NCBI GenBank assembly: GCA_050950765.1
Contig: JBMNIF010000001.1
Location: forward strand, 160,001 to 224,000
Source: Bdellovibrionota bacterium
Lineage (GTDB): Bacteria > Bdellovibrionota_C > UBA2361 > JAAYZI01
Length of the DNA: 64,000 nt
Reading direction: 5' to 3'
In this document: piece after piece, positions 1 to 64,000 of the stretch
How the letters are laid out: each line of letters begins with the position of its first letter
Numbering within the stretch: position 1 is the first letter of the stretch
Notes under the pieces: model-generated
Seen by the model: only the letters and a program-made list of their open reading frames with translations
Database searches by the model: none
Told to the model about the DNA's origin: nothing
Made by a program: the position numbers and the translations under genes

Positions 1-105
1 TCTCGGAGGGGTGTATTCATAGTAGTTGCTATAAATCGGTCCACAAGCAGAGAACAAAAAGGCGCTGCAAATGACGGCGATGATCTGAAAATAGCGTGTC
101 TTCAT
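1..105 (-). CDS. 5' part of a putative lipoprotein (runs off window edge)
   Basis: Manual translation from ATG at 105: MKTRYFQIIAVICSAFLFSACGPIYSNYYEYTPPR. Basic N-terminus, hydrophobic stretch, lipobox FSAC, and purine-rich upstream sequence on the minus strand. Confidence 0.65.
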   Translation of the reverse strand, partial: MKTRYFQIIAVICSAFLFSACGPIYSNYYEYTPPR

Positions 106-309
106 AAGCTCTCTCTCTTATCAAATAAATATAAAATAAAATTGCCTCACTATATAATAAAAATGCTCCTCTGTAACACTAAAAAAACTATACAAGAGAG
201 GAAAGGGGTTTTTTGTTATAAAAGCATAAATAATGATACTGCCTAACTTATCGAAATGAGGTGAAGCTGTTGATTCTTCTAAATTTTACGAGTATTCTTC
301 CACGCATTC

Positions 310-392
310 GCCCTGGTGCTGGAACTGGTAGACAGGCATGATTCAGGTTCATGTATCCCTAGGATGTGGGAGTTCGATTCTCCCCCAGGGCA
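310..392 (+). tRNA. tRNA-Leu (CAG)
   Basis: Acceptor stem GCCCTGG/CCAGGGC plus discriminator A; D-loop TGGTAGAC; anticodon arm CATGA-TTCAGGT-TCATG; long variable arm; T-loop GTTCGATTC. CCA is not encoded. Confidence 0.95.
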
Positions 393-730
393 TTTTAATT
401 AAATAACGAGGCACAACAGGTGTAGTAATCGTCTTTTTTACTGTTTTCCCCGAAAAAGTACACTTCACAACTCTTTATATCTCTGAACACGATGCTTTTC
501 CCTATTTTTTGTAGTCATCATAGCCAGTAACTTGTTTTTAGTGTCTATCTTTATCTTTGTATGGGGCGATATTAGTAATGAAAAGCATGGAATATATAGA
601 TGCAAGTCTAATATTGCAGGGTGTTGTCAGATATGGTTTTGTTTTTAAGGCGCAAGATGAGTGATAAAGTATCCCACTTGATACACCCTTTTTGAATCTT
701 AAAGAAGTTGGAAAATAAACGGTTTTAGAT

Positions 731-2755
731 ATGACATCTTTTAGAGAACAACACCAAGCACTAAGACAGGACTTTAATCTCATTAGTCAATTTAAACCTT
801 GTGGCGATCAGCCGAAAGCTATTGCGGGATTAAATGAATACCTTTCAGCAGGAAATAAATTTCAAACGCTCTTAGGTGTGACAGGTTCTGGAAAAACTTT
901 TACTATCGGTAATGTCATAGCAGAACAGAAGAAACCCGCTTTGGTAATAGCGCCTAATAAAACATTAGCAGCACAACTTTATAGTGAATTCAGAGAGCTT
1001 TTCCCTAATAATAATGTACGTTATTTCGTTAGTTATTATGACTATTATCAACCTGAAGCTTACGTCCCATCAACGGATACGTATATTGAAAAAGATGCTG
1101 CTGTAAATGAAGAGATTGATAAGCTGCGGCACAGTGCTACTCGTGCCATCTTGGAATATACAGATACGATAGTAGTTTCCAGCGTAAGCTGCATTTACGG
1201 TTTAGGTGATCCGGAAGATTATTTCAATATGATGCTCTTCTTAGAGGTTGGAGATAAGATAGCGCGCGAAGATATCCTAAAGCAGTTAATCTATATGCAA
1301 TATAGCCGTGGCGATGCTGAGTTTGAGCGTGGCAATTTTCGAGTAAGGGGGGAGAGTATCGATATCTTGCCGAGTGACCAAGATGATCGTGCTTTGAGGA
1401 TTATCTATTTTGGCGATGAGATTGAAGAGATTAGAGAGATCGATGCGATAACAGGGGTAACTATTAGAAAGTTGGAGCGTTGCGCTATCTATCCCGTTAG
1501 TCATTTTGTGACCGATACTGAGCAAATAGAGATCGCTATAAAATCAATCCGTAAAGAATTAAAGGAGTGGCTACCTGTTTTGCGAAAAGGTGGGAAAAAC
1601 TTTGAAGCTGATAGACTTGAACAACGCACCTTATATGATTTGGAGCTACTTTCAGAGATCGGTTTTTGTTCAGGTATAGAAAATTATAGTCGGCATCTTA
1701 CTAATCGAGAGGCTGGAGAGCCGCCAACAACACTACTTGATTATTTTTCCGAAGATTTTCTGTTGTTTATTGATGAGTCACACGTAACGGTTCCGCAACT
1801 AGGTGGGATGTATCGAGGAGATCAGGCAAGAAAAAAAACTTTAGTTGATTACGGATTCCGTTTACCCTCTGCGCTGGATAATCGTCCTCTTAACCTTGAT
1901 GAGTTTTGGGAAAGGGTTAAGCAGGTGGTGTTTGTTTCCGCAACACCAGGTGATTTTGAAATCGCTTCAAGTCAAGGCAGAATTGTAGAGCAGGTTAATA
2001 GACCAACAGGTTTGTTGGATCCGAAAGTAATAGTAAAGCCTGCTATGAATCAAGTTGATGACCTTGTAGAGGAGATTAAAACTACCATAGCTCAAGATGA
2101 AAGAGTCTTGGTTACAACTCTAACAAAGAAGATGGCGGAAAATTTATCTGTTTATCTGCGTGAAGTTGGGATTAAATGTCGCTATCTGCACTCTGATATA
2201 CATACCTTAGAAAGGGTTGAGATCTTGCATGGTTTAAGAAAAGGGGACTTCGATGTTTTAATCGGTATCAATCTCTTACGAGAGGGCTTGGATTTAGTAG
2301 AGGTTAGTTTGGTAGCTATCCTTGATGCTGATAAAGAGGGGTTTTTGCGATCTACGCGATCCTTGATTCAGACGATGGGACGTGCTGCCAGAAATGTTAA
2401 CGGTAGGGTGATAATGTATGCCGATACTGTGACACGTTCTATGAAAGAGGCGATTGATGAATCAGAGAGAAGACGCCAGATTCAAGGTGAATTTAATAAA
2501 CAGCACGGGATCGTTCCGCGCTCCGCTGAGAAAGCGTTAAGTGCACCGATCATACCGATTGAAAACGATATCGATATGCTGGAGATAGCTGTTGGTGGTA
2601 GAGCCTATACTATCCCTGTGGATCAAAAAGAGCAGCAGATGCTTATAGAAAAATTTAAAAAAGAGATGTTTGCAATGGCTGCTAAAAAAGAGTTTGAACA
2701 GGCGGCACAACTGCGTGATGCAATAAAAAAGTTGTCAGCCATCAATTTACAGTAA
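731..2755 (+). CDS. uvrB: Excinuclease ABC subunit B
   Basis: GVTGSGKT Walker A, YFVSYYDYYQPEAY, DESH, GINLLREGLD, C-terminal UVR coil. Confidence 0.99.
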   Translation: MTSFREQHQALRQDFNLISQFKPCGDQPKAIAGLNEYLSAGNKFQTLLGVTGSGKTFTIGNVIAEQKKPALVIAPNKTLAAQLYSEFRELFPNNNVRYFVSYYDYYQPEAYVPSTDTYIEKDAAVNEEIDKLRHSATRAILEYTDTIVVSSVSCIYGLGDPEDYFNMMLFLEVGDKIAREDILKQLIYMQYSRGDAEFERGNFRVRGESIDILPSDQDDRALRIIYFGDEIEEIREIDAITGVTIRKLERCAIYPVSHFVTDTEQIEIAIKSIRKELKEWLPVLRKGGKNFEADRLEQRTLYDLELLSEIGFCSGIENYSRHLTNREAGEPPTTLLDYFSEDFLLFIDESHVTVPQLGGMYRGDQARKKTLVDYGFRLPSALDNRPLNLDEFWERVKQVVFVSATPGDFEIASSQGRIVEQVNRPTGLLDPKVIVKPAMNQVDDLVEEIKTTIAQDERVLVTTLTKKMAENLSVYLREVGIKCRYLHSDIHTLERVEILHGLRKGDFDVLIGINLLREGLDLVEVSLVAILDADKEGFLRSTRSLIQTMGRAARNVNGRVIMYADTVTRSMKEAIDESERRRQIQGEFNKQHGIVPRSAEKALSAPIIPIENDIDMLEIAVGGRAYTIPVDQKEQQMLIEKFKKEMFAMAAKKEFEQAAQLRDAIKKLSAINLQ

Positions 2756-2768
2756 ATAATTACACCGT

Positions 2769-4664
2769 ATGAGAGATAAAGAAGCGGCAAAAGAAGCTCA
2801 AGCGCCTGTAAGTCAACAGAAGCTTGATGAGTTAAAGGAAAGTTGGAAGACTTTTTCTTCTCATCCAGGTGTTTATCTGATGCGCGATAGGCATGAGAAG
2901 GTGATTTATGTCGGGAAAGCAAAGAATTTAAAAAATCGCCTAGCAAGCTATCTACGAGGTGGAGACGGCAGGCAACAGATCCCCTTTTTAATGCGTCGGG
3001 TAAATAAAATTGAAACGATAGTGACTGACAATGAGCAGCAAGCTTATGTTTTGGAACGTGATCTGATTGCTAAGTATCATCCCCGTTATAATGTAAAGCT
3101 TAAAGATGATAAATCTTTTTTGAGTATTCGGATTGATGAAAATCAAGCGTGGCCTCGATTAGAATTGGTAAGAAGAGTTGAAGGTGATGGAGCACGTTAT
3201 TTTGGTCCTTATAGCTTCTCTTATGAGTTAAGAGCGCTTCTAGAGATGATAAATAAAGCTATCCCGTTACGAAGTTGCAATAATACGATTTTTTATAATA
3301 GACAACGACCATGTCTTGAGTATCAGATAAAAAGGTGTGCGGGTCCGTGTTGTTTGGATGTTGATAGAAAACAGTATGCGTTATGGGTAAAGGAGGCCAT
3401 CGCCATTCTTGAAGGCAGGACGGCGGATTTAGAAAAGGATCTGACAAAGCAGATGGAAAAAGCGTCCGAAGATCTTCGTTTTGAAGATGCAGCTGCTATT
3501 AGAGATCGTATAGAGATAATAAAGAACTTTAAACAGGGAGGAACGTATATCTCAGCGGGTGCTGAAGATAGGGATGTTTTTGCACTTTATCGAGAGGAGC
3601 GTTTGGCTGTAATTTCCTTAATGAAAGTTAGAAACGGACGGATCTCCGATAATAATAATTATACCTTTTCTAATGTCGAGATCGCTGATGATGAAGTTTT
3701 GGAAGCGGTTATTTCGCAATATTATGATGGAGAACGTGATCTAGCGCCGGAAATAGTTTTACCGTTTGAACTTGATAATATCTCTCTTTTAAGAGAAGGC
3801 ATTGCTACTCGTTATGAGGTAGCGCCGACGTTTACTATCCCTAAGATTGGGTTAAAAAAACGTTTGTTGGGGCTAGCTGCTCTTAACGCCAGACAACATT
3901 ATATCTCTGTTTTTGATGCTGATAGCCGTTATAAAGAAGCTGCTACGGCACTTGCTAAGATCTTAAAATTGAGTCAGATCCCGAGAAGGATTGAGTGCGT
4001 CGATATCTCAAATTTACAAGCTTCTGATATCGTAGGTGGAATCGTTTCATTTTATGATGGTGTGCCTGATAAGAAAAATTACAAAAAATATATAATAACA
4101 AAACAGGACAAGCCTGATGATTTTGGTTCTATCTATGAGGTGATAACTCGTAGATTAAAACACGCTATGGAAGATGATGAAGATCAAGTTCCTGATCTGT
4201 TTTTGATTGATGGAGGACGTGGGCAGCTGGGTGCAGCCTTAGCAGCGCGTGACGATTTAGGAGTAACTTGCGAGATAGCTTCTTTAGCTAAGATTAGAGC
4301 AACGAAAGGTAAAAAGCTTAATTCAGAAGATCGCCTAAAGCCTGAAAGAATTTTTAGAGAAGGAGTAGAGGAAGCGATCCCGCTAGATCCGTCGGCGGAC
4401 TCGACCTTACTTGTGACGCGTATTAGAGATGAAGCACACCGCCACGTGATACAATTTCACCGTTCCAGACGATCTAAACGAGTTTTCTCATCTGTATTGG
4501 ATGACATTCCAGGAATAGGTTCTAAAAGAAAAACTGCTTTAATAGCTGCCTTTGGAGGTGTAAACGGGATGAAGCAAGCTTCCATAGATGAACTAATGGA
4601 GAAGGGACACTTGCCAAAAGTTTTGGCAGAAAAGCTTATGCAAAAGTTGCATAATTTGCAGTGA
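2769..4664 (+). CDS. uvrC: Excinuclease ABC subunit C
   Basis: GIY-YIG (GVYLM...YVGKAKNL), Cys-rich CLEYQIKRCAGPC, RIECVDIS, IDGGRGQL, RDEAHR, HhH tail. Confidence 0.98.
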   Translation: MRDKEAAKEAQAPVSQQKLDELKESWKTFSSHPGVYLMRDRHEKVIYVGKAKNLKNRLASYLRGGDGRQQIPFLMRRVNKIETIVTDNEQQAYVLERDLIAKYHPRYNVKLKDDKSFLSIRIDENQAWPRLELVRRVEGDGARYFGPYSFSYELRALLEMINKAIPLRSCNNTIFYNRQRPCLEYQIKRCAGPCCLDVDRKQYALWVKEAIAILEGRTADLEKDLTKQMEKASEDLRFEDAAAIRDRIEIIKNFKQGGTYISAGAEDRDVFALYREERLAVISLMKVRNGRISDNNNYTFSNVEIADDEVLEAVISQYYDGERDLAPEIVLPFELDNISLLREGIATRYEVAPTFTIPKIGLKKRLLGLAALNARQHYISVFDADSRYKEAATALAKILKLSQIPRRIECVDISNLQASDIVGGIVSFYDGVPDKKNYKKYIITKQDKPDDFGSIYEVITRRLKHAMEDDEDQVPDLFLIDGGRGQLGAALAARDDLGVTCEIASLAKIRATKGKKLNSEDRLKPERIFREGVEEAIPLDPSADSTLLVTRIRDEAHRHVIQFHRSRRSKRVFSSVLDDIPGIGSKRKTALIAAFGGVNGMKQASIDELMEKGHLPKVLAEKLMQKLHNLQ

Positions 4665-4702
4665 TCACTAAAGGTTTGGCGCTTCTTTTTTTTCGGTACT
4701 AT

Positions 4703-5878
4703 TTAGTTGTTTTTATAGTATTTAGGGAAAATAGCTCTACAACTTAAACCGACTAATAATAATACTAAAGGATAAAAGACAGTGTATTGTTGATCTAGTT
4801 TGTAAACATGAGAAATGATGATCGCTGTTGTTATAAGTGGAAGAAAGAGCAGGATCTGAGATATGAGGATAGAGCCTTTTTGGTAGAGGTCTTGTGATAG
4901 ATTAAAAAATACGAATAGAGTCGGAAGTAGTAACATCTGATCATAAGTCCAGCCGTATGGACTTGATAAAATAGAGAGTGGAAGGATTATTGATAGAAGA
5001 GTTAGTTTTGAAAAGCGTCTGTTAAAAATAAAAAAGCTTAACACGGTGATTATTATACAGAGTAGTGAGGGTAGAAATCTTAAGTTGTTGTTATGGATAT
5101 TTAAAAAATATTGTAACCAAGCTCCTAGTGTTGGAGTATGAAAGTTAAGTGGTGGTGTTTGCATTGCTTCAAGATATAGAGAGAAGATATGCGGTTGATA
5201 AATTAAGGCAGGGATCGATAAAAGTAGGCTCCCTACAAAAGCTCCTCCGAGTAATTTAAGGCTATCTTTTTTAAGATTAAGGATTAGAGCAAGGTAAAAT
5301 AGATATAAGATGTGAGGTTTAAAAAAAGTTAATGATAAAAAAAGACCGGCTATGAAGAGCTGATCTTTTTTTATGTAGTACAAAGAAGTTAAAAAGCCGA
5401 TCAGTAATAAAGGGCTGCACTGTCCAGGGTATAGTGAGATTAAGAACGGTTGAAAGAGTGTCAAAGTTATTAAGATTACATAACGAGTATATCTGGATCT
5501 GATCGGATTTTTTGAAACGACTTTTTGTGCTAAGAAGCATGATGAGATTATTAAGAGGATTGAAAGAGCGATCCAAATTCGGTACGAAATTCTGTAATTT
5601 GGTATGCTTGCTACAAGGGCAAAGCTAAGTGCTGGTGGTGGATTATACATCATAATCGGTAGGGGGATCTCTTCTCCGTGCCAAGTCTCTTTTTGCAAAG
5701 ACAACTGTTCGTTTGGGTCATATGGATTTTGTCCTGACCTGAGTAAACGACCTGCGGACCAATATTGCATAAAGTCATCACCACTGCGGCGTTCCACTTC
5801 CGGAATAAAGAGAGCGCAGAGAATCGCTAACGCTAGAGAGGAAAAAATTAAAAAAATGGTGTTATTCGATATTTTCAT
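4703..5878 (-). CDS. GT-C fold glycosyltransferase, family 87 / DUF2029-like membrane protein
   Basis: DFMQYWSAGRLL...NPY, YNPP, GQ, KPH motifs; polytopic hydrophobic protein. Confidence 0.8.
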   Translation of the reverse strand: MKISNNTIFLIFSSLALAILCALFIPEVERRSGDDFMQYWSAGRLLRSGQNPYDPNEQLSLQKETWHGEEIPLPIMMYNPPPALSFALVASIPNYRISYRIWIALSILLIISSCFLAQKVVSKNPIRSRYTRYVILITLTLFQPFLISLYPGQCSPLLLIGFLTSLYYIKKDQLFIAGLFLSLTFFKPHILYLFYLALILNLKKDSLKLLGGAFVGSLLLSIPALIYQPHIFSLYLEAMQTPPLNFHTPTLGAWLQYFLNIHNNNLRFLPSLLCIIITVLSFFIFNRRFSKLTLLSIILPLSILSSPYGWTYDQMLLLPTLFVFFNLSQDLYQKGSILISQILLFLPLITTAIIISHVYKLDQQYTVFYPLVLLLVGLSCRAIFPKYYKNN

Positions 5879-7031
5879 ATAGTAAACGGTTTTTATCTTT
5901 TAATCTTAAGAAAAGCACTGAGAAAAATAATACGACAAGTGGCTGAAAAATAAAGTAGTGATCCTGCAAAGTCTTTGAAAGTATGATGGAAGCAATATTT
6001 AAAGTTATTAATGTAATCAATGTTGCGAGGACTGTTCTCTTATAAAGGTTATGTTTATAAAGAATAAGCATGTTGTGGAATAGAAGCATTAGACTTGGAA
6101 CTAATAAGACCTGATCGGATCCCCAGCCGTATGGGGCTGTTAATAAAGAAAGGGGTATGATGGATGAGATCAGGGATTTCGGAAGTTTTTTCTGTTTTAA
6201 AGTAATGCCGCTGATAAGTATTAGAGTAATGAGAGCTGGTAGAAATGGTGTGGCGGAATAGCGGTTATCGCTAAAAATTTGCAGCCAAGAGCTGATGGTT
6301 GGAGTTATCCATTTTGTTGATGGTGGTGTAGAGATAACTTTTAGATAGATCTGAAAAATATCAGGTTTAAAGTAAAGGGGTATGGCTATGAGGAGTAGTA
6401 TACCTACGACAGCGCCAGCTATAATTTTAGAGAGGTTTTTGCGAAAATTGAGTAGCCACAACGGATAATAGAGGTAGAGTAGGTGTGGTTTTAAGGTGGT
6501 TAATGTTAGGAATAGTGAAGAGAGAAAAAATTTATTACTGTGTTGAAAAAAGATTGATAATGAAAGCCCTAGTAGTAAAAGTGGGCTAATCTGCCCCGCG
6601 ACGATGGAGGTTATAAATGGTCGAAAAGTGCAGAAGAATGTAAAAACGGCTAGTCGCAAAATAGGGGAGTGTAAGGAAAGGGGAAAGACACAGTTTAGTA
6701 GCGATAACGATATTAAAATAATAAAGATTGTAACAACGATCCAAGCGTAGTATGCGTGATCAAAAGTTGGTATTCCAAAAAAATAGGAATAGGTAAGGGC
6801 TGTTGGAGGATTCCAAATTTTAATCGGACGAGGGATCTCTTCTCCGTGCCAAGTAGCGTCTTGGATTCTTATTTGTTCTGTTGAGTCGTAAGGATTCTTA
6901 CGTTCTGCAAGGAGTCGTCCAGCTGTCCAGTACTGTAAAAAATCGTATCCGCCCCTTCCATTTAGGTTGTTGAATAAGAGCAGACCTATAAGTAGAGAGA
7001 TGCTGAAAAAGAAGAATAGTTGCTTTAACAT
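5862..7031 (-). CDS. GT-C fold glycosyltransferase, family 87 / DUF2029-like membrane protein (tandem paralog)
   Basis: DFLQYWTAGRLL...NPY, WNPP, GQISP, KPH motifs; collinear with the neighbouring gene. Confidence 0.8.
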   Translation of the reverse strand: MLKQLFFFFSISLLIGLLLFNNLNGRGGYDFLQYWTAGRLLAERKNPYDSTEQIRIQDATWHGEEIPRPIKIWNPPTALTYSYFFGIPTFDHAYYAWIVVTIFIILISLSLLNCVFPLSLHSPILRLAVFTFFCTFRPFITSIVAGQISPLLLLGLSLSIFFQHSNKFFLSSLFLTLTTLKPHLLYLYYPLWLLNFRKNLSKIIAGAVVGILLLIAIPLYFKPDIFQIYLKVISTPPSTKWITPTISSWLQIFSDNRYSATPFLPALITLILISGITLKQKKLPKSLISSIIPLSLLTAPYGWGSDQVLLVPSLMLLFHNMLILYKHNLYKRTVLATLITLITLNIASIILSKTLQDHYFIFQPLVVLFFSVLFLRLKDKNRLLYENIE

Positions 7032-7236
7032 ATTGATTGCTTTTTGTTTTTTAGGTGTGACTGAAGATCAGTATTGCTGTACTTGAAAAATGAGGCAATA
7101 TGAAGTTTTGCTTAAGGTGCTTGATGGCGGTGTTATGAATTGTTTTTAGAGAGATGTGTTTTTAGTGGGGTTCCGTTTTTGTACTTTTATGTGATTTTAT
7201 GGTATAGGACGAGCGGTTCTGTGGAGATAAAATAAT

Positions 7237-8217
7237 ATGATTAACCATCCGTTGGAATTCGAAAAGCCGTTAGTGGAGTTGGAGATTGAACTCCAAAAAC
7301 TAAAAGATGAAATCGCTGCCGGAGATCTTAATAAGCAGTCTGAGTACGCTAGATTGGAAAAGCGGGTAGCGAAGATGATGACGGAAGTCTATGGACGACT
7401 TACTCCGTATCAAAAGGTGCAACTTTCTAGGCATTTGGATAGACCGTTCTCTCTCGATTATATTAAATTAATTTTCACAGATTTTATGGAGTTTCACGGT
7501 GATAGGCTTTTTCGGGACGATCCTGCTATCGTTGGGGGAACTGCTAAATTGCAGGGGCAGCCTATAATGATCGTGGGGCATCAACGTGGCAGGACAACGG
7601 CAGAAAGGCTACATAGAAACTTTGGGATGCCTCAACCTGAAGGTTATAGAAAAGCTTTAAGGCTGTTTGAGATGGCGGCGAAATTTGGACTTCCGTTAAT
7701 TACGTTTATTGATACTGCTGGTGCTTTTCCAGGCATTGAGGCGGAAGAAAGGGGGCAGGCGGAGGCTATTGCGCGCAATTTGCGGGTTTTATCTGAATTG
7801 CCGACTCCTGTTTTGGCTGTTGTAATTGGAGAAGGGGGGAGTGGCGGAGCTTTAGCACTAGGAGTTGCTGATAAAGTTTTAATGATGGAGAACTCCTGCT
7901 ACTCCGTAATTAGTCCAGAAGGTTGTGCTTCGATTTTGTGGAAAGTCCCTGAAGAAGAGGCTGCTCAATATGTACCTGTTGCTGCGGAAGCCTTGAAAAT
8001 TACTGCTAAGGACTTGAAGCAGGCTGGAATTATAGATGTGATTGTTCCGGAGCCTTTGGGTGGTGCACATAGAAATCATAAAGAGGCGGCGGAGTCGCTG
8101 GAAGCGGCTTTGGTGCGAGAGTTAAAAGAGGTTGAGGCGTTGCCACTCTCTGAGATGCTTGATTTAAGGTATAAAAAGTTTAGATCCATAGGAGTTTTTA
8201 CAGGGGATCGGGCATAA
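7237..8217 (+). CDS. accA: Acetyl-CoA carboxylase carboxyltransferase alpha subunit
   Basis: LEFEKP, HGDRLFRDD, FGMPQPEGYRKA, GEGGSGGALA, YSVISPEGCASIL. Confidence 0.98.
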   Translation: MINHPLEFEKPLVELEIELQKLKDEIAAGDLNKQSEYARLEKRVAKMMTEVYGRLTPYQKVQLSRHLDRPFSLDYIKLIFTDFMEFHGDRLFRDDPAIVGGTAKLQGQPIMIVGHQRGRTTAERLHRNFGMPQPEGYRKALRLFEMAAKFGLPLITFIDTAGAFPGIEAEERGQAEAIARNLRVLSELPTPVLAVVIGEGGSGGALALGVADKVLMMENSCYSVISPEGCASILWKVPEEEAAQYVPVAAEALKITAKDLKQAGIIDVIVPEPLGGAHRNHKEAAESLEAALVRELKEVEALPLSEMLDLRYKKFRSIGVFTGDRA

Positions 8218-8266
8218 GAGAGTGTATTGCTTAGGTGTTTTGTCTTGATTTTTAGGAGTTTGCTGT

Positions 8267-8512
8267 ATGTCTAGTAAAGATGCAATTGAAATGAATGGGG
8301 TGGTGAAAGAGTGCTTCCCTAATACGACTTTTAAGGTTGTATGTGATAACGGTCACGAATTATTAGCTTATTTGGCTGGAAAGATGAGACGATTTTATAT
8401 CCGTGTTCTACCAGGCGACCATGTCTTGGTGGAGATCTCTCCTTATGACCTTACAAAAGGTAGAATTGTCAAAAGATTAAAGGAAGCTAAGCCGCCGGAG
8501 AGTGCATCATAA
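8267..8512 (+). CDS. infA: Translation initiation factor IF-1
   Basis: [30 protein letters not shown]. Confidence 0.97.
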
Positions 8513-8517
8513 GACGC

Positions 8518-10176
8518 ATGCAGAATGAGCAGCAACACTTGGATTTTATAGGAAAATATAAGGTCGTCAGTACTCTCGGAGGTGGATCGACGGGGGGTGT
8601 GTATAAGGCGATTGATCCTGAGGTCGGACGAGTTGTTGCTATAAAAACATTACCTAAAGTTGAGGCAGAGTCAGCAGATAAAGTTAGTGCTATTTTGGAG
8701 CGTTTTAGACTTGAGGTGTGTTCTGCTGAAAGCTTGAGGCATCCCAATATCGTTCCTGTTTTTGATGTTAATCTTCAAGATGGTGTGCCTTATATTGTTA
8801 TGGATTACATTGAGGGTGAAAGCCTTGATGTAATCATCTCGAAGTATAAGCAGTTACGTCCTGAAGTAGTTCTCTATTATATGAAACAGGTAGCCGCTGG
8901 TCTTGATGCTGCCCATAAAAAAGGTCTCATTCATGGGGCTATTAAACCAACTAATGTTATTGTTGATCTTAATGATACCTGTTATTTGGCTGGTTTCGGT
9001 GTGTCCTCTTTTTCAAAAAAAGTATCGGGGCAATTCGATGAGTATGGTGCCATTGTTGGTACTGTTGGATATATGTCGCCTGAACAGATTATTAATAAAG
9101 ACCCGAGTGAGAAATCAGATCTGTTTAGTTTAGCTGTTATTGCTTTCGAGTGTTTTACAGGGGGGAAGCCTTTTTCAGGAAGTGATTTTACAGATACCCT
9201 TAGGAATATTCTTAATGCGGAGCCTGTTGCTTTGACTTCGTTGGTTGACTTGCCGCTATCATTAGAGGCTGAATTTGAAAGAGCTTTAGCTAAAGATCCT
9301 GCTTTTAGGTTTGAAAGTGCTGAAGAGATGGTATTAAGCTTTGCGCGTGCTCTTGGAATATCACGTATTGATAAGCCTATAATATCTGAAGCGGTGGGCA
9401 GTGAACGTGGAATAGTTATTGATAGTGGGGATCTTGCGGAGGATTTTACGGGAGATCTTACGGAAGATAGAGAAGTTACTCCATTCGGAGATTTTAGCCG
9501 AACGTTCAATCAAAATGTTGAGGTTGTAAAAGGAGTTAATAAAAAAATTTTTATAAGTATCGTTCTTGTCGTAATATCTTTGTGTGGTGGATTAGTTTAT
9601 TATTTTTTGGGAAAAACTGGTGACGCTTTTGTTATTTCCGATTCGGGAAATGCAGAGGGATTGAATGCCAAGAATAATAAAGGGGAAGGTGTTAGCCCTT
9701 CTATTGGGACCAAGATTTTTTCTGATGAAGAGTCACTCAAGGTGGTCTCTACTTCGGGAGTTGGAAAAGATCTTACTTCAATGACTGACAAGGAGTTGTT
9801 GGGGGTTCTTACTAATGCACAGAGTAATGAAAAAGAGTTGTTGAATGGACTTAGTGAAGTGAGGAGGCGACGACTCCCTGATTTTATAACTATTGCGAGT
9901 AGTTTGTTACACCATGACCATCATTTAGTTAGGTCTAATACATTAAAAGTTTTGCGTGATCTTGGAGATAAGAGTTGTGTTCCTGTGGTGATTGAGATGT
10001 TAGGTGATAGAGATCCGATTGTGCGTGGAACTGCAGCGAATACATTAGGTGCACTTGGAAGTAAAAAAGCGTTGGCGTATCTTGTGGCAAATTATAAAAG
10101 CGAGGAAGTTTTAGAGGTAAAAATAGCTATGAAACGAGCTATTGAAAAGATTAATGGGTATCCGTTAGTAGAATAA
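8518..10176 (+). CDS. Hanks-type Ser/Thr kinase-fold protein (probable pseudokinase) with one TM helix and C-terminal HEAT repeats
   Basis: Gly loop, VAIK, HPNIV, GTVGYMSPEQ and SDLFSL are present, but HRD reads HGA and DFG reads GFG. TM segment IFISIVLVVISLCGGLVYYFL; HEAT-like LGDRDPIVRGTAANTLGALG. Confidence 0.88.
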   Translation: MQNEQQHLDFIGKYKVVSTLGGGSTGGVYKAIDPEVGRVVAIKTLPKVEAESADKVSAILERFRLEVCSAESLRHPNIVPVFDVNLQDGVPYIVMDYIEGESLDVIISKYKQLRPEVVLYYMKQVAAGLDAAHKKGLIHGAIKPTNVIVDLNDTCYLAGFGVSSFSKKVSGQFDEYGAIVGTVGYMSPEQIINKDPSEKSDLFSLAVIAFECFTGGKPFSGSDFTDTLRNILNAEPVALTSLVDLPLSLEAEFERALAKDPAFRFESAEEMVLSFARALGISRIDKPIISEAVGSERGIVIDSGDLAEDFTGDLTEDREVTPFGDFSRTFNQNVEVVKGVNKKIFISIVLVVISLCGGLVYYFLGKTGDAFVISDSGNAEGLNAKNNKGEGVSPSIGTKIFSDEESLKVVSTSGVGKDLTSMTDKELLGVLTNAQSNEKELLNGLSEVRRRRLPDFITIASSLLHHDHHLVRSNTLKVLRDLGDKSCVPVVIEMLGDRDPIVRGTAANTLGALGSKKALAYLVANYKSEEVLEVKIAMKRAIEKINGYPLVE

Positions 10177-10197
10177 TTGTTATGCTTGGGGATTAAA

Positions 10198-10761
10198 ATG
10201 GGAAAACTAATAAACATATCAATATTTACAGTAATGATTTTTTCATTATCGGCGTGTTCTGTTCTTGATAAATTTTATAAAGAAGATTCAAAAGAAGAAG
10301 AAGTTGAAACTCCAACTTGCTTTATGCATAAAGTGAAATATCCTGGTGAAACATTAGCGGCGATCTCGCAGTGGTATACAGGGGATGCTAAAAAATGGAC
10401 TGAGATCCTTAAAGCTAATGAAGGACTTTCAGAGCGGCGCATCGCTATTGGCGCTGATATCTGCATTCCGTATGGGATGGTGATAAAACAAGATCCTCTT
10501 CCAAAGCCGAAAGTGCGTCCTGCTAGAAGTGCTGGAGTAAAACGAGAGATTATCAAAGAAGAGATTATAGAAGATGATGTTGTTGATATTGTTGACTCAA
10601 GGAATGAGGGTGTAGTACACGAAGAGGAAGAGGAGGAGTTAATCCCACAACCGTTTCAAGATAGTGTGGAAACAACGGTTGATGATAATAGTAGTGCAGA
10701 AGATGATCTGAAAAAAACGAGGGAAGAGCTTCTGCGTGAGATATTACAGGATGAATATTAA
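10198..10761 (+). CDS. LysM-domain lipoprotein with acidic tail
   Basis: Lipobox LSAC; HKVKYPGETLAAISQWYTGDAKKWTEILKAN is LysM-like. Start moved to ATG 10198. Confidence 0.8.
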   Translation: MGKLINISIFTVMIFSLSACSVLDKFYKEDSKEEEVETPTCFMHKVKYPGETLAAISQWYTGDAKKWTEILKANEGLSERRIAIGADICIPYGMVIKQDPLPKPKVRPARSAGVKREIIKEEIIEDDVVDIVDSRNEGVVHEEEEEELIPQPFQDSVETTVDDNSSAEDDLKKTREELLREILQDEY

Positions 10762-11605
10762 AGCGATGCGGTATTTCGGATGTCATGTTTCTGCTGCAGG
10801 TGGTTTAGTTAATGCGGTCTATAATGGGGAGGCGTTAGGTGTTAATTCTATTCAGATCCATCCGACGCCTCCGCAACGTTGGAATCGGCAGCCATTTGCC
10901 GCAGATGTTGAAAAAGAGTTCTTGATAAAGTTGCCGACCTCTGGCATTCAAAAAGTTTTCTTTCACGGTATTTATTTAATAAATTTAGCATCTCCTGATA
11001 AAGAAAAAGTTAAGCAGGGCGTTCAATCACTGAAATTTTATTTAGATTTAATGGAGCGTATAGATGGGGCGGGAGTGATCTTTCATGTAGGAAGTAATAA
11101 AGATCAGGAGCTTGAGAGTGTCGGTCTTGAGCAAGCAACTGCTGCGATAAACAGAGTCTTTCGAGAGTTGCCAGGTAAAAGTTTATTGTTACTTGAAGTA
11201 TCTGCTGGAAGTGGAAAGGTGATTGGTGCCCGTATGGAGGATCTTAGAGAGATCTATGATGGGATTGAGAATAAAGATAGGGTTGGTTTTGCCCTTGATA
11301 CTCAACATATGTGGGCTAGTGGTTATGATATTAAGGATGATTGTGCTGGAGTAGTTTCTGAAATTGATGCTGTGTTTGGTGCAGATCGTGTCCATATTAT
11401 TCACCTTAATGATAGTAAAAGCGATCTTGGAAGTAGGATTGATCGTCATGAGAATCTCGGACAGGGCAAGATCGGACTAGATGCTTTAAGGGAGTTTATT
11501 AATAATCCGAAGCTAAAACATATTCCGGTTATTTTAGAAACTCCTGCCATGAAAGACCTTGAAAGCGCTAAAGCGGAAGTGCAGGTGTTGCGCGAAATAA
11601 TTTAA
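10751..11605 (+). CDS. nfo: Endonuclease IV (AP endonuclease 2); start could be 10751 or 10766
   Basis: GCHVSAAGG, HGIYLINL, LDTQHMWASG, HLNDSK...DRHENLG, LETP. Confidence 0.95.
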   Translation: MNIKAMRYFGCHVSAAGGLVNAVYNGEALGVNSIQIHPTPPQRWNRQPFAADVEKEFLIKLPTSGIQKVFFHGIYLINLASPDKEKVKQGVQSLKFYLDLMERIDGAGVIFHVGSNKDQELESVGLEQATAAINRVFRELPGKSLLLLEVSAGSGKVIGARMEDLREIYDGIENKDRVGFALDTQHMWASGYDIKDDCAGVVSEIDAVFGADRVHIIHLNDSKSDLGSRIDRHENLGQGKIGLDALREFINNPKLKHIPVILETPAMKDLESAKAEVQVLREII

Positions 11606-11623
11606 CTAAAAGTTGGAGATCTA

Positions 11624-11710
11624 GCGTCACCTTTCAGTGACACTTGAACGGGCTGAAACTTGCAGAGCGAATCAACTAGATTTTTACGGAGGTAAAAAGT
11701 GCCACCCTTT
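11624..11710. repeat. Repeat array 1: one module A between degenerate cores (GGTGCCACCC orientation)
   Basis: ...TCAGTGACACTTGAACGGGCTG...TTTTTACGGAGGTAAAAAGTGCCACCC, closely matching 17283-17368. Confidence 0.85.
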
Positions 11711-11780
11711 AGCAGGGGTCTCCCTATTTTTATATAAAAATTAGGTATTAGATGGTTTTGGAGGGCTCTTCCTATTTTTT

Positions 11781-11993
11781 GATGAAACTAAACGCAAAAT
11801 AATTATTTCTTTATTTGGATTATTTAATAAGGAGATAAAATCGAGCGATGAAATAACAAAAGAGAATAAAATTCATATAGATACTTTTTATCAATATAGA
11901 AAAGAAATTTTGAATATTTTTAGTCAAGTATTTAACGTGAACTTTTCAAACGAAACGGTAAAAATGTTAAGACAGAAACAAAAAAATAAATAA
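11781..11993 (+). pseudogene. C-terminal remnant of a sigma70 region-4-like paralog, with no start codon at its 5' end
   Basis: Open frame DETKRKIIISLFGLFNKEIKSSDEITKENKIHIDTFYQYRKEILNIF... resembles the region-4-like repeats of the next gene. In-frame stop at 11742. Confidence 0.55.
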
Positions 11994-12186
11994 AAAAACA
12001 CGCTACAAAATCAATATATTATCCCACCCCCTTAACTAGCCTTAGGGTTTAAGCTTAAAATTCACGACTAAAATCTACAGCCTACAAGCTAATCTTTAAA
12101 AATAGATTTCTATAAAAAGCATTTAACGAGTATAATATTATATTTAAATGTAATTAAAACTAGCGATTGATTTAAAAGATAAATAA

Positions 12187-14055
12187 ATGCAAGTAGTAGG
12201 ACAACCGAGAGAACAACGACAGGTAAAAAAACGACAAGCAGAACAGAAAAACACTAAGCAAGGGGGAAATGAAGCTTCTTCTGTTCTTAGCGACTATTCG
12301 TTTTATCCTACCGATAATAGCCCTTGGGTCGATAATAGCCCTTCGATTGAATATTTTTATGCAACCCATGTTTTCCCATCTAACGACGAAACCACTGAAG
12401 CTATAAATGCTTTTCAAGAACAAGCTTATGAATTCAAAAAACAGTTTTTAAACAGCAAAGAGGTAATGTCTTATATCATATCACTAGTTAAAAAATATTT
12501 AACATTAAAAAGAAGTGAGCGTGACACACAATTTTTTTACGACAAAACGTTAAAAAGTTTTAAAAAACTATTACACGAAATCATACCTCCTTATTTTAAA
12601 ACATCTAATTCTTTTAATGATGATGATATAAAGATTTTAATAAAACATGCTACTAATAATTTTTATGCTTATATTATATCTAAGATACGAAAAGATATAA
12701 AACAAAAAGATATAGACGATTCAAATGAAACTAAATTAAAAACAGAAAAAGTAAAACTCTTAGAAAATATTATTAGTAGCTATCACAATTTAACTGAAAA
12801 AAGAAATTATATAGTAGATGCATATAGACAACTTATTAATTACGTCATTAATAAAGATTTTTATTATGAAGATAGAAATGCTACTCAATTCGCTGGGCTT
12901 TTAGGGCTTATTGAAGCCATCGACACTTATGATTCAAAAAAAGAAATCCCTTTTAAAAATTATGCTATAATTATGATTAAATTTTCTATCCAAAAGAATC
13001 TCAGAAGAACAAGAAGAGGAATAGTGGACCTATCTTTTGCAGATTTAGCAGGCGATGGCGATGATTCGGACTACCATGGTCAAGTCGCAGACCCTCGAGA
13101 CCCTTACTCTCAAAAAAACGTAGAAACCGCCCATAAATTATTAGGATATACTTACGGGAAAGCAAAATATATTATACAAATTTCGTGCGGATTTTACGCA
13201 AAAAACGAATATGAATATTATACGTCGCTTGGTGTTATGTCGTATCAACGTGCACACCAAATATATCAAATAACCATCGAAAAATTAAAATTTATATCAG
13301 AAGCCATAAACTATTCTCTTACGCAAGATGAAATCAAGGATATAAAAAATGAAATCAAAGAAAAACTACCAACGATACCAAACAATTATCGCCAAACCAT
13401 ATCGAAACACCTTGGTTTAGATGGAAATAGAGAATATTCAAGAGCTGAGCTATGTGAAGATTTCAATTGCGGAATTGAAACGACAGATACTTATATTTTT
13501 AATGCACTTAAAGGAACTTTTTCTAAAGACCCTAAAATGTTTAATAAAGCATTAAAATTTTCATTAACTATTGAAGATGAATTTATAAAAGAAAATATAT
13601 ATCCTTTGCCACATAATTTATACTCTATTTTAACAGAAGAAGAATCTAGGTTTTTAAAATGTAGATATGATTGGAAAAAAGGAATCTTTAAAGACCTAAA
13701 TCAAGTCGCAAATGATTTAAATACAGATATAACAGAACTTATCGAAATTGAAAGACGAGTTATAGAAAAATTAAAACAATATGAACCAGAAACATTCCCT
13801 AAAATTGGCGCAATATTTAAGGCTAATATTGAAAGCGGAAATATTCAAAGCTCTTTCGATAAAAACTCTCTTTTTATGTTATCTTCACTGCAATTTGAAA
13901 TTATAAATTTAAGGCACGGAATTACTACTTCGGAAAAGTTATCAAAAGAAGATATTATTGAAAAGCTATCTATCGACGCTCAAACGTACGACAAAGAATA
14001 TAAAAATGCGGTTTCTATCTTAAGAGAATTTAGACTAAATACAAACGAGAGTTAA
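12187..14055 (+). CDS. Divergent sigma70 (RpoD-like) family protein with four tandem region-4-like HTH domains
   Basis: Region 2-like AGLLGLIEAIDTYDSKKEIPFKNYAIIMIKFSI; region 3.2-like LSFADLAGDGDDSD; four repeats with region-4 spacing. Confidence 0.7.
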   Translation: MQVVGQPREQRQVKKRQAEQKNTKQGGNEASSVLSDYSFYPTDNSPWVDNSPSIEYFYATHVFPSNDETTEAINAFQEQAYEFKKQFLNSKEVMSYIISLVKKYLTLKRSERDTQFFYDKTLKSFKKLLHEIIPPYFKTSNSFNDDDIKILIKHATNNFYAYIISKIRKDIKQKDIDDSNETKLKTEKVKLLENIISSYHNLTEKRNYIVDAYRQLINYVINKDFYYEDRNATQFAGLLGLIEAIDTYDSKKEIPFKNYAIIMIKFSIQKNLRRTRRGIVDLSFADLAGDGDDSDYHGQVADPRDPYSQKNVETAHKLLGYTYGKAKYIIQISCGFYAKNEYEYYTSLGVMSYQRAHQIYQITIEKLKFISEAINYSLTQDEIKDIKNEIKEKLPTIPNNYRQTISKHLGLDGNREYSRAELCEDFNCGIETTDTYIFNALKGTFSKDPKMFNKALKFSLTIEDEFIKENIYPLPHNLYSILTEEESRFLKCRYDWKKGIFKDLNQVANDLNTDITELIEIERRVIEKLKQYEPETFPKIGAIFKANIESGNIQSSFDKNSLFMLSSLQFEIINLRHGITTSEKLSKEDIIEKLSIDAQTYDKEYKNAVSILREFRLNTNES

Positions 14056-14891
14056 CGAATTAACTTAACCACTTTCATAAAAAAATGATTAAACTAAAAA
14101 AATAAAGAAAAATGATACGTAGTAAAAAAGGCAAAATAGAACAACATGATGATTTTATCGAATGCTCATTTCCTCCCTCTTGCACAGCTATTAGAGGCGA
14201 TAATCTAAGCCCTGATAATAAGAAAACTATAGAAGCTATACGTTTATATAAGCAAGAAATGGAAAACTTTAAAGAAAAGTTTTTTAATAATGAAGAAGTT
14301 ACCCCTTATATCATCTCTCTAATTAGGGAGTATACATCTTTTAAAAAGTACAATATTTCAGATAATTTTACTAACCTTAGCGGACAAGATATTAAAGAAC
14401 TACAAGAGGTACTAGAAAGAATTTCTGATCCATCTTTTAAAACGTCACCTCTCTTAGAAAGTAGTGATATAAAAATACTAAGGCATAATGCAAAAGAATT
14501 TTTTTATTCAAATATTATGGGTAGAATAAAAAAAACTTTTGAAAATTTAAATAAAACTAATACGGAAAAAGAAAAATTAGAAGCACTATCTAGCATTCTT
14601 AATAGCTACAATCTTATAGCACAAATAAGAAACGATATAATAAAACCATACGAACGGATTATTAAAAATATAATCTTAAGACATATCATAAAACATGAGA
14701 TAAGCAGAAGCTGCGAAGACCTTTACTCTAGTGTTTTTTTAAAAGTTGTAGAAATAATTAGTGGTTATGACCACGAAAAAAACACATCTTTTTCAACTTA
14801 TCTTTGTGCTGGTTCAGCGTGAAATGGACATTTGAGGTGCTGAAAAAAGCTACTATAATAGCCTGAGTGATATTAACTAATGGGGTGAATA

Positions 14892-15197
14892 ATGGGAAAA
14901 CATTTTAGTGCAGAAGATAAGGTTAAGATATTGAAGGAGCATTTATTAGGAAATAAGCCGTTATCGAGTTTATGCGATAAATACGGCGTACACATTAGTA
15001 CATTTTATGAATGGCAGAAGCTATTATTTGAGGGAGCTATCCAAATTTTTGAGCGGAATAAAAATGGTAGGAAAGAAGAAAAGAAGCAAGCTGAACGGAT
15101 AGATATTTTGGAGAAGAAGCTAACGAAGAAGGATTCTGCGCTAGCGGAGCTTTTGGGGCTTCATATAGATTTAAAAAAAAAGCTTGGGGAGCTTTAA
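14892..15197 (+). CDS. IS3 transposase OrfA (HTH)
   Basis: HTH_Tnp_1-like FSAEDKVKIL...LCDKYGVHISTFYEW; A9G slippery site at 15173-15182. Confidence 0.92.
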   Translation: MGKHFSAEDKVKILKEHLLGNKPLSSLCDKYGVHISTFYEWQKLLFEGAIQIFERNKNGRKEEKKQAERIDILEKKLTKKDSALAELLGLHIDLKKKLGEL

Positions 15198-15232
15198 CGA
15201 AGCGTTGGGTTGAGCCACAAATACGAGATGAG

Positions 15233-16195
15233 GTGATAGATTTTGTACATGAATGGCAAGAGAAATCAGAAATGAAGCGGGAGATGTTTATAAAGAGGTT
15301 AGGGATAACACGGAGCAAGTACTATGCTTGGGAAAAACATTACGGTAAAGAGAACTTTCATAACGGGCTAATTCCGAGAGATTACTGGCTATTACCCAGT
15401 GAAAGGGAGGCTATTATTAAGTATTATTTAGAGCACTCAAGAGTAGGTTATCGAGCATTAACATACATGATGCTTGACGCAGATGTTGTGGCAGTATCCC
15501 CTGCGACGACCTATAGAGTATTGAAAAGTGCTGGCTTAATGCGTTGCTGGAATGGTTTAAAAAGCAAGAAAGGGACAGGATTTGAACAACCACTTAACCC
15601 GCATGAACATTGGCATACGGATGTTTCATATATCAATATTTGTGGCACATTTTACTATTTTATTGGAGTTTTGGATGGATGTAGTCGGTATTTAGTTGCA
15701 TGGGACATTAGAGAATCGATGAAAGAAATAGATATTGAAGTAGTATTACAAAAGGCTAGAGAAAGTTTTCCAGACGCAAGACCGCGAATTATTTCAGATA
15801 ACGGTTCAGCCTATATTTCAAAAGAGTTTAAGAATTTTATAAAGATATCTGGTATGACTCACGTCAAGACATCACCGTTCTATCCACAATCGAACGGTAA
15901 GATGGAGAGATTTAATGGGACATTAAAAGTAGAAGCGATACGACCTAACACTCCAGTATCACTTGATGATGCGAAAACTATAGTGAGTAAGTTTGTCGAA
16001 GAATATAACAATCAGCGGTTACATTGTGCGCTAGGTTATATAACACCAAATGATAGATTGAATAACAAGCAAGAGGAGATATTTAGAGCTCGAGACAGCA
16101 AATTGGAAGCTGCTAGAGCACATCGCAAGTTAGTAAGAGAGGGGTACCCCTCTCTTACTAACTACAACATTGAACAACAAGCTCAGGTGTGTTAA
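15233..16195 (+). CDS. IS3 transposase OrfB (rve/DDE), in -1 frame to OrfA and probably expressed as an OrfAB fusion
   Basis: WHTDVSY, SDNGSAY, PQSNGKMERFNGTLK. Confidence 0.95.
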   Translation: MIDFVHEWQEKSEMKREMFIKRLGITRSKYYAWEKHYGKENFHNGLIPRDYWLLPSEREAIIKYYLEHSRVGYRALTYMMLDADVVAVSPATTYRVLKSAGLMRCWNGLKSKKGTGFEQPLNPHEHWHTDVSYINICGTFYYFIGVLDGCSRYLVAWDIRESMKEIDIEVVLQKARESFPDARPRIISDNGSAYISKEFKNFIKISGMTHVKTSPFYPQSNGKMERFNGTLKVEAIRPNTPVSLDDAKTIVSKFVEEYNNQRLHCALGYITPNDRLNNKQEEIFRARDSKLEAARAHRKLVREGYPSLTNYNIEQQAQVC

Positions 16196-17232
16196 CTAGG
16201 GTTTTGTGGCATGACAAAAGTCCATTTCCATCAGAGGCAGAACATCTTTATGAGAGAATGCCTGGCGTTCTTATAGACATATATAGGGATGAAAATAAAG
16301 GAATACGAAGTTTAGGTGATGACGAAAAAAGCGTATTTTCTCCTACTCCTTTTTCGCAACTAGGTGATACGCAAATAGGTGGTAATACAGATAATGACAG
16401 CCGAGTAAATTATGACGGTAAAATTGAAGACAAACATGACCATACAGCCGATAATACGGCAAATCTTGCCTATAATTTTTTAAATTATACTTACGGAAAA
16501 GAAAGATATATTATAAAAAGTTCTTTCGGATTTTATGTAGAAGATAAATATCAATATCTTGTAGGTGATTTAGAACCTAGTGCACATTTTTATAGACAAA
16601 AAGTTTTAGGGAAATTACAACTTATATCTGTAGCCGTAGACTATTTTATCACACAAGATGAAAACAAGGATATAAAAAATGAAATTAAAAATGGGTTATC
16701 ACGCTTAGACAAACGTGTTGCTATATCTGTATCAAAACTTATCCCTAAACTTATCTCAAAACATTTTGGATTAGATGGAGATGAAGAGCAATCTAGGTTT
16801 GAACTGTGCGATATTTACGACTTAAAAATTGAGTCTATAGATAGTTATATTTTAAAATCACTCGAAATAATCTTTGAAAAAGACCCTAAAATGTTTAATA
16901 AAGCATTAAAATTTTCATTAACTATTGAAGATGAATTTATAAAAGAAAATATATATCCTTTGCCACATAATTTATACTCTATTTTAACAGAAGAAGAATC
17001 TAGGTTTTTAAAATGTAGATATGATTGGAAAAAAGGAATCTTTAAAGACCTAAACCAAGTCGCAAATGATTTAAATACAGATATAACAGAACTTATCGAA
17101 ATTGAAAGAAGAGTTATAGAAAAATTAGAAAAATATGAGCCAGAAATATTCCCTAAGCTTTGCGCAATGTTTGAAGCAAATATTGAAAGCGGAAATATAA
17201 GAGGAGAGGAGCTGTATGCTCTAGCTGTATGA

Positions 17233-17447
17233 TCTGGTGCCACCCATTAGATTTGGCTAGATCTGCAGATTTTGCTGGCTTTGGTGCCACCCTTCACAGT
17301 GACACTTGAATGGGCTGCGATCGCAGAGCGAATCGGCTTGATTTTTACGGAGGTAAAAAGTGCCACCCTTTAGGGACGGCTGAACGGGCTGATACTGAAA
17401 AGCGAATCAGCTAGATTTTTACGAAGGTAAAAAGTGCCACCCTTCAG
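17233..17447. repeat. Repeat array 2 (4 cores, GGTGCCACCC orientation)
   Basis: Cores at 17236 and 17283, plus AGTGCCACCC variants at 17359 and 17433; two module A units. Confidence 0.92.
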
Positions 17448-17682
17448 CAGGACGGGATTAGCTGAATTTTGATCCTTACATAACGCTACTAACACAATTC
17501 TTGACTTCTAGCTGTACACAAAATTTATCGCGGTCTCTAAAGATGCAGTCATGTATACTATAATTTTACAGAAATTTAGGTTGTAAAGAAAAATTTTTTT
17601 ATAACCGATAGTAATCTGAAATATTTAGAAAGTTTCACAAAAATTTCTACAAGATAGTAATAAGTTTTAATAAGATATTAGA

Positions 17683-18366
17683 ATGATAAATACATTTAGA
17701 AAGTTCTGGCCTGTAATACTAGCTTCTTTTATGCCATTAATTTTACTGTACTGCTGTTGGCTAATTTCTCCTTATTTTTTAGAGGGTAAGTTTACTTCAA
17801 CAAAACTCCTTGCCCTACTTATATTGGCATTTTTAATAATACTAATAGAGTCTCTTTCATTTCCTTTAGCAATCTTAAGCATAAAAAAAGAAAAAAATTA
17901 CGTCATTATTAGAAAAAGCTTCTCATTTTGGAGGGATTCTTTCCTTATCTCTGCGACGGCTGGCGTGGTTTGGACTATTATAGCAGTTATAATAATCTAT
18001 GTTTTTAATTTGGATTTAACAAGAATAGAAGTAGAAATGAAACTAAGAATGGGACCTTTCTTTAACTTTATAAATATTTTTACTACATGTAGTATAATAT
18101 ATTTCATCAGCAAACTTGCAAATCGCACTTTTGGATTTCGTATTGAAAAATGGGGAGCAGTTAGACTATTACTATACTTCTTAATCTTTAGTTTAATAAT
18201 ACTTTATTTGAAACATATAATTATAATATCGCATGGGTGGTCAATGCCTTTCGTGGTATTACTAAATGTATTTGAAGATTGTATACTTTTAACCATTATG
18301 CAATTAGCTTTAGCGTATGAAGGATTTAAATCTATAAAAAATGTTACTGAAAAAACCAAAGTTTAG
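17683..18366 (+). CDS. Hypothetical polytopic membrane protein
   Basis: 227-aa ORF with about six hydrophobic segments; no motif recognised. Confidence 0.65.
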   Translation: MINTFRKFWPVILASFMPLILLYCCWLISPYFLEGKFTSTKLLALLILAFLIILIESLSFPLAILSIKKEKNYVIIRKSFSFWRDSFLISATAGVVWTIIAVIIIYVFNLDLTRIEVEMKLRMGPFFNFINIFTTCSIIYFISKLANRTFGFRIEKWGAVRLLLYFLIFSLIILYLKHIIIISHGWSMPFVVLLNVFEDCILLTIMQLALAYEGFKSIKNVTEKTKV

Positions 18367-18405
18367 TAAAGAATTCCCAATTTTTGCCACTATACGGTTA
18401 AAATT

Positions 18406-19821
18406 TTAAATTTTAAGCTCTTGGCAGATTTCTTTAATGTATTTAAGCGTGGCACAATCTACCCATTTTTCTGGATTTTTTGCTGAGCGTTTTTTTACAC
18501 ACTTACTTAAAAAATGCATAACTTTTGAAAGAGAATGTCCTTTGCATTTTTGACTTTTATTGATTGGTTTTTTTATTCTTGTAAGCATAATACATGAAAT
18601 ATAATTTATAAATTCGGTTGCCATTAATCTATATGTGCCATGCACATTTTCTTCCGTTCGATTTATTATATTTTTGTATTTATAAAATAATGTCTCTATT
18701 TCCCATCTCTGTTTATATGCTTTATATATATCTCTTAAGTTTCCATCAAAATTACTCTCAAATACTATTAACCCAAAATTATCTTCCTTTTTTTTATAAA
18801 TCTCTTCATCAAATACTCCCTTTTCAATATTTCTACTAACATAACTTTTTTCTTGCTTAGCTTTTATTTCACTACTTTTATATGCATAGTAATATTTATT
18901 GTTATCTACTTTAACTTTATTACACCTTATACTGTCATTTTCGTATTTAAAAGATTCAGTAAATTTTCTATTAAGTTCATATTTAGTTATATCTTTTGAA
19001 TAATTCTTAATAGGTATCAAAAAATTAGTATTAAGTTTTTTTAATTCTTCTTTAATCTCCTTATCATTAAATCCCTTATCCATAATAATAAAACCGTTTT
19101 CAATCGTGTAAGTTTTAAGAAAATCTTTTAATGCCGTAAAATCAAGCATATTGCCAGCATACGGTGCGCAGGCTAAAGGTTCTTCGTTTTTAAGGTCATA
19201 AGCATAAATTAAATTTATATCCTTACAGCCTTTGATTCTTCCTTTCCTTGAGAATTCAGAATATATATTACTGTCTCCAGTGCTACTTTTAAGCATTCCA
19301 TCTATGACAATAGGATTATTAATATATTTACTTATCCTATAACTCATAAACTTCTCTATTAGAGTAGTTGTCTGACCTATCTTTTCTAAAAAAGCACTTA
19401 TGTTATTTCCAGATAAACCAAGCTTAGGAAATATTTCTGATATGTAATCCGTCTTGTATTCTAATAAGATTTCTCCATCTTTTAAATCTTCCTTAACCAC
19501 TCTTAACAAAGCAATGGTAAAGATTTTTTTAGCATCACTAGTATGATAAAATTTACATAAATCATAAAATATATCTTCGCACTCCTTATATATTAGCGCA
19601 GTTAATCCATATGACTTAAATTCAACTTCAAATTTAGGCTTTTCTATTGGAATATATTTACCATCAATTATTTTTCCTATTATCCCTAACTCTACGGGGT
19701 AAGGCTTGCCGTTTTTTCTGACGCTAGTTCTTTTGATAACATTGTATTCGTTTGGTGTTCTAGTTGCCTTTATTCTAGTATTTTTTGGTTTTAATTTTAA
19801 TATTTCCTCTGGTATTGGCAT
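18406..19821 (-). CDS. DDE transposase (IS4 superfamily, IS1634-like); likely start MPIPEE at 19821
   Basis: IVIDG, IMDKGF and YKQRWEIE (Y-2-R-3-E) motifs; RBS AAGGGG upstream of ATG 19821. The ORF-track extension runs into repeat DNA. Confidence 0.85.
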   Translation of the reverse strand: MPIPEEILKLKPKNTRIKATRTPNEYNVIKRTSVRKNGKPYPVELGIIGKIIDGKYIPIEKPKFEVEFKSYGLTALIYKECEDIFYDLCKFYHTSDAKKIFTIALLRVVKEDLKDGEILLEYKTDYISEIFPKLGLSGNNISAFLEKIGQTTTLIEKFMSYRISKYINNPIVIDGMLKSSTGDSNIYSEFSRKGRIKGCKDINLIYAYDLKNEEPLACAPYAGNMLDFTALKDFLKTYTIENGFIIMDKGFNDKEIKEELKKLNTNFLIPIKNYSKDITKYELNRKFTESFKYENDSIRCNKVKVDNNKYYYAYKSSEIKAKQEKSYVSRNIEKGVFDEEIYKKKEDNFGLIVFESNFDGNLRDIYKAYKQRWEIETLFYKYKNIINRTEENVHGTYRLMATEFINYISCIMLTRIKKPINKSQKCKGHSLSKVMHFLSKCVKKRSAKNPEKWVDCATLKYIKEICQELKI

Positions 19822-19888
19822 TTCAAATCCCCTTAAAAAACGAATAATGGCAGATCTGGCTGCAGGGTTTAGTCGGCTTTGTAGCTGG

Positions 19889-20338
19889 ATAATGGCAGAT
19901 CTGGTGCCACCCTTCAACTTTGCTGCTTTAAGCTGCGATCTGGTCGCTAGTATCTGGTGCCACCCATTAATTTGGCTGGATCTGATAGGTTTCGGCTAGC
20001 TTTAGTTTTGGTGCCACCCTCTAGGGATGGCGGACGGTGGGCTAGCGTCTGGTGCCACCCTCTAGGGACGACGGATCAGCTACGGGGGTTAAAAAACTGG
20101 TGCCACCCTTCCAGTTGGCTGGATTTGCAGATTTTGTGGCTTTGGCTTTGGTGCCACCCTTCAGCGTTGCCGCTTTAAGCTGAATATCTGGTGCCACCCT
20201 TCAACTTTGCCGCTTTAAGCTGCGACTGGCTTTGGTGCCACCCTCTAGGGATGGCGGACGGTGGGCTAGCGTCTGGTGCCACCCTCTAGGGACGGCGGAT
20301 CAGCTACGGGGGTTAAAAAACTGGTGCCACCCTTCCAG
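19889..20338. repeat. Repeat array 3 (10 cores, GGTGCCACCC orientation)
   Basis: Cores at 19903, 19956, 20010, 20051, 20099, 20150, 20190, 20234, 20275, 20323; internal duplication of about 20007-20113 at about 20231-20338. Confidence 0.95.
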
Positions 20339-20360
20339 TGACAGTTCCTGCATGTAGTTA

Positions 20361-22643
20361 TTACCTCTTTAATAAATCGCTTAGTCCAGCTAATGGGGTA
20401 TTTTTAAAGGTTCCCTGTGGGGGAGTGCGCTTTTTTGGTTTTTGCAACTGTTTTGTTAGTGTGTAGTTACTACCGTCATTGCTTTCTTTCTTCATGCTTA
20501 AGGCGATTTGTCGTTTATCCGTATCTACGTTAACTACTCTAACTGTTACACGGTCTCCTGGATTAACTACGGTACGCGGATCTTTTACAAAGTTGTCACT
20601 TAATTGAGAGACGTGCACTAAACCGTCCTGATGTACGCCAATATCAACAAAAGCTCCAAAATTCGCAACATTAGTCACAATACCAGGGCAACTCATGCCG
20701 ATTTTAAGGTCAGATAGTTCGTGGATATCTTCCCTGAAAGAAAATGCTACAAAGGTTTCTCGTGGATCCCTTCCTGGTTTTTCAAGCTCTTTAATAATAT
20801 CAGCACTCGTAAACTCACCGAGATCATTTTTAAAGATGCTATCTTTTTTTAGTAGGGCAGCACCAACGCCGATTAAATCACTTACTGTCTTGTTTAAACG
20901 TTCTGCCGTGATTCTTAACGCTTCATACCTTTCTGGGTGTACACCAGTATTATCTAAGGGATTTTCAGATTCCGGAATCCTTAAAAATCCGGCAGCTTGC
21001 TCGAAAGCTTTTCCGCTAAAACGTGGGACCGATAGTAAGTCTTGCCTAGATTTAAAAAGCCCTACATTTGTACGATACTCTACTATTGATTTTGCTAAGC
21101 TCGGTCCAATGCCCGAAACGTAAGTTAAAAGATGTTCCGATGCTGTGTTTAAATTAACTCCGACGGAGTTTACCGCAGATTCAACGACACGGGTTAATCC
21201 TTGCTTAAGAGCGGATTGTGATACGTCGTGTTGATATTGACCAACGCCGATACTTTTTGGATCCACCTTTACCAATTCTGCCAGTGGGTCTTGTAAACGA
21301 CGAGCGATGGAGATGGCGCCGCGTACTGTCAGATCTAAGTCAGGGAATTCTTGTCTTGCAACTTCACTAGCGCTGTAAATACTAGCCCCTGCTTCACTAA
21401 TAACTACAACTGGAATGTTTTGTTTTAACTCCGTAAGTACTTTACGAATAAAAGTTTCGGCTTCTCTGGATCCTGTGCCGTTCCCTATGGCAATGGCACG
21501 CAGAGCTGATTTTTCAATTAAATTTTTTATTAGCCCCTTTGCTTGTGTCTGCATGCCGTCATTTTCGATATGTATTACTCCGCTAGCAATATATTTACCT
21601 GTTTGATCTACCAAAGCTAATTTACAGCCAGTTCTTATGCCGGGATCTACACCTAAAACTGTTTTTGATCCAAACGGCGCTGCTAACAAAACCTTTCTGA
21701 CGTTTTCTGCAAAAACGGCAATAGCAGCTTCATCTGCTACCTGTTTAAGTTTGGTATGAATCTCTGCTGAAATTGTAGATAAAACATAATATTTAAAAGA
21801 GAGACGCGCTGCATTAAGCAAAATTTTTGCAGCTGTAGAATCCCTAGCAGTACAAGCTTCCGATTCATAACGTGCTTGGAGTCTATCCATTAAGTCTGGT
21901 GTAGAACCTGTAATGGTTAAAGTAAGTTCGCCCTCTTCTTCGCCGCGGCGTAATGCTAAATAACGGTGAGAGTTTTCCGGTTTTAAAAGTGATGAAATAT
22001 TTTCTGTGAATTCAAAATAATTTTCGAATTTGCTGTTTGGTTTCGGGTTCTTTCCTTTTTCGGAGGTAATGGCACCTTCTTTTAATAAAGATTCTCTCAC
22101 TAATTGACGTAATTCCATCAATTCAGTTAGTCGTTCTACAATAATGGCTTGTGCACCATCAAGGGCACCTTTGGTGTCATTGATATTCATCTCAGTGTTG
22201 ATAAAATCTGAAGCTTTTGTCTCTGCTGTAATATCAGTCGTTAAACCGTGCCCAACCTGCCAAAGCCAATCTGCCAAAGGCTCTAATCCAGCATCTCGTG
22301 CTACGGCGGCTTTTGTTTTGCGTTTTCGTTTATAAGGAAGGTAGATATCCTCAAGGGTGTTTAGTTCAAAACACTTCTCGATACTGTGTCGCAATTCCGG
22401 AGTTAATTTATTTTGTGCTTCGATCTCTCCGATAATAAATGCCTTACGTTTTTCTATTTCGTCCCATAGATTTTTTGCTTTGATGATAGTTTCAATTTCG
22501 ACCTCATCCAAACCTCCTGTCTGTTCTTTTCTATAACGAGCAATAAAGGGAATCGTACAGCCTTCTGCTGTTAATCGTAAAACAGCGTCGGCTCCTGCTA
22601 GGGGAATATTACTAAAGTTAGATCTAAACCAATCAACAAACAT
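20361..22643 (-). CDS. tex: Tex family RNA-binding transcriptional accessory protein
   Basis: TIPFIARYRKE, LEDIYLPYK, GVDPGIRTGCK, DPKSIGVGQYQHDV, C-terminal S1 domain. Confidence 0.96.
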   Translation of the reverse strand: MFVDWFRSNFSNIPLAGADAVLRLTAEGCTIPFIARYRKEQTGGLDEVEIETIIKAKNLWDEIEKRKAFIIGEIEAQNKLTPELRHSIEKCFELNTLEDIYLPYKRKRKTKAAVARDAGLEPLADWLWQVGHGLTTDITAETKASDFINTEMNINDTKGALDGAQAIIVERLTELMELRQLVRESLLKEGAITSEKGKNPKPNSKFENYFEFTENISSLLKPENSHRYLALRRGEEEGELTLTITGSTPDLMDRLQARYESEACTARDSTAAKILLNAARLSFKYYVLSTISAEIHTKLKQVADEAAIAVFAENVRKVLLAAPFGSKTVLGVDPGIRTGCKLALVDQTGKYIASGVIHIENDGMQTQAKGLIKNLIEKSALRAIAIGNGTGSREAETFIRKVLTELKQNIPVVVISEAGASIYSASEVARQEFPDLDLTVRGAISIARRLQDPLAELVKVDPKSIGVGQYQHDVSQSALKQGLTRVVESAVNSVGVNLNTASEHLLTYVSGIGPSLAKSIVEYRTNVGLFKSRQDLLSVPRFSGKAFEQAAGFLRIPESENPLDNTGVHPERYEALRITAERLNKTVSDLIGVGAALLKKDSIFKNDLGEFTSADIIKELEKPGRDPRETFVAFSFREDIHELSDLKIGMSCPGIVTNVANFGAFVDIGVHQDGLVHVSQLSDNFVKDPRTVVNPGDRVTVRVVNVDTDKRQIALSMKKESNDGSNYTLTKQLQKPKKRTPPQGTFKNTPLAGLSDLLKR

Positions 22644-22776
22644 ATAACCGTTTCATTTATAAATAAAAAAATAACAAACTGCGCAGAGAGGTGTTAGAGA
22701 TACCCCAATTAAAAGCGTCTGTCGACATTTTTTAAGATTAAAATCAGAGTAATTATTATTGATAAAAAGAACGTAA

Positions 22777-23967
22777 TTATGTTGTTAGTATTTTGCTATC
22801 TATTCTGTCATATAAGCTGTTTAAGTCACGTTGAAAGATCTCAAAAGTGTAACGTTCTTCGGCAAGTTCGTGTGCGGCATTCCCTATTTTATGGCGCAGA
22901 TCTGGATCTGAAATTAATTTTTTTAATCCTTGCGCATAGCTATCGGGTGTGGGATCTGTGAGGATTGAAACGGTGTTGTTTAAAACCTGTGTGTGCGTTG
23001 GAAGATTTGTCGCAATGATTGCTTTACCGGAATGTAGATATGAATATATTTTCATGGGAGTGTTGTTCCCACGTAGTCTGGGAGAAGCTAAAATGTCAGC
23101 TTGAAGGAGGTAGCTTTTTAAACGATTGACAGCTCTACGTCCTGCAAGGTGTGCTCTATCTGAAAGATTTAATGCTGAAATCTTTGTTTTCCCTGCTGAG
23201 ATATGTTCATCACTACCACCAATAATAACGAGATGTGCTTTATCAAAGGAGTGCGCAATTTTTGCAAAAGCATCAATCAAAAGACCGCAGCCCTGATAAG
23301 GTTCAAGGTTCCCGACATATAGAATAACCAAAGAATCAGGGGGGATGTTTAATTCTTCTCTAAGCGTCTGCTGTGAAGTTGTTTGAGAATTATCTAATCC
23401 AAGGAGAGATATGTCTCGTAAGATCTGAGTGTCCTGTGAACCCTGATTGTAGGCAATGGCAGCGAGAGCATCGCAAACAGGAACTACTGCCATACTGTGT
23501 TTAATGGCTCGTCCTTCAAGAAAAGAGAGTAGCGGGAGAAAAGGACGAAAAATGCGCCATTTTTCAGTTAATTGTTGTGCTATTGATGAATCCATGTCGT
23601 AGATATACGGAATTTTCCAAAATACTTTGATTAGCATTGCAATGAAAACAGATTCTTCTACGGCATGAACTAAGTCATAAGGATTTTTTCTATTTTTCCA
23701 AACTAGCTTCAAAGCAGTAAATAAAAAAATGATATCGCAAAAGAGTTTTTTAACGGAGATACCAGGGGCGATATTGTTTAGAAAAAAAGGTGCTTTGATC
23801 CGTATATGATTAACATTCGGTATGCTTATGTCAGTCCCTTCGTGATATGTTAAAAGATCGATAGAGTCTTCTTTTCTTGTGGCAAGAACTTGAACTGCTA
23901 ATCTAACAGCTATCGGAGTGCCACGGTCTTGAAAAAACGGTTGTGGTGCTAAAAATAAAATACGCAT
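22777..23967 (-). CDS. Glycosyltransferase family 4; likely start MRILFLAPQPFF at 23967
   Basis: GT-B motifs LYVGNLEPYQG, ADILASPR, PMKIYSY. The ORF-track N-terminal extension runs through repeat DNA. Confidence 0.9.
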   Translation of the reverse strand: MRILFLAPQPFFQDRGTPIAVRLAVQVLATRKEDSIDLLTYHEGTDISIPNVNHIRIKAPFFLNNIAPGISVKKLFCDIIFLFTALKLVWKNRKNPYDLVHAVEESVFIAMLIKVFWKIPYIYDMDSSIAQQLTEKWRIFRPFLPLLSFLEGRAIKHSMAVVPVCDALAAIAYNQGSQDTQILRDISLLGLDNSQTTSQQTLREELNIPPDSLVILYVGNLEPYQGCGLLIDAFAKIAHSFDKAHLVIIGGSDEHISAGKTKISALNLSDRAHLAGRRAVNRLKSYLLQADILASPRLRGNNTPMKIYSYLHSGKAIIATNLPTHTQVLNNTVSILTDPTPDSYAQGLKKLISDPDLRHKIGNAAHELAEERYTFEIFQRDLNSLYDRIDSKILTT

Positions 23968-23997
23968 AGCATGGGATGATAAAACAAAAATTGTAAA

Positions 23998-24067
23998 AAG
24001 GACACCCGACTTGTCCCTGGTGCCACCCACCAGCGCTAAGCCCTTGTCACTGGTGCCACCCACCAGT
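23998..24067. repeat. Repeat array 4: two hairpin-form cores downstream of the RAYT gene
   Basis: CTGGTG-CCACC-CACCAG at 24017-24033 and ACTGGTG-CCACC-CACCAGT at 24049-24067, preceded by GGACACCC. Confidence 0.9.
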
Positions 24068-24278
24068 ACGACCTGCTTTGCTGTTTTTGCTCTTCTGACA
24101 GCCTTTTTTCTGCTTATGCCACTGCCAGCAAGCTTAGTTCACCTTAAATTTCCTTAAATTTGATACTACAACTTACTATTAATTGACTATTTTCAGATTT
24201 TAGATAGATCTTCCCTGTTGAAATTTAGATTTCATATTATTAACGGGTCAAAAAAGCAGCTTTTTTACATTACTTTTT

Positions 24279-25247
24279 TCAGGTCGCCACCCCGCAAAGC
24301 CTACCTACAATAGGCATACTCGGACGAAATGCCCCATAAACAAACTTGGCTGAAATATCACCTTGCTTCCACTTCTTCCAAGCCTTTCTACACTCTTCAC
24401 AAAAAGCCTTATATTCTGCTATCGCCTTTATCCGTAACTCCTTAATCCAACAAATTAAATACGGCGTACGTGTCTTCTTCTTAGGTACATACGCAATATT
24501 TATCGATTGCTGCTGCACTTTACGCATCCCCATAAAATGCCCCTTCCTTTCAAGTGCAATCTCTTCTTCCCTTTTTGAAATCTCTGTCATTATTGTTTTA
24601 AAGATCTCTTCAGACGTAAGGTTTTTTGATTCTTCAAAACAATTCTTCCAAGCATCAGGGGTAATCTTAAGCTCATGACAAGTGTGCGGAAACATATTAA
24701 GCATTTTTAATAAAATAGCATCGCTTATTTTATGAAGTCTCTGCGGTAACTTACGTAAATTAGTAGAAGAGGTATACTTACCCTGCACTGTTAAAGAACC
24801 TGATTTATACATTCTAAAACTACTACACCCTTCCCAATCAGCAGCGTGTGCAACGAGTCCTGCTTTTACAGGATTTATATAAATATAGACTATCTTATCG
24901 ATAACATCATTATGAGTTACCAAACGTTGCTCCTTAAAACGTCCATCCCAAACGTTTCTCCTATATTGCGGTGTTAGTTTCTTAATAGCACGTGCAACTG
25001 CACTTTCCATCTCTCCCATAAATGCAGAGATGTGCTTTCCTTCACCAACTAATATCATGTGAAAGTGGTTACTCATCCAATTAAAATGAGCAATTCTAAC
25101 ACGATGGTGCTCTTGGCAACGTGCCATAATCCCTAACAGGATCCATTTCATAAAAAGGCGTGCTAGAAATGGCAAGCCAGATAATGTTCTATTGGTGACA
25201 TGTACCACCATTTTATTAGGATTTCTCCTATCTCTACGATTTCTCAT
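24279..25247 (-). CDS. REP-associated-type tyrosine transposase (RAYT / TnpA-REP, Y1 HUH endonuclease) with C-terminal extension
   Basis: HVTNR, MSNHFH (HUH), VWDGRF, YIYINPVKAGLV...W..SS; no tnpB beside it; flanked by short palindromic repeats. Confidence 0.88.
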   Translation of the reverse strand: MRNRRDRRNPNKMVVHVTNRTLSGLPFLARLFMKWILLGIMARCQEHHRVRIAHFNWMSNHFHMILVGEGKHISAFMGEMESAVARAIKKLTPQYRRNVWDGRFKEQRLVTHNDVIDKIVYIYINPVKAGLVAHAADWEGCSSFRMYKSGSLTVQGKYTSSTNLRKLPQRLHKISDAILLKMLNMFPHTCHELKITPDAWKNCFEESKNLTSEEIFKTIMTEISKREEEIALERKGHFMGMRKVQQQSINIAYVPKKKTRTPYLICWIKELRIKAIAEYKAFCEECRKAWKKWKQGDISAKFVYGAFRPSMPIVGRLCGVAT

Positions 25248-25396
25248 AAGACAACTCCAGAAAAAAAATAAAAATAATTAATAAATTGGCAGAATTGCCG
25301 GTTAGCTTGGCAGGATTGCCAAATTCTAACGCCTAATTGTCGCTAGAGTTGGGATTTTATTGTGGGTAAAAATGAAAAAAGTTTGGAGATTGGGAT

Positions 25397-25872
25397 TGGT
25401 GCCACCCTTTAGTGCGAGGATGGTGTTAGAAAAAGAAAAGAAGGGTGGCACCAGTTTTACCCCCGTGAAGACCTAGCTGATCCGTTTTACAGTTCCAGCC
25501 CGTCCGATTGTCCCTGAAGGGTGGCACCAGTGACAAGCCTGCAACAATTGCTGATTTAAGGGCAAAAAGAAGGGTGGCACCAGTTTTTTAACCCCCGTGA
25601 AGACCTAGCTGATCCGTTTTGCAGTCCCAGCCCGTTCAGTTGTCCCTGAAGGGTGGCACCAGTGACAAGCCTGCAATAATTGCTGATTTAAGGGCAAAAA
25701 GAAGGGTGGCACCAGTTTTTTAACCCCCGTGAAGACCTAGCTGACTCTGTTTTCAGTTACAGCCCGTTCGGTTGTCCCTGAAGGGTGGCACCAGTTTTTA
25801 CCCCCGTGAAGAGCTAGCTGATCCGTTTTGCAGTCCCAGCCCGTCCGGTCGTCCCTGAAGGGTGGCACCAGT
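25397..25872. repeat. Repeat array 5: inverted core pair followed by an A-B'-A-B'-A-A tandem array
   Basis: GGTGCCACCC at 25398, then GGGTGGCACC at 25443, 25519, 25572, 25651, 25704, 25783, 25860. Confidence 0.96.
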
Positions 25873-25883
25873 GCTAACCTCGT

Positions 25884-26960
25884 TTAATAGATAACAGGTG
25901 TTGTGATTCTCGGGGGGTTATTGCCGTATCTTGTGATGGTTGCTTGCATAAAGTAAGAAGCTTGGTTCGGATATGCAACGCGGGCGATAACTTCATAGGT
26001 GTTATTGCTCGTGCTGTTTGTAGTAATGATGCTCTTTAGTTCATTCTGTTGTTCTTTTGCAACTTCTGTAAGGTTGAAGAATTCATTTATATCATTAAAT
26101 TTTCCGTTTTCACGGCTATTTCGTTCTTCTATAATCCTTTCAGCGGTGTCTTCGTCAATTTTATCGTCTAGCGCCATCAGAATTTCTTTTGGGGCAATGT
26201 TAACGTCGATTTTGCCACTTCCTCTTGTTGTAATAAATGGCACAAGTAGGCGTAAGCGTTGTGGAGTAAAGCCTGGAATGTTTGAAAGCTCTTCACGTTC
26301 AATAATACTGGCGTAATCGTTTTTAAATTCACTACCCTCAGGCAAGGTATCTTCACATCCTTTTACGATGACGCCGTTTATAGTATCACTGAAAGATGTT
26401 TTATCTATATCCAAGTAATCTATTAAATTCCCCAACATCTCTTCTGGAGTGAAAACTTTATTCCCACATAAACCAGAAGGATTTTTTTCTTCTATGGCAC
26501 CGAGATCAAGAATTGTGAAAAGTCGTAAACATACCTCTCGTAACTTCGTAATTGTGTTGGAAACGGTCGTATTATTTTCAACTCTATGAATTGGAAAACT
26601 ACCCGTTATTGGTGTAATTTGAAGCGCTATTCTGGCACCTTCATTAGGATCCACTCCAAAAAATCCTAAAAATTCAGGAGGGATTTCTAGCCCGTCTTTA
26701 AACGGCTCCCAAGCTTCTGTATTGATAATATCTTGACTATTTGTGTTTTTGCCAACCTGAATCAAGCTAGCAGCATAGTTTGTCAGAGATTTGAGAATGT
26801 ATTCCGCTTTTAGACGATTTTTAATTACACCTATTGATTCAGCTTGTAAAAATGTTGAATGCGCCAAGCTTGTCACAAGAATTGTGGCAAAAGCTAAAAA
26901 CATAATGACCAGCAGTAAGACAACAGCGTTTTCTCCCTTTTGTTGATTGCGGTGTGTCAT
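25884..26960 (-). CDS. gspK: Type II secretion minor pseudopilin GspK-like protein
   Basis: Prepilin-like QQKG followed by a hydrophobic segment; LIDYLDID, ELSNIPGFT...LVPFIT, GKIDVNIAPKEILMAL. Confidence 0.8.
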   Translation of the reverse strand: MTHRNQQKGENAVVLLLVIMFLAFATILVTSLAHSTFLQAESIGVIKNRLKAEYILKSLTNYAASLIQVGKNTNSQDIINTEAWEPFKDGLEIPPEFLGFFGVDPNEGARIALQITPITGSFPIHRVENNTTVSNTITKLREVCLRLFTILDLGAIEEKNPSGLCGNKVFTPEEMLGNLIDYLDIDKTSFSDTINGVIVKGCEDTLPEGSEFKNDYASIIEREELSNIPGFTPQRLRLLVPFITTRGSGKIDVNIAPKEILMALDDKIDEDTAERIIEERNSRENGKFNDINEFFNLTEVAKEQQNELKSIITTNSTSNNTYEVIARVAYPNQASYFMQATITRYGNNPPRITTPVIY

Positions 26961-27154
26961 TCTTTCCTTATCTCCTTAATCGAGATGATAGATATTTTTA
27001 CAAAGAATAACCACTCCTTTCATCTCCTGACTTCTGAGTTTTTTGTCTAAAATTATTTTTTTAAGGAGTTAACTTATTAAAAAATAATGAGAAGTTTTGA
27101 AAAACATTAAAAATGCCTAAAATATTTTCATATAATGCTATCCACCAGTAGGCT

Positions 27155-27175
27155 AAAAGCAGGTGCCACCCATCA
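27155..27175. repeat. Isolated core; left copy of a 21-bp direct repeat
   Basis: AAAAGCAGGTGCCACCCATCA; matches 31871-31891 at 20 of 21 positions. Confidence 0.9.
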
Positions 27176-28315
27176 AATTTGATCTATAAAGGAGCAAATG
27201 GTTTCAACATCTTGGTTGTCTGTATAATAATGCGGTGAAAATCTAAACACAAACTTACTTCCATTATCTGGGAAAAAAATCGGACAATCCCAATCACATA
27301 CTAAAGAAACAACAATACTTTCTGTTTCCAATGCTGTTTTTATTTCCACTTCTTTTGAAGGGTCTTTTAAGTAAAATGACGCAATTCCAGACCTTGATTT
27401 TTCTTTACCGAATAGATAAATATTCTGATTCCTCATAATTGCATCTCGTATTTTGTTGGCCTTTCGTTCAATTTCTAGCGAGGCTTTCTCCACTCCATAT
27501 TCTAAATATTCATTGATTGCATTTCCTAATCCTAATAATGAAGCAATACTTTTTTCCCAAAGTTCAAACTGTTTTGCATCATCACGAACTTTCACTCCTT
27601 TAACATCGCCATTACTATCAAAAATTAGATCAGCAGATGCTAAATCAATCTGTGGTGTATAAATATTTGCACCATCCTTGACATATAGAATTCCTGTCCC
27701 TCGTGGTCCGCGTAGCCATTTTCTCCCAGCTGCAACATATGCATCACAGTTTATTTCTTTCATATTCGCGACTATTTGCCCAACAGCTTGGCAACCATCA
27801 ACAATATAGGTAGCGCCATATTTTCTAGCCATTTTCCCCATTTCTACCACTGGATTAACGATTGATCCTTGTGCTGCAACATGGCTAACAGCTAAAATTG
27901 TTCCTCCTCCTCGCAATGCACTTTCTAAGTTTTCTAATGAAAAATCCCCATTCGGCTTGCACGGAATCACATTCACTGAGCAGCCAGTTTTTTTTGCAAT
28001 ATCAAATATTGTTAATAAGTTTGTACCATACTCACTTGACAACGTAACAATCTTATCGCATGCACTTATTTTTATTCCATACATGATTAGATTCCAGCCA
28101 CGACTTGCGCTATCAACAAATGCTATTTCACTTTTATTATCTGCATTAAGCATTTTGGCTGATAATTCGTAAAATTTGTTTACATCTTCCTGCTTATCAA
28201 TTGCAGCTTTATATGCGCCAATCTTCATTTCAAGTTTCATGTGGTCCACAACAGTATTAAATGTTCCATTACTCATTAATCCTGCTCCGGCATTATCAAA
28301 ATACAGTGTTTTCAT
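27173..28315 (-). CDS. PLP-dependent aminotransferase class V / cysteine desulfurase-like enzyme
   Basis: YFDNAGAG, DGCQAVGQ, AGRKWLRGPRGTG (PLP lysine), RFSPHYY. Confidence 0.9.
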   Translation of the reverse strand: MKTLYFDNAGAGLMSNGTFNTVVDHMKLEMKIGAYKAAIDKQEDVNKFYELSAKMLNADNKSEIAFVDSASRGWNLIMYGIKISACDKIVTLSSEYGTNLLTIFDIAKKTGCSVNVIPCKPNGDFSLENLESALRGGGTILAVSHVAAQGSIVNPVVEMGKMARKYGATYIVDGCQAVGQIVANMKEINCDAYVAAGRKWLRGPRGTGILYVKDGANIYTPQIDLASADLIFDSNGDVKGVKVRDDAKQFELWEKSIASLLGLGNAINEYLEYGVEKASLEIERKANKIRDAIMRNQNIYLFGKEKSRSGIASFYLKDPSKEVEIKTALETESIVVSLVCDWDCPIFFPDNGSKFVFRFSPHYYTDNQDVETICSFIDQI

Positions 28316-28326
28316 TATTTATCCTC

Positions 28327-28545
28327 TCAACTTTCTGCAACAAATTTTGCAATAGCAACCCCCAGTTCTCTCAAATTCCAAACTGTCGGATTTGAATCAT
28401 TATCGGTTATCATGCCTCGCAATTCTAAATCCCTCACAGTGTTACGCAGCTCAATCTCTGGCACAGCAACCATTTCCGAAATCTTTATCGCCGAAAGAGA
28501 GTCGTTGTTCTTATATATTGCGGATAGAATTTGAAGTTGTATAAA
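28327..28545 (-). pseudogene. 3' remnant of a gene (winged-helix-like) truncated by the IS1634-type element
   Basis: Open frame FIQLQILSAIYKNNDSLSAIKISEMVAVPEIELRNTVRDLELRGMI...WNLRELGVAIAKFVAES* starts at the IS end and stops just before the aminotransferase RBS. Confidence 0.6.
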
Positions 28546-29348
28546 GTCCTAAATTCCCGTTTTTTTATAGTCTACACCTTAGTATTTAATATTTTATCGA
28601 CAAAAATCTTCTGGTCAATTTCTAATGCTTCTAAAATATCTTTTTGTTTTTTTGTTAATGGCTGTAGTAGCATGCTCAGATTTTCATTATCTATGCGTCT
28701 TATCATTTTAAGCGTTTCTAAAACTCTCTGAATGGTTTTTTCTACTTTTTTGTTATTATTATTTATAGTTCTTTGTAGGTCTGACCACATAATTAAGCTA
28801 AGAAAGGAAACGAAGCTTTTGCCGTCAGTAGTTTTTTCATTATGTGTTAGCATACGGTCATTATCCAATTCATTTTTTAAATTATCGAAAGCTTTCTCAA
28901 TAAAGTCTCGTCGTGAATAGATATGAAGTGCTTCTTGTGGTGTCATTGTTGAGTGGTTACTCAAAAAAGCAAAAACTCCTAGCATAGATAAGATATCGGT
29001 AATTTTTTCATGATCTCTTTCAAAACTTTCTAACTGCACTTCTTTCTTAGTTTTTATTTTGTAGTATTTAGAGTAGCGACTCATACTCATAGGCTTTTTC
29101 ATTTCTTTTAGTTCATCTTCTAATCTGTCAATATGAGAGTAAAGAGTGCTCTCTTCCTCAGATGCACTTTTTGTATTTAAGTAAACGTAGAGAGAAAATT
29201 TTTCTCCATTTATCACAATATCTTTTCTTACCCCATAACAATTTGTCCCAGATATGTGATTCCTAGAAGAGCGAAGAGTAACAGATACTTCCCTCATAGT
29301 GTTCTGCCTCTGATGGAAATGGACTTTTGTCATGCCACAAAACCCTAG

Positions 29349-30311
29349 TTAACACACCTGAGCTTGTTGTTCAATGTTGTAGTTAGTAAGAGAGGGGTAC
29401 CCCTCTCTTACTAACTTGCGATGTGCTCTAGCAGCTTCCAATTTGCTGTCTCGAGCTCTAAATATCTCCTCTTGCTTGTTATTCAATCTATCATTTGGTG
29501 TTATATAACCTAGCGCACAATGTAACCGCTGATTGTTATATTCTTCGACAAACTTACTCACTATAGTTTTCGCATCATCAAGTGATACTGGAGTGTTAGG
29601 TCGTATCGCTTCTACTTTTAATGTCCCATTAAATCTCTCCATCTTACCGTTCGATTGTGGATAGAACGGTGATGTCTTGACGTGAGTCATACCAGATATC
29701 TTTATAAAATTCTTAAACTCTTTTGAAATATAGGCTGAACCGTTATCTGAAATAATTCGCGGTCTTGCGTCTGGAAAACTTTCTCTAGCCTTTTGTAATA
29801 CTACTTCAATATCTATTTCTTTCATCGATTCTCTAATGTCCCATGCAACTAAATACCGACTACATCCATCCAAAACTCCAATAAAATAGTAAAATGTGCC
29901 ACAAATATTGATATATGAAACATCCGTATGCCAATGTTCATGCGGGTTAAGTGGTTGTTCAAATCCTGTCCCTTTCTTGCTTTTTAAACCATTCCAGCAA
30001 CGCATTAAGCCAGCACTTTTCAATACTCTATAGGTCGTCGCAGGGGATACTGCCACAACATCTGCGTCAAGCATCATGTATGTTAATGCTCGATAACCTA
30101 CTCTTGAGTGCTCTAAATAATACTTAATAATAGCCTCCCTTTCACTGGGTAATAGCCAGTAATCTCTCGGAATTAGCCCGTTATGAAAGTTCTCTTTACC
30201 GTAATGTTTTTCCCAAGCATAGTACTTGCTCCGTGTTATCCCTAACCTCTTTATAAACATCTCCCGCTTCATTTCTGATTTCTCTTGCCATTCATGTACA
30301 AAATCTATCAC
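29349..30311 (-). CDS. IS3 transposase OrfB
   Basis: Protein identical to 15233-16195. Confidence 0.95.
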   Translation of the reverse strand: MIDFVHEWQEKSEMKREMFIKRLGITRSKYYAWEKHYGKENFHNGLIPRDYWLLPSEREAIIKYYLEHSRVGYRALTYMMLDADVVAVSPATTYRVLKSAGLMRCWNGLKSKKGTGFEQPLNPHEHWHTDVSYINICGTFYYFIGVLDGCSRYLVAWDIRESMKEIDIEVVLQKARESFPDARPRIISDNGSAYISKEFKNFIKISGMTHVKTSPFYPQSNGKMERFNGTLKVEAIRPNTPVSLDDAKTIVSKFVEEYNNQRLHCALGYITPNDRLNNKQEEIFRARDSKLEAARAHRKLVREGYPSLTNYNIEQQAQVC

Positions 30312-30346
30312 CTCATCTCGTATTTGTGGCTCAACCCAACGCTTCG

Positions 30347-30652
30347 TTAAAGCTCCCCAAGCTTTTTTTTTAAATCTATATGAAGCCCCAAAAGCTCCGC
30401 TAGCGCAGAATCCTTCTTCGTTAGCTTCTTCTCCAAAATATCTATCCGTTCAGCTTGCTTCTTTTCTTCTTTCCTACCATTTTTATTCCGCTCAAAAATT
30501 TGGATAGCTCCCTCAAATAATAGCTTCTGCCATTCATAAAATGTACTAATGTGTACGCCGTATTTATCGCATAAACTCGATAACGGCTTATTTCCTAATA
30601 AATGCTCCTTCAGTATCTTAACCTTATCTTCTGCACTAAAATGTTTTCCCAT
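30347..30652 (-). CDS. IS3 transposase OrfA
   Basis: Protein identical to 14892-15197. Confidence 0.92.
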   Translation of the reverse strand: MGKHFSAEDKVKILKEHLLGNKPLSSLCDKYGVHISTFYEWQKLLFEGAIQIFERNKNGRKEEKKQAERIDILEKKLTKKDSALAELLGLHIDLKKKLGEL

Positions 30653-31870
30653 TATTCACCCCATTAGTTAATATCACTCAGGCTATTATAGTAGCTTTTT
30701 TCAGCACCTCAAATGTCCATTTCACGCTGAACCAGCACAATAGTATCGTTGTAATTTTTCTGAGATTTAGGAACAGCTACGAGAAATTCTATTTGCTCTT
30801 TTTTTATATATTCTAAATTTTCTTTTGTAATAAAACCTCTATCCAGAACATAAAATATATCATCAATACCTAAGTTTTTAGAGTATTCCATCATTGTTGT
30901 AAGAAAAACTTTATCAACAACACTTCCACTGTAAAGAAAAAAACTTATTGGTAAATTGCTATCGGTAGCGTATAAAAGCCCGACATTTAGTTGTGGTAAA
31001 TATTCTTTGTCTCTATTGTATCCATTCTCGGCAAGTGGCAAGTCTGCATAAGTAGAAAGGCTCGTAACATCATAAGCTACAGTCTCATTGTTTTTCATAG
31101 CATGGTTTTTCCACACAGAAAAAAACTTCATTTGATCTTGTTTGGTAATCGATGAAAAAAGCTCACTTGTCTTTTGCGAGGATAGAGATATGTTTTTAGG
31201 GGTAAGAGTATTTTGCAAAAAATTATCTATATTCATCATTACATTGCCTTCGCAAGCCATGTATAACGCAGTATAAAAGATATCTTCGTATTTATCGGGA
31301 AAGATTGTTTTTAAGCATTTTAATAACCCTATAGCCTTAGCTCTCATTTTTAATGCGACTACGTGACCTGCGTCCCAAACAAAGCGAGAAGAAGCTAGAT
31401 CAATAACGTCAGATGGCATTGGATAATATTTTTTAAAGTTCTCATTAGGAATCATTCTTCCTTGTCTATCAGGGTCTATCTTTCCCACAATCACTTCATC
31501 ACAAGTAGGTGTGCCGTTCTTATTACGACGATGACCAAGTACGTGATACACATACTTTACGTTTCCTTTGCTATCTTTTTTATACGAAATCTTTTTTTCT
31601 GGAATTGGAATTGAAATATTTATTAAAGCCATTTTGTCTCCTATTTTTTACTGTCCCGTAGACTACGGAAACATGTCTACAGAACAAAAAATGTCAATGG
31701 TTTTTTAAAACTTTCATAAAAACTTAATTAAATAAATATGTTGGAGGAAATATAATATTAGAAAATCTAAATATGAAATTAAATTATTGATATGGACTAC
31801 ATAAAAAACGGGAATTTAGGTCGTTATTGTGGACGAAAAATTTTTTAGGTGCTTCAAGTGCGAAGTCGGG

Positions 31871-31891
31871 AAAAGTAGGTGCCACCCATCA
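31871..31891. repeat. Isolated core; right copy of the 21-bp direct repeat
   Basis: AAAAGTAGGTGCCACCCATCA. Confidence 0.9.
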
Positions 31892-31914
31892 CCTAGAAGC
31901 AAGGTTAAAAATAT

Positions 31915-31955
31915 AAAAAAAGGGCAGCACGTATTTTTTGTTTACGTACCGCCCT
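31915..31955 (-). terminator. Intrinsic terminator after the 32018-32350 gene
   Basis: Minus-strand RNA AGGGCGGUACGUA-loop-UACGUGCUGCCCU forms a 13-bp stem (two G-U pairs) followed by a U tract. Confidence 0.8.
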
Positions 31956-32017
31956 CTACATTCTATCACATAATTATATCTGCAAAGGTAATAAAAGCTC
32001 AATAAAACAGGGGTGTT

Positions 32018-32350
32018 TTAGCAGAAGGTATAATCTTCTTCCTCTTGGAAATCTGAATTAGCTGAAAGAGAACTCAAGATAGAACGTGCATCGTCACGAA
32101 TCAGGGAAGAGAGGCTGTTAATCAGAGAAACATGTCTATTAACTTCGTCCCACTCCTGTCTGTTGATGTGCACGCACAGTTCGCCTGCCAAATTGCGCTG
32201 CTTTTGTAAGATCTCATCATAAGAGTTTAACCGTTCTATTACTGCTAAAGCAGGATTCCCATTCTTTAGCAAAGTTGTTTTTGCACCGTTAATAGCGCTT
32301 TCTAATTCGGTAAGGGATTGAAATAATCTGTCTATAATATTTTTTTGCAT
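32018..32350 (-). CDS. Hypothetical helical/coiled-coil protein
   Basis: 110-aa ORF with amphipathic helices, GGTGGA RBS-like sequence and a downstream terminator. Confidence 0.75.
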   Translation of the reverse strand: MQKNIIDRLFQSLTELESAINGAKTTLLKNGNPALAVIERLNSYDEILQKQRNLAGELCVHINRQEWDEVNRHVSLINSLSSLIRDDARSILSSLSANSDFQEEEDYTFC

Positions 32351-32782
32351 AATCCACCCACAGTTAATTATCTTATAATCTTTTAGCTCAGTACTAATAA
32401 TTTTAAAAACTAAAGTCTAATCTAACAGCAGCGACTGACAATCCCTTGTCGAATCCTCAAAAAATAAAGCGTTGTTTGTTCTGCGAATATCTAAGCAACG
32501 CTAAATATTTAATGAGGAATGCTATCCATTGCGTGCGGTCTCGGAGTCATTTCAAAAAGCAAAAACTAGACCAAAACGTAACAGCTTGAATTCTTATCTC
32601 TAAGAGTATAAAGGTTGGAGCTTTTTAGACAATGGATATTTAAAATTTATTTTAGTATCCTGTAAAAACGGGGACTTGGCGGGGTGTCGTATCGATATAC
32701 ATAGTGTCGTTCTTTCAAACACCTGCCGACTTTAGCTATGTTGCTTATATCGGTGATGTTATCGGAAAATAAAAGCAATAAA

Positions 32783-34135
32783 ATGGGTAAAAAAGAGCAG
32801 ATCTTAGATAAATTGATGGCTATTAAAGCAGAAGGCGGGTGCCATCGCTGTGGAACTTGTGTCGGAGTCTGCCCGAGCGCAGCTCTTGGAATCGATTCAG
32901 ATTGTTATCCGCAGATAAAAGACAGGAGCGCTTGTATCGGTTGTGGCAAGTGCTTAAAAGTCTGTCCTAGCTCTGATTTTGATTGTAATGCTTTTACGCA
33001 AAAAAAACACGAATATGATTTTAACCTTACACACGGTTTTTTTGATTCTGCTATACTTGCGCATGCTACAAATAAAGTTATCAGAGAAACAGGATCTAGT
33101 GGTGGATTTGTTACGCAGATACTATTGTCTTTATTAAATAGTGGTGAAATAGATGGCGCTTTAGTTGTGGGTAATCGAGAGAACGAAGAGCAGATCTGGA
33201 GTGGCAAGCCGCAAATCGCTAGAACAGCAGATCAGATTATCGCAGCAGCGCAATCAAAATACACCATTGCATCGACTAATTCTGTTCTTTCTGAGATTAT
33301 TAAAGTTGATGGTAGGTATGCTGCGGTCGGATTACCATGTCAGATTCAAGGGATAAAAAAAGCGATCTCTCTTGATAAGCGTCTAGCAGAAAGGATCGTG
33401 CTGACCATAGGGCTTTTTTGTCATTCTACATTAACTCCCGAAGCTTATAAAAGTGTCTGGGATATTTTAAAAATAGATGAAGCTCATCGTTTCATCCCAA
33501 GACTGGGGAAGCACCCTGGTACGCCGTATCTTGAAATGATTAATGGTGAAAAAAAACCGTTATATTTCCCCGAAAAAAAAGGATTTCGTCCTAATTCCAC
33601 AGAGATGTTAAATGTCTTGTTTAGACTTTATACACAACAGCGCTGTTTCTTATGTCACGATGCCCTCTCAGAGTTTGCTGATATTTCAGTAGGAGATCCC
33701 TATCTGCCGGAACCGCAAGGAGTTTCTTTAAAAGATGGTTGGAGCTTTGCTTTAATTAGATCAGAACTCGGACGTAAAGCTTTAGATCTGTCACTGCAGC
33801 GAGGAGATATCGTTATAAAAGAGCTTAGCCAAGCTGAAGCATTAAAATGTAATGCTGTCATGATACGTGAGAAAAAGGATAGAGCTTATTATCAAATTAG
33901 GAAGAATCGGAGTGTTGGGAAGTTTTCACCAATCTATACGCAATCAGAAACAGATATCCCTTGTCTAAATAGAACTCAGAAAATAAAAGTAAAATTAAAT
34001 CTTTTGTCACATTGGTTTTGTGTGCGTCCTGCTGGAAGAGATCGCGCGCTACGTTTCTTTTTGGGGAATGTTGGCTATCAATTTTTAAAATTGAACCATT
34101 ATAGAAAAACTTTTGTTAAAAAATTTAAACGATAA
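32783..34135 (+). CDS. Coenzyme F420 hydrogenase/dehydrogenase beta-subunit (FrhB/FdhB) family protein with 2x[4Fe-4S] ferredoxin domain
   Basis: Two CxxCxxCxxxCP motifs, SSGGFVT, AQSKY, VGLPCQ, GLFCH, RCFLC..ADISVGD. Start uncertain (32738-32783). Confidence 0.88.
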   Translation: MGKKEQILDKLMAIKAEGGCHRCGTCVGVCPSAALGIDSDCYPQIKDRSACIGCGKCLKVCPSSDFDCNAFTQKKHEYDFNLTHGFFDSAILAHATNKVIRETGSSGGFVTQILLSLLNSGEIDGALVVGNRENEEQIWSGKPQIARTADQIIAAAQSKYTIASTNSVLSEIIKVDGRYAAVGLPCQIQGIKKAISLDKRLAERIVLTIGLFCHSTLTPEAYKSVWDILKIDEAHRFIPRLGKHPGTPYLEMINGEKKPLYFPEKKGFRPNSTEMLNVLFRLYTQQRCFLCHDALSEFADISVGDPYLPEPQGVSLKDGWSFALIRSELGRKALDLSLQRGDIVIKELSQAEALKCNAVMIREKKDRAYYQIRKNRSVGKFSPIYTQSETDIPCLNRTQKIKVKLNLLSHWFCVRPAGRDRALRFFLGNVGYQFLKLNHYRKTFVKKFKR

Positions 34136-34158
34136 AAATCATTTAAGGTCAATGCAAC

Positions 34159-34953
34159 ATGACAACAGTTAATACAGATTTAAAAGAGTGGGCGATAAAA
34201 TTATTTCAGAAATCACCCTTAAAACAGAATAAATATCGGATGATTACAGCTCTTTTGCCGAATTTATCGTCTGCAAAGTGTCTTGATGTCGGCTCTGATA
34301 ATGGTGTGATTAGTATGCTGTTAAGAGAAAGAGGAGGTGAGTGGTGTAGTGCGGATCTACTTCCTGAAACGGTGCAATCAATCCGAAGCTTAGTTGAAAG
34401 TAACGTATATCAGATCGCAGATGGCGAGAAACTTCCTTTCTCCGACGCAAATTTTGATGGGGTTGTTGTGGTTGATATGCTTGAGCATCTGCAAAATGAC
34501 CGCTTCTTTGTTGAAGAGATCTATCGTATTTTAAAGCCTGCGGGGTGGGTAATATTTAATGTCCCGAATCCGAAAGAGGGGCTACTAAGAAAATTTCAAT
34601 ATCTAATTGGTCAAACGGATGCAGCCCATGGACATCTTAGAGTAGGCTATACCAGTGCTCAGTTGCAATGCTTGATCTCTAAAAAGTTTGAAGTAGAGAA
34701 GCAACTTTCTTATTCCGGATTTTTTTCGGTCTTAATTGATACGATACTGACATTTGCTTTAAGTTGCCTGAAAAAGGGAGGACGTGGGGAAAAAGGAACT
34801 ATTGTTACGGGAGACGATCTGGATAAGATGCAAAAAAGTTTCAAGCTCTACACCTTGATTTATCCGGTAGTAGCGTGTTTCGTTAAACTGGATAACGTTT
34901 TTTTAAGATCTCATAGAAATATGCTGATTAGTTTATGTAAAAAATGTGATTAG
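34159..34953 (+). CDS. Class I SAM-dependent methyltransferase
   Basis: CLDVGSDNG, LPFSDANFD, LEHL...EIYRILKPAG. Confidence 0.9.
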   Translation: MTTVNTDLKEWAIKLFQKSPLKQNKYRMITALLPNLSSAKCLDVGSDNGVISMLLRERGGEWCSADLLPETVQSIRSLVESNVYQIADGEKLPFSDANFDGVVVVDMLEHLQNDRFFVEEIYRILKPAGWVIFNVPNPKEGLLRKFQYLIGQTDAAHGHLRVGYTSAQLQCLISKKFEVEKQLSYSGFFSVLIDTILTFALSCLKKGGRGEKGTIVTGDDLDKMQKSFKLYTLIYPVVACFVKLDNVFLRSHRNMLISLCKKCD

Positions 34954-34999
34954 TTTTAATTTAGTAGAGTAATCGCTCGCACCTTTAGGGGCGCTGCCT

Positions 35000-35238
35000 T
35001 TTGCTAATATATTGATATTATTAAGTTGCTGTAAACTTAAAGTTTGAATGCCTTAATTGTAAAGCGTTCAGCGCTGAAGGGCGGCACTTTTTACCTTCGT
35101 AAAAATCTAGCTAATTCGCTTTGCAGTTGCACCCCTTTTAACTGTTCTTAGAGGGTGGTGTTTCTACCTCCGTTAAAATCTAACCAATTCGTTTTTTAGT
35201 TGTAGCCCCTCAATCGTCATTGGTGGGTGGCACCAGAG
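35000..35238. repeat. Repeat array 6 (degenerate module C plus two module A units, GGGTGGCACC orientation)
   Basis: Cores at 35079 (variant), 35153 (variant) and 35225. Confidence 0.85.
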
Positions 35239-36384
35239 TTACAGGTTTTGCAATAGTTTCTTTGCCGTTCTTTCCCAAGTGAATTTTTGCAGAACCAGCT
35301 CTTTAAGCTTTTTTATAGCTGTAATCTTATTTTTATTGTTTATAGCCTTTTTTAATCCAGCATAGATGCTTTCTTGTGTATTGTCATTCAACACAATCCC
35401 GTAAGTATCATCTAAAATTAGATCTTCAACATTACAAGCTTTTGTACAAACTACATAGCTTTCACAGATTGCAGCCTCTAATAAAACACTAGCAAACCCT
35501 TCAGAGTCACTGGGAAGACAAAAAATATCTGTCTGATGTTGTAAAATAATACATTCTTCAAAAGAAAGTGACCCTAATACAATTATATTTTTATTGGCTT
35601 TTGCTTTTATCGTAGGATATAGAACGCCATCTCCGGCGATAAAAAGAAAAATATTTTTATTTTCTTCACTTAATTTCTGGAAAGCTGCTAACAATTGAAG
35701 AATCCCCTTAAATTTAAACAATCTCCCGATAAAACTTATTACTATTGCTTCTTTAGGAAGATGAAATTCGTCTCTAAAATTTCTTTTTCTTTTTGTTAAT
35801 ATATCTTCGATAGCATGACTATCAACGCAGTTTGGTAGTACACCCTGTCCCGTAATAGCAAAATGGTTCAACCATCTTTTCCCACCCGCAGAAACCGCAC
35901 AGAAATTTTTACAGTAGCGTTTAAGTAAAGAGGTAATGCAGTGTTCGTAAAGATTAGTAGCAAGATCCAGTAAGCGATTATTAAATGTTAAATGCGCTGA
36001 TCCGTGTTCTATCACTAGGCATTTAATGTTGTTTTTATAAGCTAAATAAGCCATAAGCAATGATTGTAAATAAAATCTGCAATTAATGACCATTGAATCA
36101 AAGCGAGCATCTTTTATCTGCTTTATCAATAGAAAAGATTTTGCACACGGATAAGGGATCGGGAAACGACCATGTATTAACATCAAACTTTTTAAACGGT
36201 AAAAAGAGATATCTTTATCTTTTTCATCAAGAGAATAGTTATCACAATTCGTTGTGACAACAGTAATGTGATGTCCCATTTTTGTTAATTCAGAAGCTAT
36301 GGATTGAGAATATTTACCAACTCCTCCTGTATATGGAGGATAATGTACAGTTGATATGCAGATCTTTTTCCTATCTTTTTTCAC
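35239..36384 (-). CDS. Glycosyltransferase family 4
   Basis: YPPYTGGVGKY, FIGRLFKFKG, DIFCLPSDSEGFASVLLEA. Confidence 0.92.
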   Translation of the reverse strand: MKKDRKKICISTVHYPPYTGGVGKYSQSIASELTKMGHHITVVTTNCDNYSLDEKDKDISFYRLKSLMLIHGRFPIPYPCAKSFLLIKQIKDARFDSMVINCRFYLQSLLMAYLAYKNNIKCLVIEHGSAHLTFNNRLLDLATNLYEHCITSLLKRYCKNFCAVSAGGKRWLNHFAITGQGVLPNCVDSHAIEDILTKRKRNFRDEFHLPKEAIVISFIGRLFKFKGILQLLAAFQKLSEENKNIFLFIAGDGVLYPTIKAKANKNIIVLGSLSFEECIILQHQTDIFCLPSDSEGFASVLLEAAICESYVVCTKACNVEDLILDDTYGIVLNDNTQESIYAGLKKAINNKNKITAIKKLKELVLQKFTWERTAKKLLQNL

Positions 36385-36561
36385 AAATTACGGCACTATT
36401 AAAATTATGCAGTATGTATAAAATTACTTTTCTTTTTCATCAAAATTACATTTTTTTAGTAAACTTACTAGCTAAAGAATATTTTCATTATGATTATTCG
36501 TGCCAGAGGCTAATTTCGTTAACAATTTCAATATGGCAATTGGCAAGAGCATGGGCATCCT

Positions 36562-36722
36562 TGAAGGGTGGCACTTTTTACCTTCGTAAAAATCTAGCTA
36601 ATTCGCTTTGCAGTTGCACCCCTTTTAACTGTTCTTAGAGGGTGGTGTTTCTACCTTCGTTAAAATCTAGCTAATTCGCTTTGCAGTTGCAGCCCGCTCA
36701 ATTGTCACTGAAGGGTGGCGTT
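36562..36722. repeat. Repeat array 7 (two module A units)
   Basis: 36562-36669 matches 35075-35182 with 2 mismatches in 108 bp. Confidence 0.88.
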
Positions 36723-36725
36723 AAG

Positions 36726-37145
36726 TTACCAGTTATGTTGCCATGAAATAGTGATGGAAAGATTGTGAGTTTTTGAATCTATTGTAACTATATTTATGGC
36801 GTTGCTGGAGTCTACTTTGTCTATTGTAAAAGAAGTTGGATGCGGATCTACTTCGTAGATAGCAAGGCGATAGAAATTTTTTGTACTTTCATCAAGGACG
36901 TTTTTTTCTTGAAGCTTAGCAAATAAACTTTTGTCGAGTAAGGTAGATGAAGGTGTCTCTGTTTTCGCATCACCTTTCATTACTACTGATGCAAGGAGAG
37001 AGTCCGCTTTCTGTTCTGATTTTTTAACGGTCAGTATATTGTCAAAATTAAGTGCATCCGAAGTAGCAAAGGTATCTGTGACAAATAACAGTAAAACCAT
37101 TAATGTAAAAAAAGTCGACGTGAACAGTATGCTTAAACACCTCAT
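36726..37145 (-). CDS. Hypothetical exported protein
   Basis: Signal-peptide-like MRCLSILFTSTFFTLMVLLLFVTDTFA from ATG 37145; C-terminal aromatic residue. Confidence 0.55.
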   Translation of the reverse strand: MRCLSILFTSTFFTLMVLLLFVTDTFATSDALNFDNILTVKKSEQKADSLLASVVMKGDAKTETPSSTLLDKSLFAKLQEKNVLDESTKNFYRLAIYEVDPHPTSFTIDKVDSSNAINIVTIDSKTHNLSITISWQHNW

Positions 37146-37403
37146 AGCTTTCACTCCTACCGACAACACTACAAGCAAAAGAGTAAGATCTACTTCCCTC
37201 AATGAGCGGAACAGCCGCTTTAAAACCTCGTCAATTATTGCTTTGTACTTGATGTTTTGGCGTGTTTTTTAGAGGTAGAAAAGAATGTGCCAAGCGATGA
37301 AATGGTAATTTTGTAATAAAACTAAGATCTTATCTTAGAAAGAGCTAAGATATTTTTTAAGAAAAAGCACCTAACTTCCGAGCTCAAATACTACTAGGCT
37401 AGC

Positions 37404-37889
37404 TAGAGGGTGGCATTTTTAACCCCCGTCAAAATCTAGCTGATTCGTTTTGCAGTCGCAGCCTGTTCAATCGTCCCTGAAGGGTGGCACCAGTGACAGC
37501 CAGCTACAAAGAAGGGTGGCACCAGATCTGCCGAATTTTGGATTTTTGCTAATGTCTTGATATTATTAGATGTTATGATTTTGAAGTTTGGATGTCCTAT
37601 TTACGAAGCGTCTGCAACGCTGAAGGGTGGCACCAAATTTTATCCCGTCTTAGTGAAGGGTGGCACCAGTGACAGCCAGCTACAAAGAAGGGTGGCACCA
37701 GATCTGTCGAATTTTGGATTTTTGCTAATGTCTTGATATTATTAGATGTTATGATTTTGAAGTTTGGATGTCCTATTTGCAAAGCGTCTGCAACGCTGAA
37801 GGGTGGCACCAAATTTTTGACCTTCGTGAAAACTTAACCAATTCGCTTTTCAATATCAGCCCGCTCTGTTGTCCTTAGAAGGTGGCAAA
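37404..37889. repeat. Repeat array 8 (A-B-C-x-B-C-A)
   Basis: Cores at 37408 (variant), 37482, 37514, 37625, 37658, 37690, 37801, 37880 (variant); internal duplication with 176-bp period. Confidence 0.95.
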
Positions 37890-37901
37890 TTTCTCAAAAA
37901 A

Positions 37902-39851
37902 TTATTCATACCTTAAAGCATCAATCGGTTTTAAGCGAGCAGCTTTTAAAGCAGGATAGACACCAAAAAAGATTCCAACAGCGAATGAGAATCCAAGAGC
38001 CATAAAAACTGATTCCGGTGTAACGTAAGTTGCCCAATTTTTATAGTATGACAACGCTAAACTGGCACCCCAACCACAAGCCACACCGATTATGCCGCCA
38101 CAAGTGCTGATTAGGAATGATTCTATTAAAAATTGCATTAGGATATCACGTCTCCTAGCACCTATTGATTTACGAATGCCTATTTCGCGAGTTCGTTCCG
38201 TCACGGAAACAAGCATGATGTTCATAATGCCGATACCACCGACTAATAAAGAGATACCTGCGATAGAAGCAATTAACATTGACATGGTGCTACCCGTAGA
38301 AGTCATCATGTCTTGTATCTCTGCCATGTTGCGAATTAAAAAAGCATCCTCAATCTGAGAAGGTGGAACTTTATGACGTTTTATGAGTAGCTGCCTTATA
38401 CTTTCTTCAATGGAGAACATATCAGCAGCAGTAGACATTTCAACGTCTATTAAATCGATATAATTTTTCCCGAAAAGACGACGCATGGCAGTGGTGTAAG
38501 GGATAATCACAATATCATCCTGATCCATAGGACCCGATGAGCCTTTTTCCGGTAGAACTCCGATCACACGAAAGTTAATGCGATTAATTTTAATGGTGGC
38601 ACCAACCGGATTCTTGGTTCCAAACAACTCTCTAACTACGGTTACTCCAAGTAAAGCGACAGTGTCGCGTTGATCCACTTCCTGTTGATTAAAGAACCTG
38701 CCGATAGTTGGTGTGGCTGCTTTAATCTCTTCATAATCAACAGAGGTGCCTGTGATGGATGAGTTGCGATTGTTGTTTAAGTAAACCACTTGAGCATTTT
38801 GCCTGACTGATGGCGCAGCGTTTTTTACACCACTAATCTGTTTTTTAATGGCATTAACATCATCCATCGTCAGCTGAGTGACTAAGCCACTCTCGAGAGC
38901 AACACCCCCACTTTTAAAAGCTCCCGAACGAACCATTAAAAGGTTAGAACCCATCTTTGAAATCTGTTTCTCTATGGATTTTTGCGCACCTCGTCCGATG
39001 GCAAGCATCGCTACAACTGCAGCAACTCCGATTAAAATTCCCAACATAGAAAGGAAAGCGCGGATCTTATTAGCTCGAATTGATCGAATCCCCTGCCTAA
39101 AATGTTCCGATAATTCAGCTAAAAATGAGGGATGATGCGACTTTGCAGGTGAGGCGGAGTGCTTTTCTATTTGAGGTAACTGACCAAACTCTTCATCAGA
39201 AATGATCTTGCCGTCACGCATTCTGATAATGCGTCTGGCTTCCTTACCGATCTCTTCATTGTGCGTTACGATAACAACAGTAATACCTTGAGTGTTCAGA
39301 TCTTTTAATAAATTTATAATCTCACGTTCACTGGCAGAATCTAAATTACCGGTTGGTTCATCAGCAAGAATTAGAGTGGGAGTGTTGATAAGTGCTCGCG
39401 CTATTGCAACGCGTTGTTGTTGTCCACCGGATAGCTCTGTTGGACGATGTGTAGTGCGTTCCCCCATCCCGACCAAGTTTAACAGTTTGATGGCGTTAGT
39501 ACGTTCTTTTAAACGACCAGAATAGACAAGGGGGAGTTCTACGTTCTCTTTAGCGTTTAATCGCGGTAGTAAATTAAATTGTTGGAAGATAAAGCCGATT
39601 GTATCTCTTCTTAATTCTGCTAACTTGTCTTCATCGTAACTCTTAATCTCTTTGCCATTAAGGATATATTCCCCCGTGTCTGCGTGATCTAATAACCCTA
39701 TGACATTCATTAAGGTGGATTTGCCAGAACCTGAAGGTCCCATAATAGCGAGAAACTCACCATCCCTGATGGTTAAGGAGACGTCATCCAGCGCATGAAC
39801 ATCATTATCTCCGAGGTGGTAAGTTTTTTTTAAGTGTCGAAGTTCTAACAT
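37902..39851 (-). CDS. macB: MacB-family ABC exporter (ATPase plus permease)
   Basis: [56 protein letters not shown]. Confidence 0.93.
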
Positions 39852-39862
39852 AAGATAGTACT

Positions 39863-40822
39863 TTATTTTTTACGTCTGAATTGCGGCATAAAAGGGCTTA
39901 CTTGCCTCTCTGTATTTTCGAATAAAAGAGATTTTGTTACGTAGATAGTATCGCCAACCTGTAACCCATTTTTTACTTCAATTAAATCTCCTTCCGAATC
40001 ACCAACCTCTATCTGAACTTCTGTGATCTTGTCTTTAGCTGCAGGGATCTGGACATAAGTTTTACCATTTTTATATTTTACAGCACTTTGTGGAATAACG
40101 ATGATGTTTTCTTTTGTCTCTACGTTAAAAGTGATGTTGGCTGTCATCCCACTACGCATAAAAGCAGGCGTAGCTTCCGGAATAACATCAACAATGTAAG
40201 TAGTGACATTATTAACGGTAGTGGCTTCGTAAGCGATATGAGAAACGGTGGCAGGGATCTGCTCTTGAGGATAGGCATCCAATACAATTGTGGCTTTTTG
40301 TTGTAATAAAATTTGCCTTAAGTCTGTCTCATCAACTTGCGCTTTAACAACAAGCCTGTCGGACAATACAAAAACCGCTTCATTTGAAAAGGTTTGTCCT
40401 GGTTCTACGTCACGTAAAATAACGGTTCCTGAAATCGGAGCATAGATCGGAGTAGGTTTGTAGTACTGTTGCCACTTTGAAAGTTCAGCAGGGCTGATAG
40501 CGCGCGCTGCATCAAGCAACGCCGCACGTTCCGTAGAGCTCATCCATGCCAAAAGTTGACCGTTCTTAACCTGATCGCCTTCATTTACTAAAACCTCTTC
40601 AACACGACCTGCAATAGGAGGCTTTATCTCCAAACGATTTTGCGGTTCAACCGTACCCGTTGTTAAGACGGTAGTAGAAATTTTACCAAGTTTAACCGTT
40701 ATTTTTTGCAAGGGTTTTTCAGTTTCCTTACGAGGTTGAGAGAGGGCAACTTTTATTTGCAGTGTAAGTGGTAATATTAAAAGTGCAGCTATAATCAGTG
40801 GTTTTATAATTCTTTGTGTCAT
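39863..40822 (-). CDS. MacA-like periplasmic adaptor (membrane fusion protein)
   Basis: Biotinyl-like GRVEEVLVNEGDQV, YAPISGTV, RSGMTA; lies between tolC-like and macB genes. Confidence 0.9.
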   Translation of the reverse strand: MTQRIIKPLIIAALLILPLTLQIKVALSQPRKETEKPLQKITVKLGKISTTVLTTGTVEPQNRLEIKPPIAGRVEEVLVNEGDQVKNGQLLAWMSSTERAALLDAARAISPAELSKWQQYYKPTPIYAPISGTVILRDVEPGQTFSNEAVFVLSDRLVVKAQVDETDLRQILLQQKATIVLDAYPQEQIPATVSHIAYEATTVNNVTTYIVDVIPEATPAFMRSGMTANITFNVETKENIIVIPQSAVKYKNGKTYVQIPAAKDKITEVQIEVGDSEGDLIEVKNGLQVGDTIYVTKSLLFENTERQVSPFMPQFRRKK

Positions 40823-40825
40823 GGT

Positions 40826-42151
40826 CTATAAAGCTCCTTCTCCAATGGATTGTTCCCAATTTGCTTCTGCAACAACCCGCTCACGTTCGCTTAAAAGTTC
40901 AGATTTTTGATAATTGATTAATTCCGTTTCGATGATATCCCAATTTTCAAAATTCAGTAGACCGATATTGTATTTATGACGACCGATCTCGGCACGAACA
41001 GCGGAAGCTTCGCGTAGGTTGGTTTGAATCTGTACTTTGTCTTGAGCTGATTTCATAGCTGTATATGCAGACTTGATATTACTACGTACTGCTTGCATCG
41101 TGGCTACTTCAGAAGCTTTGGCTGCGGCTAAGTCAGACTTTGCTTTCGAAACTTTATTTTTATTTCTACCGAAAGTAAAAATCGGGATAGAGGCGTCTAA
41201 ACCTATCGCATAATTTTCCATACTATCCATAGAATCTCCATCCATCACCCCAGATTGTGCTGTTAGATTTATACTTGGATAGAGCGCTGATCTTGCAGTT
41301 TTTAGTTGTGCTTCTGCGTTCTCTTTACGAGCTTGGCTAAGTCTCACCTCCGGATGATTGATAATCTCTGTTTCAAGATCATATTTAGCGATCACTAAAG
41401 GCGGCATGTCACCATCAATGATCTGTAAGGTGCTTGCATCAGGTCTTCCTAAAACTTTTGCCAACGCTATACGTGAAGATTCCACTTCGCGCAGGGCTTG
41501 CTCTTTTTCATAGAGAGCCTGCTCATAAAGTGCTTTAGCTTGCAGATACGATCCCTTATTTTCATTTCCGCCTTTATAACGTAAAGACACGACATCTAGG
41601 TTCTCTTTTCGACGTTGAGTGATCTTTGTGGCGAGCTTAACGTAACGTTGCCAATACAGCAGAGTGCTAAAAGAAGTTTTTAATTCTGCGCTGATACGAG
41701 CTTTCGCTAATGCAATATTAGCTTTGCTTTCAGCATATCCGGCAGTGGCTTGCTCTAAGGCGGCATCATTAGCAAAACCTGAAAAGATATTCTGCGTAAC
41801 AGAGATAGTGCCTGTTACAGTAGTTCTATCTGAAGAAGCGCTGTTCATATTGGTGATGGATCCACCTTGGCTAAATCCGTTCCCGTAATTATTACGTCCT
41901 CCCCACGAATCACTACGTTGTGAGGAGAGTCCGGCACCGATGCTCGGACGATAATCTGCTTGAGCAACTTTTTGCTGAAAAGCTGAGGCATCTTTTGAGT
42001 GATAGAGAGACAAGAGCTCCGGATTATTTTCGTTAGTTTCTTTTACACAATCTGCAAATGAAAGGGGTGAAGTTTTAAGCTCTTCGGCAAAAACATTACT
42101 GGATAAAAATATCTGAATAATCAATATGTTGAATATTTTATTTATCATCAT
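40826..42151 (-). CDS. TolC-family outer membrane efflux protein
   Basis: Signal peptide, two OEP repeats (NPEL...ADYRPSI; HPEV...ALYPSINL), operon context. Confidence 0.9.
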   Translation of the reverse strand: MMINKIFNILIIQIFLSSNVFAEELKTSPLSFADCVKETNENNPELLSLYHSKDASAFQQKVAQADYRPSIGAGLSSQRSDSWGGRNNYGNGFSQGGSITNMNSASSDRTTVTGTISVTQNIFSGFANDAALEQATAGYAESKANIALAKARISAELKTSFSTLLYWQRYVKLATKITQRRKENLDVVSLRYKGGNENKGSYLQAKALYEQALYEKEQALREVESSRIALAKVLGRPDASTLQIIDGDMPPLVIAKYDLETEIINHPEVRLSQARKENAEAQLKTARSALYPSINLTAQSGVMDGDSMDSMENYAIGLDASIPIFTFGRNKNKVSKAKSDLAAAKASEVATMQAVRSNIKSAYTAMKSAQDKVQIQTNLREASAVRAEIGRHKYNIGLLNFENWDIIETELINYQKSELLSERERVVAEANWEQSIGEGAL

Positions 42152-42256
42152 GGTGTAAATATTTCGCGTTCTTTTTAAATGTATAAAAGAGGATGATAAA
42201 CATAAATAGGCGTCATTAAAAAGAGTTTCTAAGTTTCGAGTGTAGGCAATTTTAAA

Positions 42257-43011
42257 TTTAGGATACCCACTTTTTACTGGGTTTTTAAGCTTTTGCTAAT
42301 GTCTTAATATTATTAACTATTGCAATTTTAGAGTTTGGATGTCCTATTTACAAAGCGTCTGCAACGCTGAAGGGTGGCACCAGATTTTTAACCCCCGTGA
42401 AGATCTAGCTGATTCGTTTTGCAGTTGCAGCCCGTTCAATCGTCACTGAAGGGTGGCACCAGAACTGCAGCCGCCAAGATCTGACAAATCTGCTTATACT
42501 GAAGGGTGGCACCAGTTTTTTAACCCCCGTGAAGATCTAGCTAATCTGTTATGCAGTTGCAGCCCGCCCGATCGTCCCAGAAGGGTGGCACCAAAACTGC
42601 CGAATTCTAACTTCTGCTAACATCTTGATATTATTAGCAGCGCTGGTGGGTGGCACCAGTGATAGCTAGCCATAAAGAAGGGTGGCACCAAAACTGCCCG
42701 ATTTTGGATTTTTGTTAACGTCTTGATATTATTAGCAGCGCTGGTGGGTGGCACCAACGACAGGCAGCTACAAAGAAGGGTGGCACCAGATCTGCCGAAT
42801 TTTAAGGTTTTGTTAATGTCTTGATATTATTAGATGTTGTAATTTTGAAGTTCGGGTGTCCTATTTGCAGCGCTGAAGGGTGGCACCAGTGATAGCTAGC
42901 TACAAAGAAGGGTGGCACCAGTTTTTTGACCTCCGTAAAGATCTAGCCGATCCGGTTTTGTAGTTGCAGCCCGTTCGGTCGTCCCCCAGATTTCTGAAGG
43001 GTGGCACCAGA
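42257..43011. repeat. Repeat array 9 (11 cores)
   Basis: GGGTGGCACC at 42372, 42451, 42504, 42583, 42648, 42680, 42746, 42778, 42878, 42910, 42999. Confidence 0.96.
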
Positions 43012-43057
43012 TCTCCGCTTTTTAGTCGCAGCCTGCGCAACTTTAGAAAAAGGTTTT

Positions 43058-43200
43058 TTGCTTTCTTGATTTAAGTGTGGTATATCCGGCGCCGATTTCG
43101 CACTCGGTGACATAGTCTTGGTGGAGGGGTGCCCTTTTACCGCCGAGGAGGATGACTCGAGAACTTTGTTTTCGAGGATTAACTAAGACGGAGTATATAA
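43058..43200 (+). promoter_or_regulatory. Putative rpsB promoter and structured 5' leader
   Basis: TTGCTT-17 nt-TATATC with extended -10 TGTGG and a GC-rich discriminator, as in known rpsB promoters; leader contains GGGGTG, recalling S2 autoregulatory leaders. Confidence 0.5.
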
Positions 43201-44202
43201 ATGACTGAAAATATAGCAGAAAATACAGTAGAAGAGACCGCAGCGGCGGTGACTGAAGTGGTAGAAACAGTCAAGGAACCTTACGTTCCTGTGGCGGTAA
43301 CGATTAAAACCATGTTGGAGGCAGGTGCTCATTTTGGACATAAGGCAGAGCGTTGGCATCCTAAAATGTTACCATTTATCTTCGGTGTTCGTAATAAAGT
43401 TCATATTATTAACCTTGATACCACCCTTGAGTATTGGGAAAAGGCTCGTAAATTCGTAGTCGATGTGACATCTCGTGGTGGACGCATTCTGTTTGTTGGT
43501 ACTAAGCCGCAAGCTCGCGAAGCTATTAAAGAGGCAGCTGAAAGGTGCGGTGCTTATTACGTTAATAACAGATGGTTGGGTGGAACCCTTAGTAATCTTG
43601 CTACGATTAGAAATTCAATCTCTCGCATGAACAAGTTGCAGGATCTGTTACGTCAAGCAGAAAACAAGGAGGGCGGTGTACGTATCGCTAAAAAAGAGCG
43701 TTTAGCTATCGCCAAGCAAGTTGAAAAACTCATCACAAACCTTGGCGGTATTAAAGATATGGTGAAACCGCCGGAAGTAGTTTTTATCGTTGATATCTGC
43801 AAAGAGACGATCGCTGTCGCTGAGTCCCTTAAATTGCATATCCCAGTTATTGCTTTGGTTGATACTAATGTAGATCCTTCAAAGATTAAGTTTCCGATCC
43901 CGAGTAATGATGATGCTACAGGTGCCATACAGCTGTTTGCAAATGCCATTGCAGATGCCGCCATCGAAGGTCATAAAGTTTATGAAGCAAGGATGACGGA
44001 AAATAATTTAACCAAACGTGAGGAACGTGCTGCGTCAGATGACAAAGGTGGCGAGCCTGTGGTTGAGAGGCGTGGTCGTTCTGATAACAATAGAAAAAAT
44101 CGTGGCGGTAGGTTTACGAAAGCAACAAATCGCTCTGAGTCTAAAGAGGATGAAGAGGTTAAAACAGAAAGTGCTGATGAAGCTACCGAAGTTAAAGAAT
44201 AA
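43201..44202 (+). CDS. rpsB: 30S ribosomal protein S2
   Basis: MLEAGAHFGH, LFVGTK, RWLGGTLSN, IPSNDDA; charged terminal extensions. Confidence 0.99.
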   Translation: MTENIAENTVEETAAAVTEVVETVKEPYVPVAVTIKTMLEAGAHFGHKAERWHPKMLPFIFGVRNKVHIINLDTTLEYWEKARKFVVDVTSRGGRILFVGTKPQAREAIKEAAERCGAYYVNNRWLGGTLSNLATIRNSISRMNKLQDLLRQAENKEGGVRIAKKERLAIAKQVEKLITNLGGIKDMVKPPEVVFIVDICKETIAVAESLKLHIPVIALVDTNVDPSKIKFPIPSNDDATGAIQLFANAIADAAIEGHKVYEARMTENNLTKREERAASDDKGGEPVVERRGRSDNNRKNRGGRFTKATNRSESKEDEEVKTESADEATEVKE

Positions 44203-44248
44203 GGATAAAATTAAGAATATAGTTAAAGTTTAATGCAAGGAGGTTTAG

Positions 44249-44905
44249 ATGGCTGAGATAACAGCAGCTGCCGTTAAGGCTCTTAGGGAGCAAACGGGAG
44301 CGGGGATGATGGATTGTAAAAAGGCTTTGTCGGAGACTCAAGGAGATACTGAGAAAGCTATTGAGTTATTACGCAAATGGGGCTTGAAAGATGTTAGTAA
44401 AAGAGCCGGAAAGATCGCAGCTGAAGGAGTGGTTCTTTCTTACATTCATCCTGGTGATAGAGTCGGTGTGTTACTTGAATTGAATTGTGAAACTGATTTC
44501 GTTGCACGTGGCGAAGAGTTCAGAGAGATTGCGCACGGTATCGCAATGCACATCGCTGCTATGAATCCACCGTATGTTTCCAAAGAGGATGTGCCTGCGC
44601 AAGAGATCGAAAAAGAAAAAGAGATCTTGCTGGCAACATTAAATGATAAACAAAAACAGATGGCAGATAAGATCATTCCTGGTAAGTTAAATAAATTTTA
44701 CGAGGATAATGTTTTACTCGATCAGATTTATATTAAAGACGAGGAAGGTCAACAAACGATTCAAGCGCTTATTGATGATTTAAGTGCTAAGGTCGGGGAA
44801 AAAGTTAGAGTTCGTCGCTTCCAACGTTTTGAAGTTGGCGAAGGGATGGAGAAGAAGTCTGAAAATCTTGCTGAAGAAGTCGCTAAAACGATAGGGGAGG
44901 TTTAG
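44249..44905 (+). CDS. tsf: Elongation factor Ts (short form)
   Basis: [27 protein letters not shown]. Confidence 0.99.
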
Positions 44906-44909
44906 TCCT

Positions 44910-45653
44910 ATGTTTCAAACGCCGAGATACCGAAGGATATTGCTTAAGCTCAGTGGCGAAATATTAGCTGGCAAAAATGGTTTCGGTATCTGTGCTGAAA
45001 CTATCTCGAAGTTGGTTGATGATATTCACGAAGTTTATGAGATGGGGGTCCAGCTTTCTATTGTTATTGGTGGCGGTAATATTTTCAGAGGTGTTAGTTT
45101 AGGTTCTCAAGGTTTAGATCGCGCCACAGGCGACTATATGGGAATGTTGGCAACGGTTATGAACGCCCTGGCGTTGCAGGATGTCTTGGAGCAGCGCGGT
45201 GTCGATACACGAGTCCTCTCTGCGATCGAGATGCGTGAGATCGCAGAACCGTATATCAGACGTAGAGCGCAGCGGCATCTTGACAAGGGGCGTGTAGTGA
45301 TTTTTGCATCAGGTACCGGCAATCCGTATTTTACAACAGATACTGCTGCCAGCTTACGCTCAATGGAAATTGATGCTGAAGTGCTTTTAAAGGGTACAAA
45401 AGTTGATGCAATCTATGATAAAGATCCCAAGAAGTATGCAGATGCTGTACCTTATGCGAAATTGTCTTATATGGAGACTTTGCAAAAACGTTTAAAAGTT
45501 ATGGATGCGGCGGCTATTTCATTATGTATGGATAATAAATTGCCGGTTATCGTATTCAATATCGGAGTTCCCGGTAATCTCAAGAGAGTTGTCGTTGGGG
45601 AGCAGGTCGGTACTTTAGTAACTAATGAATCTGAAGGAGAGGCTGGAAAATGA
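44910..45653 (+). CDS. pyrH: UMP kinase
   Basis: [25 protein letters not shown]. Confidence 0.99.
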
Positions 45654-46207
45654 CAGTTGTAGATGATGCAGAATTAAGGGCCCAATTTGATGAAGCGATT
45701 GTTCATTTTAAAAAAGAATTGGCAAAGATGCGGACTAGTCGCGCGAACCAGTCTTTAATTGAGGATGTGCAAGTTAACTGTTACGGTACAATGGTTCCGT
45801 TAAAACAGTTGGGGATGATTAGCGCTCCAGAAGCTCGTTTGCTTACTGTACAAGCTTATGATCGTAATACTGTGGATTCGATCATAAAGGCGATACATTT
45901 GGCAGACCTCGGATTAAATCCCGCCAATGAAGGAACCTTAATTCGAATTACTGTTCCTGCATTGACAGAAGATAGACGTAAAGAGCTTGTAAAAACAATT
46001 AATAAATATGCCGAAGATGCGCGTATTTCAGTACGCAGTCAACGCCAAAAAGCGAACGATGTCTTGAAAAAACAACAGAAAAATAAAGAGATTTCAGAAG
46101 ATGATCTGAAGAGAGGGCAAGACGAGATTCAAAAAATAACCGACGAATATATCGCTGAAGTTGACAAGCTATTTGCTATAAAAGAGAAAGAGATGATGGA
46201 AGTTTGA
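45650..46207 (+). CDS. frr: Ribosome recycling factor
   Basis: [30 protein letters not shown]. Confidence 0.98.
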
Positions 46208-46968
46208 CCTTTTGTGGTGAGAGTCTTAATTCCATGATTACGAAAGATAGTAAAATTCCGCAGCATGTTGCTATTATTATGGATGGAAATGGGCGCTGGG
46301 CAAAGAAGAGATTCTTACCACGTTCTGAGGGGCATCGTGCGGGTGGGAAAACACTTCAAACTATTATAGAGGTTGCAGCGAAGTCGGGGGTGCGTTATCT
46401 GACGGTCTTTGCTTTTTCAACAGAAAATTGGAAACGTCCTAAAGAAGAAGTTGATGCTTTAATGGACCTTCTAAAAAATTATCTGACTAATAATACAGAA
46501 GACCTAATAAAAAATAATATTAGAGTTAGAGTGATCGGTGATATTAGTCGCTTGTCTGTGGAAATTCAGGAGGCAATTTTAAAGGTAGAATCTGATAGTA
46601 AAGATTGCAGCGGTATGGATTTTATAGTTGCGCTTTCTTATGGAGGTCGCTCTGAAATAGTTGCAGCTGTGCAAAAGATAGCACAGGAGGTCGTAGCGGG
46701 GAGATTGGATCCTCAAGATATTTCAGAAGAAACCGTCACTGCAAATATGTATCTTCCAGAAGTTCCCGATCCTGATCTTTTAATTCGTACTAGCGGAGAG
46801 TGCCGCATCTCAAACTTTCTTTTGTGGCAGTTGGCGTACTCTGAAATCGTAGTGGCAGATCTTTGTTGGCCGGACTTTAAGGAAAAAGATTTCTTAGATT
46901 GTCTTGCACAATATGAGAAACGTAACCGACGTTACGGTCTAACTCAGGAGCAGATTAAAGAATCATAA
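46204..46968 (+). CDS. uppS: Undecaprenyl diphosphate synthase (start 46204 or 46234)
   Basis: HVAIIMDGNGRWA, AFSTENWKRP, LLIRTSGECRISNFLLWQLAYSE. Confidence 0.98.
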   Translation: MTFCGESLNSMITKDSKIPQHVAIIMDGNGRWAKKRFLPRSEGHRAGGKTLQTIIEVAAKSGVRYLTVFAFSTENWKRPKEEVDALMDLLKNYLTNNTEDLIKNNIRVRVIGDISRLSVEIQEAILKVESDSKDCSGMDFIVALSYGGRSEIVAAVQKIAQEVVAGRLDPQDISEETVTANMYLPEVPDPDLLIRTSGECRISNFLLWQLAYSEIVVADLCWPDFKEKDFLDCLAQYEKRNRRYGLTQEQIKES

Positions 46969-46978
46969 AGGATCGGAT

Positions 46979-47911
46979 ATGAATGCAGACTTAAAAAAAC
47001 GGGTTATAACTGCCGGTATTTTAATCCTTGTTTTTATTCTCTGTACCGTCTTATCTGTAAAAGGTTTTTGGTCATCTGCTTTAATGTGGCTTACAGCTGT
47101 AGCTGTTGCCTTAGCCGCATGGGAGTTCGCCACAATCTGCAATAAGAAGAGGCCTTTTTGGTGGGTAATTAATTATTTTATAGTGTTGATATTACCAACT
47201 GCCTTAATACTCCTAGGATCAGATCCAGCAGATAGTGACTGGTGGTTTTCTAAGAGTTCTCTTCCTTATTGGTTAGGTTCTCTCTTTTCGATCTTTTATG
47301 CTTTGGCATTACTTATAATTTGCGGATACCGCTCTCTGGAAGAGGCTGAAAATCTGGCAAAAGATATCTTTATCGGAATAATTTTAGTGGGACTCGGCGG
47401 ATCTGCCGTAGTCTTTATAGCAGGGCTTGCAGCAACGGGAATAGGTATGCTTGCTCCTATTTTTTTAATTTTAGTAGTGTGTGCTAATGATATCGCTGCA
47501 TATTTTTGTGGGAAAAAATTCGGTGGTCCCGCTATGGCGCCGATCATATCTCCAAACAAAACTATTAGTGGCAGTATTGGAGGATTTGTCGGTGGCGGTC
47601 TGGTTGGTTGCCTTGTCTTGAGTTGTATTTTTTTCTTCCTTGTACCGAAAAGAGTAGAGTTTGAAAACACAGAATTATCTTCATTAGATGGGGTACCTTT
47701 TTGTTTAATAGCTTTTGCTTTGAGCCTGATCTTTGTTGCCGCTGCGCAGATGGGAGACCTCTTAAAGTCTTACGTAAAAAGAATTCATAACGTAAAAGAT
47801 TCTGGGAAAATTCTACCTGGTCATGGCGGCGTCTTGGATAGAATAGATGGGATCTTACTGGCGGCGTTCCTCCTTGCACCGTTAATTATCTTACTAAACA
47901 GCTATTTATAG
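46979..47911 (+). CDS. cdsA: Phosphatidate cytidylyltransferase
   Basis: NDIAAYFCGKKFG, ISPNKT, GDLLKSYVKR...KDSGKILPGHGGVLDRID. Confidence 0.95.
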   Translation: MNADLKKRVITAGILILVFILCTVLSVKGFWSSALMWLTAVAVALAAWEFATICNKKRPFWWVINYFIVLILPTALILLGSDPADSDWWFSKSSLPYWLGSLFSIFYALALLIICGYRSLEEAENLAKDIFIGIILVGLGGSAVVFIAGLAATGIGMLAPIFLILVVCANDIAAYFCGKKFGGPAMAPIISPNKTISGSIGGFVGGGLVGCLVLSCIFFFLVPKRVEFENTELSSLDGVPFCLIAFALSLIFVAAAQMGDLLKSYVKRIHNVKDSGKILPGHGGVLDRIDGILLAAFLLAPLIILLNSYL

Positions 47912-47984
47912 TGTCAGATATTTTGTGTGGATATTTTTTTATTTTATTACCAAACTGAATTAAAGAATTTTAAAAGGACCTGAG

Positions 47985-48860
47985 ATGAATGCAAAATTTA
48001 AAAAATGGTGTCTAACTTCGGGATTCCTTTTACTTATTTTTGTGCTTTTTATTGTTGTTTCGTACATATTAGGTGTGGGTTTGTGGGAGTGTTCAGTACC
48101 TGCAAGGATTATTCTAGGTACATTAGTTACTATCTCGGCGTGGGAGTTTTCTGCAATATGTAATAAAGGAAGGTCTCTCTTCTGGAAAATAAGTTGTTTT
48201 ATTGTGCTGATCTTACCAATTGTTTGGATACTATTAGATCTCCCTTCTGAAGAAATTAAAATAGAAGACTTGGAGCTCCCTTATGAAAGTTATATTTATG
48301 CAGGTATTTATGCTTTAGTATTACTAATAGTTCGTGGACATTCTTCTTTGAAAGATACTGGAAGGTTGGCAAAAGATATCTTTATCGGGATGATTTTGCT
48401 AGGGCTAGGGGGTGGGGTCACTATAGCTTGTACTCTAACAGAAGATTTTTTAATTTTACTGTTCTATTCAATTCTGGTGGTGTGTGCAAGTAATTTTGTG
48501 GGGGGATTATTTGATAAATTTTTTAGTAGCAATCCATCTTCTAAGCTTTCACTTGCTTCATTTTTTGGGGGGCTGGTAGGTGGAGTTTTGGTTGGTGCTC
48601 CGCTTGCGATTTTAGGATATCTTGGAGGTGGCGCAGATTCTTTTACGTGGAAAATTTGGTCTAGCGTTATTATTGCGATTTCTGTTGTTTTAGCCTCGCT
48701 ATTGGGAAAGTTTTTATTGAACTATGTAAAAAAAGTTCATGGTGTAAAAGATTCGGGAAAGATCTTATTTGGGCAAGGTGGTGTATTAGATCAAGTGGTT
48801 GGGGTCTTAATGGCACCGTTATCCACTGTTCTTGCATTTTTATTTATACAATTATTTTAA
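47985..48860 (+). CDS. CdsA paralog with degenerate active-site motifs
   Basis: Collinear with cdsA (AWEF.AICNK, LAKDIFIG, VKDSGKIL) but lacks D..AY and SPNKT, and reads GKFLLN / FGQGGVLDQVV. Confidence 0.8.
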   Translation: MNAKFKKWCLTSGFLLLIFVLFIVVSYILGVGLWECSVPARIILGTLVTISAWEFSAICNKGRSLFWKISCFIVLILPIVWILLDLPSEEIKIEDLELPYESYIYAGIYALVLLIVRGHSSLKDTGRLAKDIFIGMILLGLGGGVTIACTLTEDFLILLFYSILVVCASNFVGGLFDKFFSSNPSSKLSLASFFGGLVGGVLVGAPLAILGYLGGGADSFTWKIWSSVIIAISVVLASLLGKFLLNYVKKVHGVKDSGKILFGQGGVLDQVVGVLMAPLSTVLAFLFIQLF

Positions 48861-50054
48861 ATGAGTAGATATGGGATGGTTTGTTGTGATCCGGAAAAAC
48901 AGCAACAAGGAAAAACGCGGTTGTGTATCTTAGGGTCTACCGGCTCTATCGGGCAAAGCGCTTTGCAAATTGTGCGTGATAATCGTGATCGCTTTGAAGT
49001 GGTAGCGCTAGCAGCTGGCTCTAATGTAGAGGAGCTTAAGAAACAGATTCTAGAGTTTCATCCGAAAGTAGCGGCGTTACACGATGAAAAAGCTTTTTTA
49101 AAACTTGAAAAGGTTTTGCCAACCTCTGCTTGTAATGAACTCTCTTGTGGAGCAAAAAGTATTGCAGAGATAACAACACGACAAGATGTTGATGTAGTAT
49201 TGGCTGCCATAGTAGGTTTTGCTGGGCTACGCTCCGTTGTTGCAGCGTTAAGTGCTGATAAGATAGTGGCGTTGGCAAATAAGGAAAGCCTTGTGTGTGG
49301 TGGGGCGATAATAAAAAAATTATTGGCAGAAGGGCACGGAAAAATTATCCCTGTCGATAGCGAACACTCTGCTATCTTTCAAGCTCTGCAAGGACAAAGC
49401 CCTGATGGTTTGAAGAGCTTGATTTTAACGGCTTCAGGGGGTCCTTTTTTTAAAACTCCCATAGAGGAGTTTTCGACTATTACAGTAGAACAAGCTTTGA
49501 AACATCCACGTTGGAAGATGGGACCAAAGGTTACAATAGACTCAGCTACTATGATGAATAAGGCTTTAGAGGTCATAGAGGCGTATTGGTTGTTTGGAGT
49601 TTCTGAAGAACAAATTTCTGTGCTTGTACATCCGCAAAGTATCGTGCATTCTTTAGTTGAATTTGTTGATGGTAGTCAGCTGGCACAATTATCACACCCT
49701 GATATGAAGGGACCGATCGCTTATGCTTTACGTTATCCGGAAAGAATGCCGCAAGTGATGTTGCCACTAGATCTAGCAAAAATAGGGAAATTGGATTTCT
49801 TTCCGTTAGATGATAAAAAATTCCCAGCTGTTAAGCTTGCGAAGGAAGCTATTAAAAAAGGAGGCGCAGCAACAGCAGTTTTTAATATCGCTAATGAAGT
49901 TGCTGTAAAATCATTTTTAAATGAAAAGGTCGGATTTGATAAAATTGTTCCTTTCGTCGAAGATGCCTTGAATAATTTTGGAGATAAAACATATTCATCT
50001 TTGGAAGAGTTGGAGATGATTGATCGCGAGGTGCGAAAAATATTGTTAGGATAG
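48861..50054 (+). CDS. dxr: 1-deoxy-D-xylulose 5-phosphate reductoisomerase
   Basis: ILGSTGSIG, LANKESLV, PVDSEHSAIFQ, TASGGPF, HPRWKMGPKVTIDSATMMNK. Confidence 0.99.
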   Translation: MSRYGMVCCDPEKQQQGKTRLCILGSTGSIGQSALQIVRDNRDRFEVVALAAGSNVEELKKQILEFHPKVAALHDEKAFLKLEKVLPTSACNELSCGAKSIAEITTRQDVDVVLAAIVGFAGLRSVVAALSADKIVALANKESLVCGGAIIKKLLAEGHGKIIPVDSEHSAIFQALQGQSPDGLKSLILTASGGPFFKTPIEEFSTITVEQALKHPRWKMGPKVTIDSATMMNKALEVIEAYWLFGVSEEQISVLVHPQSIVHSLVEFVDGSQLAQLSHPDMKGPIAYALRYPERMPQVMLPLDLAKIGKLDFFPLDDKKFPAVKLAKEAIKKGGAATAVFNIANEVAVKSFLNEKVGFDKIVPFVEDALNNFGDKTYSSLEELEMIDREVRKILLG

Positions 50055-50063
50055 ACGGAGTTT

Positions 50064-51299
50064 ATGGTTATGGATTGGTTAATTAGTGTTTTAACAACTA
50101 CCTGCATCGGTCTTATCGTGCTGGGAGTGTTAGTTATAGTGCATGAGGGTGGGCACTTCCTAGTTGCGAAATTGTGTGGCGTGGGGGTGCTTGAATTCTC
50201 CATCGGTTTTGGGAAAAAGATCTGGCAAAAGCGCATTAACGGCACCCGTTATGCTGTGGGGATAATGCCCCTCGGCGGTTACGTTAGGATGGTCGGAGAT
50301 GATCCCTATCAGGTTTACGGCGAAGAGAAACAAGATCAAGACAAAGATAAAAATCCTGACAATATTCTTCAGCCTATTGATGATACCGAAGATGAAGATG
50401 TAAAAAAGATGTTAGCTGATAAAAGCCGCTGGTTTTTGGAACGTGGATTTTTTTCAAAGTTTGCTATTGTCTTAGCGGGTCCAGCTTTTAATATTATCTT
50501 TGCGGTACTACTCTCCATCGTTGCTTTATGTATTTACGGCGTTCACAGACCTGTACACGATCCGATAATCGGTAGCATCTTTGAAAAAATGGATTTTCCA
50601 GCAGAAAAAGCGGGACTTAAAGCCGGAGATAAAGTTCTTTCAATAAACGGTAAGGCTATGGCGACATGGGGTGATATCGTCACTACCGTGCGTAACTCTG
50701 ATGGTTCTGAGATGACGTTCGTTATTGAAAGAAAGGTTGATGATGCTTTGCAAGAGTTGAGTATCGTCGTGACACCTATTCCGGAAAGCCCAGAAATGGC
50801 GATTATGAGTGATAATGACAAAGGATCTAAAACTAAACAGGAATACATTATTGGAATCGGTGCTCCACTTGGAGAATCTGAGTCGATTACATTTGCAAAA
50901 GCTGTGGTTCTTGGATCGCGCTATGTTTTTGATCTGTCGATTTATACCTTAAAAAGTTTAAAACTATTGGTCACGGGAGAGGTCTCGGCAAAACATTTAG
51001 GGGGACCTATTGCGATAGTTCAAGCGGCAGGAAGTTCCGCTGAAAAAGGAGGAGCGCCTCTTTTTAAATTCGTGGTATTTTTAAGTGTCAGTTTAGCGAT
51101 CTTAAATCTTTTACCGATTCCAATTTTGGATGGTGGGCATCTGATGTTCTTCATCGTCGGTGCTATCAAGGGGCTTTTTACCGGAAAATCTTCTCTTGAT
51201 ATAAAAACTCAAGAGTTTGCCAATAGGCTTGGGTTGGCATTTCTGATGGCGTTGATGCTTTTTGCTATTGGAAATGATATTTTTAGGTTGTTTAATTAA
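50064..51299 (+). CDS. rseP: RIP metalloprotease RseP
   Basis: HEGGH, LGGYVRM, PDZ domain, NLLPIPILDGGH. Confidence 0.97.
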   Translation: MVMDWLISVLTTTCIGLIVLGVLVIVHEGGHFLVAKLCGVGVLEFSIGFGKKIWQKRINGTRYAVGIMPLGGYVRMVGDDPYQVYGEEKQDQDKDKNPDNILQPIDDTEDEDVKKMLADKSRWFLERGFFSKFAIVLAGPAFNIIFAVLLSIVALCIYGVHRPVHDPIIGSIFEKMDFPAEKAGLKAGDKVLSINGKAMATWGDIVTTVRNSDGSEMTFVIERKVDDALQELSIVVTPIPESPEMAIMSDNDKGSKTKQEYIIGIGAPLGESESITFAKAVVLGSRYVFDLSIYTLKSLKLLVTGEVSAKHLGGPIAIVQAAGSSAEKGGAPLFKFVVFLSVSLAILNLLPIPILDGGHLMFFIVGAIKGLFTGKSSLDIKTQEFANRLGLAFLMALMLFAIGNDIFRLFN

Positions 51300-51337
51300 A
51301 GTTTTTTCGCAGAAACTCTCTTTGTTAATAAGATTAA

Positions 51338-52024
51338 ATGCAAAGTATTTTAGCAATTGATACTAGTACTGAAATTACATTTGTAGCCGTTGCTTCGAGA
51401 GATGGTAGATCTGCTGCTAGATCTTCTGAAGTAGGACAGCACGATGATAAGTTAGCAGAGATGGTGCAAGCGGTTTTGCAAGATGCAAAAATTAATGCAG
51501 AAGAGTTAGATCTGATAGGTGTTGGAGCAGGTCCTGGTTCTTTTACAGGGCTTAGGATTGGGCTTAGTTTTGCTTCAGGTTTTGCACAAGGACTGGAAAA
51601 GCCGTTGTATACTATGGTGTCTTTAAAAGCTTATGCTGAAGAGTTTAAAGCACAAGCTAAAGTTGTTATTACCCTTTGTGATGCAAGGCGGCAGGAGATG
51701 TTCTTTGCTTCTTATAGGAGCGTTGATTTAGAGGAGTTGTCTACACCACAGATAGTTAACGCAGAAGAGTTGCAACACTACTTACTTTCTTTAGAAAAAA
51801 CGGGTGTTTCTAAAGAAGATATTTTAATTGTATCCATGGGGGAGGTTAGTCTTCCGCAAGGGTATCGAACAGAAAAACCTAAAAAAATAGCTGCTGCTAT
51901 AATAAGTCTTATTCAAAATGGAGAGCCTCCCTTTAATCGGGATGGTGCGGCTGCTCTGCTCTATATTAGAAAAGTTGCAGCAAAAACAATTGCAGAAAGA
52001 CTTCTTAAAGTAGAAAATAGTTAA
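51338..52024 (+). CDS. tsaB: t6A tRNA modification protein TsaB
   Basis: ILAIDTS, GPGSFTGLRIG, DARRQE. Confidence 0.95.
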   Translation: MQSILAIDTSTEITFVAVASRDGRSAARSSEVGQHDDKLAEMVQAVLQDAKINAEELDLIGVGAGPGSFTGLRIGLSFASGFAQGLEKPLYTMVSLKAYAEEFKAQAKVVITLCDARRQEMFFASYRSVDLEELSTPQIVNAEELQHYLLSLEKTGVSKEDILIVSMGEVSLPQGYRTEKPKKIAAAIISLIQNGEPPFNRDGAAALLYIRKVAAKTIAERLLKVENS

Positions 52025-52100
52025 AGTATTTACTGTTGTTAGAAGAGCTCTAAAAGCTCTTTATTGTGCAAGAGAAATTAAAATAAGCGAAGTCAATGTA

Positions 52101-52129
52101 TTGACGAAGAGGAAAAACGTGGGTAAAAT
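52101..52129 (+). promoter_or_regulatory. Putative sigma70 promoter for rho (about 250-nt leader)
   Basis: TTGACG-17 nt-TAAAAT. Confidence 0.6.
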
Positions 52130-52382
52130 TATTAATTGTAGGTGGTTATCACCACTTTTCTAAGATTCCTCTTTATATAGTAAATATATATTAACTAAAT
52201 ATTTATTAAATATTTTATCCTTGATTCTTTGAGCGACTCTTTTTGTTAAAGAATAACATTTTTGATGCCGTTCAATTTTAATAAAAAAAGCGATGGGAGC
52301 TTGATAAACTTTGTAAATTTATTGTGTTTCCTTTCCGAAAGGAAAACAGTGGTCGCGCTTATCTAAAACATCTCTAAGAGAA

Positions 52383-53642
52383 ATGGTTATGAACTTAAAT
52401 GAATTAAAAGCTAAAACTTCTGAAGAATTAGTGATGCTCGCTTCTGATTTTAAAATTGAGGGAGCTAATACAATGCGGAGACAGGATCTGATCTTTAGCA
52501 TCTTAACAGCCCAGTCTGATTCCAATGGCGGGATTTACGCGCAGGGCGTTCTGGAGTGTTTGCCTGACGGCTTCGGCTTCTTAAGAGCTCCTGAATATAA
52601 TTATTTGCCTGGATCCGATGATATTTATGTTTCTCCGGCGCAGATTAGACGCTTCGGATTGAAAACAGGTGATAGCATTGAAGGTCAAATTCGTCCTCCA
52701 CGACAGAAAGAAGGGGAGCGTTATTTTGCTTTATTAAAGGTGCAAACCGTTAATCAGGATCCCGTTGAAGTCTTAAGACATAAAGTACACTTTGATAATT
52801 TAACACCGATTTATCCGCAGGAAAAATTAAACCTTGAGAGGAAAAATGGGGAACTTTCAACACGTATCGTCGATCTCTTCGCTCCGATAGGAAAGGGGCA
52901 ACGCGCTTTAATCGTGGCACAACCTAAAACAGGTAAGACTATTCTTTTACAACAGTTGGCTAATGCCATTACGGAGAATAATCCTGAAGTTATGTTGATA
53001 GTGCTTTTGATTGATGAAAGACCTGAAGAGGTAACGGATATGCAGAGATCTGTTAAAGGTGAAGTTATTAGTTCAACCTTTGATGAACCAGCACAGCGGC
53101 ACGTGCAGGTAGCTGAAATGGTCATTGAAAAAGCAAAACGTTTTGTTGAACACGGACGTGATGTAGTGATTCTGTTAGATTCAATCACGCGTCTTGCTAG
53201 AGCGTATAATACGGTTGTGCCGCCGAGTGGTAAGATCCTTTCCGGTGGTGTTGATTCAAATGCTTTGCATAAACCGAAACGATTTTTTGGAGCTGCCAGA
53301 AATATTGAAAACGGTGGGAGCTTAACAATTATCGGCACAGCGCTGATTGATACCGGTTCAAGGATGGATGAAGTTATCTTTGAAGAGTTTAAAGGAACCG
53401 GTAATATGGAGTTGGCGCTTGATCGTAAATTGACAGAGCGTCGTATCTTCCCCTCTATTGATCTGAATCATTCTTCAACGAGGAGAGAGGAGCTTTTGAT
53501 TGATAATGATACGTTGCAAAAGATCTGGCTACTCAGAAAGGTTTTGCAGCCACTTACTCCTGTTGATGCGATGGAGTGGTTGTTGAGTAAAATGGAAGGT
53601 ACTAAAACCAATAAAGAGTTCTTTGATATGATGAAAGGTTAA
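52383..53642 (+). CDS. rho: Transcription termination factor Rho
   Basis: [45 protein letters not shown]. Confidence 0.99.
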
Positions 53643-53659
53643 AACTTGAGATCTTAGTT

Positions 53660-55054
53660 ATGTCTAAAAAACCGTTAATACTTGCCGCCGATGATAATGA
53701 GGATGCTCTTTTTGCTTTAAAAGAGATTTTAGATGTCGCGGGGTTTGATGTGCAGACTGCGATTAACGGCAAGGAGGCGGTTGAAAAAGCAAAACAGTTT
53801 AATCCCGATCTGATTTTACTTGATTTAGTAATGCCGAAGATGAACGGGTATGAAGCTACGCAGGTGCTAAAAGCAGATCCTGAGTTGCGTTATACTCCGG
53901 TAGTGTTGGTAACTTCAAAAGATAACCTTGAAGATATCGTGATGGGATTAAATTATGGTGCGGATGATTATATCAAAAAGCCGTTCCGTAAGGAGGAGTT
54001 ATTGGCACGCATTAATGCGGCGATGCGCATGCGTGCTTTGTATCAAGACTTGCAGCAGAGTCATGCTGATAATCGACGTTTGCGTTTAGAATTAAAAGAG
54101 GGCGCAGAGTTTGAGGGCATTATTGGAAGCAGCGCCTCAATGCGGGAGATCTATGCTTTGATCGATAAGATTAAAGAGTCGGATGTTTCGGTATTAATTA
54201 CGGGAGAGTCAGGTACTGGGAAAGAGTTGATAGCGCGAGCTATTCATACTACGGGACAGAGAAAGAACAGAGCTTTTGTAGCGCAAAACTGTTCTGCTTT
54301 TAATGATAATCTACTTGAATCAGAGCTCTTCGGACATGTGAAGGGTGCTTTTACGGGGGCGACACGCGACAAACAGGGGCTTTTTGAAGTTGCAGATGGT
54401 GGAAGCTTTTTTCTTGATGAGTTGGGAGAGATGAGCCCTGCTTTACAGGTGAAGCTGTTGAGAGTTTTGCAAGATGGTACCTTTATCCCTGTTGGTGCGA
54501 CAGCTGCAAAAAAAGTAGATGTTAGAGTTATCGCTGCAACGAATAGAGATCTGCGAGAGATGGTTAAAAAAGGACTCTTTAGAGAGGATCTCTTTTACCG
54601 TTTGAATGTTGTTAATATAGCGTTGCCGCCTTTAAGAGAGAGGCGAGTCGATATCCCGCTTTTAGCACAATTCTTTTTGCAGCAGATCGCTGCTAAAAAC
54701 GGTACAAAATGTAAAGTTCTTTCAGAGGAATCTCTGCGAGTTCTTTCTGATTATGATTGGCCGGGTAATGTCAGGGAGCTGCAAAACGAATTGGAGCGTG
54801 CCGTTATTATGAGTGGACACGTTGAGGAGATCTCCTTAGTTGATATCTCAAAGCATTTACAAAAAACAGATTCTTCAGATGAAACGAGAGGAAAACGGTT
54901 GGATGGTAAATTAAAGGATGCTATTGAGAATCTTGAAAAGAATATGATTGCAGCAGCCTTAGATCGGCATAATGGTAATAAAAGTGAAGCTGCTAAAGAT
55001 TTAGGGTTGTCTCGATCAACTTTAATCTCTAAGGTCGCCAATTATCAATTGTAG
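53660..55054 (+). CDS. Sigma54-dependent response regulator (REC-AAA+-Fis HTH, NtrC family)
   Basis: Receiver LLDLVMPKMNG, GESGTGKE, ESELFGHVKGAFTGA, WPGNVREL, Fis HTH. Confidence 0.96.
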   Translation: MSKKPLILAADDNEDALFALKEILDVAGFDVQTAINGKEAVEKAKQFNPDLILLDLVMPKMNGYEATQVLKADPELRYTPVVLVTSKDNLEDIVMGLNYGADDYIKKPFRKEELLARINAAMRMRALYQDLQQSHADNRRLRLELKEGAEFEGIIGSSASMREIYALIDKIKESDVSVLITGESGTGKELIARAIHTTGQRKNRAFVAQNCSAFNDNLLESELFGHVKGAFTGATRDKQGLFEVADGGSFFLDELGEMSPALQVKLLRVLQDGTFIPVGATAAKKVDVRVIAATNRDLREMVKKGLFREDLFYRLNVVNIALPPLRERRVDIPLLAQFFLQQIAAKNGTKCKVLSEESLRVLSDYDWPGNVRELQNELERAVIMSGHVEEISLVDISKHLQKTDSSDETRGKRLDGKLKDAIENLEKNMIAAALDRHNGNKSEAAKDLGLSRSTLISKVANYQL

Positions 55055-55091
55055 TCATACATAACCTAGTGAGATATTTTAGGAGGTTCTT

Positions 55092-56339
55092 GTGAGTAGT
55101 GTAAGGGAGGCGGCGATTGCAGCAAAAAAAGTTTCTGGAGACTTAGCAGCATTCTCCACAGAGAAAAAAAATCGCATACTGTTAAAAATCGCAGATTATT
55201 TAAGAGATAATAAACCGTATATTCTTAGTGCTAATGCAGAAGATATTCATCTTGGTGAGAAAAACGGATTAAATCAAACTTTAATTGATCGCTTAAGCCT
55301 TACTGAAGAACGTATTGAAGATATCGCTAAAGGAGTTGAGCAGGTCGCCTCTCTTCCAGATCCGATCGGTGTAGTGCTCTCAGAGTGGGATACTGCAGCG
55401 GGGTTACATATTCAAAAGGTGCGGGTGCCTTTCGGGGTTTTAGGAATAATCTATGAAGCGCGTCCAAATGTTACGATTGATGCTGCTGTGCTAAGCATAA
55501 AAAGCGGAAATGTTGCTTTGTTGCGAGGAAGTTCTTCTGCGCTTAATTCAAATCGTGCTTTAACAAAAATTGTGCAGGATGCTTTAGAAGTTGAAGGGGT
55601 AGCACGTGAAAGTGTACAACTACTTGATGCTGCTGGGTACGAAGCTACACAAGAGATGATGCAGCTTAGAGGGTTAATAGATGTTTTAATTCCAAGAGGC
55701 GGAGCTTCTTTAATTAAATCGGTTGTAGAGATGGCTGCTGTTCCTGTGATTGAAACTGGTGCTGGAAATTGCCATGTTTATATTCATAAAGATGGTGATG
55801 TAGAGATGGCTAAGAAGATAGTGCTTAATGCAAAAATACAACGCCCCTCTGTTTGTAATGCTCTCGAAACTTTATTGGTTCATCAAGAATGGGCTAAAAA
55901 ATATTTAAAAGATATAGTTGAGGCGTTACAAGAAAAAAGGGTGGAGTGTAGAGGGTGTGAAGAGGCTTGTCAGATCGTGAAGTCTTTAAAAGCAGCTACT
56001 ACTCAAGATTGGGAGACGGAGTTCCTTGATTATATTCTTGCAATAAAAATAGTTGATTCTGAAGAGGCAGCTATCGAGCATATCAACCATTATGGCACGA
56101 AGCATTCAGAAGCAATTATTACCCAATCTGAAGAAGTAGCAGAAAAGTTTATGCAGTACGTTGATGCGGCAGCTGTTTATCAAAATGCTTCAACACGCTT
56201 TACAGACGGATTCGTTTTCGGATTTGGCGCAGAGATAGGGATTAGTACGCAAAAATTGCACGCTAGAGGTCCTATGGGTTTGTGCGAAATGACATCATAT
56301 AAATATAAAATCTTTGGAAAAGGAGAGGTTCGATCTTAA
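55092..56339 (+). CDS. proA: Gamma-glutamyl phosphate reductase
   Basis: IYEARPNVT, IPRGG, GNCHVY, RPSVCNALE, NASTRFTDG, GISTQKLHARGPMGL. Confidence 0.98.
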   Translation: MSSVREAAIAAKKVSGDLAAFSTEKKNRILLKIADYLRDNKPYILSANAEDIHLGEKNGLNQTLIDRLSLTEERIEDIAKGVEQVASLPDPIGVVLSEWDTAAGLHIQKVRVPFGVLGIIYEARPNVTIDAAVLSIKSGNVALLRGSSSALNSNRALTKIVQDALEVEGVARESVQLLDAAGYEATQEMMQLRGLIDVLIPRGGASLIKSVVEMAAVPVIETGAGNCHVYIHKDGDVEMAKKIVLNAKIQRPSVCNALETLLVHQEWAKKYLKDIVEALQEKRVECRGCEEACQIVKSLKAATTQDWETEFLDYILAIKIVDSEEAAIEHINHYGTKHSEAIITQSEEVAEKFMQYVDAAAVYQNASTRFTDGFVFGFGAEIGISTQKLHARGPMGLCEMTSYKYKIFGKGEVRS

Positions 56340-56365
56340 GAGTCTCCTTAGTTTTCTTTCACCTA

Positions 56366-57125
56366 ACTTTTTACCTCCGTAGAGATCTAGCCGAACCGTT
56401 CTGCAAGTTGTAGCCCGTTCGGTCGTTACTGGTGGGTGGCACCAGATCCACTAAGCTATCGCTGCCAATTAGGACACCCGCTTTTAGCTAAAGGGTGGCA
56501 CCAACGACAGCAGCTACAAAGAAGGGTGGCACCAAAACTGCCAGATTCTAGGCTTTTGTTAACGTCTTGATATTATTAGATGTTGTGATTTTGAAGTTTG
56601 GGTGTCCTATTTGCAAAGCGTCTGCGTCCCTGAAGGGTGGCACCAGATCCAAGCCAAACCAAAGCCCCATTAGCCAGCTACAAAGAAGGGTGGCACCAAA
56701 TTTTTAAACAGCCCGTCCGGTCGTTATGGTGGGTGGTACCAGTGACAGCCAGCTACAAAGAAGGGTGGCACCAAATTTTTAACCTCCAGTTTTTTGACCC
56801 CCGTTCTATCGTCCCTCAAGGGTGGCAACCAGTGACAGCCCCGATAAAGAAGGGTGGCACCAAAACTCTGAAGGGTGGCACCAAAACTACCTGATTTTGG
56901 GTTTTTGTTAACGTCTTGATATTATTAGATGTTGTGATTCTGAAGTTTGGGAGAAAACTCTAGTGGGTGGCACCAAATTTTTGACCTCCGTGAAGATCTA
57001 GCCGATCCCGTCTTGCAGTTACAGCCCGTCCGGTCGTTACTGGTGGGTGGCACCAGATCCTCCGTCAACATCTAGCCGATTCGGTTTTTAGTTGTAGCCC
57101 GTCTGATTGTTCTTAGAGGGTGGAG
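56366..57125. repeat. Repeat array 10 (10 exact and 3 variant cores) between convergent proA and lptB
   Basis: Cores at 56434, 56493, 56524, 56635, 56688, 56731 (variant), 56763, 56820 (variant), 56852, 56873, 56965, 57045, 57118 (variant). Confidence 0.96.
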
Positions 57126-57184
57126 GGGTCGTTACTGAAGGGGTAGGGAGATCATCACCTGAAGGGGGCGGGGAAGTAGAAACT

Positions 57185-57910
57185 CTACATCTCAAAATTT
57201 TCCCCTAAATAATACCTTTGAGCCTCTTTACTGTTGGTTATGATATCGGAGTCCCCTTCTACAAGAATTTTACCATCAACTACAATATAGGCACGATCGC
57301 AGATCCCGAGAGTTTCATGGACGTTGTGATCTGTAATAAGAACTCCGATCCCTTTGTCTTTTAACTGTCGCACGATCGATTGAATATCTGCAATCGCTAT
57401 CGGATCAATTCCAGCAAATGGTTCGTCTAAAAGAATAAAGTGCGGAGAACGTGCTAAGGCACGCGCAATCTCAACTCTACGTCGCTCACCACCTGAAAGA
57501 GAAGCTGCCATGTTATTCGCCAAGCTTGCGACACCCAGTTCATTTAAAAGTTCATTTAAACGGTTTTTACGCTCCTTTTCTGAGTTGAACTTTACGGTCT
57601 CAAGAATGGCCATAATGTTGTCTTTGACACTTAATTTTCTAAATACCGAAGCTTCTTGCGGTAAATATCCTATTCCTAAACGGGCACGTTCAAAAACAGG
57701 TTCTTTTGTAATGTCTTTTCCATCAATAAAGACCTTACCACTATTTGGGGTGATCAGCCCCACACACATATAGAAAGTCGTGGTTTTTCCAGCACCATTT
57801 GGGCCCAAAAGTCCGACGATCTCACCAGCGTTAACGTTGATTGAGATATTGTTAACTACTTTACGACCACCGTAAATTTTTGAAATGTTTTCAGCTGAAA
57901 GTGTGTGCAT
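57185..57910 (-). CDS. lptB: LPS export ABC transporter ATP-binding protein
   Basis: GPNGAGKTTTFY, YLPQEASVFRKL, LSGGERRRVEIARAL, ITDHNV. Confidence 0.97.
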   Translation of the reverse strand: MHTLSAENISKIYGGRKVVNNISINVNAGEIVGLLGPNGAGKTTTFYMCVGLITPNSGKVFIDGKDITKEPVFERARLGIGYLPQEASVFRKLSVKDNIMAILETVKFNSEKERKNRLNELLNELGVASLANNMAASLSGGERRRVEIARALARSPHFILLDEPFAGIDPIAIADIQSIVRQLKDKGIGVLITDHNVHETLGICDRAYIVVDGKILVEGDSDIITNSKEAQRYYLGENFEM

Positions 57911-58428
57911 TATTTTTTATCCTTACTTCCCTGTTTTACCAGTTTAACTCTGACATTACCTGTTGCTTCACTCTTGTTAGTCTGTAAATGGATAACGATG
58001 GAGTCTGCACTTAAAACGCTACCATCTTGCAAGAGTTCCGGATTCTCTGTCAATGTTAATGATTCTGAACTTTGCTCATAGATCGTTTTCTGACAGGTGG
58101 CACGAATTGAAGTTCCTTTAACGATAGTAACATTTTTTTTAGCTATCATCTTTGTAATCTGATTATTTTCGTTGTAGTACCCCTCCAACTCATCACAGGT
58201 CATGTGAAGATCTCCATGTAAGACATCAACTGCACCCGAATAAATGAAGACACGTTCGTTCGCTTTGAGAATCAAAGAGGTCGATTTAATATAGGTTGGA
58301 CTGTTACCCACATCGAACTCCATCTGATCTTGTTTTGATAACGAATCTAGTGGTGATGATGTCTCTGCTAGAGCAGTTGTGGAGGTGATTAGGGTGATTA
58401 TTAGTATAAGAATAAAGGGGGTCTTCAT
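57910..58428 (-). CDS. lptA: LptA/OstA-family periplasmic protein
   Basis: Signal peptide, beta-jellyroll pattern (LTENPELLQ), position between lptC and lptB. Confidence 0.85.
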   Translation of the reverse strand: MKTPFILILIITLITSTTALAETSSPLDSLSKQDQMEFDVGNSPTYIKSTSLILKANERVFIYSGAVDVLHGDLHMTCDELEGYYNENNQITKMIAKKNVTIVKGTSIRATCQKTIYEQSSESLTLTENPELLQDGSVLSADSIVIHLQTNKSEATGNVRVKLVKQGSKDKK

Positions 58429-58441
58429 TTTTTTCTTTCTC

Positions 58442-59116
58442 CTATCTCTTTTTAGCTTTTTTTTGAAGTTCTGGTTTCTTATCCTCTTTCTTTAGAGCTT
58501 GCTTTAAATTTTGTTGACCATATTGAAAGATCGTAGTTGAAACATCTTTTTCTAATAGGAATTCTTTTGTTCCGAGATTGGCACGTAACTTCTTCCCTTT
58601 AAGAATTAAGCCTGGTTTTTCAATGGTAATTTCTCCTGGGGTTGTCACTGTCTGATCATCACCAGCCATTCTAGCTCTGTTTGTCGTTAACTTAATATCA
58701 TTTAGCGTAATTATGACGTTGTCGGAAAGTTTGACATCTTCAAGCTTAGCATCTTTGATCGTAATATTAGCTTTTTCTGAGGTGACAGTAATGACATCCC
58801 CATCTTTTTGATAAAACCATAGTTGTGCTTCCAATAGTTGCGCCGTTTGCTCAGTAGGATTATAACGACCTTCTTTCGACATAACCTCCCATAATTTTTT
58901 GCCGTCCTTTGTTTCGCTGCGGTGAAACTTTCCCATAACTAACTCTATATCAGAATCAGGCATAGCGGAGGCTATCTTTTCTGAAAGAGTTTGCTCTGCG
59001 GGGGGAGGGGGAAGATTATAGCTTTGGTTTGCTTTATGCAGGAAGCCCGCAACTAGGAAAAAGCAGATGATAACGCATCCCGACAGGATTAGACTTTGTT
59101 TGCGAGTTAGTCTCAT
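58442..59116 (-). CDS. lptC: LPS export protein LptC
   Basis: N-terminal TM anchor, ETKDGKKLWEV beta-rich domain, operon context. Confidence 0.82.
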   Translation of the reverse strand: MRLTRKQSLILSGCVIICFFLVAGFLHKANQSYNLPPPPAEQTLSEKIASAMPDSDIELVMGKFHRSETKDGKKLWEVMSKEGRYNPTEQTAQLLEAQLWFYQKDGDVITVTSEKANITIKDAKLEDVKLSDNVIITLNDIKLTTNRARMAGDDQTVTTPGEITIEKPGLILKGKKLRANLGTKEFLLEKDVSTTIFQYGQQNLKQALKKEDKKPELQKKAKKR

Positions 59117-59157
59117 GAAGTAAAATTAACCTTAAAAATGTAGTATTCGTTTTCCTA

Positions 59158-60018
59158 CTAAAATGTCCACGCACTCTTATCATTTTTATCATTGCGTGCA
59201 CCTATTACACCCTCTCTAATGCGGCAAACTGTTTCCAATATCCCTCTGACCTTTGGGAGTGGTAACATACAGGCTGCATCGGAAGGAGCACGGTCGGGGT
59301 CTTGATGACATTCGATAAACAAACCATCTATTCCGACAGCAGTGGCTGCATAAGCAAGTGGCGCAATATACTCTCGGTGTCCGCCTGAAACTCCCTTTGC
59401 ACCCCCCATAACTTGCACACTGTGTGTAGCATCAAAGATAACGGGATATCCCAGAGATCTCATGATGCAAAGGTTGCGCATATCAACAACTAAATCATGA
59501 TAACCTAAACAGGTGCCACGTTCACATAATAGGATATTACTGTTACCGGTGTGCTCTATCTTAGCAGCGCTGTGTTTCATATCCGCTGCTGCCATAAATT
59601 GCGCTTTTTTGATATGAACTGGTTTGCCTGTTTCTCCAGCAGCAAGTAGTAAGTCCGTTTGTCTACATAAAAAAGCGGGGATCTGTAAAACATCAACCAC
59701 TTTTGCAACTTTTGAGGCTTGATCTGGAAGATGAACATCTGTAATGACCGGCACGCCCATCTTCTTTTTTACTTCAGAGAGGATGCGCAAACCCTCTTCT
59801 AAACCTGGACCACGTTTGCTATTCACGCTAGTACGATTAGCCTTATCAAAGGAGCCTTTAAAAACTAAAGAGATCGGAAGGTCTTTGACTATCCGTTTCA
59901 ATTCTTCCGCAATCATTAAGCTGTGTTCTATGCTCTCAAGTTGACAAGGTCCAGCGAAAAGGAGTAAGGACTGCTCTGATCCAACTTGAATATCTTTTGT
60001 AATTTCTACACTGTTCAT
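59158..60018 (-). CDS. kdsA: KDO 8-phosphate synthase
   Basis: AGPCQLES, FDKANRTS, QIPAFLCRQTDLL, FDATHSVQ. Confidence 0.98.
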   Translation of the reverse strand: MNSVEITKDIQVGSEQSLLLFAGPCQLESIEHSLMIAEELKRIVKDLPISLVFKGSFDKANRTSVNSKRGPGLEEGLRILSEVKKKMGVPVITDVHLPDQASKVAKVVDVLQIPAFLCRQTDLLLAAGETGKPVHIKKAQFMAAADMKHSAAKIEHTGNSNILLCERGTCLGYHDLVVDMRNLCIMRSLGYPVIFDATHSVQVMGGAKGVSGGHREYIAPLAYAATAVGIDGLFIECHQDPDRAPSDAACMLPLPKVRGILETVCRIREGVIGARNDKNDKSAWTF

Positions 60019-60022
60019 ATCG

Positions 60023-61714
<1,692 letters not shown>

Positions 61715-62263
61715 TTAATATTTCAAGTCCGCGTGAGTATAGCGCGGAGGTGATTTTGAAACAACGATGACAAACAATTTAGTGTCTCGTTTTGTTGACA
61801 ATAAGAGCTATTAAAAATTTATTAGAGGGTATCTTAAAGCCGTTCCGATAAATTTAAAAAACGGGCATTTTTCTTTATACTAAGTTTCTTAAATAATTGT
61901 TTTATTAGTTTTGATGGGAGGAGATACGTCTGTCTGGTTGAAAATAAAACGGGTGTATAAATTGGCAAAGTTCTTAAAAAGTCAGTTAGTTAGAGCGGAA
62001 GGGGGGGTGTTCTTGAGCTTTCTTTTTTGATTTTATATATCTTACGAAGAAGGTAAAAATAGTGCTGCTTTTGCTTTCTCTTTAAGGTCGTATTTCTGAT
62101 CTTATATATATTGTCGGCGCTGTCTGCTGGTAATGTTAAGTTAAAACATTTATGCTCTACGGAGTGTTTTTTTCAGGAGTGGTGTTTAGACTACGCTAGT
62201 GAACAAAATCAGCTGCTGATAGTTGCAGACTCTACCTCTATATTTAATTTTGGAATTGAAGAT

Positions 62264-63508
62264 ATGGATAAAAGACGAGTTGTTATTACAGGAATTGGGA
62301 TAATTTCACCGTTAGCAAATACGCGTGATGAAACATGGGCTGCCATAAAAGAGGGCAAGTCTGGAATCGGTGCGATTACGCAGTTTGATGCTTCTCAATT
62401 TAACGCTCGTATTGCAGCTGAAGTTAAAAACTTTAATCCTGAAGATTATGTTGATAGTAAAGAGGTAAAAAAATACGATCTCTTCTCTCATTATGCTATC
62501 GCCGCTGCCAAAGAGGCACGTGAAGATGCCGCTTATGCCGAGACAACTTATACCCCAGAACGGAGTGGATGTATTCTCGGTGTTGGTCTTGGTGGACTAC
62601 CTGTCCTTGAGAAATATCATCGAATCTGTATTGAGTCGGGACCACGTCGTATCTCACCGTTTTTAATCCCTGCTTTGATTTCAAACTTAGCTGCCGGTAA
62701 TGTTGCTGTTAAACATAACTTGAGAGGAACAAGTTACATCGTAACAAGTGCTTGTGCTTCTTCAACGCACGCTATCGGAGAAGCCTATCGGATGATAGCC
62801 GACAATCTGCAAGATATAGTTTTTACAGGTGGTGCAGAAAGCACGATTACTGAGATGGCAGTTGGTGGTTTCTGCTCTTGTAAAGCGCTTTCAACTCGTA
62901 ATGATGAGCCGGAAAAGGCATCGCGTCCGTTTGATCGTGACCGCGATGGCTTCGTGATAGGTGAGGGCGGTGCTATCTTAATCTTAGAAGAGTACGAAGC
63001 TGCAAAGAAAAGGGGTGCAAAGATCTATGCTGAAGTTGTGGGCTACGGATTTTCATGTGATGCCTATCACATTACGGCTCCGCATCCAGATGGCATCGGA
63101 GCCATAAACTCTATGAAGATGGCGCTGGATTGGGCGAAATTAAACCCCGAACAGGTGGGGTATATCAATGCGCACGGTACTTCAACAGGTGCTAATGATG
63201 TAATGGAGACAAAAGCTATTAAAGAAGTGTTTGGCGATTACGCTAAACACGGTTTAATGGTTAGCTCTACGAAATCTATGGTCGGACACCTCTTGGGAGC
63301 GGCTGGTGGAATTGAAGCTGCTTTTTCGGCTTTAGCTATTACAGATGGTGTGATCCCGCCGACGATTAATCTTGATCACCCTGATGATGAGTGTGATTTG
63401 GATTATGTTCCGAATGTTGCTCGTGAGGCTAAGGTGAAATATGTCATGTCCAATTCTTTTGGTTTTGGTGGCGCTAACGGCACTATTATTTTAGGTGCAG
63501 TAGAATAA
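62264..63508 (+). CDS. fabF: 3-oxoacyl-ACP synthase II; likely start MDKRRVVITG at 62264
   Basis: TSACASS, NAHGTST, KSMVGHLLGAAG, SNSFGFGG. Confidence 0.97.
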   Translation: MDKRRVVITGIGIISPLANTRDETWAAIKEGKSGIGAITQFDASQFNARIAAEVKNFNPEDYVDSKEVKKYDLFSHYAIAAAKEAREDAAYAETTYTPERSGCILGVGLGGLPVLEKYHRICIESGPRRISPFLIPALISNLAAGNVAVKHNLRGTSYIVTSACASSTHAIGEAYRMIADNLQDIVFTGGAESTITEMAVGGFCSCKALSTRNDEPEKASRPFDRDRDGFVIGEGGAILILEEYEAAKKRGAKIYAEVVGYGFSCDAYHITAPHPDGIGAINSMKMALDWAKLNPEQVGYINAHGTSTGANDVMETKAIKEVFGDYAKHGLMVSSTKSMVGHLLGAAGGIEAAFSALAITDGVIPPTINLDHPDDECDLDYVPNVAREAKVKYVMSNSFGFGGANGTIILGAVE

Positions 63509-63611
63509 AGGCGACGTTTTTGACACGCACTGAATATGTAAATCGAAAAGAGAAAAAGGGGCTTTTAAAAAGCAAAGTGCCGTTTTTCTCTGTAAAAAAA
63601 GCGGATTTTAT

Positions 63612-64000
63612 ATGGATAGTTCAAAAAAGGTAGAAGCACGAACCCTTAAGGGGTTCAGAGATCTGTTACCTGCTGAAGCTCTACTTAAAGAGCGTTTATT
63701 GCAAAAGATAAAAGCAGTTTTCTTTTCGTTCGGGTACGCTCCGATTGAAACTCCGCATATTGAATATACCGATGTCTTAATAGGGGAGACGAGTGGAGAG
63801 ATCGGGAAACAACTTTATCGTTTTGAAGATCAGGGGAAACGTGATGTCTGTTTGCGTTTTGATCTGACGGTGCCGTTTGCACGTTTTATCTCACAACATA
63901 AAGCGGATCTGGGAGTGCCGTTTAAACGTTATGCCGTTGGAAATGTTTTTCGTGGAGAGCAGCCGCAGTTCGGACGTTATCGTGAGTTTACACAGTGTGA
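63612..64000 (+). CDS. hisS: Histidyl-tRNA synthetase, 5' part (runs off window)
   Basis: Manual translation [20 protein letters not shown]...FGYAPIETP...[12 protein letters not shown]...[18 protein letters not shown]. Confidence 0.95.

Follow-up and report, generated by a model that had tools for sequence, protein, structure and literature searches.

The window, by which the whole 64,000-nt stretch of DNA analysed here is meant, contains long intergenic arrays in which one short core alternates with reused spacers, raising the question of what builds such arrays and moves their pieces in a Bdellovibrionota genome. The original prediction had reported ten arrays with about 50 exact cores. All ten are present, besides two solo cores (27162 and 31878), and 52 exact GGGTGGCACC/GGTGCCACCC copies were counted; the predicted periods and module orders were also recovered, reading 76-53-79-53-79-77 at 25443 and 32-111-33-32-111 at 37482.

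The core repeat and its arrays

Across the genome, 967 exact cores were found in 2.64 Mb, well beyond chance expectation and forming about 105 arrays, and the one-mismatch neighbours of the core were much rarer (48 copies for the commonest and at most 17 for the others). The 11-mer form of the core has 943 genomic copies versus none for a reversed control, and this expansion is limited to one of 91 genomes of the order, the next genome holding 37 copies. As predicted, the cores lie outside genuine genes: only 10 of 967 are inside ATG-started ORFs of at least 120 aa (957 outside), and where window cores overlap ORFs (18406-19917 and 22777-24063), they fall within N-terminal extensions that begin at TTG or GTG and look spurious. 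The core is a polar near-palindrome (GGTG-G-CACC) repeated almost always head-to-tail, with array periods of 19-261 nt and reused spacers. These periods and the spacer reuse led to rejection of a CRISPR array, which has a constant repeat and unique spacers of even length. The spacers, which occupy less than 2.5% of the genome, turned out to be too varied for the small module library first proposed: 781 of 890 are distinct, the ten largest clusters comprise only 44% (70% identity) to 50% (65% identity) of them, and clustering indicated that many are chimeras. No replication-strand bias of the arrays was detected (55 versus 43, p 0.27).

Within the window, the first locus is a degenerate remnant on the minus strand (11618..11711) consisting of a single A module plus a core with one mismatch (11698). 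Two further minus-strand arrays follow, one with two exact and two one-mismatch cores (17236..17442) and one with 10 cores and short spacers that adjoins a DDE transposase gene (19903..20332). The solo cores at 27162..27171 and 31878..31887, both on the minus strand and direct to each other, share a different flank (TGAT-core-T), which at the first of them gives an aminotransferase ORF its stop codon. The remaining arrays are on the plus strand: a degenerate array at 34996..35235 (modules C, A, A) that has a single exact core, another (A, A) with no exact core at 36566..36727, the array A-B-C-x-B-C-A at 37408..37892, a mixed array of 11 cores upstream of rpsB at 42258..43008, and a mixed array of 10 exact and two variant cores at 56356..57122, the tail of which displays cores truncated after GGG.

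An Rfam search of the window gave no match. Five module-containing folds scored z -0.4 to +1.0 against shuffles, and only a CTGGT-core variant and an inner inverted pair (described below) fold, with z about -3. The sampled modules thus fold no better than shuffles, leaving a structured-RNA reading without support, and no function was found for the non-coding cassette system that had been envisaged. It is improbable that the host has domesticated the arrays as cassettes serving structure or regulation (nucleoid sites bound by IHF, or RNA elements at 3' ends). In favour of such a role, 120 of the 395 IHF-consensus matches in the genome fall in spacers (109 lying 25-26 nt after a core), 75 of 100 arrays have the end of the gene towards which the core is directed on their own side (p 6e-7), and convergent gaps are over-represented (38% versus 17%). 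Against it, the IHF match has been passed on with a single module family; the C modules of 37408..37892 carry one, along with a GGGTGTCC-like end motif of a second Y1 element. The position biases fit mere tolerance too, the expansion is confined to a single genome of the order, the gene exists in several copies as insertion sequences do, and the majority of degenerate arrays resemble decay. Most likely, the arrays are selfish by-products that are tolerated chiefly behind the ends of genes.

A Y1-HUH transposase framed by the core

The minus strand at 24279..25247 encodes a 322-aa Y1-HUH tyrosine transposase (PF01797), present in the genome as six 99%-identical copies at different loci. Neither this gene nor the core as the end of its element figured in the original prediction. 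The protein contains NHFH (H61-F-H63), Y121 in YIYINP (class-2 Y---NP) and GCSS at 140-143, the SS motif after the core domain; the HUH-to-Tyr distance is 58-60 aa, and H61, H63 and Y121 are invariant across 13 homologs. Its predicted structure best matched TnpA-REP 4er8 (E 2e-6), and the NF047646 profile scored 67 bits, below the cut-off of 80. The C-terminal half is helical in the structure model and showed no Pfam match to Bac_DnaA_C, HTH_23 or HTH_28 and no named structural match, the atlas search returning only unnamed clusters below 0.9.

Every copy (6/6) is framed by the core 150 nt before the gene and about 217 nt after it, with outward-facing inverted cores on both sides plus an inner core. 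In the window copy, the right end (24019..24061, minus strand) consists of two direct outward cores, the first 217 nt past the stop and at the same place in 6/6 copies; a nick predicted from the duplications described below would fall between 24054 and 24053. The inner core (25398..25407, minus strand) lies 150 nt upstream of the gene; together with the core at 25443 it makes up an inverted pair of 55 bp (stem z -3.1). That core opens the left-end array (25443..25869, plus strand) of seven outward-facing cores with modules A-B'-A-B'-A-A, and the left ends of the six near-identical copies differ in module order. Arrays cluster around the gene: the DNA within 20 kb of it, 8.4% of the genome, holds 37 of 105 arrays, and the ring at 2-20 kb, 7.3% of the genome, holds 25 of 93 (p 9e-9). 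This clustering could reflect insertion of the gene into array-rich regions. Just 8 of 890 spacers match the leader, gene or trailer of the element, indicating that most modules do not derive from its present form.

In a related genome (G025; L013, L031) the core 10-mer is the simple inverted-repeat pair of a 1.3-kb Y1 element, and in Planctomycetes (L345, L390) it forms the inverted repeats of Y1 elements with subclass 2.3-like genes. Since Y1 elements in these organisms have the 10-mer as their terminal inverted repeat, the core arrays are, judged by sequence, a repeat family of the TIRYT/TIRtron type. Outward inverted repeats ending in [AT][ACG]CA were found at 34 of 92 homologous loci, 26 of the 34 ending in CCA, and the related two-ended elements lack target duplication on both sides. 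No same-species contig was found among at least 119 metagenome and at least 92 genome loci.

In the portions of the sources drawn on here, TIRtron/TIRYT (Di Nocera 2013, PMC3733652) corresponds to TnpA-Y1 subclass 2.1 (Quentin 2018, PMC6006769) and RAYT group 1 (Bertels 2017, PMC5581495), and subclass 2.1 is given an HUH-to-Tyr distance of about 58-67 aa, no subclass 2.3 insertion and a Y---NP signature (PMC6006769). Measured against these portions, the present family shares the NHFH, Y---NP and SS motifs, the HUH-to-Tyr spacing, terminal inverted repeats on both sides of the gene that lack a GTAG foot, repeats elsewhere too, and duplicated gene copies. It differs in its hundreds of copies in head-to-tail mosaic arrays, TIRtrons being 'moderately abundant' singles, dimers or clusters, and also in having no Pfam HTH match in the C-terminal half, where TIRtron proteins have a helix-turn-helix-like domain, in the extra inner core and in a candidate cut site. 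Its core GGGTGGCACC lacks the GGGGWSAS motif of most TIRtrons, and other TIRs without that motif are listed in the same portion of Di Nocera (PMC3733652). IS200/IS605 elements (IS608, ISDra2) similarly display the Y1-HUH fold, several near-identical copies and, as in the related elements here, no two-sided target duplication, but they have a TnpA of about 150 aa (Y---Q) and subterminal hairpins with guides, without terminal inverted repeats. Membership in that family was rejected given the 322 aa, Y---NP, the inverted ends and an NF033573 score of 18 bits against a cut-off of 55. A literature search for the core or related palindromes yielded no bacterial repeat among the matches listed, and the searched supplements gave one partial match, a subclass 2.7 repeat with the foot GGTGCCA; image-only items (Di Nocera Fig. 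9) may list similar repeats.

Duplications that start inside the core

Short tandem duplications start exactly at GGGTGGCA^CC (A^CC below) in 23 of the 967 cores, compared with 5 of the 6497 other CC sites (p 2e-16); their period is 8-14 nt in 22 of the 23. Perfect tandem duplications near a core number 52 distinct cases, of which 19 have their start exactly at A^CC and another 6 at most 2 nt upstream, as expected from chance microhomology. Against the tightest control, other A^CCA sites (2/278), the excess is not significant (p 0.09). Events within 2 kb of a transposase gene number 6 of 24 (p 0.002). A restart at the candidate nick is seen at 19844..19904 (minus strand), where the 16 nt that begin with the core's CC recur 45 nt on; it appears as a repeated RSAII in the ORF translation. 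Truncated cores peak at A^CC and at its mirror point: spacer heads are preceded by exactly CC 66 times, one C 32 times and ACC 9 times, and spacer tails are followed by exactly GGG 23 times, GG 4 times and GGGT never. The mirror-strand site is blurred in the present genome, where 26 cases after a single G make up another excess, and is absent in relatives of the order.

Among those relatives, 20 rows fall at A^CC versus at most 4 at any other offset. With loci of the present genome (G000) excluded, 17 of 122 cores in six related genomes carry the duplication versus 12 of 915 other CC sites; G019 contributes 13 of the 17, and G063 (0/18) and G068 (0/14) have none. At the differing ends of 34 homologous elements, 110 sites have 50 duplication starts and 341 control sites have 41 (offsets -4 to +3), an enrichment without a sharp peak that did not resolve a family-wide cut position at other end motifs. 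For the same 10-mer in other phyla and metagenomes there was likewise no sharp peak among the matches listed (5/302 and 2/362 sites), and 29/299 and 33/367 of the matches listed can be phased to the A^CC site. In core-centred duplications the overlap at the junction is -1 to 2 nt for 34 of 48 cases from other taxa (among the matches listed), for 3 of 4 in the present genome and for 2 of 2 in relatives, so homology does not drive them. The other-taxa tests left out L337 and L419, copies of G019 DNA (the sharp-peak test L337 only), and skipped cores too close to a locus end; the junction-overlap test also left out L241 and L242 (18-nt simple arrays) and whole-spacer repeats, whose phase is undefined.

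An assembly artefact is hardly credible. Independent contigs break at the cores and do not bridge module order, but contigs from four studies, one of which may be the source sample, are identical to the unique flanks up to the cores and contain module sequence, and the same scars occur in other assemblies. Cutting of the core by some other enzyme, namely a second Y1 protein (subclass 2.3-like) or a host nuclease or recombinase, is quite unlikely. A subclass 2.3-like Y1 gene does lie at C1:418.2-419.2 kb, the Planctomycetes 10-mer frames genes of this kind, and G019 (92% complete, 20 contigs), from which three queries retrieved no Y1 gene, is without the 322-aa family. The second Y1 gene, however, is framed by a different motif, GGGTGTCC, which shows no duplication peak, while the core frames all six copies of the 322-aa gene. 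No IS110 over the cut-off was found in the genome, and its three tyrosine recombinases are not integron integrases; an integron cassette array was also rejected, as IntI was not found (best TIGR02249 score 50 bits against a cut-off of 265; genome 94% complete).

Probable exchange of pieces between cores

Positions 6-27 nt apart within spacers share 0.25-0.60 bits of mutual information, and across the core this falls to 0.056-0.085, compared with 0.046-0.054 in within-array shuffles. Spacers that are 95% identical but belong to different arrays form 131 pairs, of which 123 have no twin on either neighbouring side. The proposed exchange of modules as units thus holds in that linkage is nearly lost across the core, but breakpoints are not confined to it: right ends of near-exact inter-array repeats lie in or at most 5 nt from a core in 140 of 332 cases and at least 16 nt inside a spacer in 104 (null for core and deep ends, 83% and 4%). 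Twin spacers could also reflect gene conversion rather than movement, and mapping with core variants as markers gave no crossover position.

It is unlikely that the core merely came from transposon ends and that the arrays now evolve by host processes alone (slippage, unequal crossing-over, gene conversion). Such processes would suit the deep breakpoints, the blocks of 130-430 nt repeated within arrays, the location of the nearest 95% twin (same array 242, other array 61, for 800 spacers of at least 30 nt) and the duplications of G019, which has no detectable Y1 gene. Against them, a core of 10-11 bp is short for RecA, and slippage predicts neither one exact start without microhomology, nor blunt junctions, nor clustering near the gene.

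We instead read the arrays as head-to-tail end motifs of the six-copy Y1-HUH transposon, whose enzyme likely nicks GGGTGGCA^CCA and rejoins strands between cores, which would lead to duplication, deletion and movement of pieces, and on the sequence patterns described we give this roughly two chances in three. HUH chemistry yields a 5'-phosphotyrosine and a free 3'-OH (PMC3333891). A nick at A^CC would, by this chemistry, leave the enzyme on CCA and the 3'-OH on GGCA. Joining of that 3'-OH to the CCA end of another core would produce a scarless module exchange, and prior extension by 8-14 nt by a host polymerase would leave either a brief duplication or a chimeric spacer, with its start at CC. 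Because the core is a near-palindrome, the opposite strand may be nicked in mirror fashion, and such a nick may explain the cores truncated after GGG and the core-centred duplications with blunt junctions. Ordinary recombination likely contributes to the block duplications.

This system resembles E. coli REP/BIME and TnpA-REP in its hundreds of intergenic mosaic repeats, Y1 enzyme, convergent-gap bias and linker with an IHF consensus, and the BIME amplification model of nicking, 3'-OH extension and rejoining (their Fig. 7B) predicts products resembling those here (Ton-Hoang 2012, PMC3333891; Corneloup 2021, PMC8266576). BIMEs, however, are inverted pairs of 20-40-nt hairpins with GTAG, whereas the present repeats are direct, 10-11 bp long and mostly without a hairpin, and the cores lack the REPtron foot (GTAG/GTGG) with its 20-40-nt hairpin. 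TnpA-REP cuts scattered C|T sites, in contrast to the single fixed site predicted inside the repeat, and its gene is single-copy and non-moving, in contrast to six near-identical copies. Neisserial NIMEs (dRS3 plus RS) likewise form long intergenic arrays with a short palindromic core and 50-150-bp spacers of many families, and the dRS3 core was hypothesised to be a recombinase site (Bentley 2007, PMC1797815). dRS3 is a symmetric 20-bp repeat with no enzyme named, NIMEs being found in Neisseria only (PMC1797815), whereas the present core is polar and tied to a Y1 gene.

A bolder extension, possible but doubtful, is that Y1 enzymes of the TIRYT type act as site-specific nicking recombinases on a short near-palindrome and need neither hairpin nor guide: both strands would be cut 5 nt apart around TGGCA, local synthesis primed and any core joined to any other. 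Such a one-gene cassette shuffler would build head-to-tail mosaic arrays across phyla and have run away in this genome, its cargo being the gene itself and ends captured from another element.

According to the portion of Quentin 2018 (PMC6006769) used here, subclass 2.1 is the second largest Y1-HUH group, in about 15% of the species sampled, and our literature search found no cleavage site or mechanism for it. What is new here is the duplication footprint at A^CC. These scars provide a base-exact candidate cut site and substrate for subclass 2.1, and as genomic products they are of the type that the nick-extend-rejoin model predicts for BIME amplification, which has long been an open question. 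Should the enzyme indeed join strands at a single fixed 11-bp site with no hairpin, it would represent a compact new type of site-specific strand-transfer enzyme.

Core repeats and their spacer modules

The 10-mer core GGGTGGCACC or its complement occurs as 52 exact copies in the window, distributed over ten arrays and two solo cores, and mapping of these copies bore out the array periods and module orders of the original prediction. The genome (2.64 Mb, five contigs) contains 967 core copies, with each one-mismatch neighbour present at most 48 times, and the extended form of the motif is (TGAA/TGGT/AGAA)-GGGTGGCACC-A. Two or more exact cores form 105 genome clusters, and same-orientation core runs occupy 65.9 kb (2.5% of the genome). 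ORFs with an ATG start and a length of at least 120 aa contain only 10 of the 967 cores. Across 91 genomes of the order, 943 copies of the 11-mer are found here and at most 37 in any other. Near-identical DNA is contained in 20 runs from 14 studies, chiefly of digester and bioreactor samples, and in four of those studies the contigs are identical to the unique flanks and stop at cores; the core repeats are therefore genuine, with module order known from this assembly alone. Convergent gaps are enriched for arrays, the cores of 75 of 100 arrays face the end of a gene, and 120 IHF-consensus matches were counted in the spacers. These features could reflect tolerance and inheritance rather than function.

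The spacers between cores had been described as a small library of modules. The modules do recur, yet the set is open rather than small and closed, as 781 of 890 spacers are distinct and many are chimeric, with the head of one family fused to the tail of another. Clustering at 70% identity gave 216 clusters, the ten largest of which hold 44% of the spacers, and family A at 65% identity has 192 members in 76 arrays. Mutual information was 0.25–0.60 bits between positions 6–27 nt apart inside one spacer, 0.19 between a spacer head and its own tail, and 0.056–0.085 across the core vs 0.046–0.054 in within-array shuffles. When 95%-identical spacers from separate arrays were paired (131 pairs, not independent of one another), 123 pairs had no twin neighbour on either side, a result that gene conversion could also produce. 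The proposal that modules are exchanged as units at the core largely holds, given the linkage within spacers and these 123 pairs, but of the right ends of near-exact inter-array repeats (n = 332) 140 fall at the core and 104 at least 16 nt inside a spacer.

Several neighbouring features of the window were also recorded. Two direct solo cores (27162–31887) with the variant flank TGAT-core-T bracket an aminotransferase gene and an IS block, the core at 27162 providing the aminotransferase stop codon; the same TGAT-core flank is seen at the element ends in the related genome G040. Two IS3-like rve-integrase ORFs (15233–16195 and 29349–30311) encode identical 320-aa products, and the latter interrupts a DDE_Tnp_1 gene (28572–31632); in contigs of three other runs, 29295 is joined to 30740 without the 1444-bp insert. 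Another DDE_Tnp_1 transposase gene (18406–19917) begins right where the array at 19903 ends. The region 12187–17232 holds three orphan ORFs, and Sigma70_r2 weakly matches two of these; the 622-aa and 347-aa products have an identical block of ~75 aa in common, and an IS3-like element lies between their ORFs.

The Y1 transposase genes

A 322-aa Y1-HUH transposase (PF01797) is encoded on the minus strand at 24279–25247. Its H61, H63 and Y121 are invariant among 13 homologs, and the best structural match of the predicted model (pLDDT 83) is TnpA-REP (4er8). The genome contains six copies at 99% identity and one fragment. Every copy has a core 150 nt upstream and another ~217 nt downstream, and 35–36 nt past the upstream core an inverted core opens an outward-facing array; the module order of this left array varies among the six copies. 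Arrays are concentrated near the gene copies: within 20 kb lie 37 of 105 arrays, and the 2–20 kb ring (7.3% of the genome) holds 25 of 93. The six copies share polymorphic sites in a mosaic manner (e.g., gene positions 390/393, 402, 777 and 822), hinting at possible recombination between them. On contig C2, the transposase 3' end and trailer stand in tandem units each ending at a core (8885–9722 and 891372–891980), and a tRNA-like gene was noticed by eye between two left-array cores of one copy (near 893500–893750).

A second Y1 gene (371-aa frame, YVDLNP) lies on contig C1 near 418 kb and is flanked on both sides by a different motif, GGGTGTCC, with 221 copies genome-wide. This motif also sits within C-type modules, and core-array modules have captured it in both orientations. 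This gene lies among its own clusters of GGGTGTCC at C1:408900–424100 (locus L209).

Duplications at the A^CC bond

Perfect tandem duplications near a core comprise 52 distinct cases. In 19 of them the start lies exactly at GGGTGGCA^CC, between A and CC; five start one base and one starts two bases upstream, as chance microhomology would give. Duplication at this bond was found at 23 of 967 cores. In the same regions, the remaining CC sites gave 5 of 6497 (p 2e-16); the tightest control, other A^CCA sites, gave 2 of 278 (p 0.09). The periods at cores are 8–14 nt in 22 of 23 cases; one perfect 248-bp duplication begins at the A^CC bond, and a 45-nt restart at A^CC occurs at window position 19904. 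Among truncated cores, 66 spacer heads follow exactly CC and 23 spacer tails precede exactly GGG, a pattern that agrees with the A^CC footprint; a further excess, of 26, follows a single G. In six other genomes with the core, duplication was detected at 17 of 122 cores vs 12 of 915 control CC sites (G019 13/51, G040 2/13, G025 1/16, G073 1/10, G063 0/18, G068 0/14), and the histogram of starts peaks sharply at A^CC. Counting against such a footprint, three queries detected no Y1 gene in G019 despite its 13 duplicated cores of 51, duplication starts at other end motifs are enriched without a peak, other phyla show no sharp peak at A^CC of the same 10-mer, and the relatives show no mirror-strand peak.

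HUH enzymes nick a single strand, retaining its 5' end on a tyrosine and releasing a 3'-OH (PMC3333891). The proposed scheme starts with a cut at A^CC. Attack by the 3'-OH of another cut core would then give scarless exchange at the core, and a 3'-OH that is first lengthened by roughly one helical turn and then rejoined would give the duplications and the CC-headed chimeras. This extend-then-rejoin step resembles the BIME amplification model in Fig. 7B of Ton-Hoang (PMC3333891). Some duplications comprise an 8–15-nt head, an upstream piece and the core, and most of them have overlaps of −1 to 2 nt at the junction; these duplications may need cuts on both strands, the weakest step of the scheme. 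Host recombination is the probable source of the longer block repeats.

Relation to known repeat families

Of 91 genomes of the order, 74 carry the transposase family, and at 34 of 92 distinct homologous loci it was possible to define inverted repeats that face outward and end in [AT][ACG]CA. In G025 the core 10-mer is the plain inverted-repeat pair of a 1.3-kb element. Planctomycetes have it on both sides of a longer Y1 gene, which is subclass 2.3-like, and in head-to-tail arrays with chimeric spacers. Head-to-tail core arrays in distant taxa include loci L348, L349, L352 and L373 (Planctomycetota), L407 (Pseudobacteriovorax) and L235, L248 and L275 (metagenomes), and locus L242 has 49 cores with an 18-nt period. 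MITE-like elements of 86–173 bp with the core as inverted ends (core-TGTTTT ... AAAACA-core) were observed in G019, G063 and G073 (L026, L028, L029, L033, L034, L127 and L139); in several of them just one end bears an A^CC duplication.

Under the proposed mechanism the arrays work like REP/BIME with TnpA-REP, and they look like the NIME arrays of Neisseria. Membership in REP was rejected on account of the missing GTAG hairpin, the direct orientation and the multi-copy gene. The element fits the TIRtron/TIRYT family (subclass 2.1), save that GGGGWSAS is missing and the C-terminal half matched no recognised domain. Within the literature searched, the names TIRYT and TIRtron came up in just two papers. 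Quentin (PMC6006769) did not find REP-like repeats close to subclass 2.1 genes, and Di Nocera (PMC3733652) describes TIR families as moderately abundant and leaves cleavage untested. The arrays are a real, extreme case among TIRtron/TIRYT-type repeats, and it is the putative cut-site footprint at A^CC that makes the finding worth bench work.

Follow-up and report, generated by a model that had tools for sequence, protein, structure and literature searches.

Can a transposase build the arrays of short repeats among which its own gene lies and, if so, by what steps? The question is raised by a gene for a 322-aa Y1/HUH transposase (24279-25247, minus strand) in a window of 64000 nucleotides, the whole stretch of DNA analysed here, from a Bdellovibrionota bacterium. 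The original prediction described this protein with its MSNHFH motif, a long C-terminal extension and no tnpB beside it, and every part of that description is found. The open reading frame carries H61-x-H63, W100 and Y121-xxx-NP, with catalytic-type motifs in MSNHFH (H61, H63) and YIYINPVKAGLV (Y121), and the YxxxNP-type motif reads YIYINP. The C-terminal extension, of about 180 aa, has no family assignment. The adjoining genes are a glycosyltransferase and a GspK-like gene; a TnpB-like open reading frame is absent among the neighbours inspected at the locus. As called, the glycosyltransferase reading frame (22777-24063) begins within the repeat, and translation likely starts at the ATG of position 23967, which lies outside the outer core by about 50 nt.

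What kind of transposase is this? Its Pfam Y1_Tnp score lies above the cut-off, the RAYT profile NF047646 gives 67.4 bits, under its curated cut-off of 80, and the IS200 profile NF033573 gives 17.7 bits, under a cut-off of 55. The predicted structure (pLDDT 94) has E. coli TnpA-REP (4ER8) as its top fold match (Foldseek E 4.8e-7), followed by IS608 and ISDra2; comparison of the model with 4ER8 (VIA Z 13.5, rmsd 2.7, 153 aligned) supports a RAYT-like fold in which the HUH...W...YxxxNP core is present. For the C-terminal part, Atlas gave no match above 0.87, and the fold-search alignment scarcely reaches the extension. The RAYT-type identity first proposed therefore stands as far as the fold is concerned and in that the protein is not an IS200 TnpA; it does not stand in the sense of a single-copy RAYT with REPs, as the gene belongs to a six-copy, TIRYT-like element with inverted ends. 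An IS200/IS605 TnpA was rejected on the YIYINP motif, the low IS200 score and the separate position of that group in a tree. A canonical single-copy RAYT (REPtron, Bertels groups 2-3) was rejected on the six copies, the RAYT score below its cut-off and the lack of inverted-doublet hairpin REPs.

A profile built from 12 relatives gave 412 representatives at E 1e-30, and 127 members were aligned. Y121 is invariant among the 127, and H61, H63, W100, N125 and P126 are nearly so; none of the 127 whole proteins matches the HTH families Bac_DnaA_C, HTH_23 or HTH_28 in Pfam at E 0.01. The HUH-to-Y spacing is 61-63, against 114 in a subclass 2.3-like gene of the same genome (158 proteins, one outlier), so that there is no 55-aa insertion. 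A tree of the core domain, with 59 rows, no labelled 2.1 references and two fetched loci excluded for want of a usable core, places the family in a clade of 30 rows (96/96) to which neither IS200-type TnpA nor E. coli RayT belongs. The three IS200-type rows form a separate clade (100/100), and the family and the 2.3-like gene group together at 88/86. The original prediction had named, as one outcome that would count against it, grouping with a multicopy IS200/IS605 TnpA that has its own ends; multicopy status and own ends do hold here, but the IS200/IS605 grouping does not. The clade lacks the features that define subclasses 2.1 and 2.3. Homologues are present in 27 of 30 related genomes, and most look-alikes in Atlas carry, on the basis of few records, a Myxococcota label.

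The ends of the relatives are informative. Exact inverted repeats of at least 10 nt surround 21 of 48 distinct family loci (the window locus included), and the right arm in those 21 lies 151-324 nt past the stop codon. Many of the relatives' end motifs start YTGG, and several loci have tandem end copies. A right-end hairpin that includes a TGG-type arm is found in seven of the 21 inverted-repeat loci, again counting the window locus, which suggests that the hairpins at the locus mark the right-end form. Does each homologue then have an enriched motif of its own, as was predicted? Four related genomes show one, with 11 (G007), 49 (G013), 9 (G025) and 5 (G030) copies, counts that may be low because most assemblies are fragmented, and none of these four patterns occurs in the genome of the window (G000). 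The other part of the expectation, that motif and enzyme go together, fares less well: G025 has the same core as the window with a protein only 28% identical, and the two are thus not tightly coupled.

How is the window locus constructed? A conserved frame of 1397 bp (24054-25450, minus strand), its layout common to six copies, lies between the putative break points of two inverted ends. The right-end core (24049-24067, plus strand; putative break between 24053 and 24054) takes a hairpin form with a 7-bp stem and a 5-nt loop. Outside it is an outer right-end core with an extra unit of 33 bp at 24021-24053 (together 24017-24053, plus strand; putative break between 24020 and 24021), whose hairpin at 24017-24033 has a 6-bp stem. 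These are the CTGGTG-CCACC-CACCAG hairpins described originally, and their z-scores are -2.9 and -2.1 for the right-end and outer hairpins, respectively. A non-coding 3' segment (24062-24278, minus strand) is present in all copies; it has no Rfam match and a fold z of -2.8. Copies of this segment truncated at the 5' side, once with the 3' end of the gene, form extra units beside three other copies of the element. At the gene's opposite flank, a non-coding leader (25248-25396, minus strand), in all six copies, is followed by an inverted pair (25397-25453; z -5.0), whose 13-bp arms at 25397-25409 and 25441-25453 are exact, as predicted, and do not extend. The pair holds an internal direct core (25397-25407, plus strand) and the left-end core (25443-25453, minus strand; putative break between 25451 and 25450). 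Beyond it is the regular array that had been noticed, a tandem array of six units (76, 53, 79, 53, 79 and 77 bp; 25451-25870, minus strand) with the outermost core at its end, and its units belong to two genome-wide module families. A scan for promoters and terminators gave nothing informative.

The genome (2.64 Mb) has six full copies of the gene and one 3' fragment. The six are 98.6-100% identical (0-14 differences in 966 nt), each inside the same 1.4-kb frame, and their variable sites comprise 15 synonymous and three replacement sites; the replacements A75, V110 and A136 (24282-25247) are private to the window copy, as neither the other five copies nor the representative in the database carries them. 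Beyond the shared frame, the copies differ in the number of extra units and in host DNA, the other copies having one to three left-end array units with a perfect core. The inverted pair is found at all six and at a seventh, gene-less left end, a decayed copy that retains a 37-38-nt segment and the inverted core. The original prediction likened the gene, which has directly oriented cores on either side (24052 and 25398), to a giant spacer. The cores are indeed so oriented, but all six copies and the decayed seventh share the 37-38-nt segment and the inverted core beyond 25398; with leader, internal core, segment and inverted core fixed in all copies, the direct core at 25398 is an internal repeat rather than a free cassette boundary. 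The locus is a class 2 TnpA-Y1, TIRYT/TIRtron-like element bounded by inverted TGGTGCCACCC ends.

Have these copies jumped recently? Fourteen of 28 informative site pairs among the copies are incompatible, which makes the copies mosaics that exchange sequence, and their near-identity may come from gene conversion rather than recent jumps. In Logan contigs from four runs, each of a different study, gene depth is 20.3, 32, 36.1 and 25.4, against about 3.4, 5.6, 4-9 and 5.2 for the flanks; taken as the rough guide that depth is, the gene stands at about five to six times its flanks in three runs and four to nine times in the fourth. The contigs of two of the four runs extend into the right end at the window locus. 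Two metagenome scans, a related-locus search and a paralogue search gave no empty site for the element, and a plasmid tblastn gave no match. The stretch, or a part of it, is present in 20 sequencing runs, with no RNA run listed as having it.

How far has the core spread? The 9-mer GGTGCCACC occurs 53 times in the window, where 0.16 are expected, and 986 times in the genome, in 159 clusters, the largest of 28; two other central-base variants of the 9-mer occur 15 times together. Core clusters occupy 2.4% of the genome, the conserved motif around the core is YTGGTGCCACCC, and cores are perfect at 826 of 1051 anchors. The expansion is confined to this one of 124 genomes of the phylum searched with this core, the highest counts among the other 123 being 37, 16, 15 and 11. 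A stem of at least 5 bp is formed at 215 of the 986 cores, so the hairpin is a minority form and not, as first supposed, the general one. The claim that the core differs from GTAG-type REPs and REPINs is borne out: it has no GTAG foot, it is the element's own end motif, and of the 827 adjacent core pairs within 300 bp, 804 (97%) are head-to-tail and 23 inverted. The arrays at both ends of the element point inward, as expected if arrays grew from each end. Genome-wide, 62 of 83 arrays lie downstream of a co-oriented gene (tandem genes, 30 versus 11, p 0.004), and a lagging-strand bias is absent (35 of 83 on the leading strand, p 0.19). Crude reading-frame calls include 91 of the 986 cores, mostly in short frames inside arrays or as isolated matches. 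Protein-coding repeats were rejected, since the commonest unit lengths of 79, 53 and 88 are not multiples of three.

What lies between the cores? Of the 804 spacers, 706 are distinct, yet they group in few families with little similarity outside arrays. Spacers of up to 300 bp matched only degenerate arrays or the 3' end of the element, with two later exceptions, and on these matches, from a search confined to the organism's own genome, CRISPR-like spacer capture was rejected. A 70-nt module family has 97 copies, 86 of them distinct, which differ by 25% when compared in pairs; by the four-gamete test, 359 of 378 site pairs are incompatible, linkage decays with distance (r2 0.14 to 0.02), and for 50 of the 97 copies the closest relative sits in a different array. 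Exact chimeras of neighbouring units number seven of 792, against five of 592 in a reversed control; with no excess over that control, units as copies of their neighbours were rejected. The flank of the first core is copied weakly into the second unit (18% versus 11%, all common tails), and local copying accounts for few present units. Present arrays are dominated by shuffling, probably through recombination or gene conversion, of modules that are mostly self-derived. One module family matches what we take to be the IHF consensus, in fixed orientation (117 forward versus four reverse). Strict matches to this consensus number 395 in the genome, and 121 of them lie in spacers (for example, window 42580-42850).

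The cores also carry scars. Near 943 cores of the genome, 51 short tandem duplications end, 26 of them at +3 (after TGG), eight at +4, three at +5 and one at +2, so that 37 of 51 ends fall within two bases at TGG/TGCCACCC (the slash marks the break); at 3000 non-core YTGG sites, none of 51 duplications ends at the equivalent offset. Exact stutters ending just after TGG are found at 32 of the 943 cores, six of these being one inherited copy. A second genome, G019, has exact stutters of 9-15 nt, of different flanks and ending at the same base, at 11 of its 37 cores. Stutter periods in the two genomes are 6-15 nt, apart from one of 30, and no microhomology is present in 24 of 32 stutters and in 11 of 11, respectively. 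A contig of run X7 shows a 13-nt stutter just outside core 24019 that is absent from the present assembly. The scar is not universal, in that the generic motif in other loci gives seven stutters in 354 matches, two of them at one site. Larger duplications put together an outer tail of 9-17 nt and the core plus a long stretch of inner sequence, microhomology being 0-2 nt; they measure 73 bp in G073, 133 bp in G025 (into the gene start), 32 bp in G019, and 38, 41 and 496 bp in the window's genome, where the 496-bp duplication takes in the start of a host gene. That stutters stop at one base, mostly without microhomology, suggests a nick at that position, after which the host would copy the DNA. 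A fixed break, with little sequence on its outer side and a long and variable stretch on its inner side, fits an HUH nick, polymerase extension and rejoining.

These observations lead to the explanation that we think is probably correct: a multi-copy, TIRYT/TIRtron-like element whose enzyme breaks core ends, with host extension making the scars and arrays, all by selfish amplification. The roughly 1000 cores of the genome are copies of the element's end, as their identical sequence shows and as does the fact that each relative has a motif of its own. Most likely, the element's enzyme would break one strand at YTGG/TGCCACCC, the position being the one that the scars indicate and the enzyme the candidate agent; a host polymerase would then extend the free 3'-OH, and the ends would be rejoined. 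Extension that duplicated 6-17 nt of the outer flank alone would leave a stutter; if the core and 0-500 nt of the sequence inside it were duplicated along with the flank, a new head-to-tail unit would arise. A nick on the GGGTGGCA/CCA strand is, by our own estimate, somewhat favoured by the lack of microhomology in the stutters, which fits a 3'-OH of the element end extending into the flank. New ends would seed arrays elsewhere, where modules, whose shuffling is evident, may then pass between arrays by recombination or gene conversion. The default reading would be that the element amplifies itself selfishly and that the host tolerates this, as the arrays have intergenic positions. A bolder proposal, which we regard as doubtful, is that the clade is a distinct HUH transposon family with inverted ends whose enzyme is a site-specific strand-exchange and copying engine at an 11-nt site. 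It would carry end-anchored segments, among them host DNA as long as about 500 bp, from core to core in trans, and would build and reshuffle modular arrays, which in this lineage would have been adopted for a function in the host.

Could the units be cassettes instead? The enzyme would cut one strand at two direct cores, release a unit, or even the gene in full, as a circle of single-stranded DNA and insert it in another core, by peel-and-paste as in IS608 or in an integron-like way. Every unit has the form TGCCACCC...YTGG, as does the gene-bearing stretch of 1346 nt at 24054-25399; nearly all neighbouring pairs of cores are direct, and units travel, as the 70-nt module with its relatives in other arrays indicates. 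A free cassette, however, would not keep the segment and inverted core that all six copies retain beyond the internal core, and the shuffling inside modules is not explained by whole-unit exchange. Stutters do not arise from circles alone, and spacers are nearly all self-derived. Among the relatives' flanks examined, a reversed internal core of the element's own motif is evident only in two loci (L006 and L042). Two back-joints from 25413 to 24051 appear in contigs, with 37 other letters between, and they resemble ordinary units elsewhere; assembled contigs are blind to rare circles. We consider cassette exchange unlikely. Very unlikely, in our judgement, is growth of the arrays solely through slippage and homologous recombination in the host, in which the transposase's part would be limited to having donated the motif or to using it. 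Block duplications spanning several units are plain in the arrays, the fall of linkage with distance is in keeping with such growth, and G019 has cores where repeated searches detected no transposase homologue (assembly 92% complete, 20 contigs); several of these cores form MITE-like, gene-less inverted pairs 110-170 bp apart with AT-rich centres (L019-L028, L069-L077). Equally abundant arrays in relatives that lack the gene had been named at the outset as evidence against the enzyme: a relative with 37 cores, the clearest stutters and no detected enzyme does exist, and it counts against the favoured explanation. Slippage does not explain why duplications should stop at a single base inside the motif in two genomes, and it usually needs the microhomology that most stutters lack. 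Against slippage, too, is the finding that cores stay perfect while modules differ by a quarter.

The explanation to which we give least credence is a domesticated host system. The enzyme would maintain arrays that serve as mRNA 3' elements, as sites for nucleoid proteins or as hot spots of recombination, roles put forward for REPs/BIMEs and for Neisseria NIMEs. The position of arrays downstream of co-oriented genes, the fixed orientation of the IHF-like module and the excess of synonymous over replacement sites among the gene copies all speak for it. Yet transcription, by exposing single-stranded DNA, may account for the orientation bias; the matches to the IHF consensus all come from copies of a single module; and the expansion is seen in a single genome of the 124 searched in the phylum. 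Six copies with fragments are also unlike domesticated RAYTs, which are described as single-copy in the accessible text of PMC5581495.

A second Y1/HUH gene, single copy and of the subclass 2.3 type (NHLH, YVDLNP, long insertion), lies outside the window (C1:418239-419288). A second motif, GGACACCC, has 221 copies, several of which flank this gene, and it forms arrays of its own at C1:412900-413620; one stutter is seen, ending at the analogous point after GG. The motif is built into 119 spacers of the core arrays, and two tyrosine-transposase repeat families are thus mixed. Repeats beside this gene contrast with the accessible account of Quentin et al. (2018; PMC6006769), in which no repeats are found beside 2.3 genes. 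Other features of the genome may be recorded here. At C3:397872-398972, a 496-bp unit consists of an array end and the 5' part of a host gene, and the next block repeats the unit. A 107-bp segment that is not a module occurs three times (C3:471306-471439, C3:492145 and C1:302849), once between an inverted core pair. About 360 kb at the GC-skew switch (C2:454000-811000) are without perfect-core arrays of at least three, with degenerate modules present. In the window, an IS1634-type transposase fragment adjoins an IS3-family transposase (28572-30311), and several multi-copy IS lie beside or within core arrays elsewhere in the genome.

Why does the locus matter? It bears on the way in which HUH enzymes deal with inverted ends and on the building of repeat arrays by RAYT-type enzymes in vivo. 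The genome offers an intact, multi-copy enzyme gene, about 1000 putative substrates and a base-precise predicted break site; as this site is seen in two genomes, the model is testable by oligonucleotide cleavage. A short-site HUH nickase-ligase, if such it is, would be of practical interest.

How does the element compare with known systems? The term TIRYT was introduced in 2013, from sequence alone (PMC3733652), and within the searchable literature is otherwise used only by Quentin et al. (2018). In the accessible text of Di Nocera et al. (2013; PMC3733652), a TIRYT or TIRtron is a RAYT-like tyrosine transposase between inverted repeats unrelated to GTAG REPs; the TIR families are dispersed and 'moderately abundant', with some dimers or clusters, and a GGGGWSAS consensus is given for the majority, not all, of the TIRs of 26 published TIRYTs. 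The present element is similar in its RAYT-like gene within inverted repeats and in an end sequence that forms a dispersed family. It differs from that description in its 11-13-nt ends without the GGGGWSAS consensus, in its nearly uniform head-to-tail copies at a scale of about 1000 and in its six near-identical genes; the text, on whose descriptions this separation is based, gives no cut site for any TIRYT.

With subclass 2.1, as presented in the accessible parts of PMC6006769, the protein shares YxxxNP, NHFH and a conserved SS after the core; with subclass 2.3, it shares a length of about 325 aa and several copies per genome. Unlike subclass 2.1 (Bertels group 1), none of the 127 members has a C-terminal HTH family and, unlike subclass 2.3, there is neither the 55-aa HUH-to-W insertion nor YVDLNP. 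The copies are about 99% identical, against means of 49% and 75% in subclasses 2.1 and 2.3, and that account reports that REP-like repeats were not found beside genes of either subclass. The GGTG start of the core loosely recalls some feet in its Table S1. IS200/IS605 TnpA (IS608, ISDra2) has the Y1 HUH fold, at lower similarity, and several near-identical copies per genome; unlike that enzyme (subclass 1.1, YxxxQ, about 150 aa), the present protein lacks YxxxQ, is twice the length and is separate in the tree, and its element has inverted instead of asymmetric hairpin ends and no TnpB.

E. coli TnpA-REP/RayT (4ER8) is alike in its core fold and in arrays of a fixed motif with variable linkers (PMC3333891, PMC8266576, in their accessible parts). 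Model B of Ton-Hoang et al. (2012; PMC3333891) proposes nicking, 3'-OH extension and rejoining for BIMEs, and it resembles the scars seen here. Unlike the E. coli system, the present one lacks a GTAG foot, most of its cores are incapable of forming a hairpin, the gene is multi-copy, and the putative break is at a fixed GG/T (or A/C) inside the motif, not at a nearby C/T; the direct core doublets also differ from the inverted doublets of REPINs and BIMEs. The literature searched, in which most subscription journals lie outside coverage, gave no description of this clade or its scars. Neisseria NIMEs, in the accessible text of Bentley et al. (2007; PMC1797815), are alike in that a short fixed motif, with families of recombining 20-200-bp modules between its copies, makes up intergenic mosaics in their hundreds, but their dRS3 is a 20-bp inverted repeat, whereas the present motif has a direction, measures 11 nt and forms the end of a transposon resident in the genome. 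Replitron-1 (Craig, 2022; 10.1101/2022.12.15.520654), from what is accessible of it, is likewise Y1 HUH, with one fixed and one variable end and flank duplications of variable length; it is eukaryotic, with a Rep-class enzyme and direct terminal repeats, and the likeness is one of analogy only. In scale, in head-to-tail modular form, in its six near-identical genes and in a break site defined by scars, the present system goes beyond the descriptions accessible to us of those already known.

Follow-up and report, generated by a model that had tools for sequence, protein, structure and literature searches.

Two short direct repeats bracket a foreign gene in an uncultured Bdellovibrionota bacterium, and the last bases of one of them form the stop codon of that gene. 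Does the repeat system acquire protein-coding cassettes in an integron-like way, as a sequence-only reading had proposed, or does the arrangement result from ordinary recombination? We addressed this in a 64,000-nt stretch of contig JBMNIF010000001.1 (assembly GCA_050950765.1), hereafter the window, whose relevant features are listed in Table 1.

Table 1. Features in and around the bracketed block (window coordinates)
Feature	Position	Strand	Remarks
RAYT-like Y1 (HUH) transposase gene	24279..25247	-	PF01797, E 1e-6; repeat cores on either side
Nearest repeat array	25389..25875	-	132-nt period; immediately 3' of gspK
GspK-like minor pseudopilin gene	25884..26960	-	PF03934; NF037980 80.5 bits, below cut-off 130
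Left 21-mer	27155..27175	+	Truncated copy of the REP-like repeat, standing alone
Class V aminotransferase / cysteine-desulfurase-like gene	27173..28315	-	380 aa, intact; PF00266, E 2e-44
Winged-helix gene, 3' fragment	28327..28547	-	72 codons (28330-28545) plus stop; truncated by IS
IS1634-family element	28548..31820	-	Terminal inverted repeats CCTAAATTCCCG...; transposase split 30709-31632 / 28572-29333
IS3-family element, nested in the IS1634-family element	29300..30739	-	orfA 30347-30652, orfB 29349-30311
Spacer, IS end to right 21-mer	31821..31870	.	50 bp; also in the aminotransferase-less strain
Right 21-mer with likely full hairpin	31871..31895	+	21-mer itself 31871-31891
Terminator-like hairpin with U run	31908..31964	-	Just 3' of the 110-aa gene; -25.4 kcal/mol, z -5.46 (RNA fold)
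110-aa gene	32018..32350	-	No family match; conserved upstream partner of gspK

Foreign DNA within a conserved gene pair

gspK was found in 20 of 20 relatives and the 110-aa gene in 19 of them, directly upstream of gspK in 15 and separated from it by a gap of ~35-530 bp; judging by this conserved order, the block is an insertion between the two genes. The sole genome of the same family is fragmentary. The hairpin 3' of the 110-aa gene was not called by a simple terminator scan.

The block contains, as had been described, the aminotransferase, a truncated upstream gene, and nested IS elements. All NCBIfam matches of the aminotransferase fall far under their cut-offs. Its DNA is present in 2 of the 91 genomes of the order, and relatives offer matches of no more than 34 % identity, except for a fragment with 97 % nucleotide identity in one genome (G008). 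The closest full-length relatives, which are 63-66 % identical and 379-381 aa long, come from Clostridia (Lachnoclostridium, Eubacterium, Acutalibacter, Catenibacillus), and the donor-taxon check thus agrees with the earlier view of the block as foreign. In these Clostridia the upstream gene stops 0-3 nt before the aminotransferase; the winged-helix fragment in the window aligns with residues 143-211 of a 216-aa protein (L026) at 59 % identity (E 1e-27). The aminotransferase block is horizontally acquired, and as part of the explanation favoured below, the fragment and the aminotransferase would both stem from a Clostridia-type four-gene operon. The locus offers a well-documented case of a part-operon moving from Clostridia into an uncultured Bdellovibrionota bacterium of digester-type habitats.

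Both transposase halves of the IS1634-family element exceed the cut-off of NF033559 (102.9 and 122.1 bits, cut-off 100). Whereas the other five copies are all flanked by a perfect 7-bp duplication, the window copy is the sole exception of six, being flanked by ATAAAGT and TCGTTAT, and this missing target-site duplication marks a rearrangement. With 7 private substitutions it is also the most divergent of the six, and a crossover within it is not borne out by any clear mosaic pattern. The nested IS3-family element (Pfam HTH_Tnp_1, rve, and rve_3) has four other copies at 99.6-100 %, and contigs of four of four sequencing runs join 29295 to 30740.

The repeat pair, the stop codon, and a strain lacking the gene

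REPs are repetitive extragenic palindromes, and RAYTs are the REP-associated tyrosine transposases. The 21-mers, AAAAG(C/T)AGGTGCCACCCATCA, belong to a REP-like family with 986 cores genome-wide, versus ~6.4 expected, 53 of which lie inside the window. An 11-mer of the repeat occurs 943 times in this genome versus 0-37 times in 40 relatives, and most long spacers of the genome contain arrays of the family, only 54 of the 986 cores being solitary. The pattern AAAAGYAGGTGCCACCCATCA matched both 21-mers on the + strand with 0 mismatches (C in the left copy, T in the right), so that the block is bracketed as had been stated. The two copies are identical at 20 of 21 positions (0.00 matches expected from 100 shuffles), and their likeness stops at ~21-25 bp. 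They are not chance members of the family, as three rare variants are common to both, namely G at -3 (5 % of the 986 cores), A at -1 (2 %), and CATCA 3' of the core (8 of 986). Sibling copies of this variant, AAAAGCAGGTGCCACCC, are found at three other loci.

They are, however, not the only isolated cores, as had been claimed, since 4 of the 53 window cores have no neighbour within 300 bp (27162, 31878, 35226, and 38595); the one at 38595 looks like a chance match. Likewise, the reported orientation opposite to neighbouring arrays applies to the nearest ones (25444-25861 and 35226-43000), but not to the cores at 17236-24052 and 25398, which are oriented as the 21-mers. Each 21-mer follows a gene or terminator-like hairpin at a distance of between a few and a few dozen bases. 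The left copy is devoid of the 3' hairpin arm; the right one likely forms the hairpin TAGGTG-CCACCCAT-CACCTA (31876-31895; 6-bp stem, 8-nt loop). On either strand, 51-nt segments surrounding the two 21-mers folded no better than shuffles (-2.1 to -3.7 kcal/mol, z -0.13 to 0.41).

The final three bases of the left 21-mer form the TGA of the aminotransferase, and the final 6 bases of that copy, CCATCA (27170-27175), which hold the stop, double as the end of the foreign fragment. The conclusion that the repeat supplies the stop codon has to be given up. First, of 60 aligned homologues, 59 terminate at this column. Second, the G008 copy (479 bp) ends at window position 27170 with TGATGG and no repeat alongside, and G008 contains 0 copies of the repeat 11-mer. 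Third, 536 repeat copies carry a stop triplet at the same offset, but only 4 of these end an ORF of at least 100 codons, namely the aminotransferase and three others 108-126 codons long; the aminotransferase is the one real gene that terminates within a repeat copy. The stop codon is the aminotransferase's own, and it seems part of the repeat because CCATCA would have been carried by both partners before joining.

The G008 remnant is fused to a 741-bp IS fragment, 89 % identical to a 10-copy IS of the window genome. The IS in G008 is not the same element as that in the window, and the joint lies internally in each partner, which points to a deletion there. The junction in G008 lies 3' of TGATGG, somewhere within 0-109 bp. 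If it lay exactly at TGATGG, two independent junctions would share one end point, which would favour an element end or cleavage site over chance microhomology.

An allele without the aminotransferase is known only from Logan contigs of one run (X14), in which 27176-28339 is uncovered at ~9.5x depth. One contig matches 26000-27175 and continues with 445 nt unlike the window, while contig 21 covers 31821-31921 including the right 21-mer, preceded by 61 nt of non-IS sequence; a 30-mer from the X14 sequence 5' of 31821 is absent from the window genome. This strain therefore has both 21-mers, but neither the aminotransferase nor that IS copy. An integrative element with att sites has ends that coincide with the repeats, and its empty allele consists of one repeat copy joining the outer flanks. 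The left break of X14 does fall exactly at the 21-mer end (27175/27176), as the proposed att-like integration at a core would have it, but on the right the boundary falls at the IS end (31820/31821) and not at the repeat, the right 21-mer lying 50 bp farther out. Nor did the search for an empty site with a single 21-mer succeed, as X14 carries both and contigs of 4 runs contain no joint between 27175 and 31892; hence, judging by the contigs of that one run, the pair was not duplicated by this insertion. In X14, a different foreign insert could sit between these repeats; two metagenome scans found nothing.

How the block may have arisen

Taken together, the locus is probably the product of ordinary IS activity and short-overlap recombination, and no new gene-capture system. 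The 21-mers are two sister copies of the REP-like family and would be native to the spacer that separates gspK from the 110-aa gene. Lodged between them is a 1.38-kb foreign piece (the final third of a gene for a winged-helix regulator, plus the intact aminotransferase). Its upstream side abuts an IS1634-family element that lost its target duplication and would later have received the IS3-family element. Its downstream side would be joined to the left repeat inside the 6-bp overlap CCATCA (TGATGG on the gene strand), which extends from the G008 homology end (27170) to the native homology end (27175). The hexamer would already have been present in both partners, in the gene as the stop plus three bases and in the repeat as its 3' flank. 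Likely, one side was joined illegitimately at microhomology and the other arose through the IS, by recombination inside a shared copy of it (homology-facilitated illegitimate recombination) or by a deletion next to it. We infer both the recombination pathway and the sequence in which these events occurred. Natural transformation is not known in this organism. That the insertion is flanked by two sister copies of a rare variant, each standing alone, is striking, which we count against this explanation.

Site-specific capture, in which the core would be att-like and the block integrated at one copy by the Y1 transposase or by a recombinase that the IS has since deleted, leaving one copy on each side, seems unlikely. 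It would account for direct 20/21 repeats of a rare variant bracketing an insertion in a conserved gene pair, and for the left ends of foreign and native DNA lying within 6 bp at the repeat edge. Moreover, a Y1 transposase gene is located 2 kb off, IS200/IS605-type elements have end hairpins both in the same orientation, and the missing IS duplication implies that DNA was lost or exchanged, with which a recombinase gene could have gone. Yet the X14 strain has both 21-mers without the expected joint and a right boundary at the IS end, the left copy lacks its hairpin arm, neither copy folds better than shuffles, and the stop codon is native with no other real gene ending in a repeat copy. Furthermore, a Pfam search of the 11 ORFs of 22.8-35 kb revealed no IntI-type or phage-integrase family, but only rve (IS3), DDE_Tnp_1 (IS1634-type), and Y1_Tnp. 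The remark that no tyrosine integrase is in view thus applies to the phage-integrase family, although a tyrosine (HUH/Y1) transposase is encoded nearby; nothing ties it to the block. Had repeat-mediated capture been borne out, the REP-type family would represent an integrase-free gene-capture platform and a new kind of mobile-DNA system.

Similarly improbable is that the foreign DNA came first and that both repeats were seeded later, from a single master copy, or became alike through gene conversion. REP-type repeats tend towards sites just 3' of genes, which fits the position of both copies shortly 3' of a gene or terminator-like hairpin. The family is highly mobile or expanding, with arrays in most long spacers, and siblings of this very variant occur elsewhere. 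However, the X14 strain already has the left copy by gspK and the right copy by the 110-aa gene, the scarcity of solitary cores makes single-copy seeding rare, and the left copy is truncated exactly at the start of the foreign DNA.

Delivery of the winged-helix fragment and the aminotransferase as a unit by the IS1634-family element, as a composite or via a surrogate end past the stop, would make the repeats bystanders. We consider this quite improbable: the foreign fragment directly abuts the IS end, the G008 remnant is likewise fused to an IS, and the window IS copy is the most divergent, but no 7-bp duplication surrounds the putative unit, TCGTTAT is not repeated near 27155-27175, no IS-end-like sequence occurs at 27170-27200, and the internal joints in G008 involve a different element and indicate deletion. 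It is also very unlikely that repeat copies are preferred break-and-join points, perhaps nicked by the RAYT-like transposase, with same-orientation pairs as a slot for strain-swapped foreign DNA; X14 would then have a different insert between the same 21-mers, and TGATGG would be a true cleavage site.

The preferred explanation, recombination at an IS and a short overlap, illustrates a common trap, as with ~1000 repeat copies both island-flanking direct repeats and a stop within a repeat can arise without att chemistry. Of use are the junction mapped to a 6-bp overlap and a strain polymorphism open to direct test in public data.

Comparison with known systems

The repeat family is reminiscent of REP/RAYT systems in being a short, GC-rich, extragenic sequence hugely over-represented in spacers. 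In addition, a Y1/HUH transposase gene, whose best NCBIfam match is the RAYT model NF047646 (E 1e-18, 67.4 bits, below the cut-off of 80), is bounded by cores at 24019/24052 and from 25398 onward. Some of these copies form hairpins: those of the CACCAG type have 6-7 bp stems, with hairpins at 24005-24070 (z -2.8 and -3.5). In contrast to REP/RAYT systems, a stable hairpin is missing from most family copies, including the 132-nt array unit and the left 21-mer. The solitary copies resemble decayed remnants, comparable to REP singlets as portrayed in an excerpt of PMC3337134. The same excerpt defines a REPIN as two REP copies in inverted orientation and gives a length of ~500 bp for RAYT genes, and RAYTs are single-copy according to an excerpt of PMC5581495; here, instead, the copies mostly form single-orientation arrays with no inverted-pair REPIN layout, and the Y1_Tnp gene occupies six loci, encoding 322-350 aa.

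Integron cassettes depend on an IntI tyrosine integrase with an adjoining attI, and their attC sites are imperfect palindromes that fold single-stranded. The block resembles a cassette in that it ends a few bases past the stop of a single gene, beside a repeated element. It differs in that part of a second gene travels along, the two repeats also occur where the gene is absent, the right boundary lies off the repeat, no IntI-type integrase was detected among the ORFs searched, and no attC-like imperfect palindrome at either 21-mer. The proposed integron-like acquisition of cassettes is thus not sustained.

The IS elements conform to their families in transposase type, terminal inverted repeats, nested insertion, and the 7-bp duplications of the five other IS1634-type copies; the window copy departs from typical ones by lacking a duplication and by bordering foreign DNA. 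Homology-facilitated illegitimate recombination offers a parallel, although the event here was not observed but deduced from the end points that three sequence sets give, and an IS-adjacent deletion would explain the IS side equally well. One flank of the block is an IS without target duplication, repeated in the genome and thus a possible homologous anchor. On the other flank, the 6-bp overlap falls within the 3-10 bp joints documented for this process in natural transformation, as stated in an excerpt of PMC6382021 citing de Vries and Wackernagel 2002.

Foreign origin of the block and its place of insertion

With a degenerate pattern, both 21-mers said to bracket the block were found at 0 mismatches and on the + strand, with none expected in shuffles, and the final triplet of the left copy is, as had been read from the sequence, the TGA of the class V aminotransferase ORF.

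Features of the window around the insert, and gene order of the related Clostridia operon
Feature	Position (strand)	Remarks
Y1/HUH transposase ORF	24279-25247	best NCBIfam match 'REP-associated tyrosine transposase'
Repeat-bearing stretches	24005-25880; 17236-20323; 37483-43000; 56435-57046
Left 21-mer	27155-27175 (+)
Class V aminotransferase ORF	27173..28315 (-)
Gene fragment	28330-28545	72 codons; between 21-mers
IS1634-family element	28548-31820	between 21-mers; transposase halves 30709-31632 and 28572-29333
IS3-family element	29300-30739	nested inside IS1634-family element
Right 21-mer	31871-31891 (+)
Terminator-like hairpin	31908-31964 (-)	between 110-aa gene and insert
110-aa gene	32018-32350
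Clostridia operon gene 1		winged-helix protein, 216-296 aa
Clostridia operon gene 2		class V aminotransferase
Clostridia operon gene 3		348-aa protein, no Pfam hit
Clostridia operon gene 4		634-aa DIT1_PvcA plus GNAT protein

The block had also been called foreign, and this was borne out. Aminotransferase DNA occurs in only 2 of the 91 genomes of the order, namely the genome holding the window (G000) and a MAG of another family (G008), protein matches in the remaining relatives reach at most 34 % identity, and the closest full-length relatives (63-66 % identity, 379-381 aa) are from Clostridia. A check of the donor taxon gave Lachnoclostridium, Eubacterium, Acutalibacter and Catenibacillus as named close relatives, and by cluster look-up the protein cluster has five members. 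In Clostridia, the gene is the second of a conserved four-gene operon (loci L026, 3348-8103, and L025, 3108-8102). The 72-codon fragment of the window corresponds to residues 143-211 of the winged-helix protein (59 % identity, E 1e-27), so the window carries a 1.38-kb piece of this operon, comprising gene 2 and part of gene 1 only.

Base composition was rejected as a foreign mark, as the aminotransferase (GC 0.357, GC3 0.244) is not set off from its surroundings (gspK: GC 0.381, GC3 0.32; whole window: 0.387). The stretch was present in runs of bioreactor, digester, landfill and wastewater studies, 12 in all, a habitat that is also that of Clostridia. No plasmid matched 27100-28545 by blastn, viral contigs gave no hits for the aminotransferase 3' end, and metagenome contigs gave none for the left junction 29-mer in an exact-pattern scan; a GspK protein-guided scan of metagenome contigs yielded 153 pattern hits, no relatives and no further alleles.

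The homologues of the 110-aa gene and gspK are direct neighbours on the same strand in 15 of 20 relatives of the order, the former upstream, with ~35-530 bp between the aligned parts vs 5,057 bp in the window; the block is thus an insertion between these two genes. Their adjacency could not be judged in G001 and G016, and the homologues are on separate contigs in G009 and G010. In G012 (L047, G012:C65:2800-6900), they are separated by three other genes, so the same spacer took up DNA in another lineage; these genes (L047 1173-3431) encode a TPM-domain protein, LemA and a 161-aa ORF. Folding gave the hairpin next to the 110-aa gene -25.4 kcal/mol (z -5.5), and a simple terminator scan returned nothing at 31780-32060 or 26940-27220. 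In the relatives, the 110-aa gene and gspK are near enough for co-transcription, and a hairpin together with an insert splitting them suggests that gspK expression may be rewired in the genome of the window.

Strain alleles, junctions and the stop codon

Contigs of four sequencing runs (X1, X7, X13 and X14) were compared over window positions 26000-33000. The aminotransferase is present in X1, X7 and X13, and both the left junction and the IS junction of the window were seen in X1 and X7. In X14, where the organism occurs at ~9.5x depth and ~99 % identity, 27176-28339 is without cover: one contig matches 26000-27175 and then runs into 445 nt unlike the window, and a second one covers 31821-31921, made up of the 50-bp spacer, the right 21-mer and another 30 bp, with 61 nt of non-IS sequence in front. 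The 30-mer just before 31821 in this contig had no hit in G000 at up to 3 mismatches. Therefore, a strain that lacks the aminotransferase has both 21-mers, and on the right-hand side the strains diverge at the IS end, away from the right 21-mer. The empty site with a single 21-mer, expected by the sequence-only reading, did not appear, as no contig joins 27175 to 31892 in any of the four runs. The X14 allele may hold another insert. The X14 contig with spacer and right 21-mer has about twofold depth (20.2 vs 9.6 for its neighbours), and other X14 contigs branch off at 31923 and at 31939. The 31821-31921 unit may be duplicated in this strain, or shared with another locus.

On the left-hand side, G008 carries the last 479 bp of the aminotransferase gene at 97 % identity, a copy which ends ...ATTTGATGG and is followed by unrelated sequence, with homology stopping at window position 27170. 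Taken together with the X14 contig, native sequence reaches to 27175 and foreign sequence, judged by G008, to 27170, the overlap being CCATCA. The repeat had been thought to supply the stop codon of the gene, with homologues possibly extending past ...FIDQI; however, 59 of 60 aligned homologues end in the same column and the other is one residue longer. Furthermore, the G008 genome has none of the repeats, and only 4 of the 536 repeat copies with a stop triplet at the offset of the left 21-mer close an open frame of at least 100 codons, the three besides the aminotransferase having 108-126 codons. The TGA is therefore the gene's own, and supplying stops is no property of the repeat family.

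At the right junction of G008, judged against its congener G041 (62-71 % identity), native sequence resumes within 109 bp after TGATGG; a junction exactly at TGATGG, if so, would make a defined end or cleavage site likelier. In this copy (L021, G008:C12, 9990-11207), an IS and the aminotransferase are both truncated and fused at internal points, and the fusion sits between an aaRS-like gene and secG, where G041 has ~380 bp. The 1.83-kb IS is common to G000 (C2:37812-39642 and 9 others, 10 at >99.6 %) and G008 (741 bp at 89 %), two genomes from the same order but not the same family.

The repeat family and its Y1 transposase

Across the 2.64-Mb genome, there are 986 occurrences of the core GGTG[C/G]CACC vs ~6 expected from composition, and 53 of them fall within the window. 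The consensus of the family is ..AAAA(A/T)(C/T)T-GGTGCCACC-C(T/A)(T/C)CAG. The 11-mer TGGTGCCACCC has 943 copies in G000 vs 0-37 in 40 relatives, with 0 in G008. Where no tyrosine integrase had been noticed, the window does encode a Y1 tyrosine transposase, which scores below the cut-off of the RAYT model (E 1e-18, 67 bits vs a cut-off of 80); the genome holds six near-identical copies (322-350 aa), all under this cut-off. Repeat copies flanking the transposase fold as 6-7 bp hairpins (24005-24070, z -2.8 and -3.5), which are formed by CACCAG-type copies only. Because the transposase matches RAYTs best and is flanked by hairpin-forming copies, we regard the system of G000 as REP/RAYT-like, albeit atypical: in the passages cited, REPINs are described as inverted doublets (PMC3337134) and RAYTs as single-copy (PMC5581495), whereas here the arrays are mostly of one orientation (with a 132-nt period at 25455-25850) and the transposase is multi-copy. 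The listed GTG start (24063) of a glycosyltransferase ORF at 22777-24063 falls within two repeat hairpins (24010-24066), and the real start is probably further downstream.

The 21-mers are not the only isolated cores, as had been claimed, since the window has four (27162, 31878, 35226 and 38595); solitary cores make up 54 of the 986 in the family, both 21-mers among these. Their opposite orientation to neighbouring arrays held for the nearest arrays only, the cores at 17236-24052 and 25398 having the same orientation. In both, position -3 is G, as in 5 % of copies, position -1 is A, as in 2 %, and the core is followed by CATCA, as in 8 of 986 cores; these bases clearly mark them as sister copies. 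In the right 21-mer, TAGGTG can pair with CACCTA across an 8-nt loop, and the left one lacks the 3' arm because the aminotransferase sequence begins there.

Assembly of the block and comparison with known systems

All five other copies of the IS1634-type element have perfect 7-bp target duplications (TAACTGT, TCACCAT, TAGATTA, AAAGTTT and TATTTTT). The window copy is flanked by two different 7-mers, ATAAAGT and TCGTTAT; therefore, these flanks were not neighbours when the IS inserted. An alignment of the six copies, made to look for a mosaic IS, had 64 variable columns, with 7 substitutions private to the window copy and no clear switch point of the kind that would prove a crossover within the IS. 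Near its orfB end (29381-29416), the IS3-family element has a 36-bp palindrome that is perfect and without spacer (18 + 18) and that all copies share.

The simplest account would be that two sister repeat copies were native to the spacer separating gspK from the 110-aa gene, and that an IS1634-type copy was located at TCGTTAT. A foreign fragment, its own upstream gene interrupted by such an IS, would then have replaced the stretch from the IS to the left repeat, its far side being joined at the 6-bp overlap. This account fits homology-facilitated illegitimate recombination in its pattern, and the cited passage gives this process joints of 3-10 bp (PMC6382021). A deletion adjacent to the IS, following an earlier insertion, would be expected to leave the same picture on the IS side. 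The integron-like or att-site capture first suggested fails on the defining features tested: neither an integrase, nor an attC that folds, nor an empty site with one repeat copy was seen, and the boundaries do not lie at repeats on both sides.

What retains interest is the junction coinciding exactly with the repeat edge, and the unusual repeat system. The parts themselves are of known kinds, namely atypical REP/RAYT-like repeats, elements of the IS1634 and IS3 types, and a gene fragment acquired horizontally. The likeness of their arrangement to an integron cassette, or to an island flanked by att sites, is only superficial.
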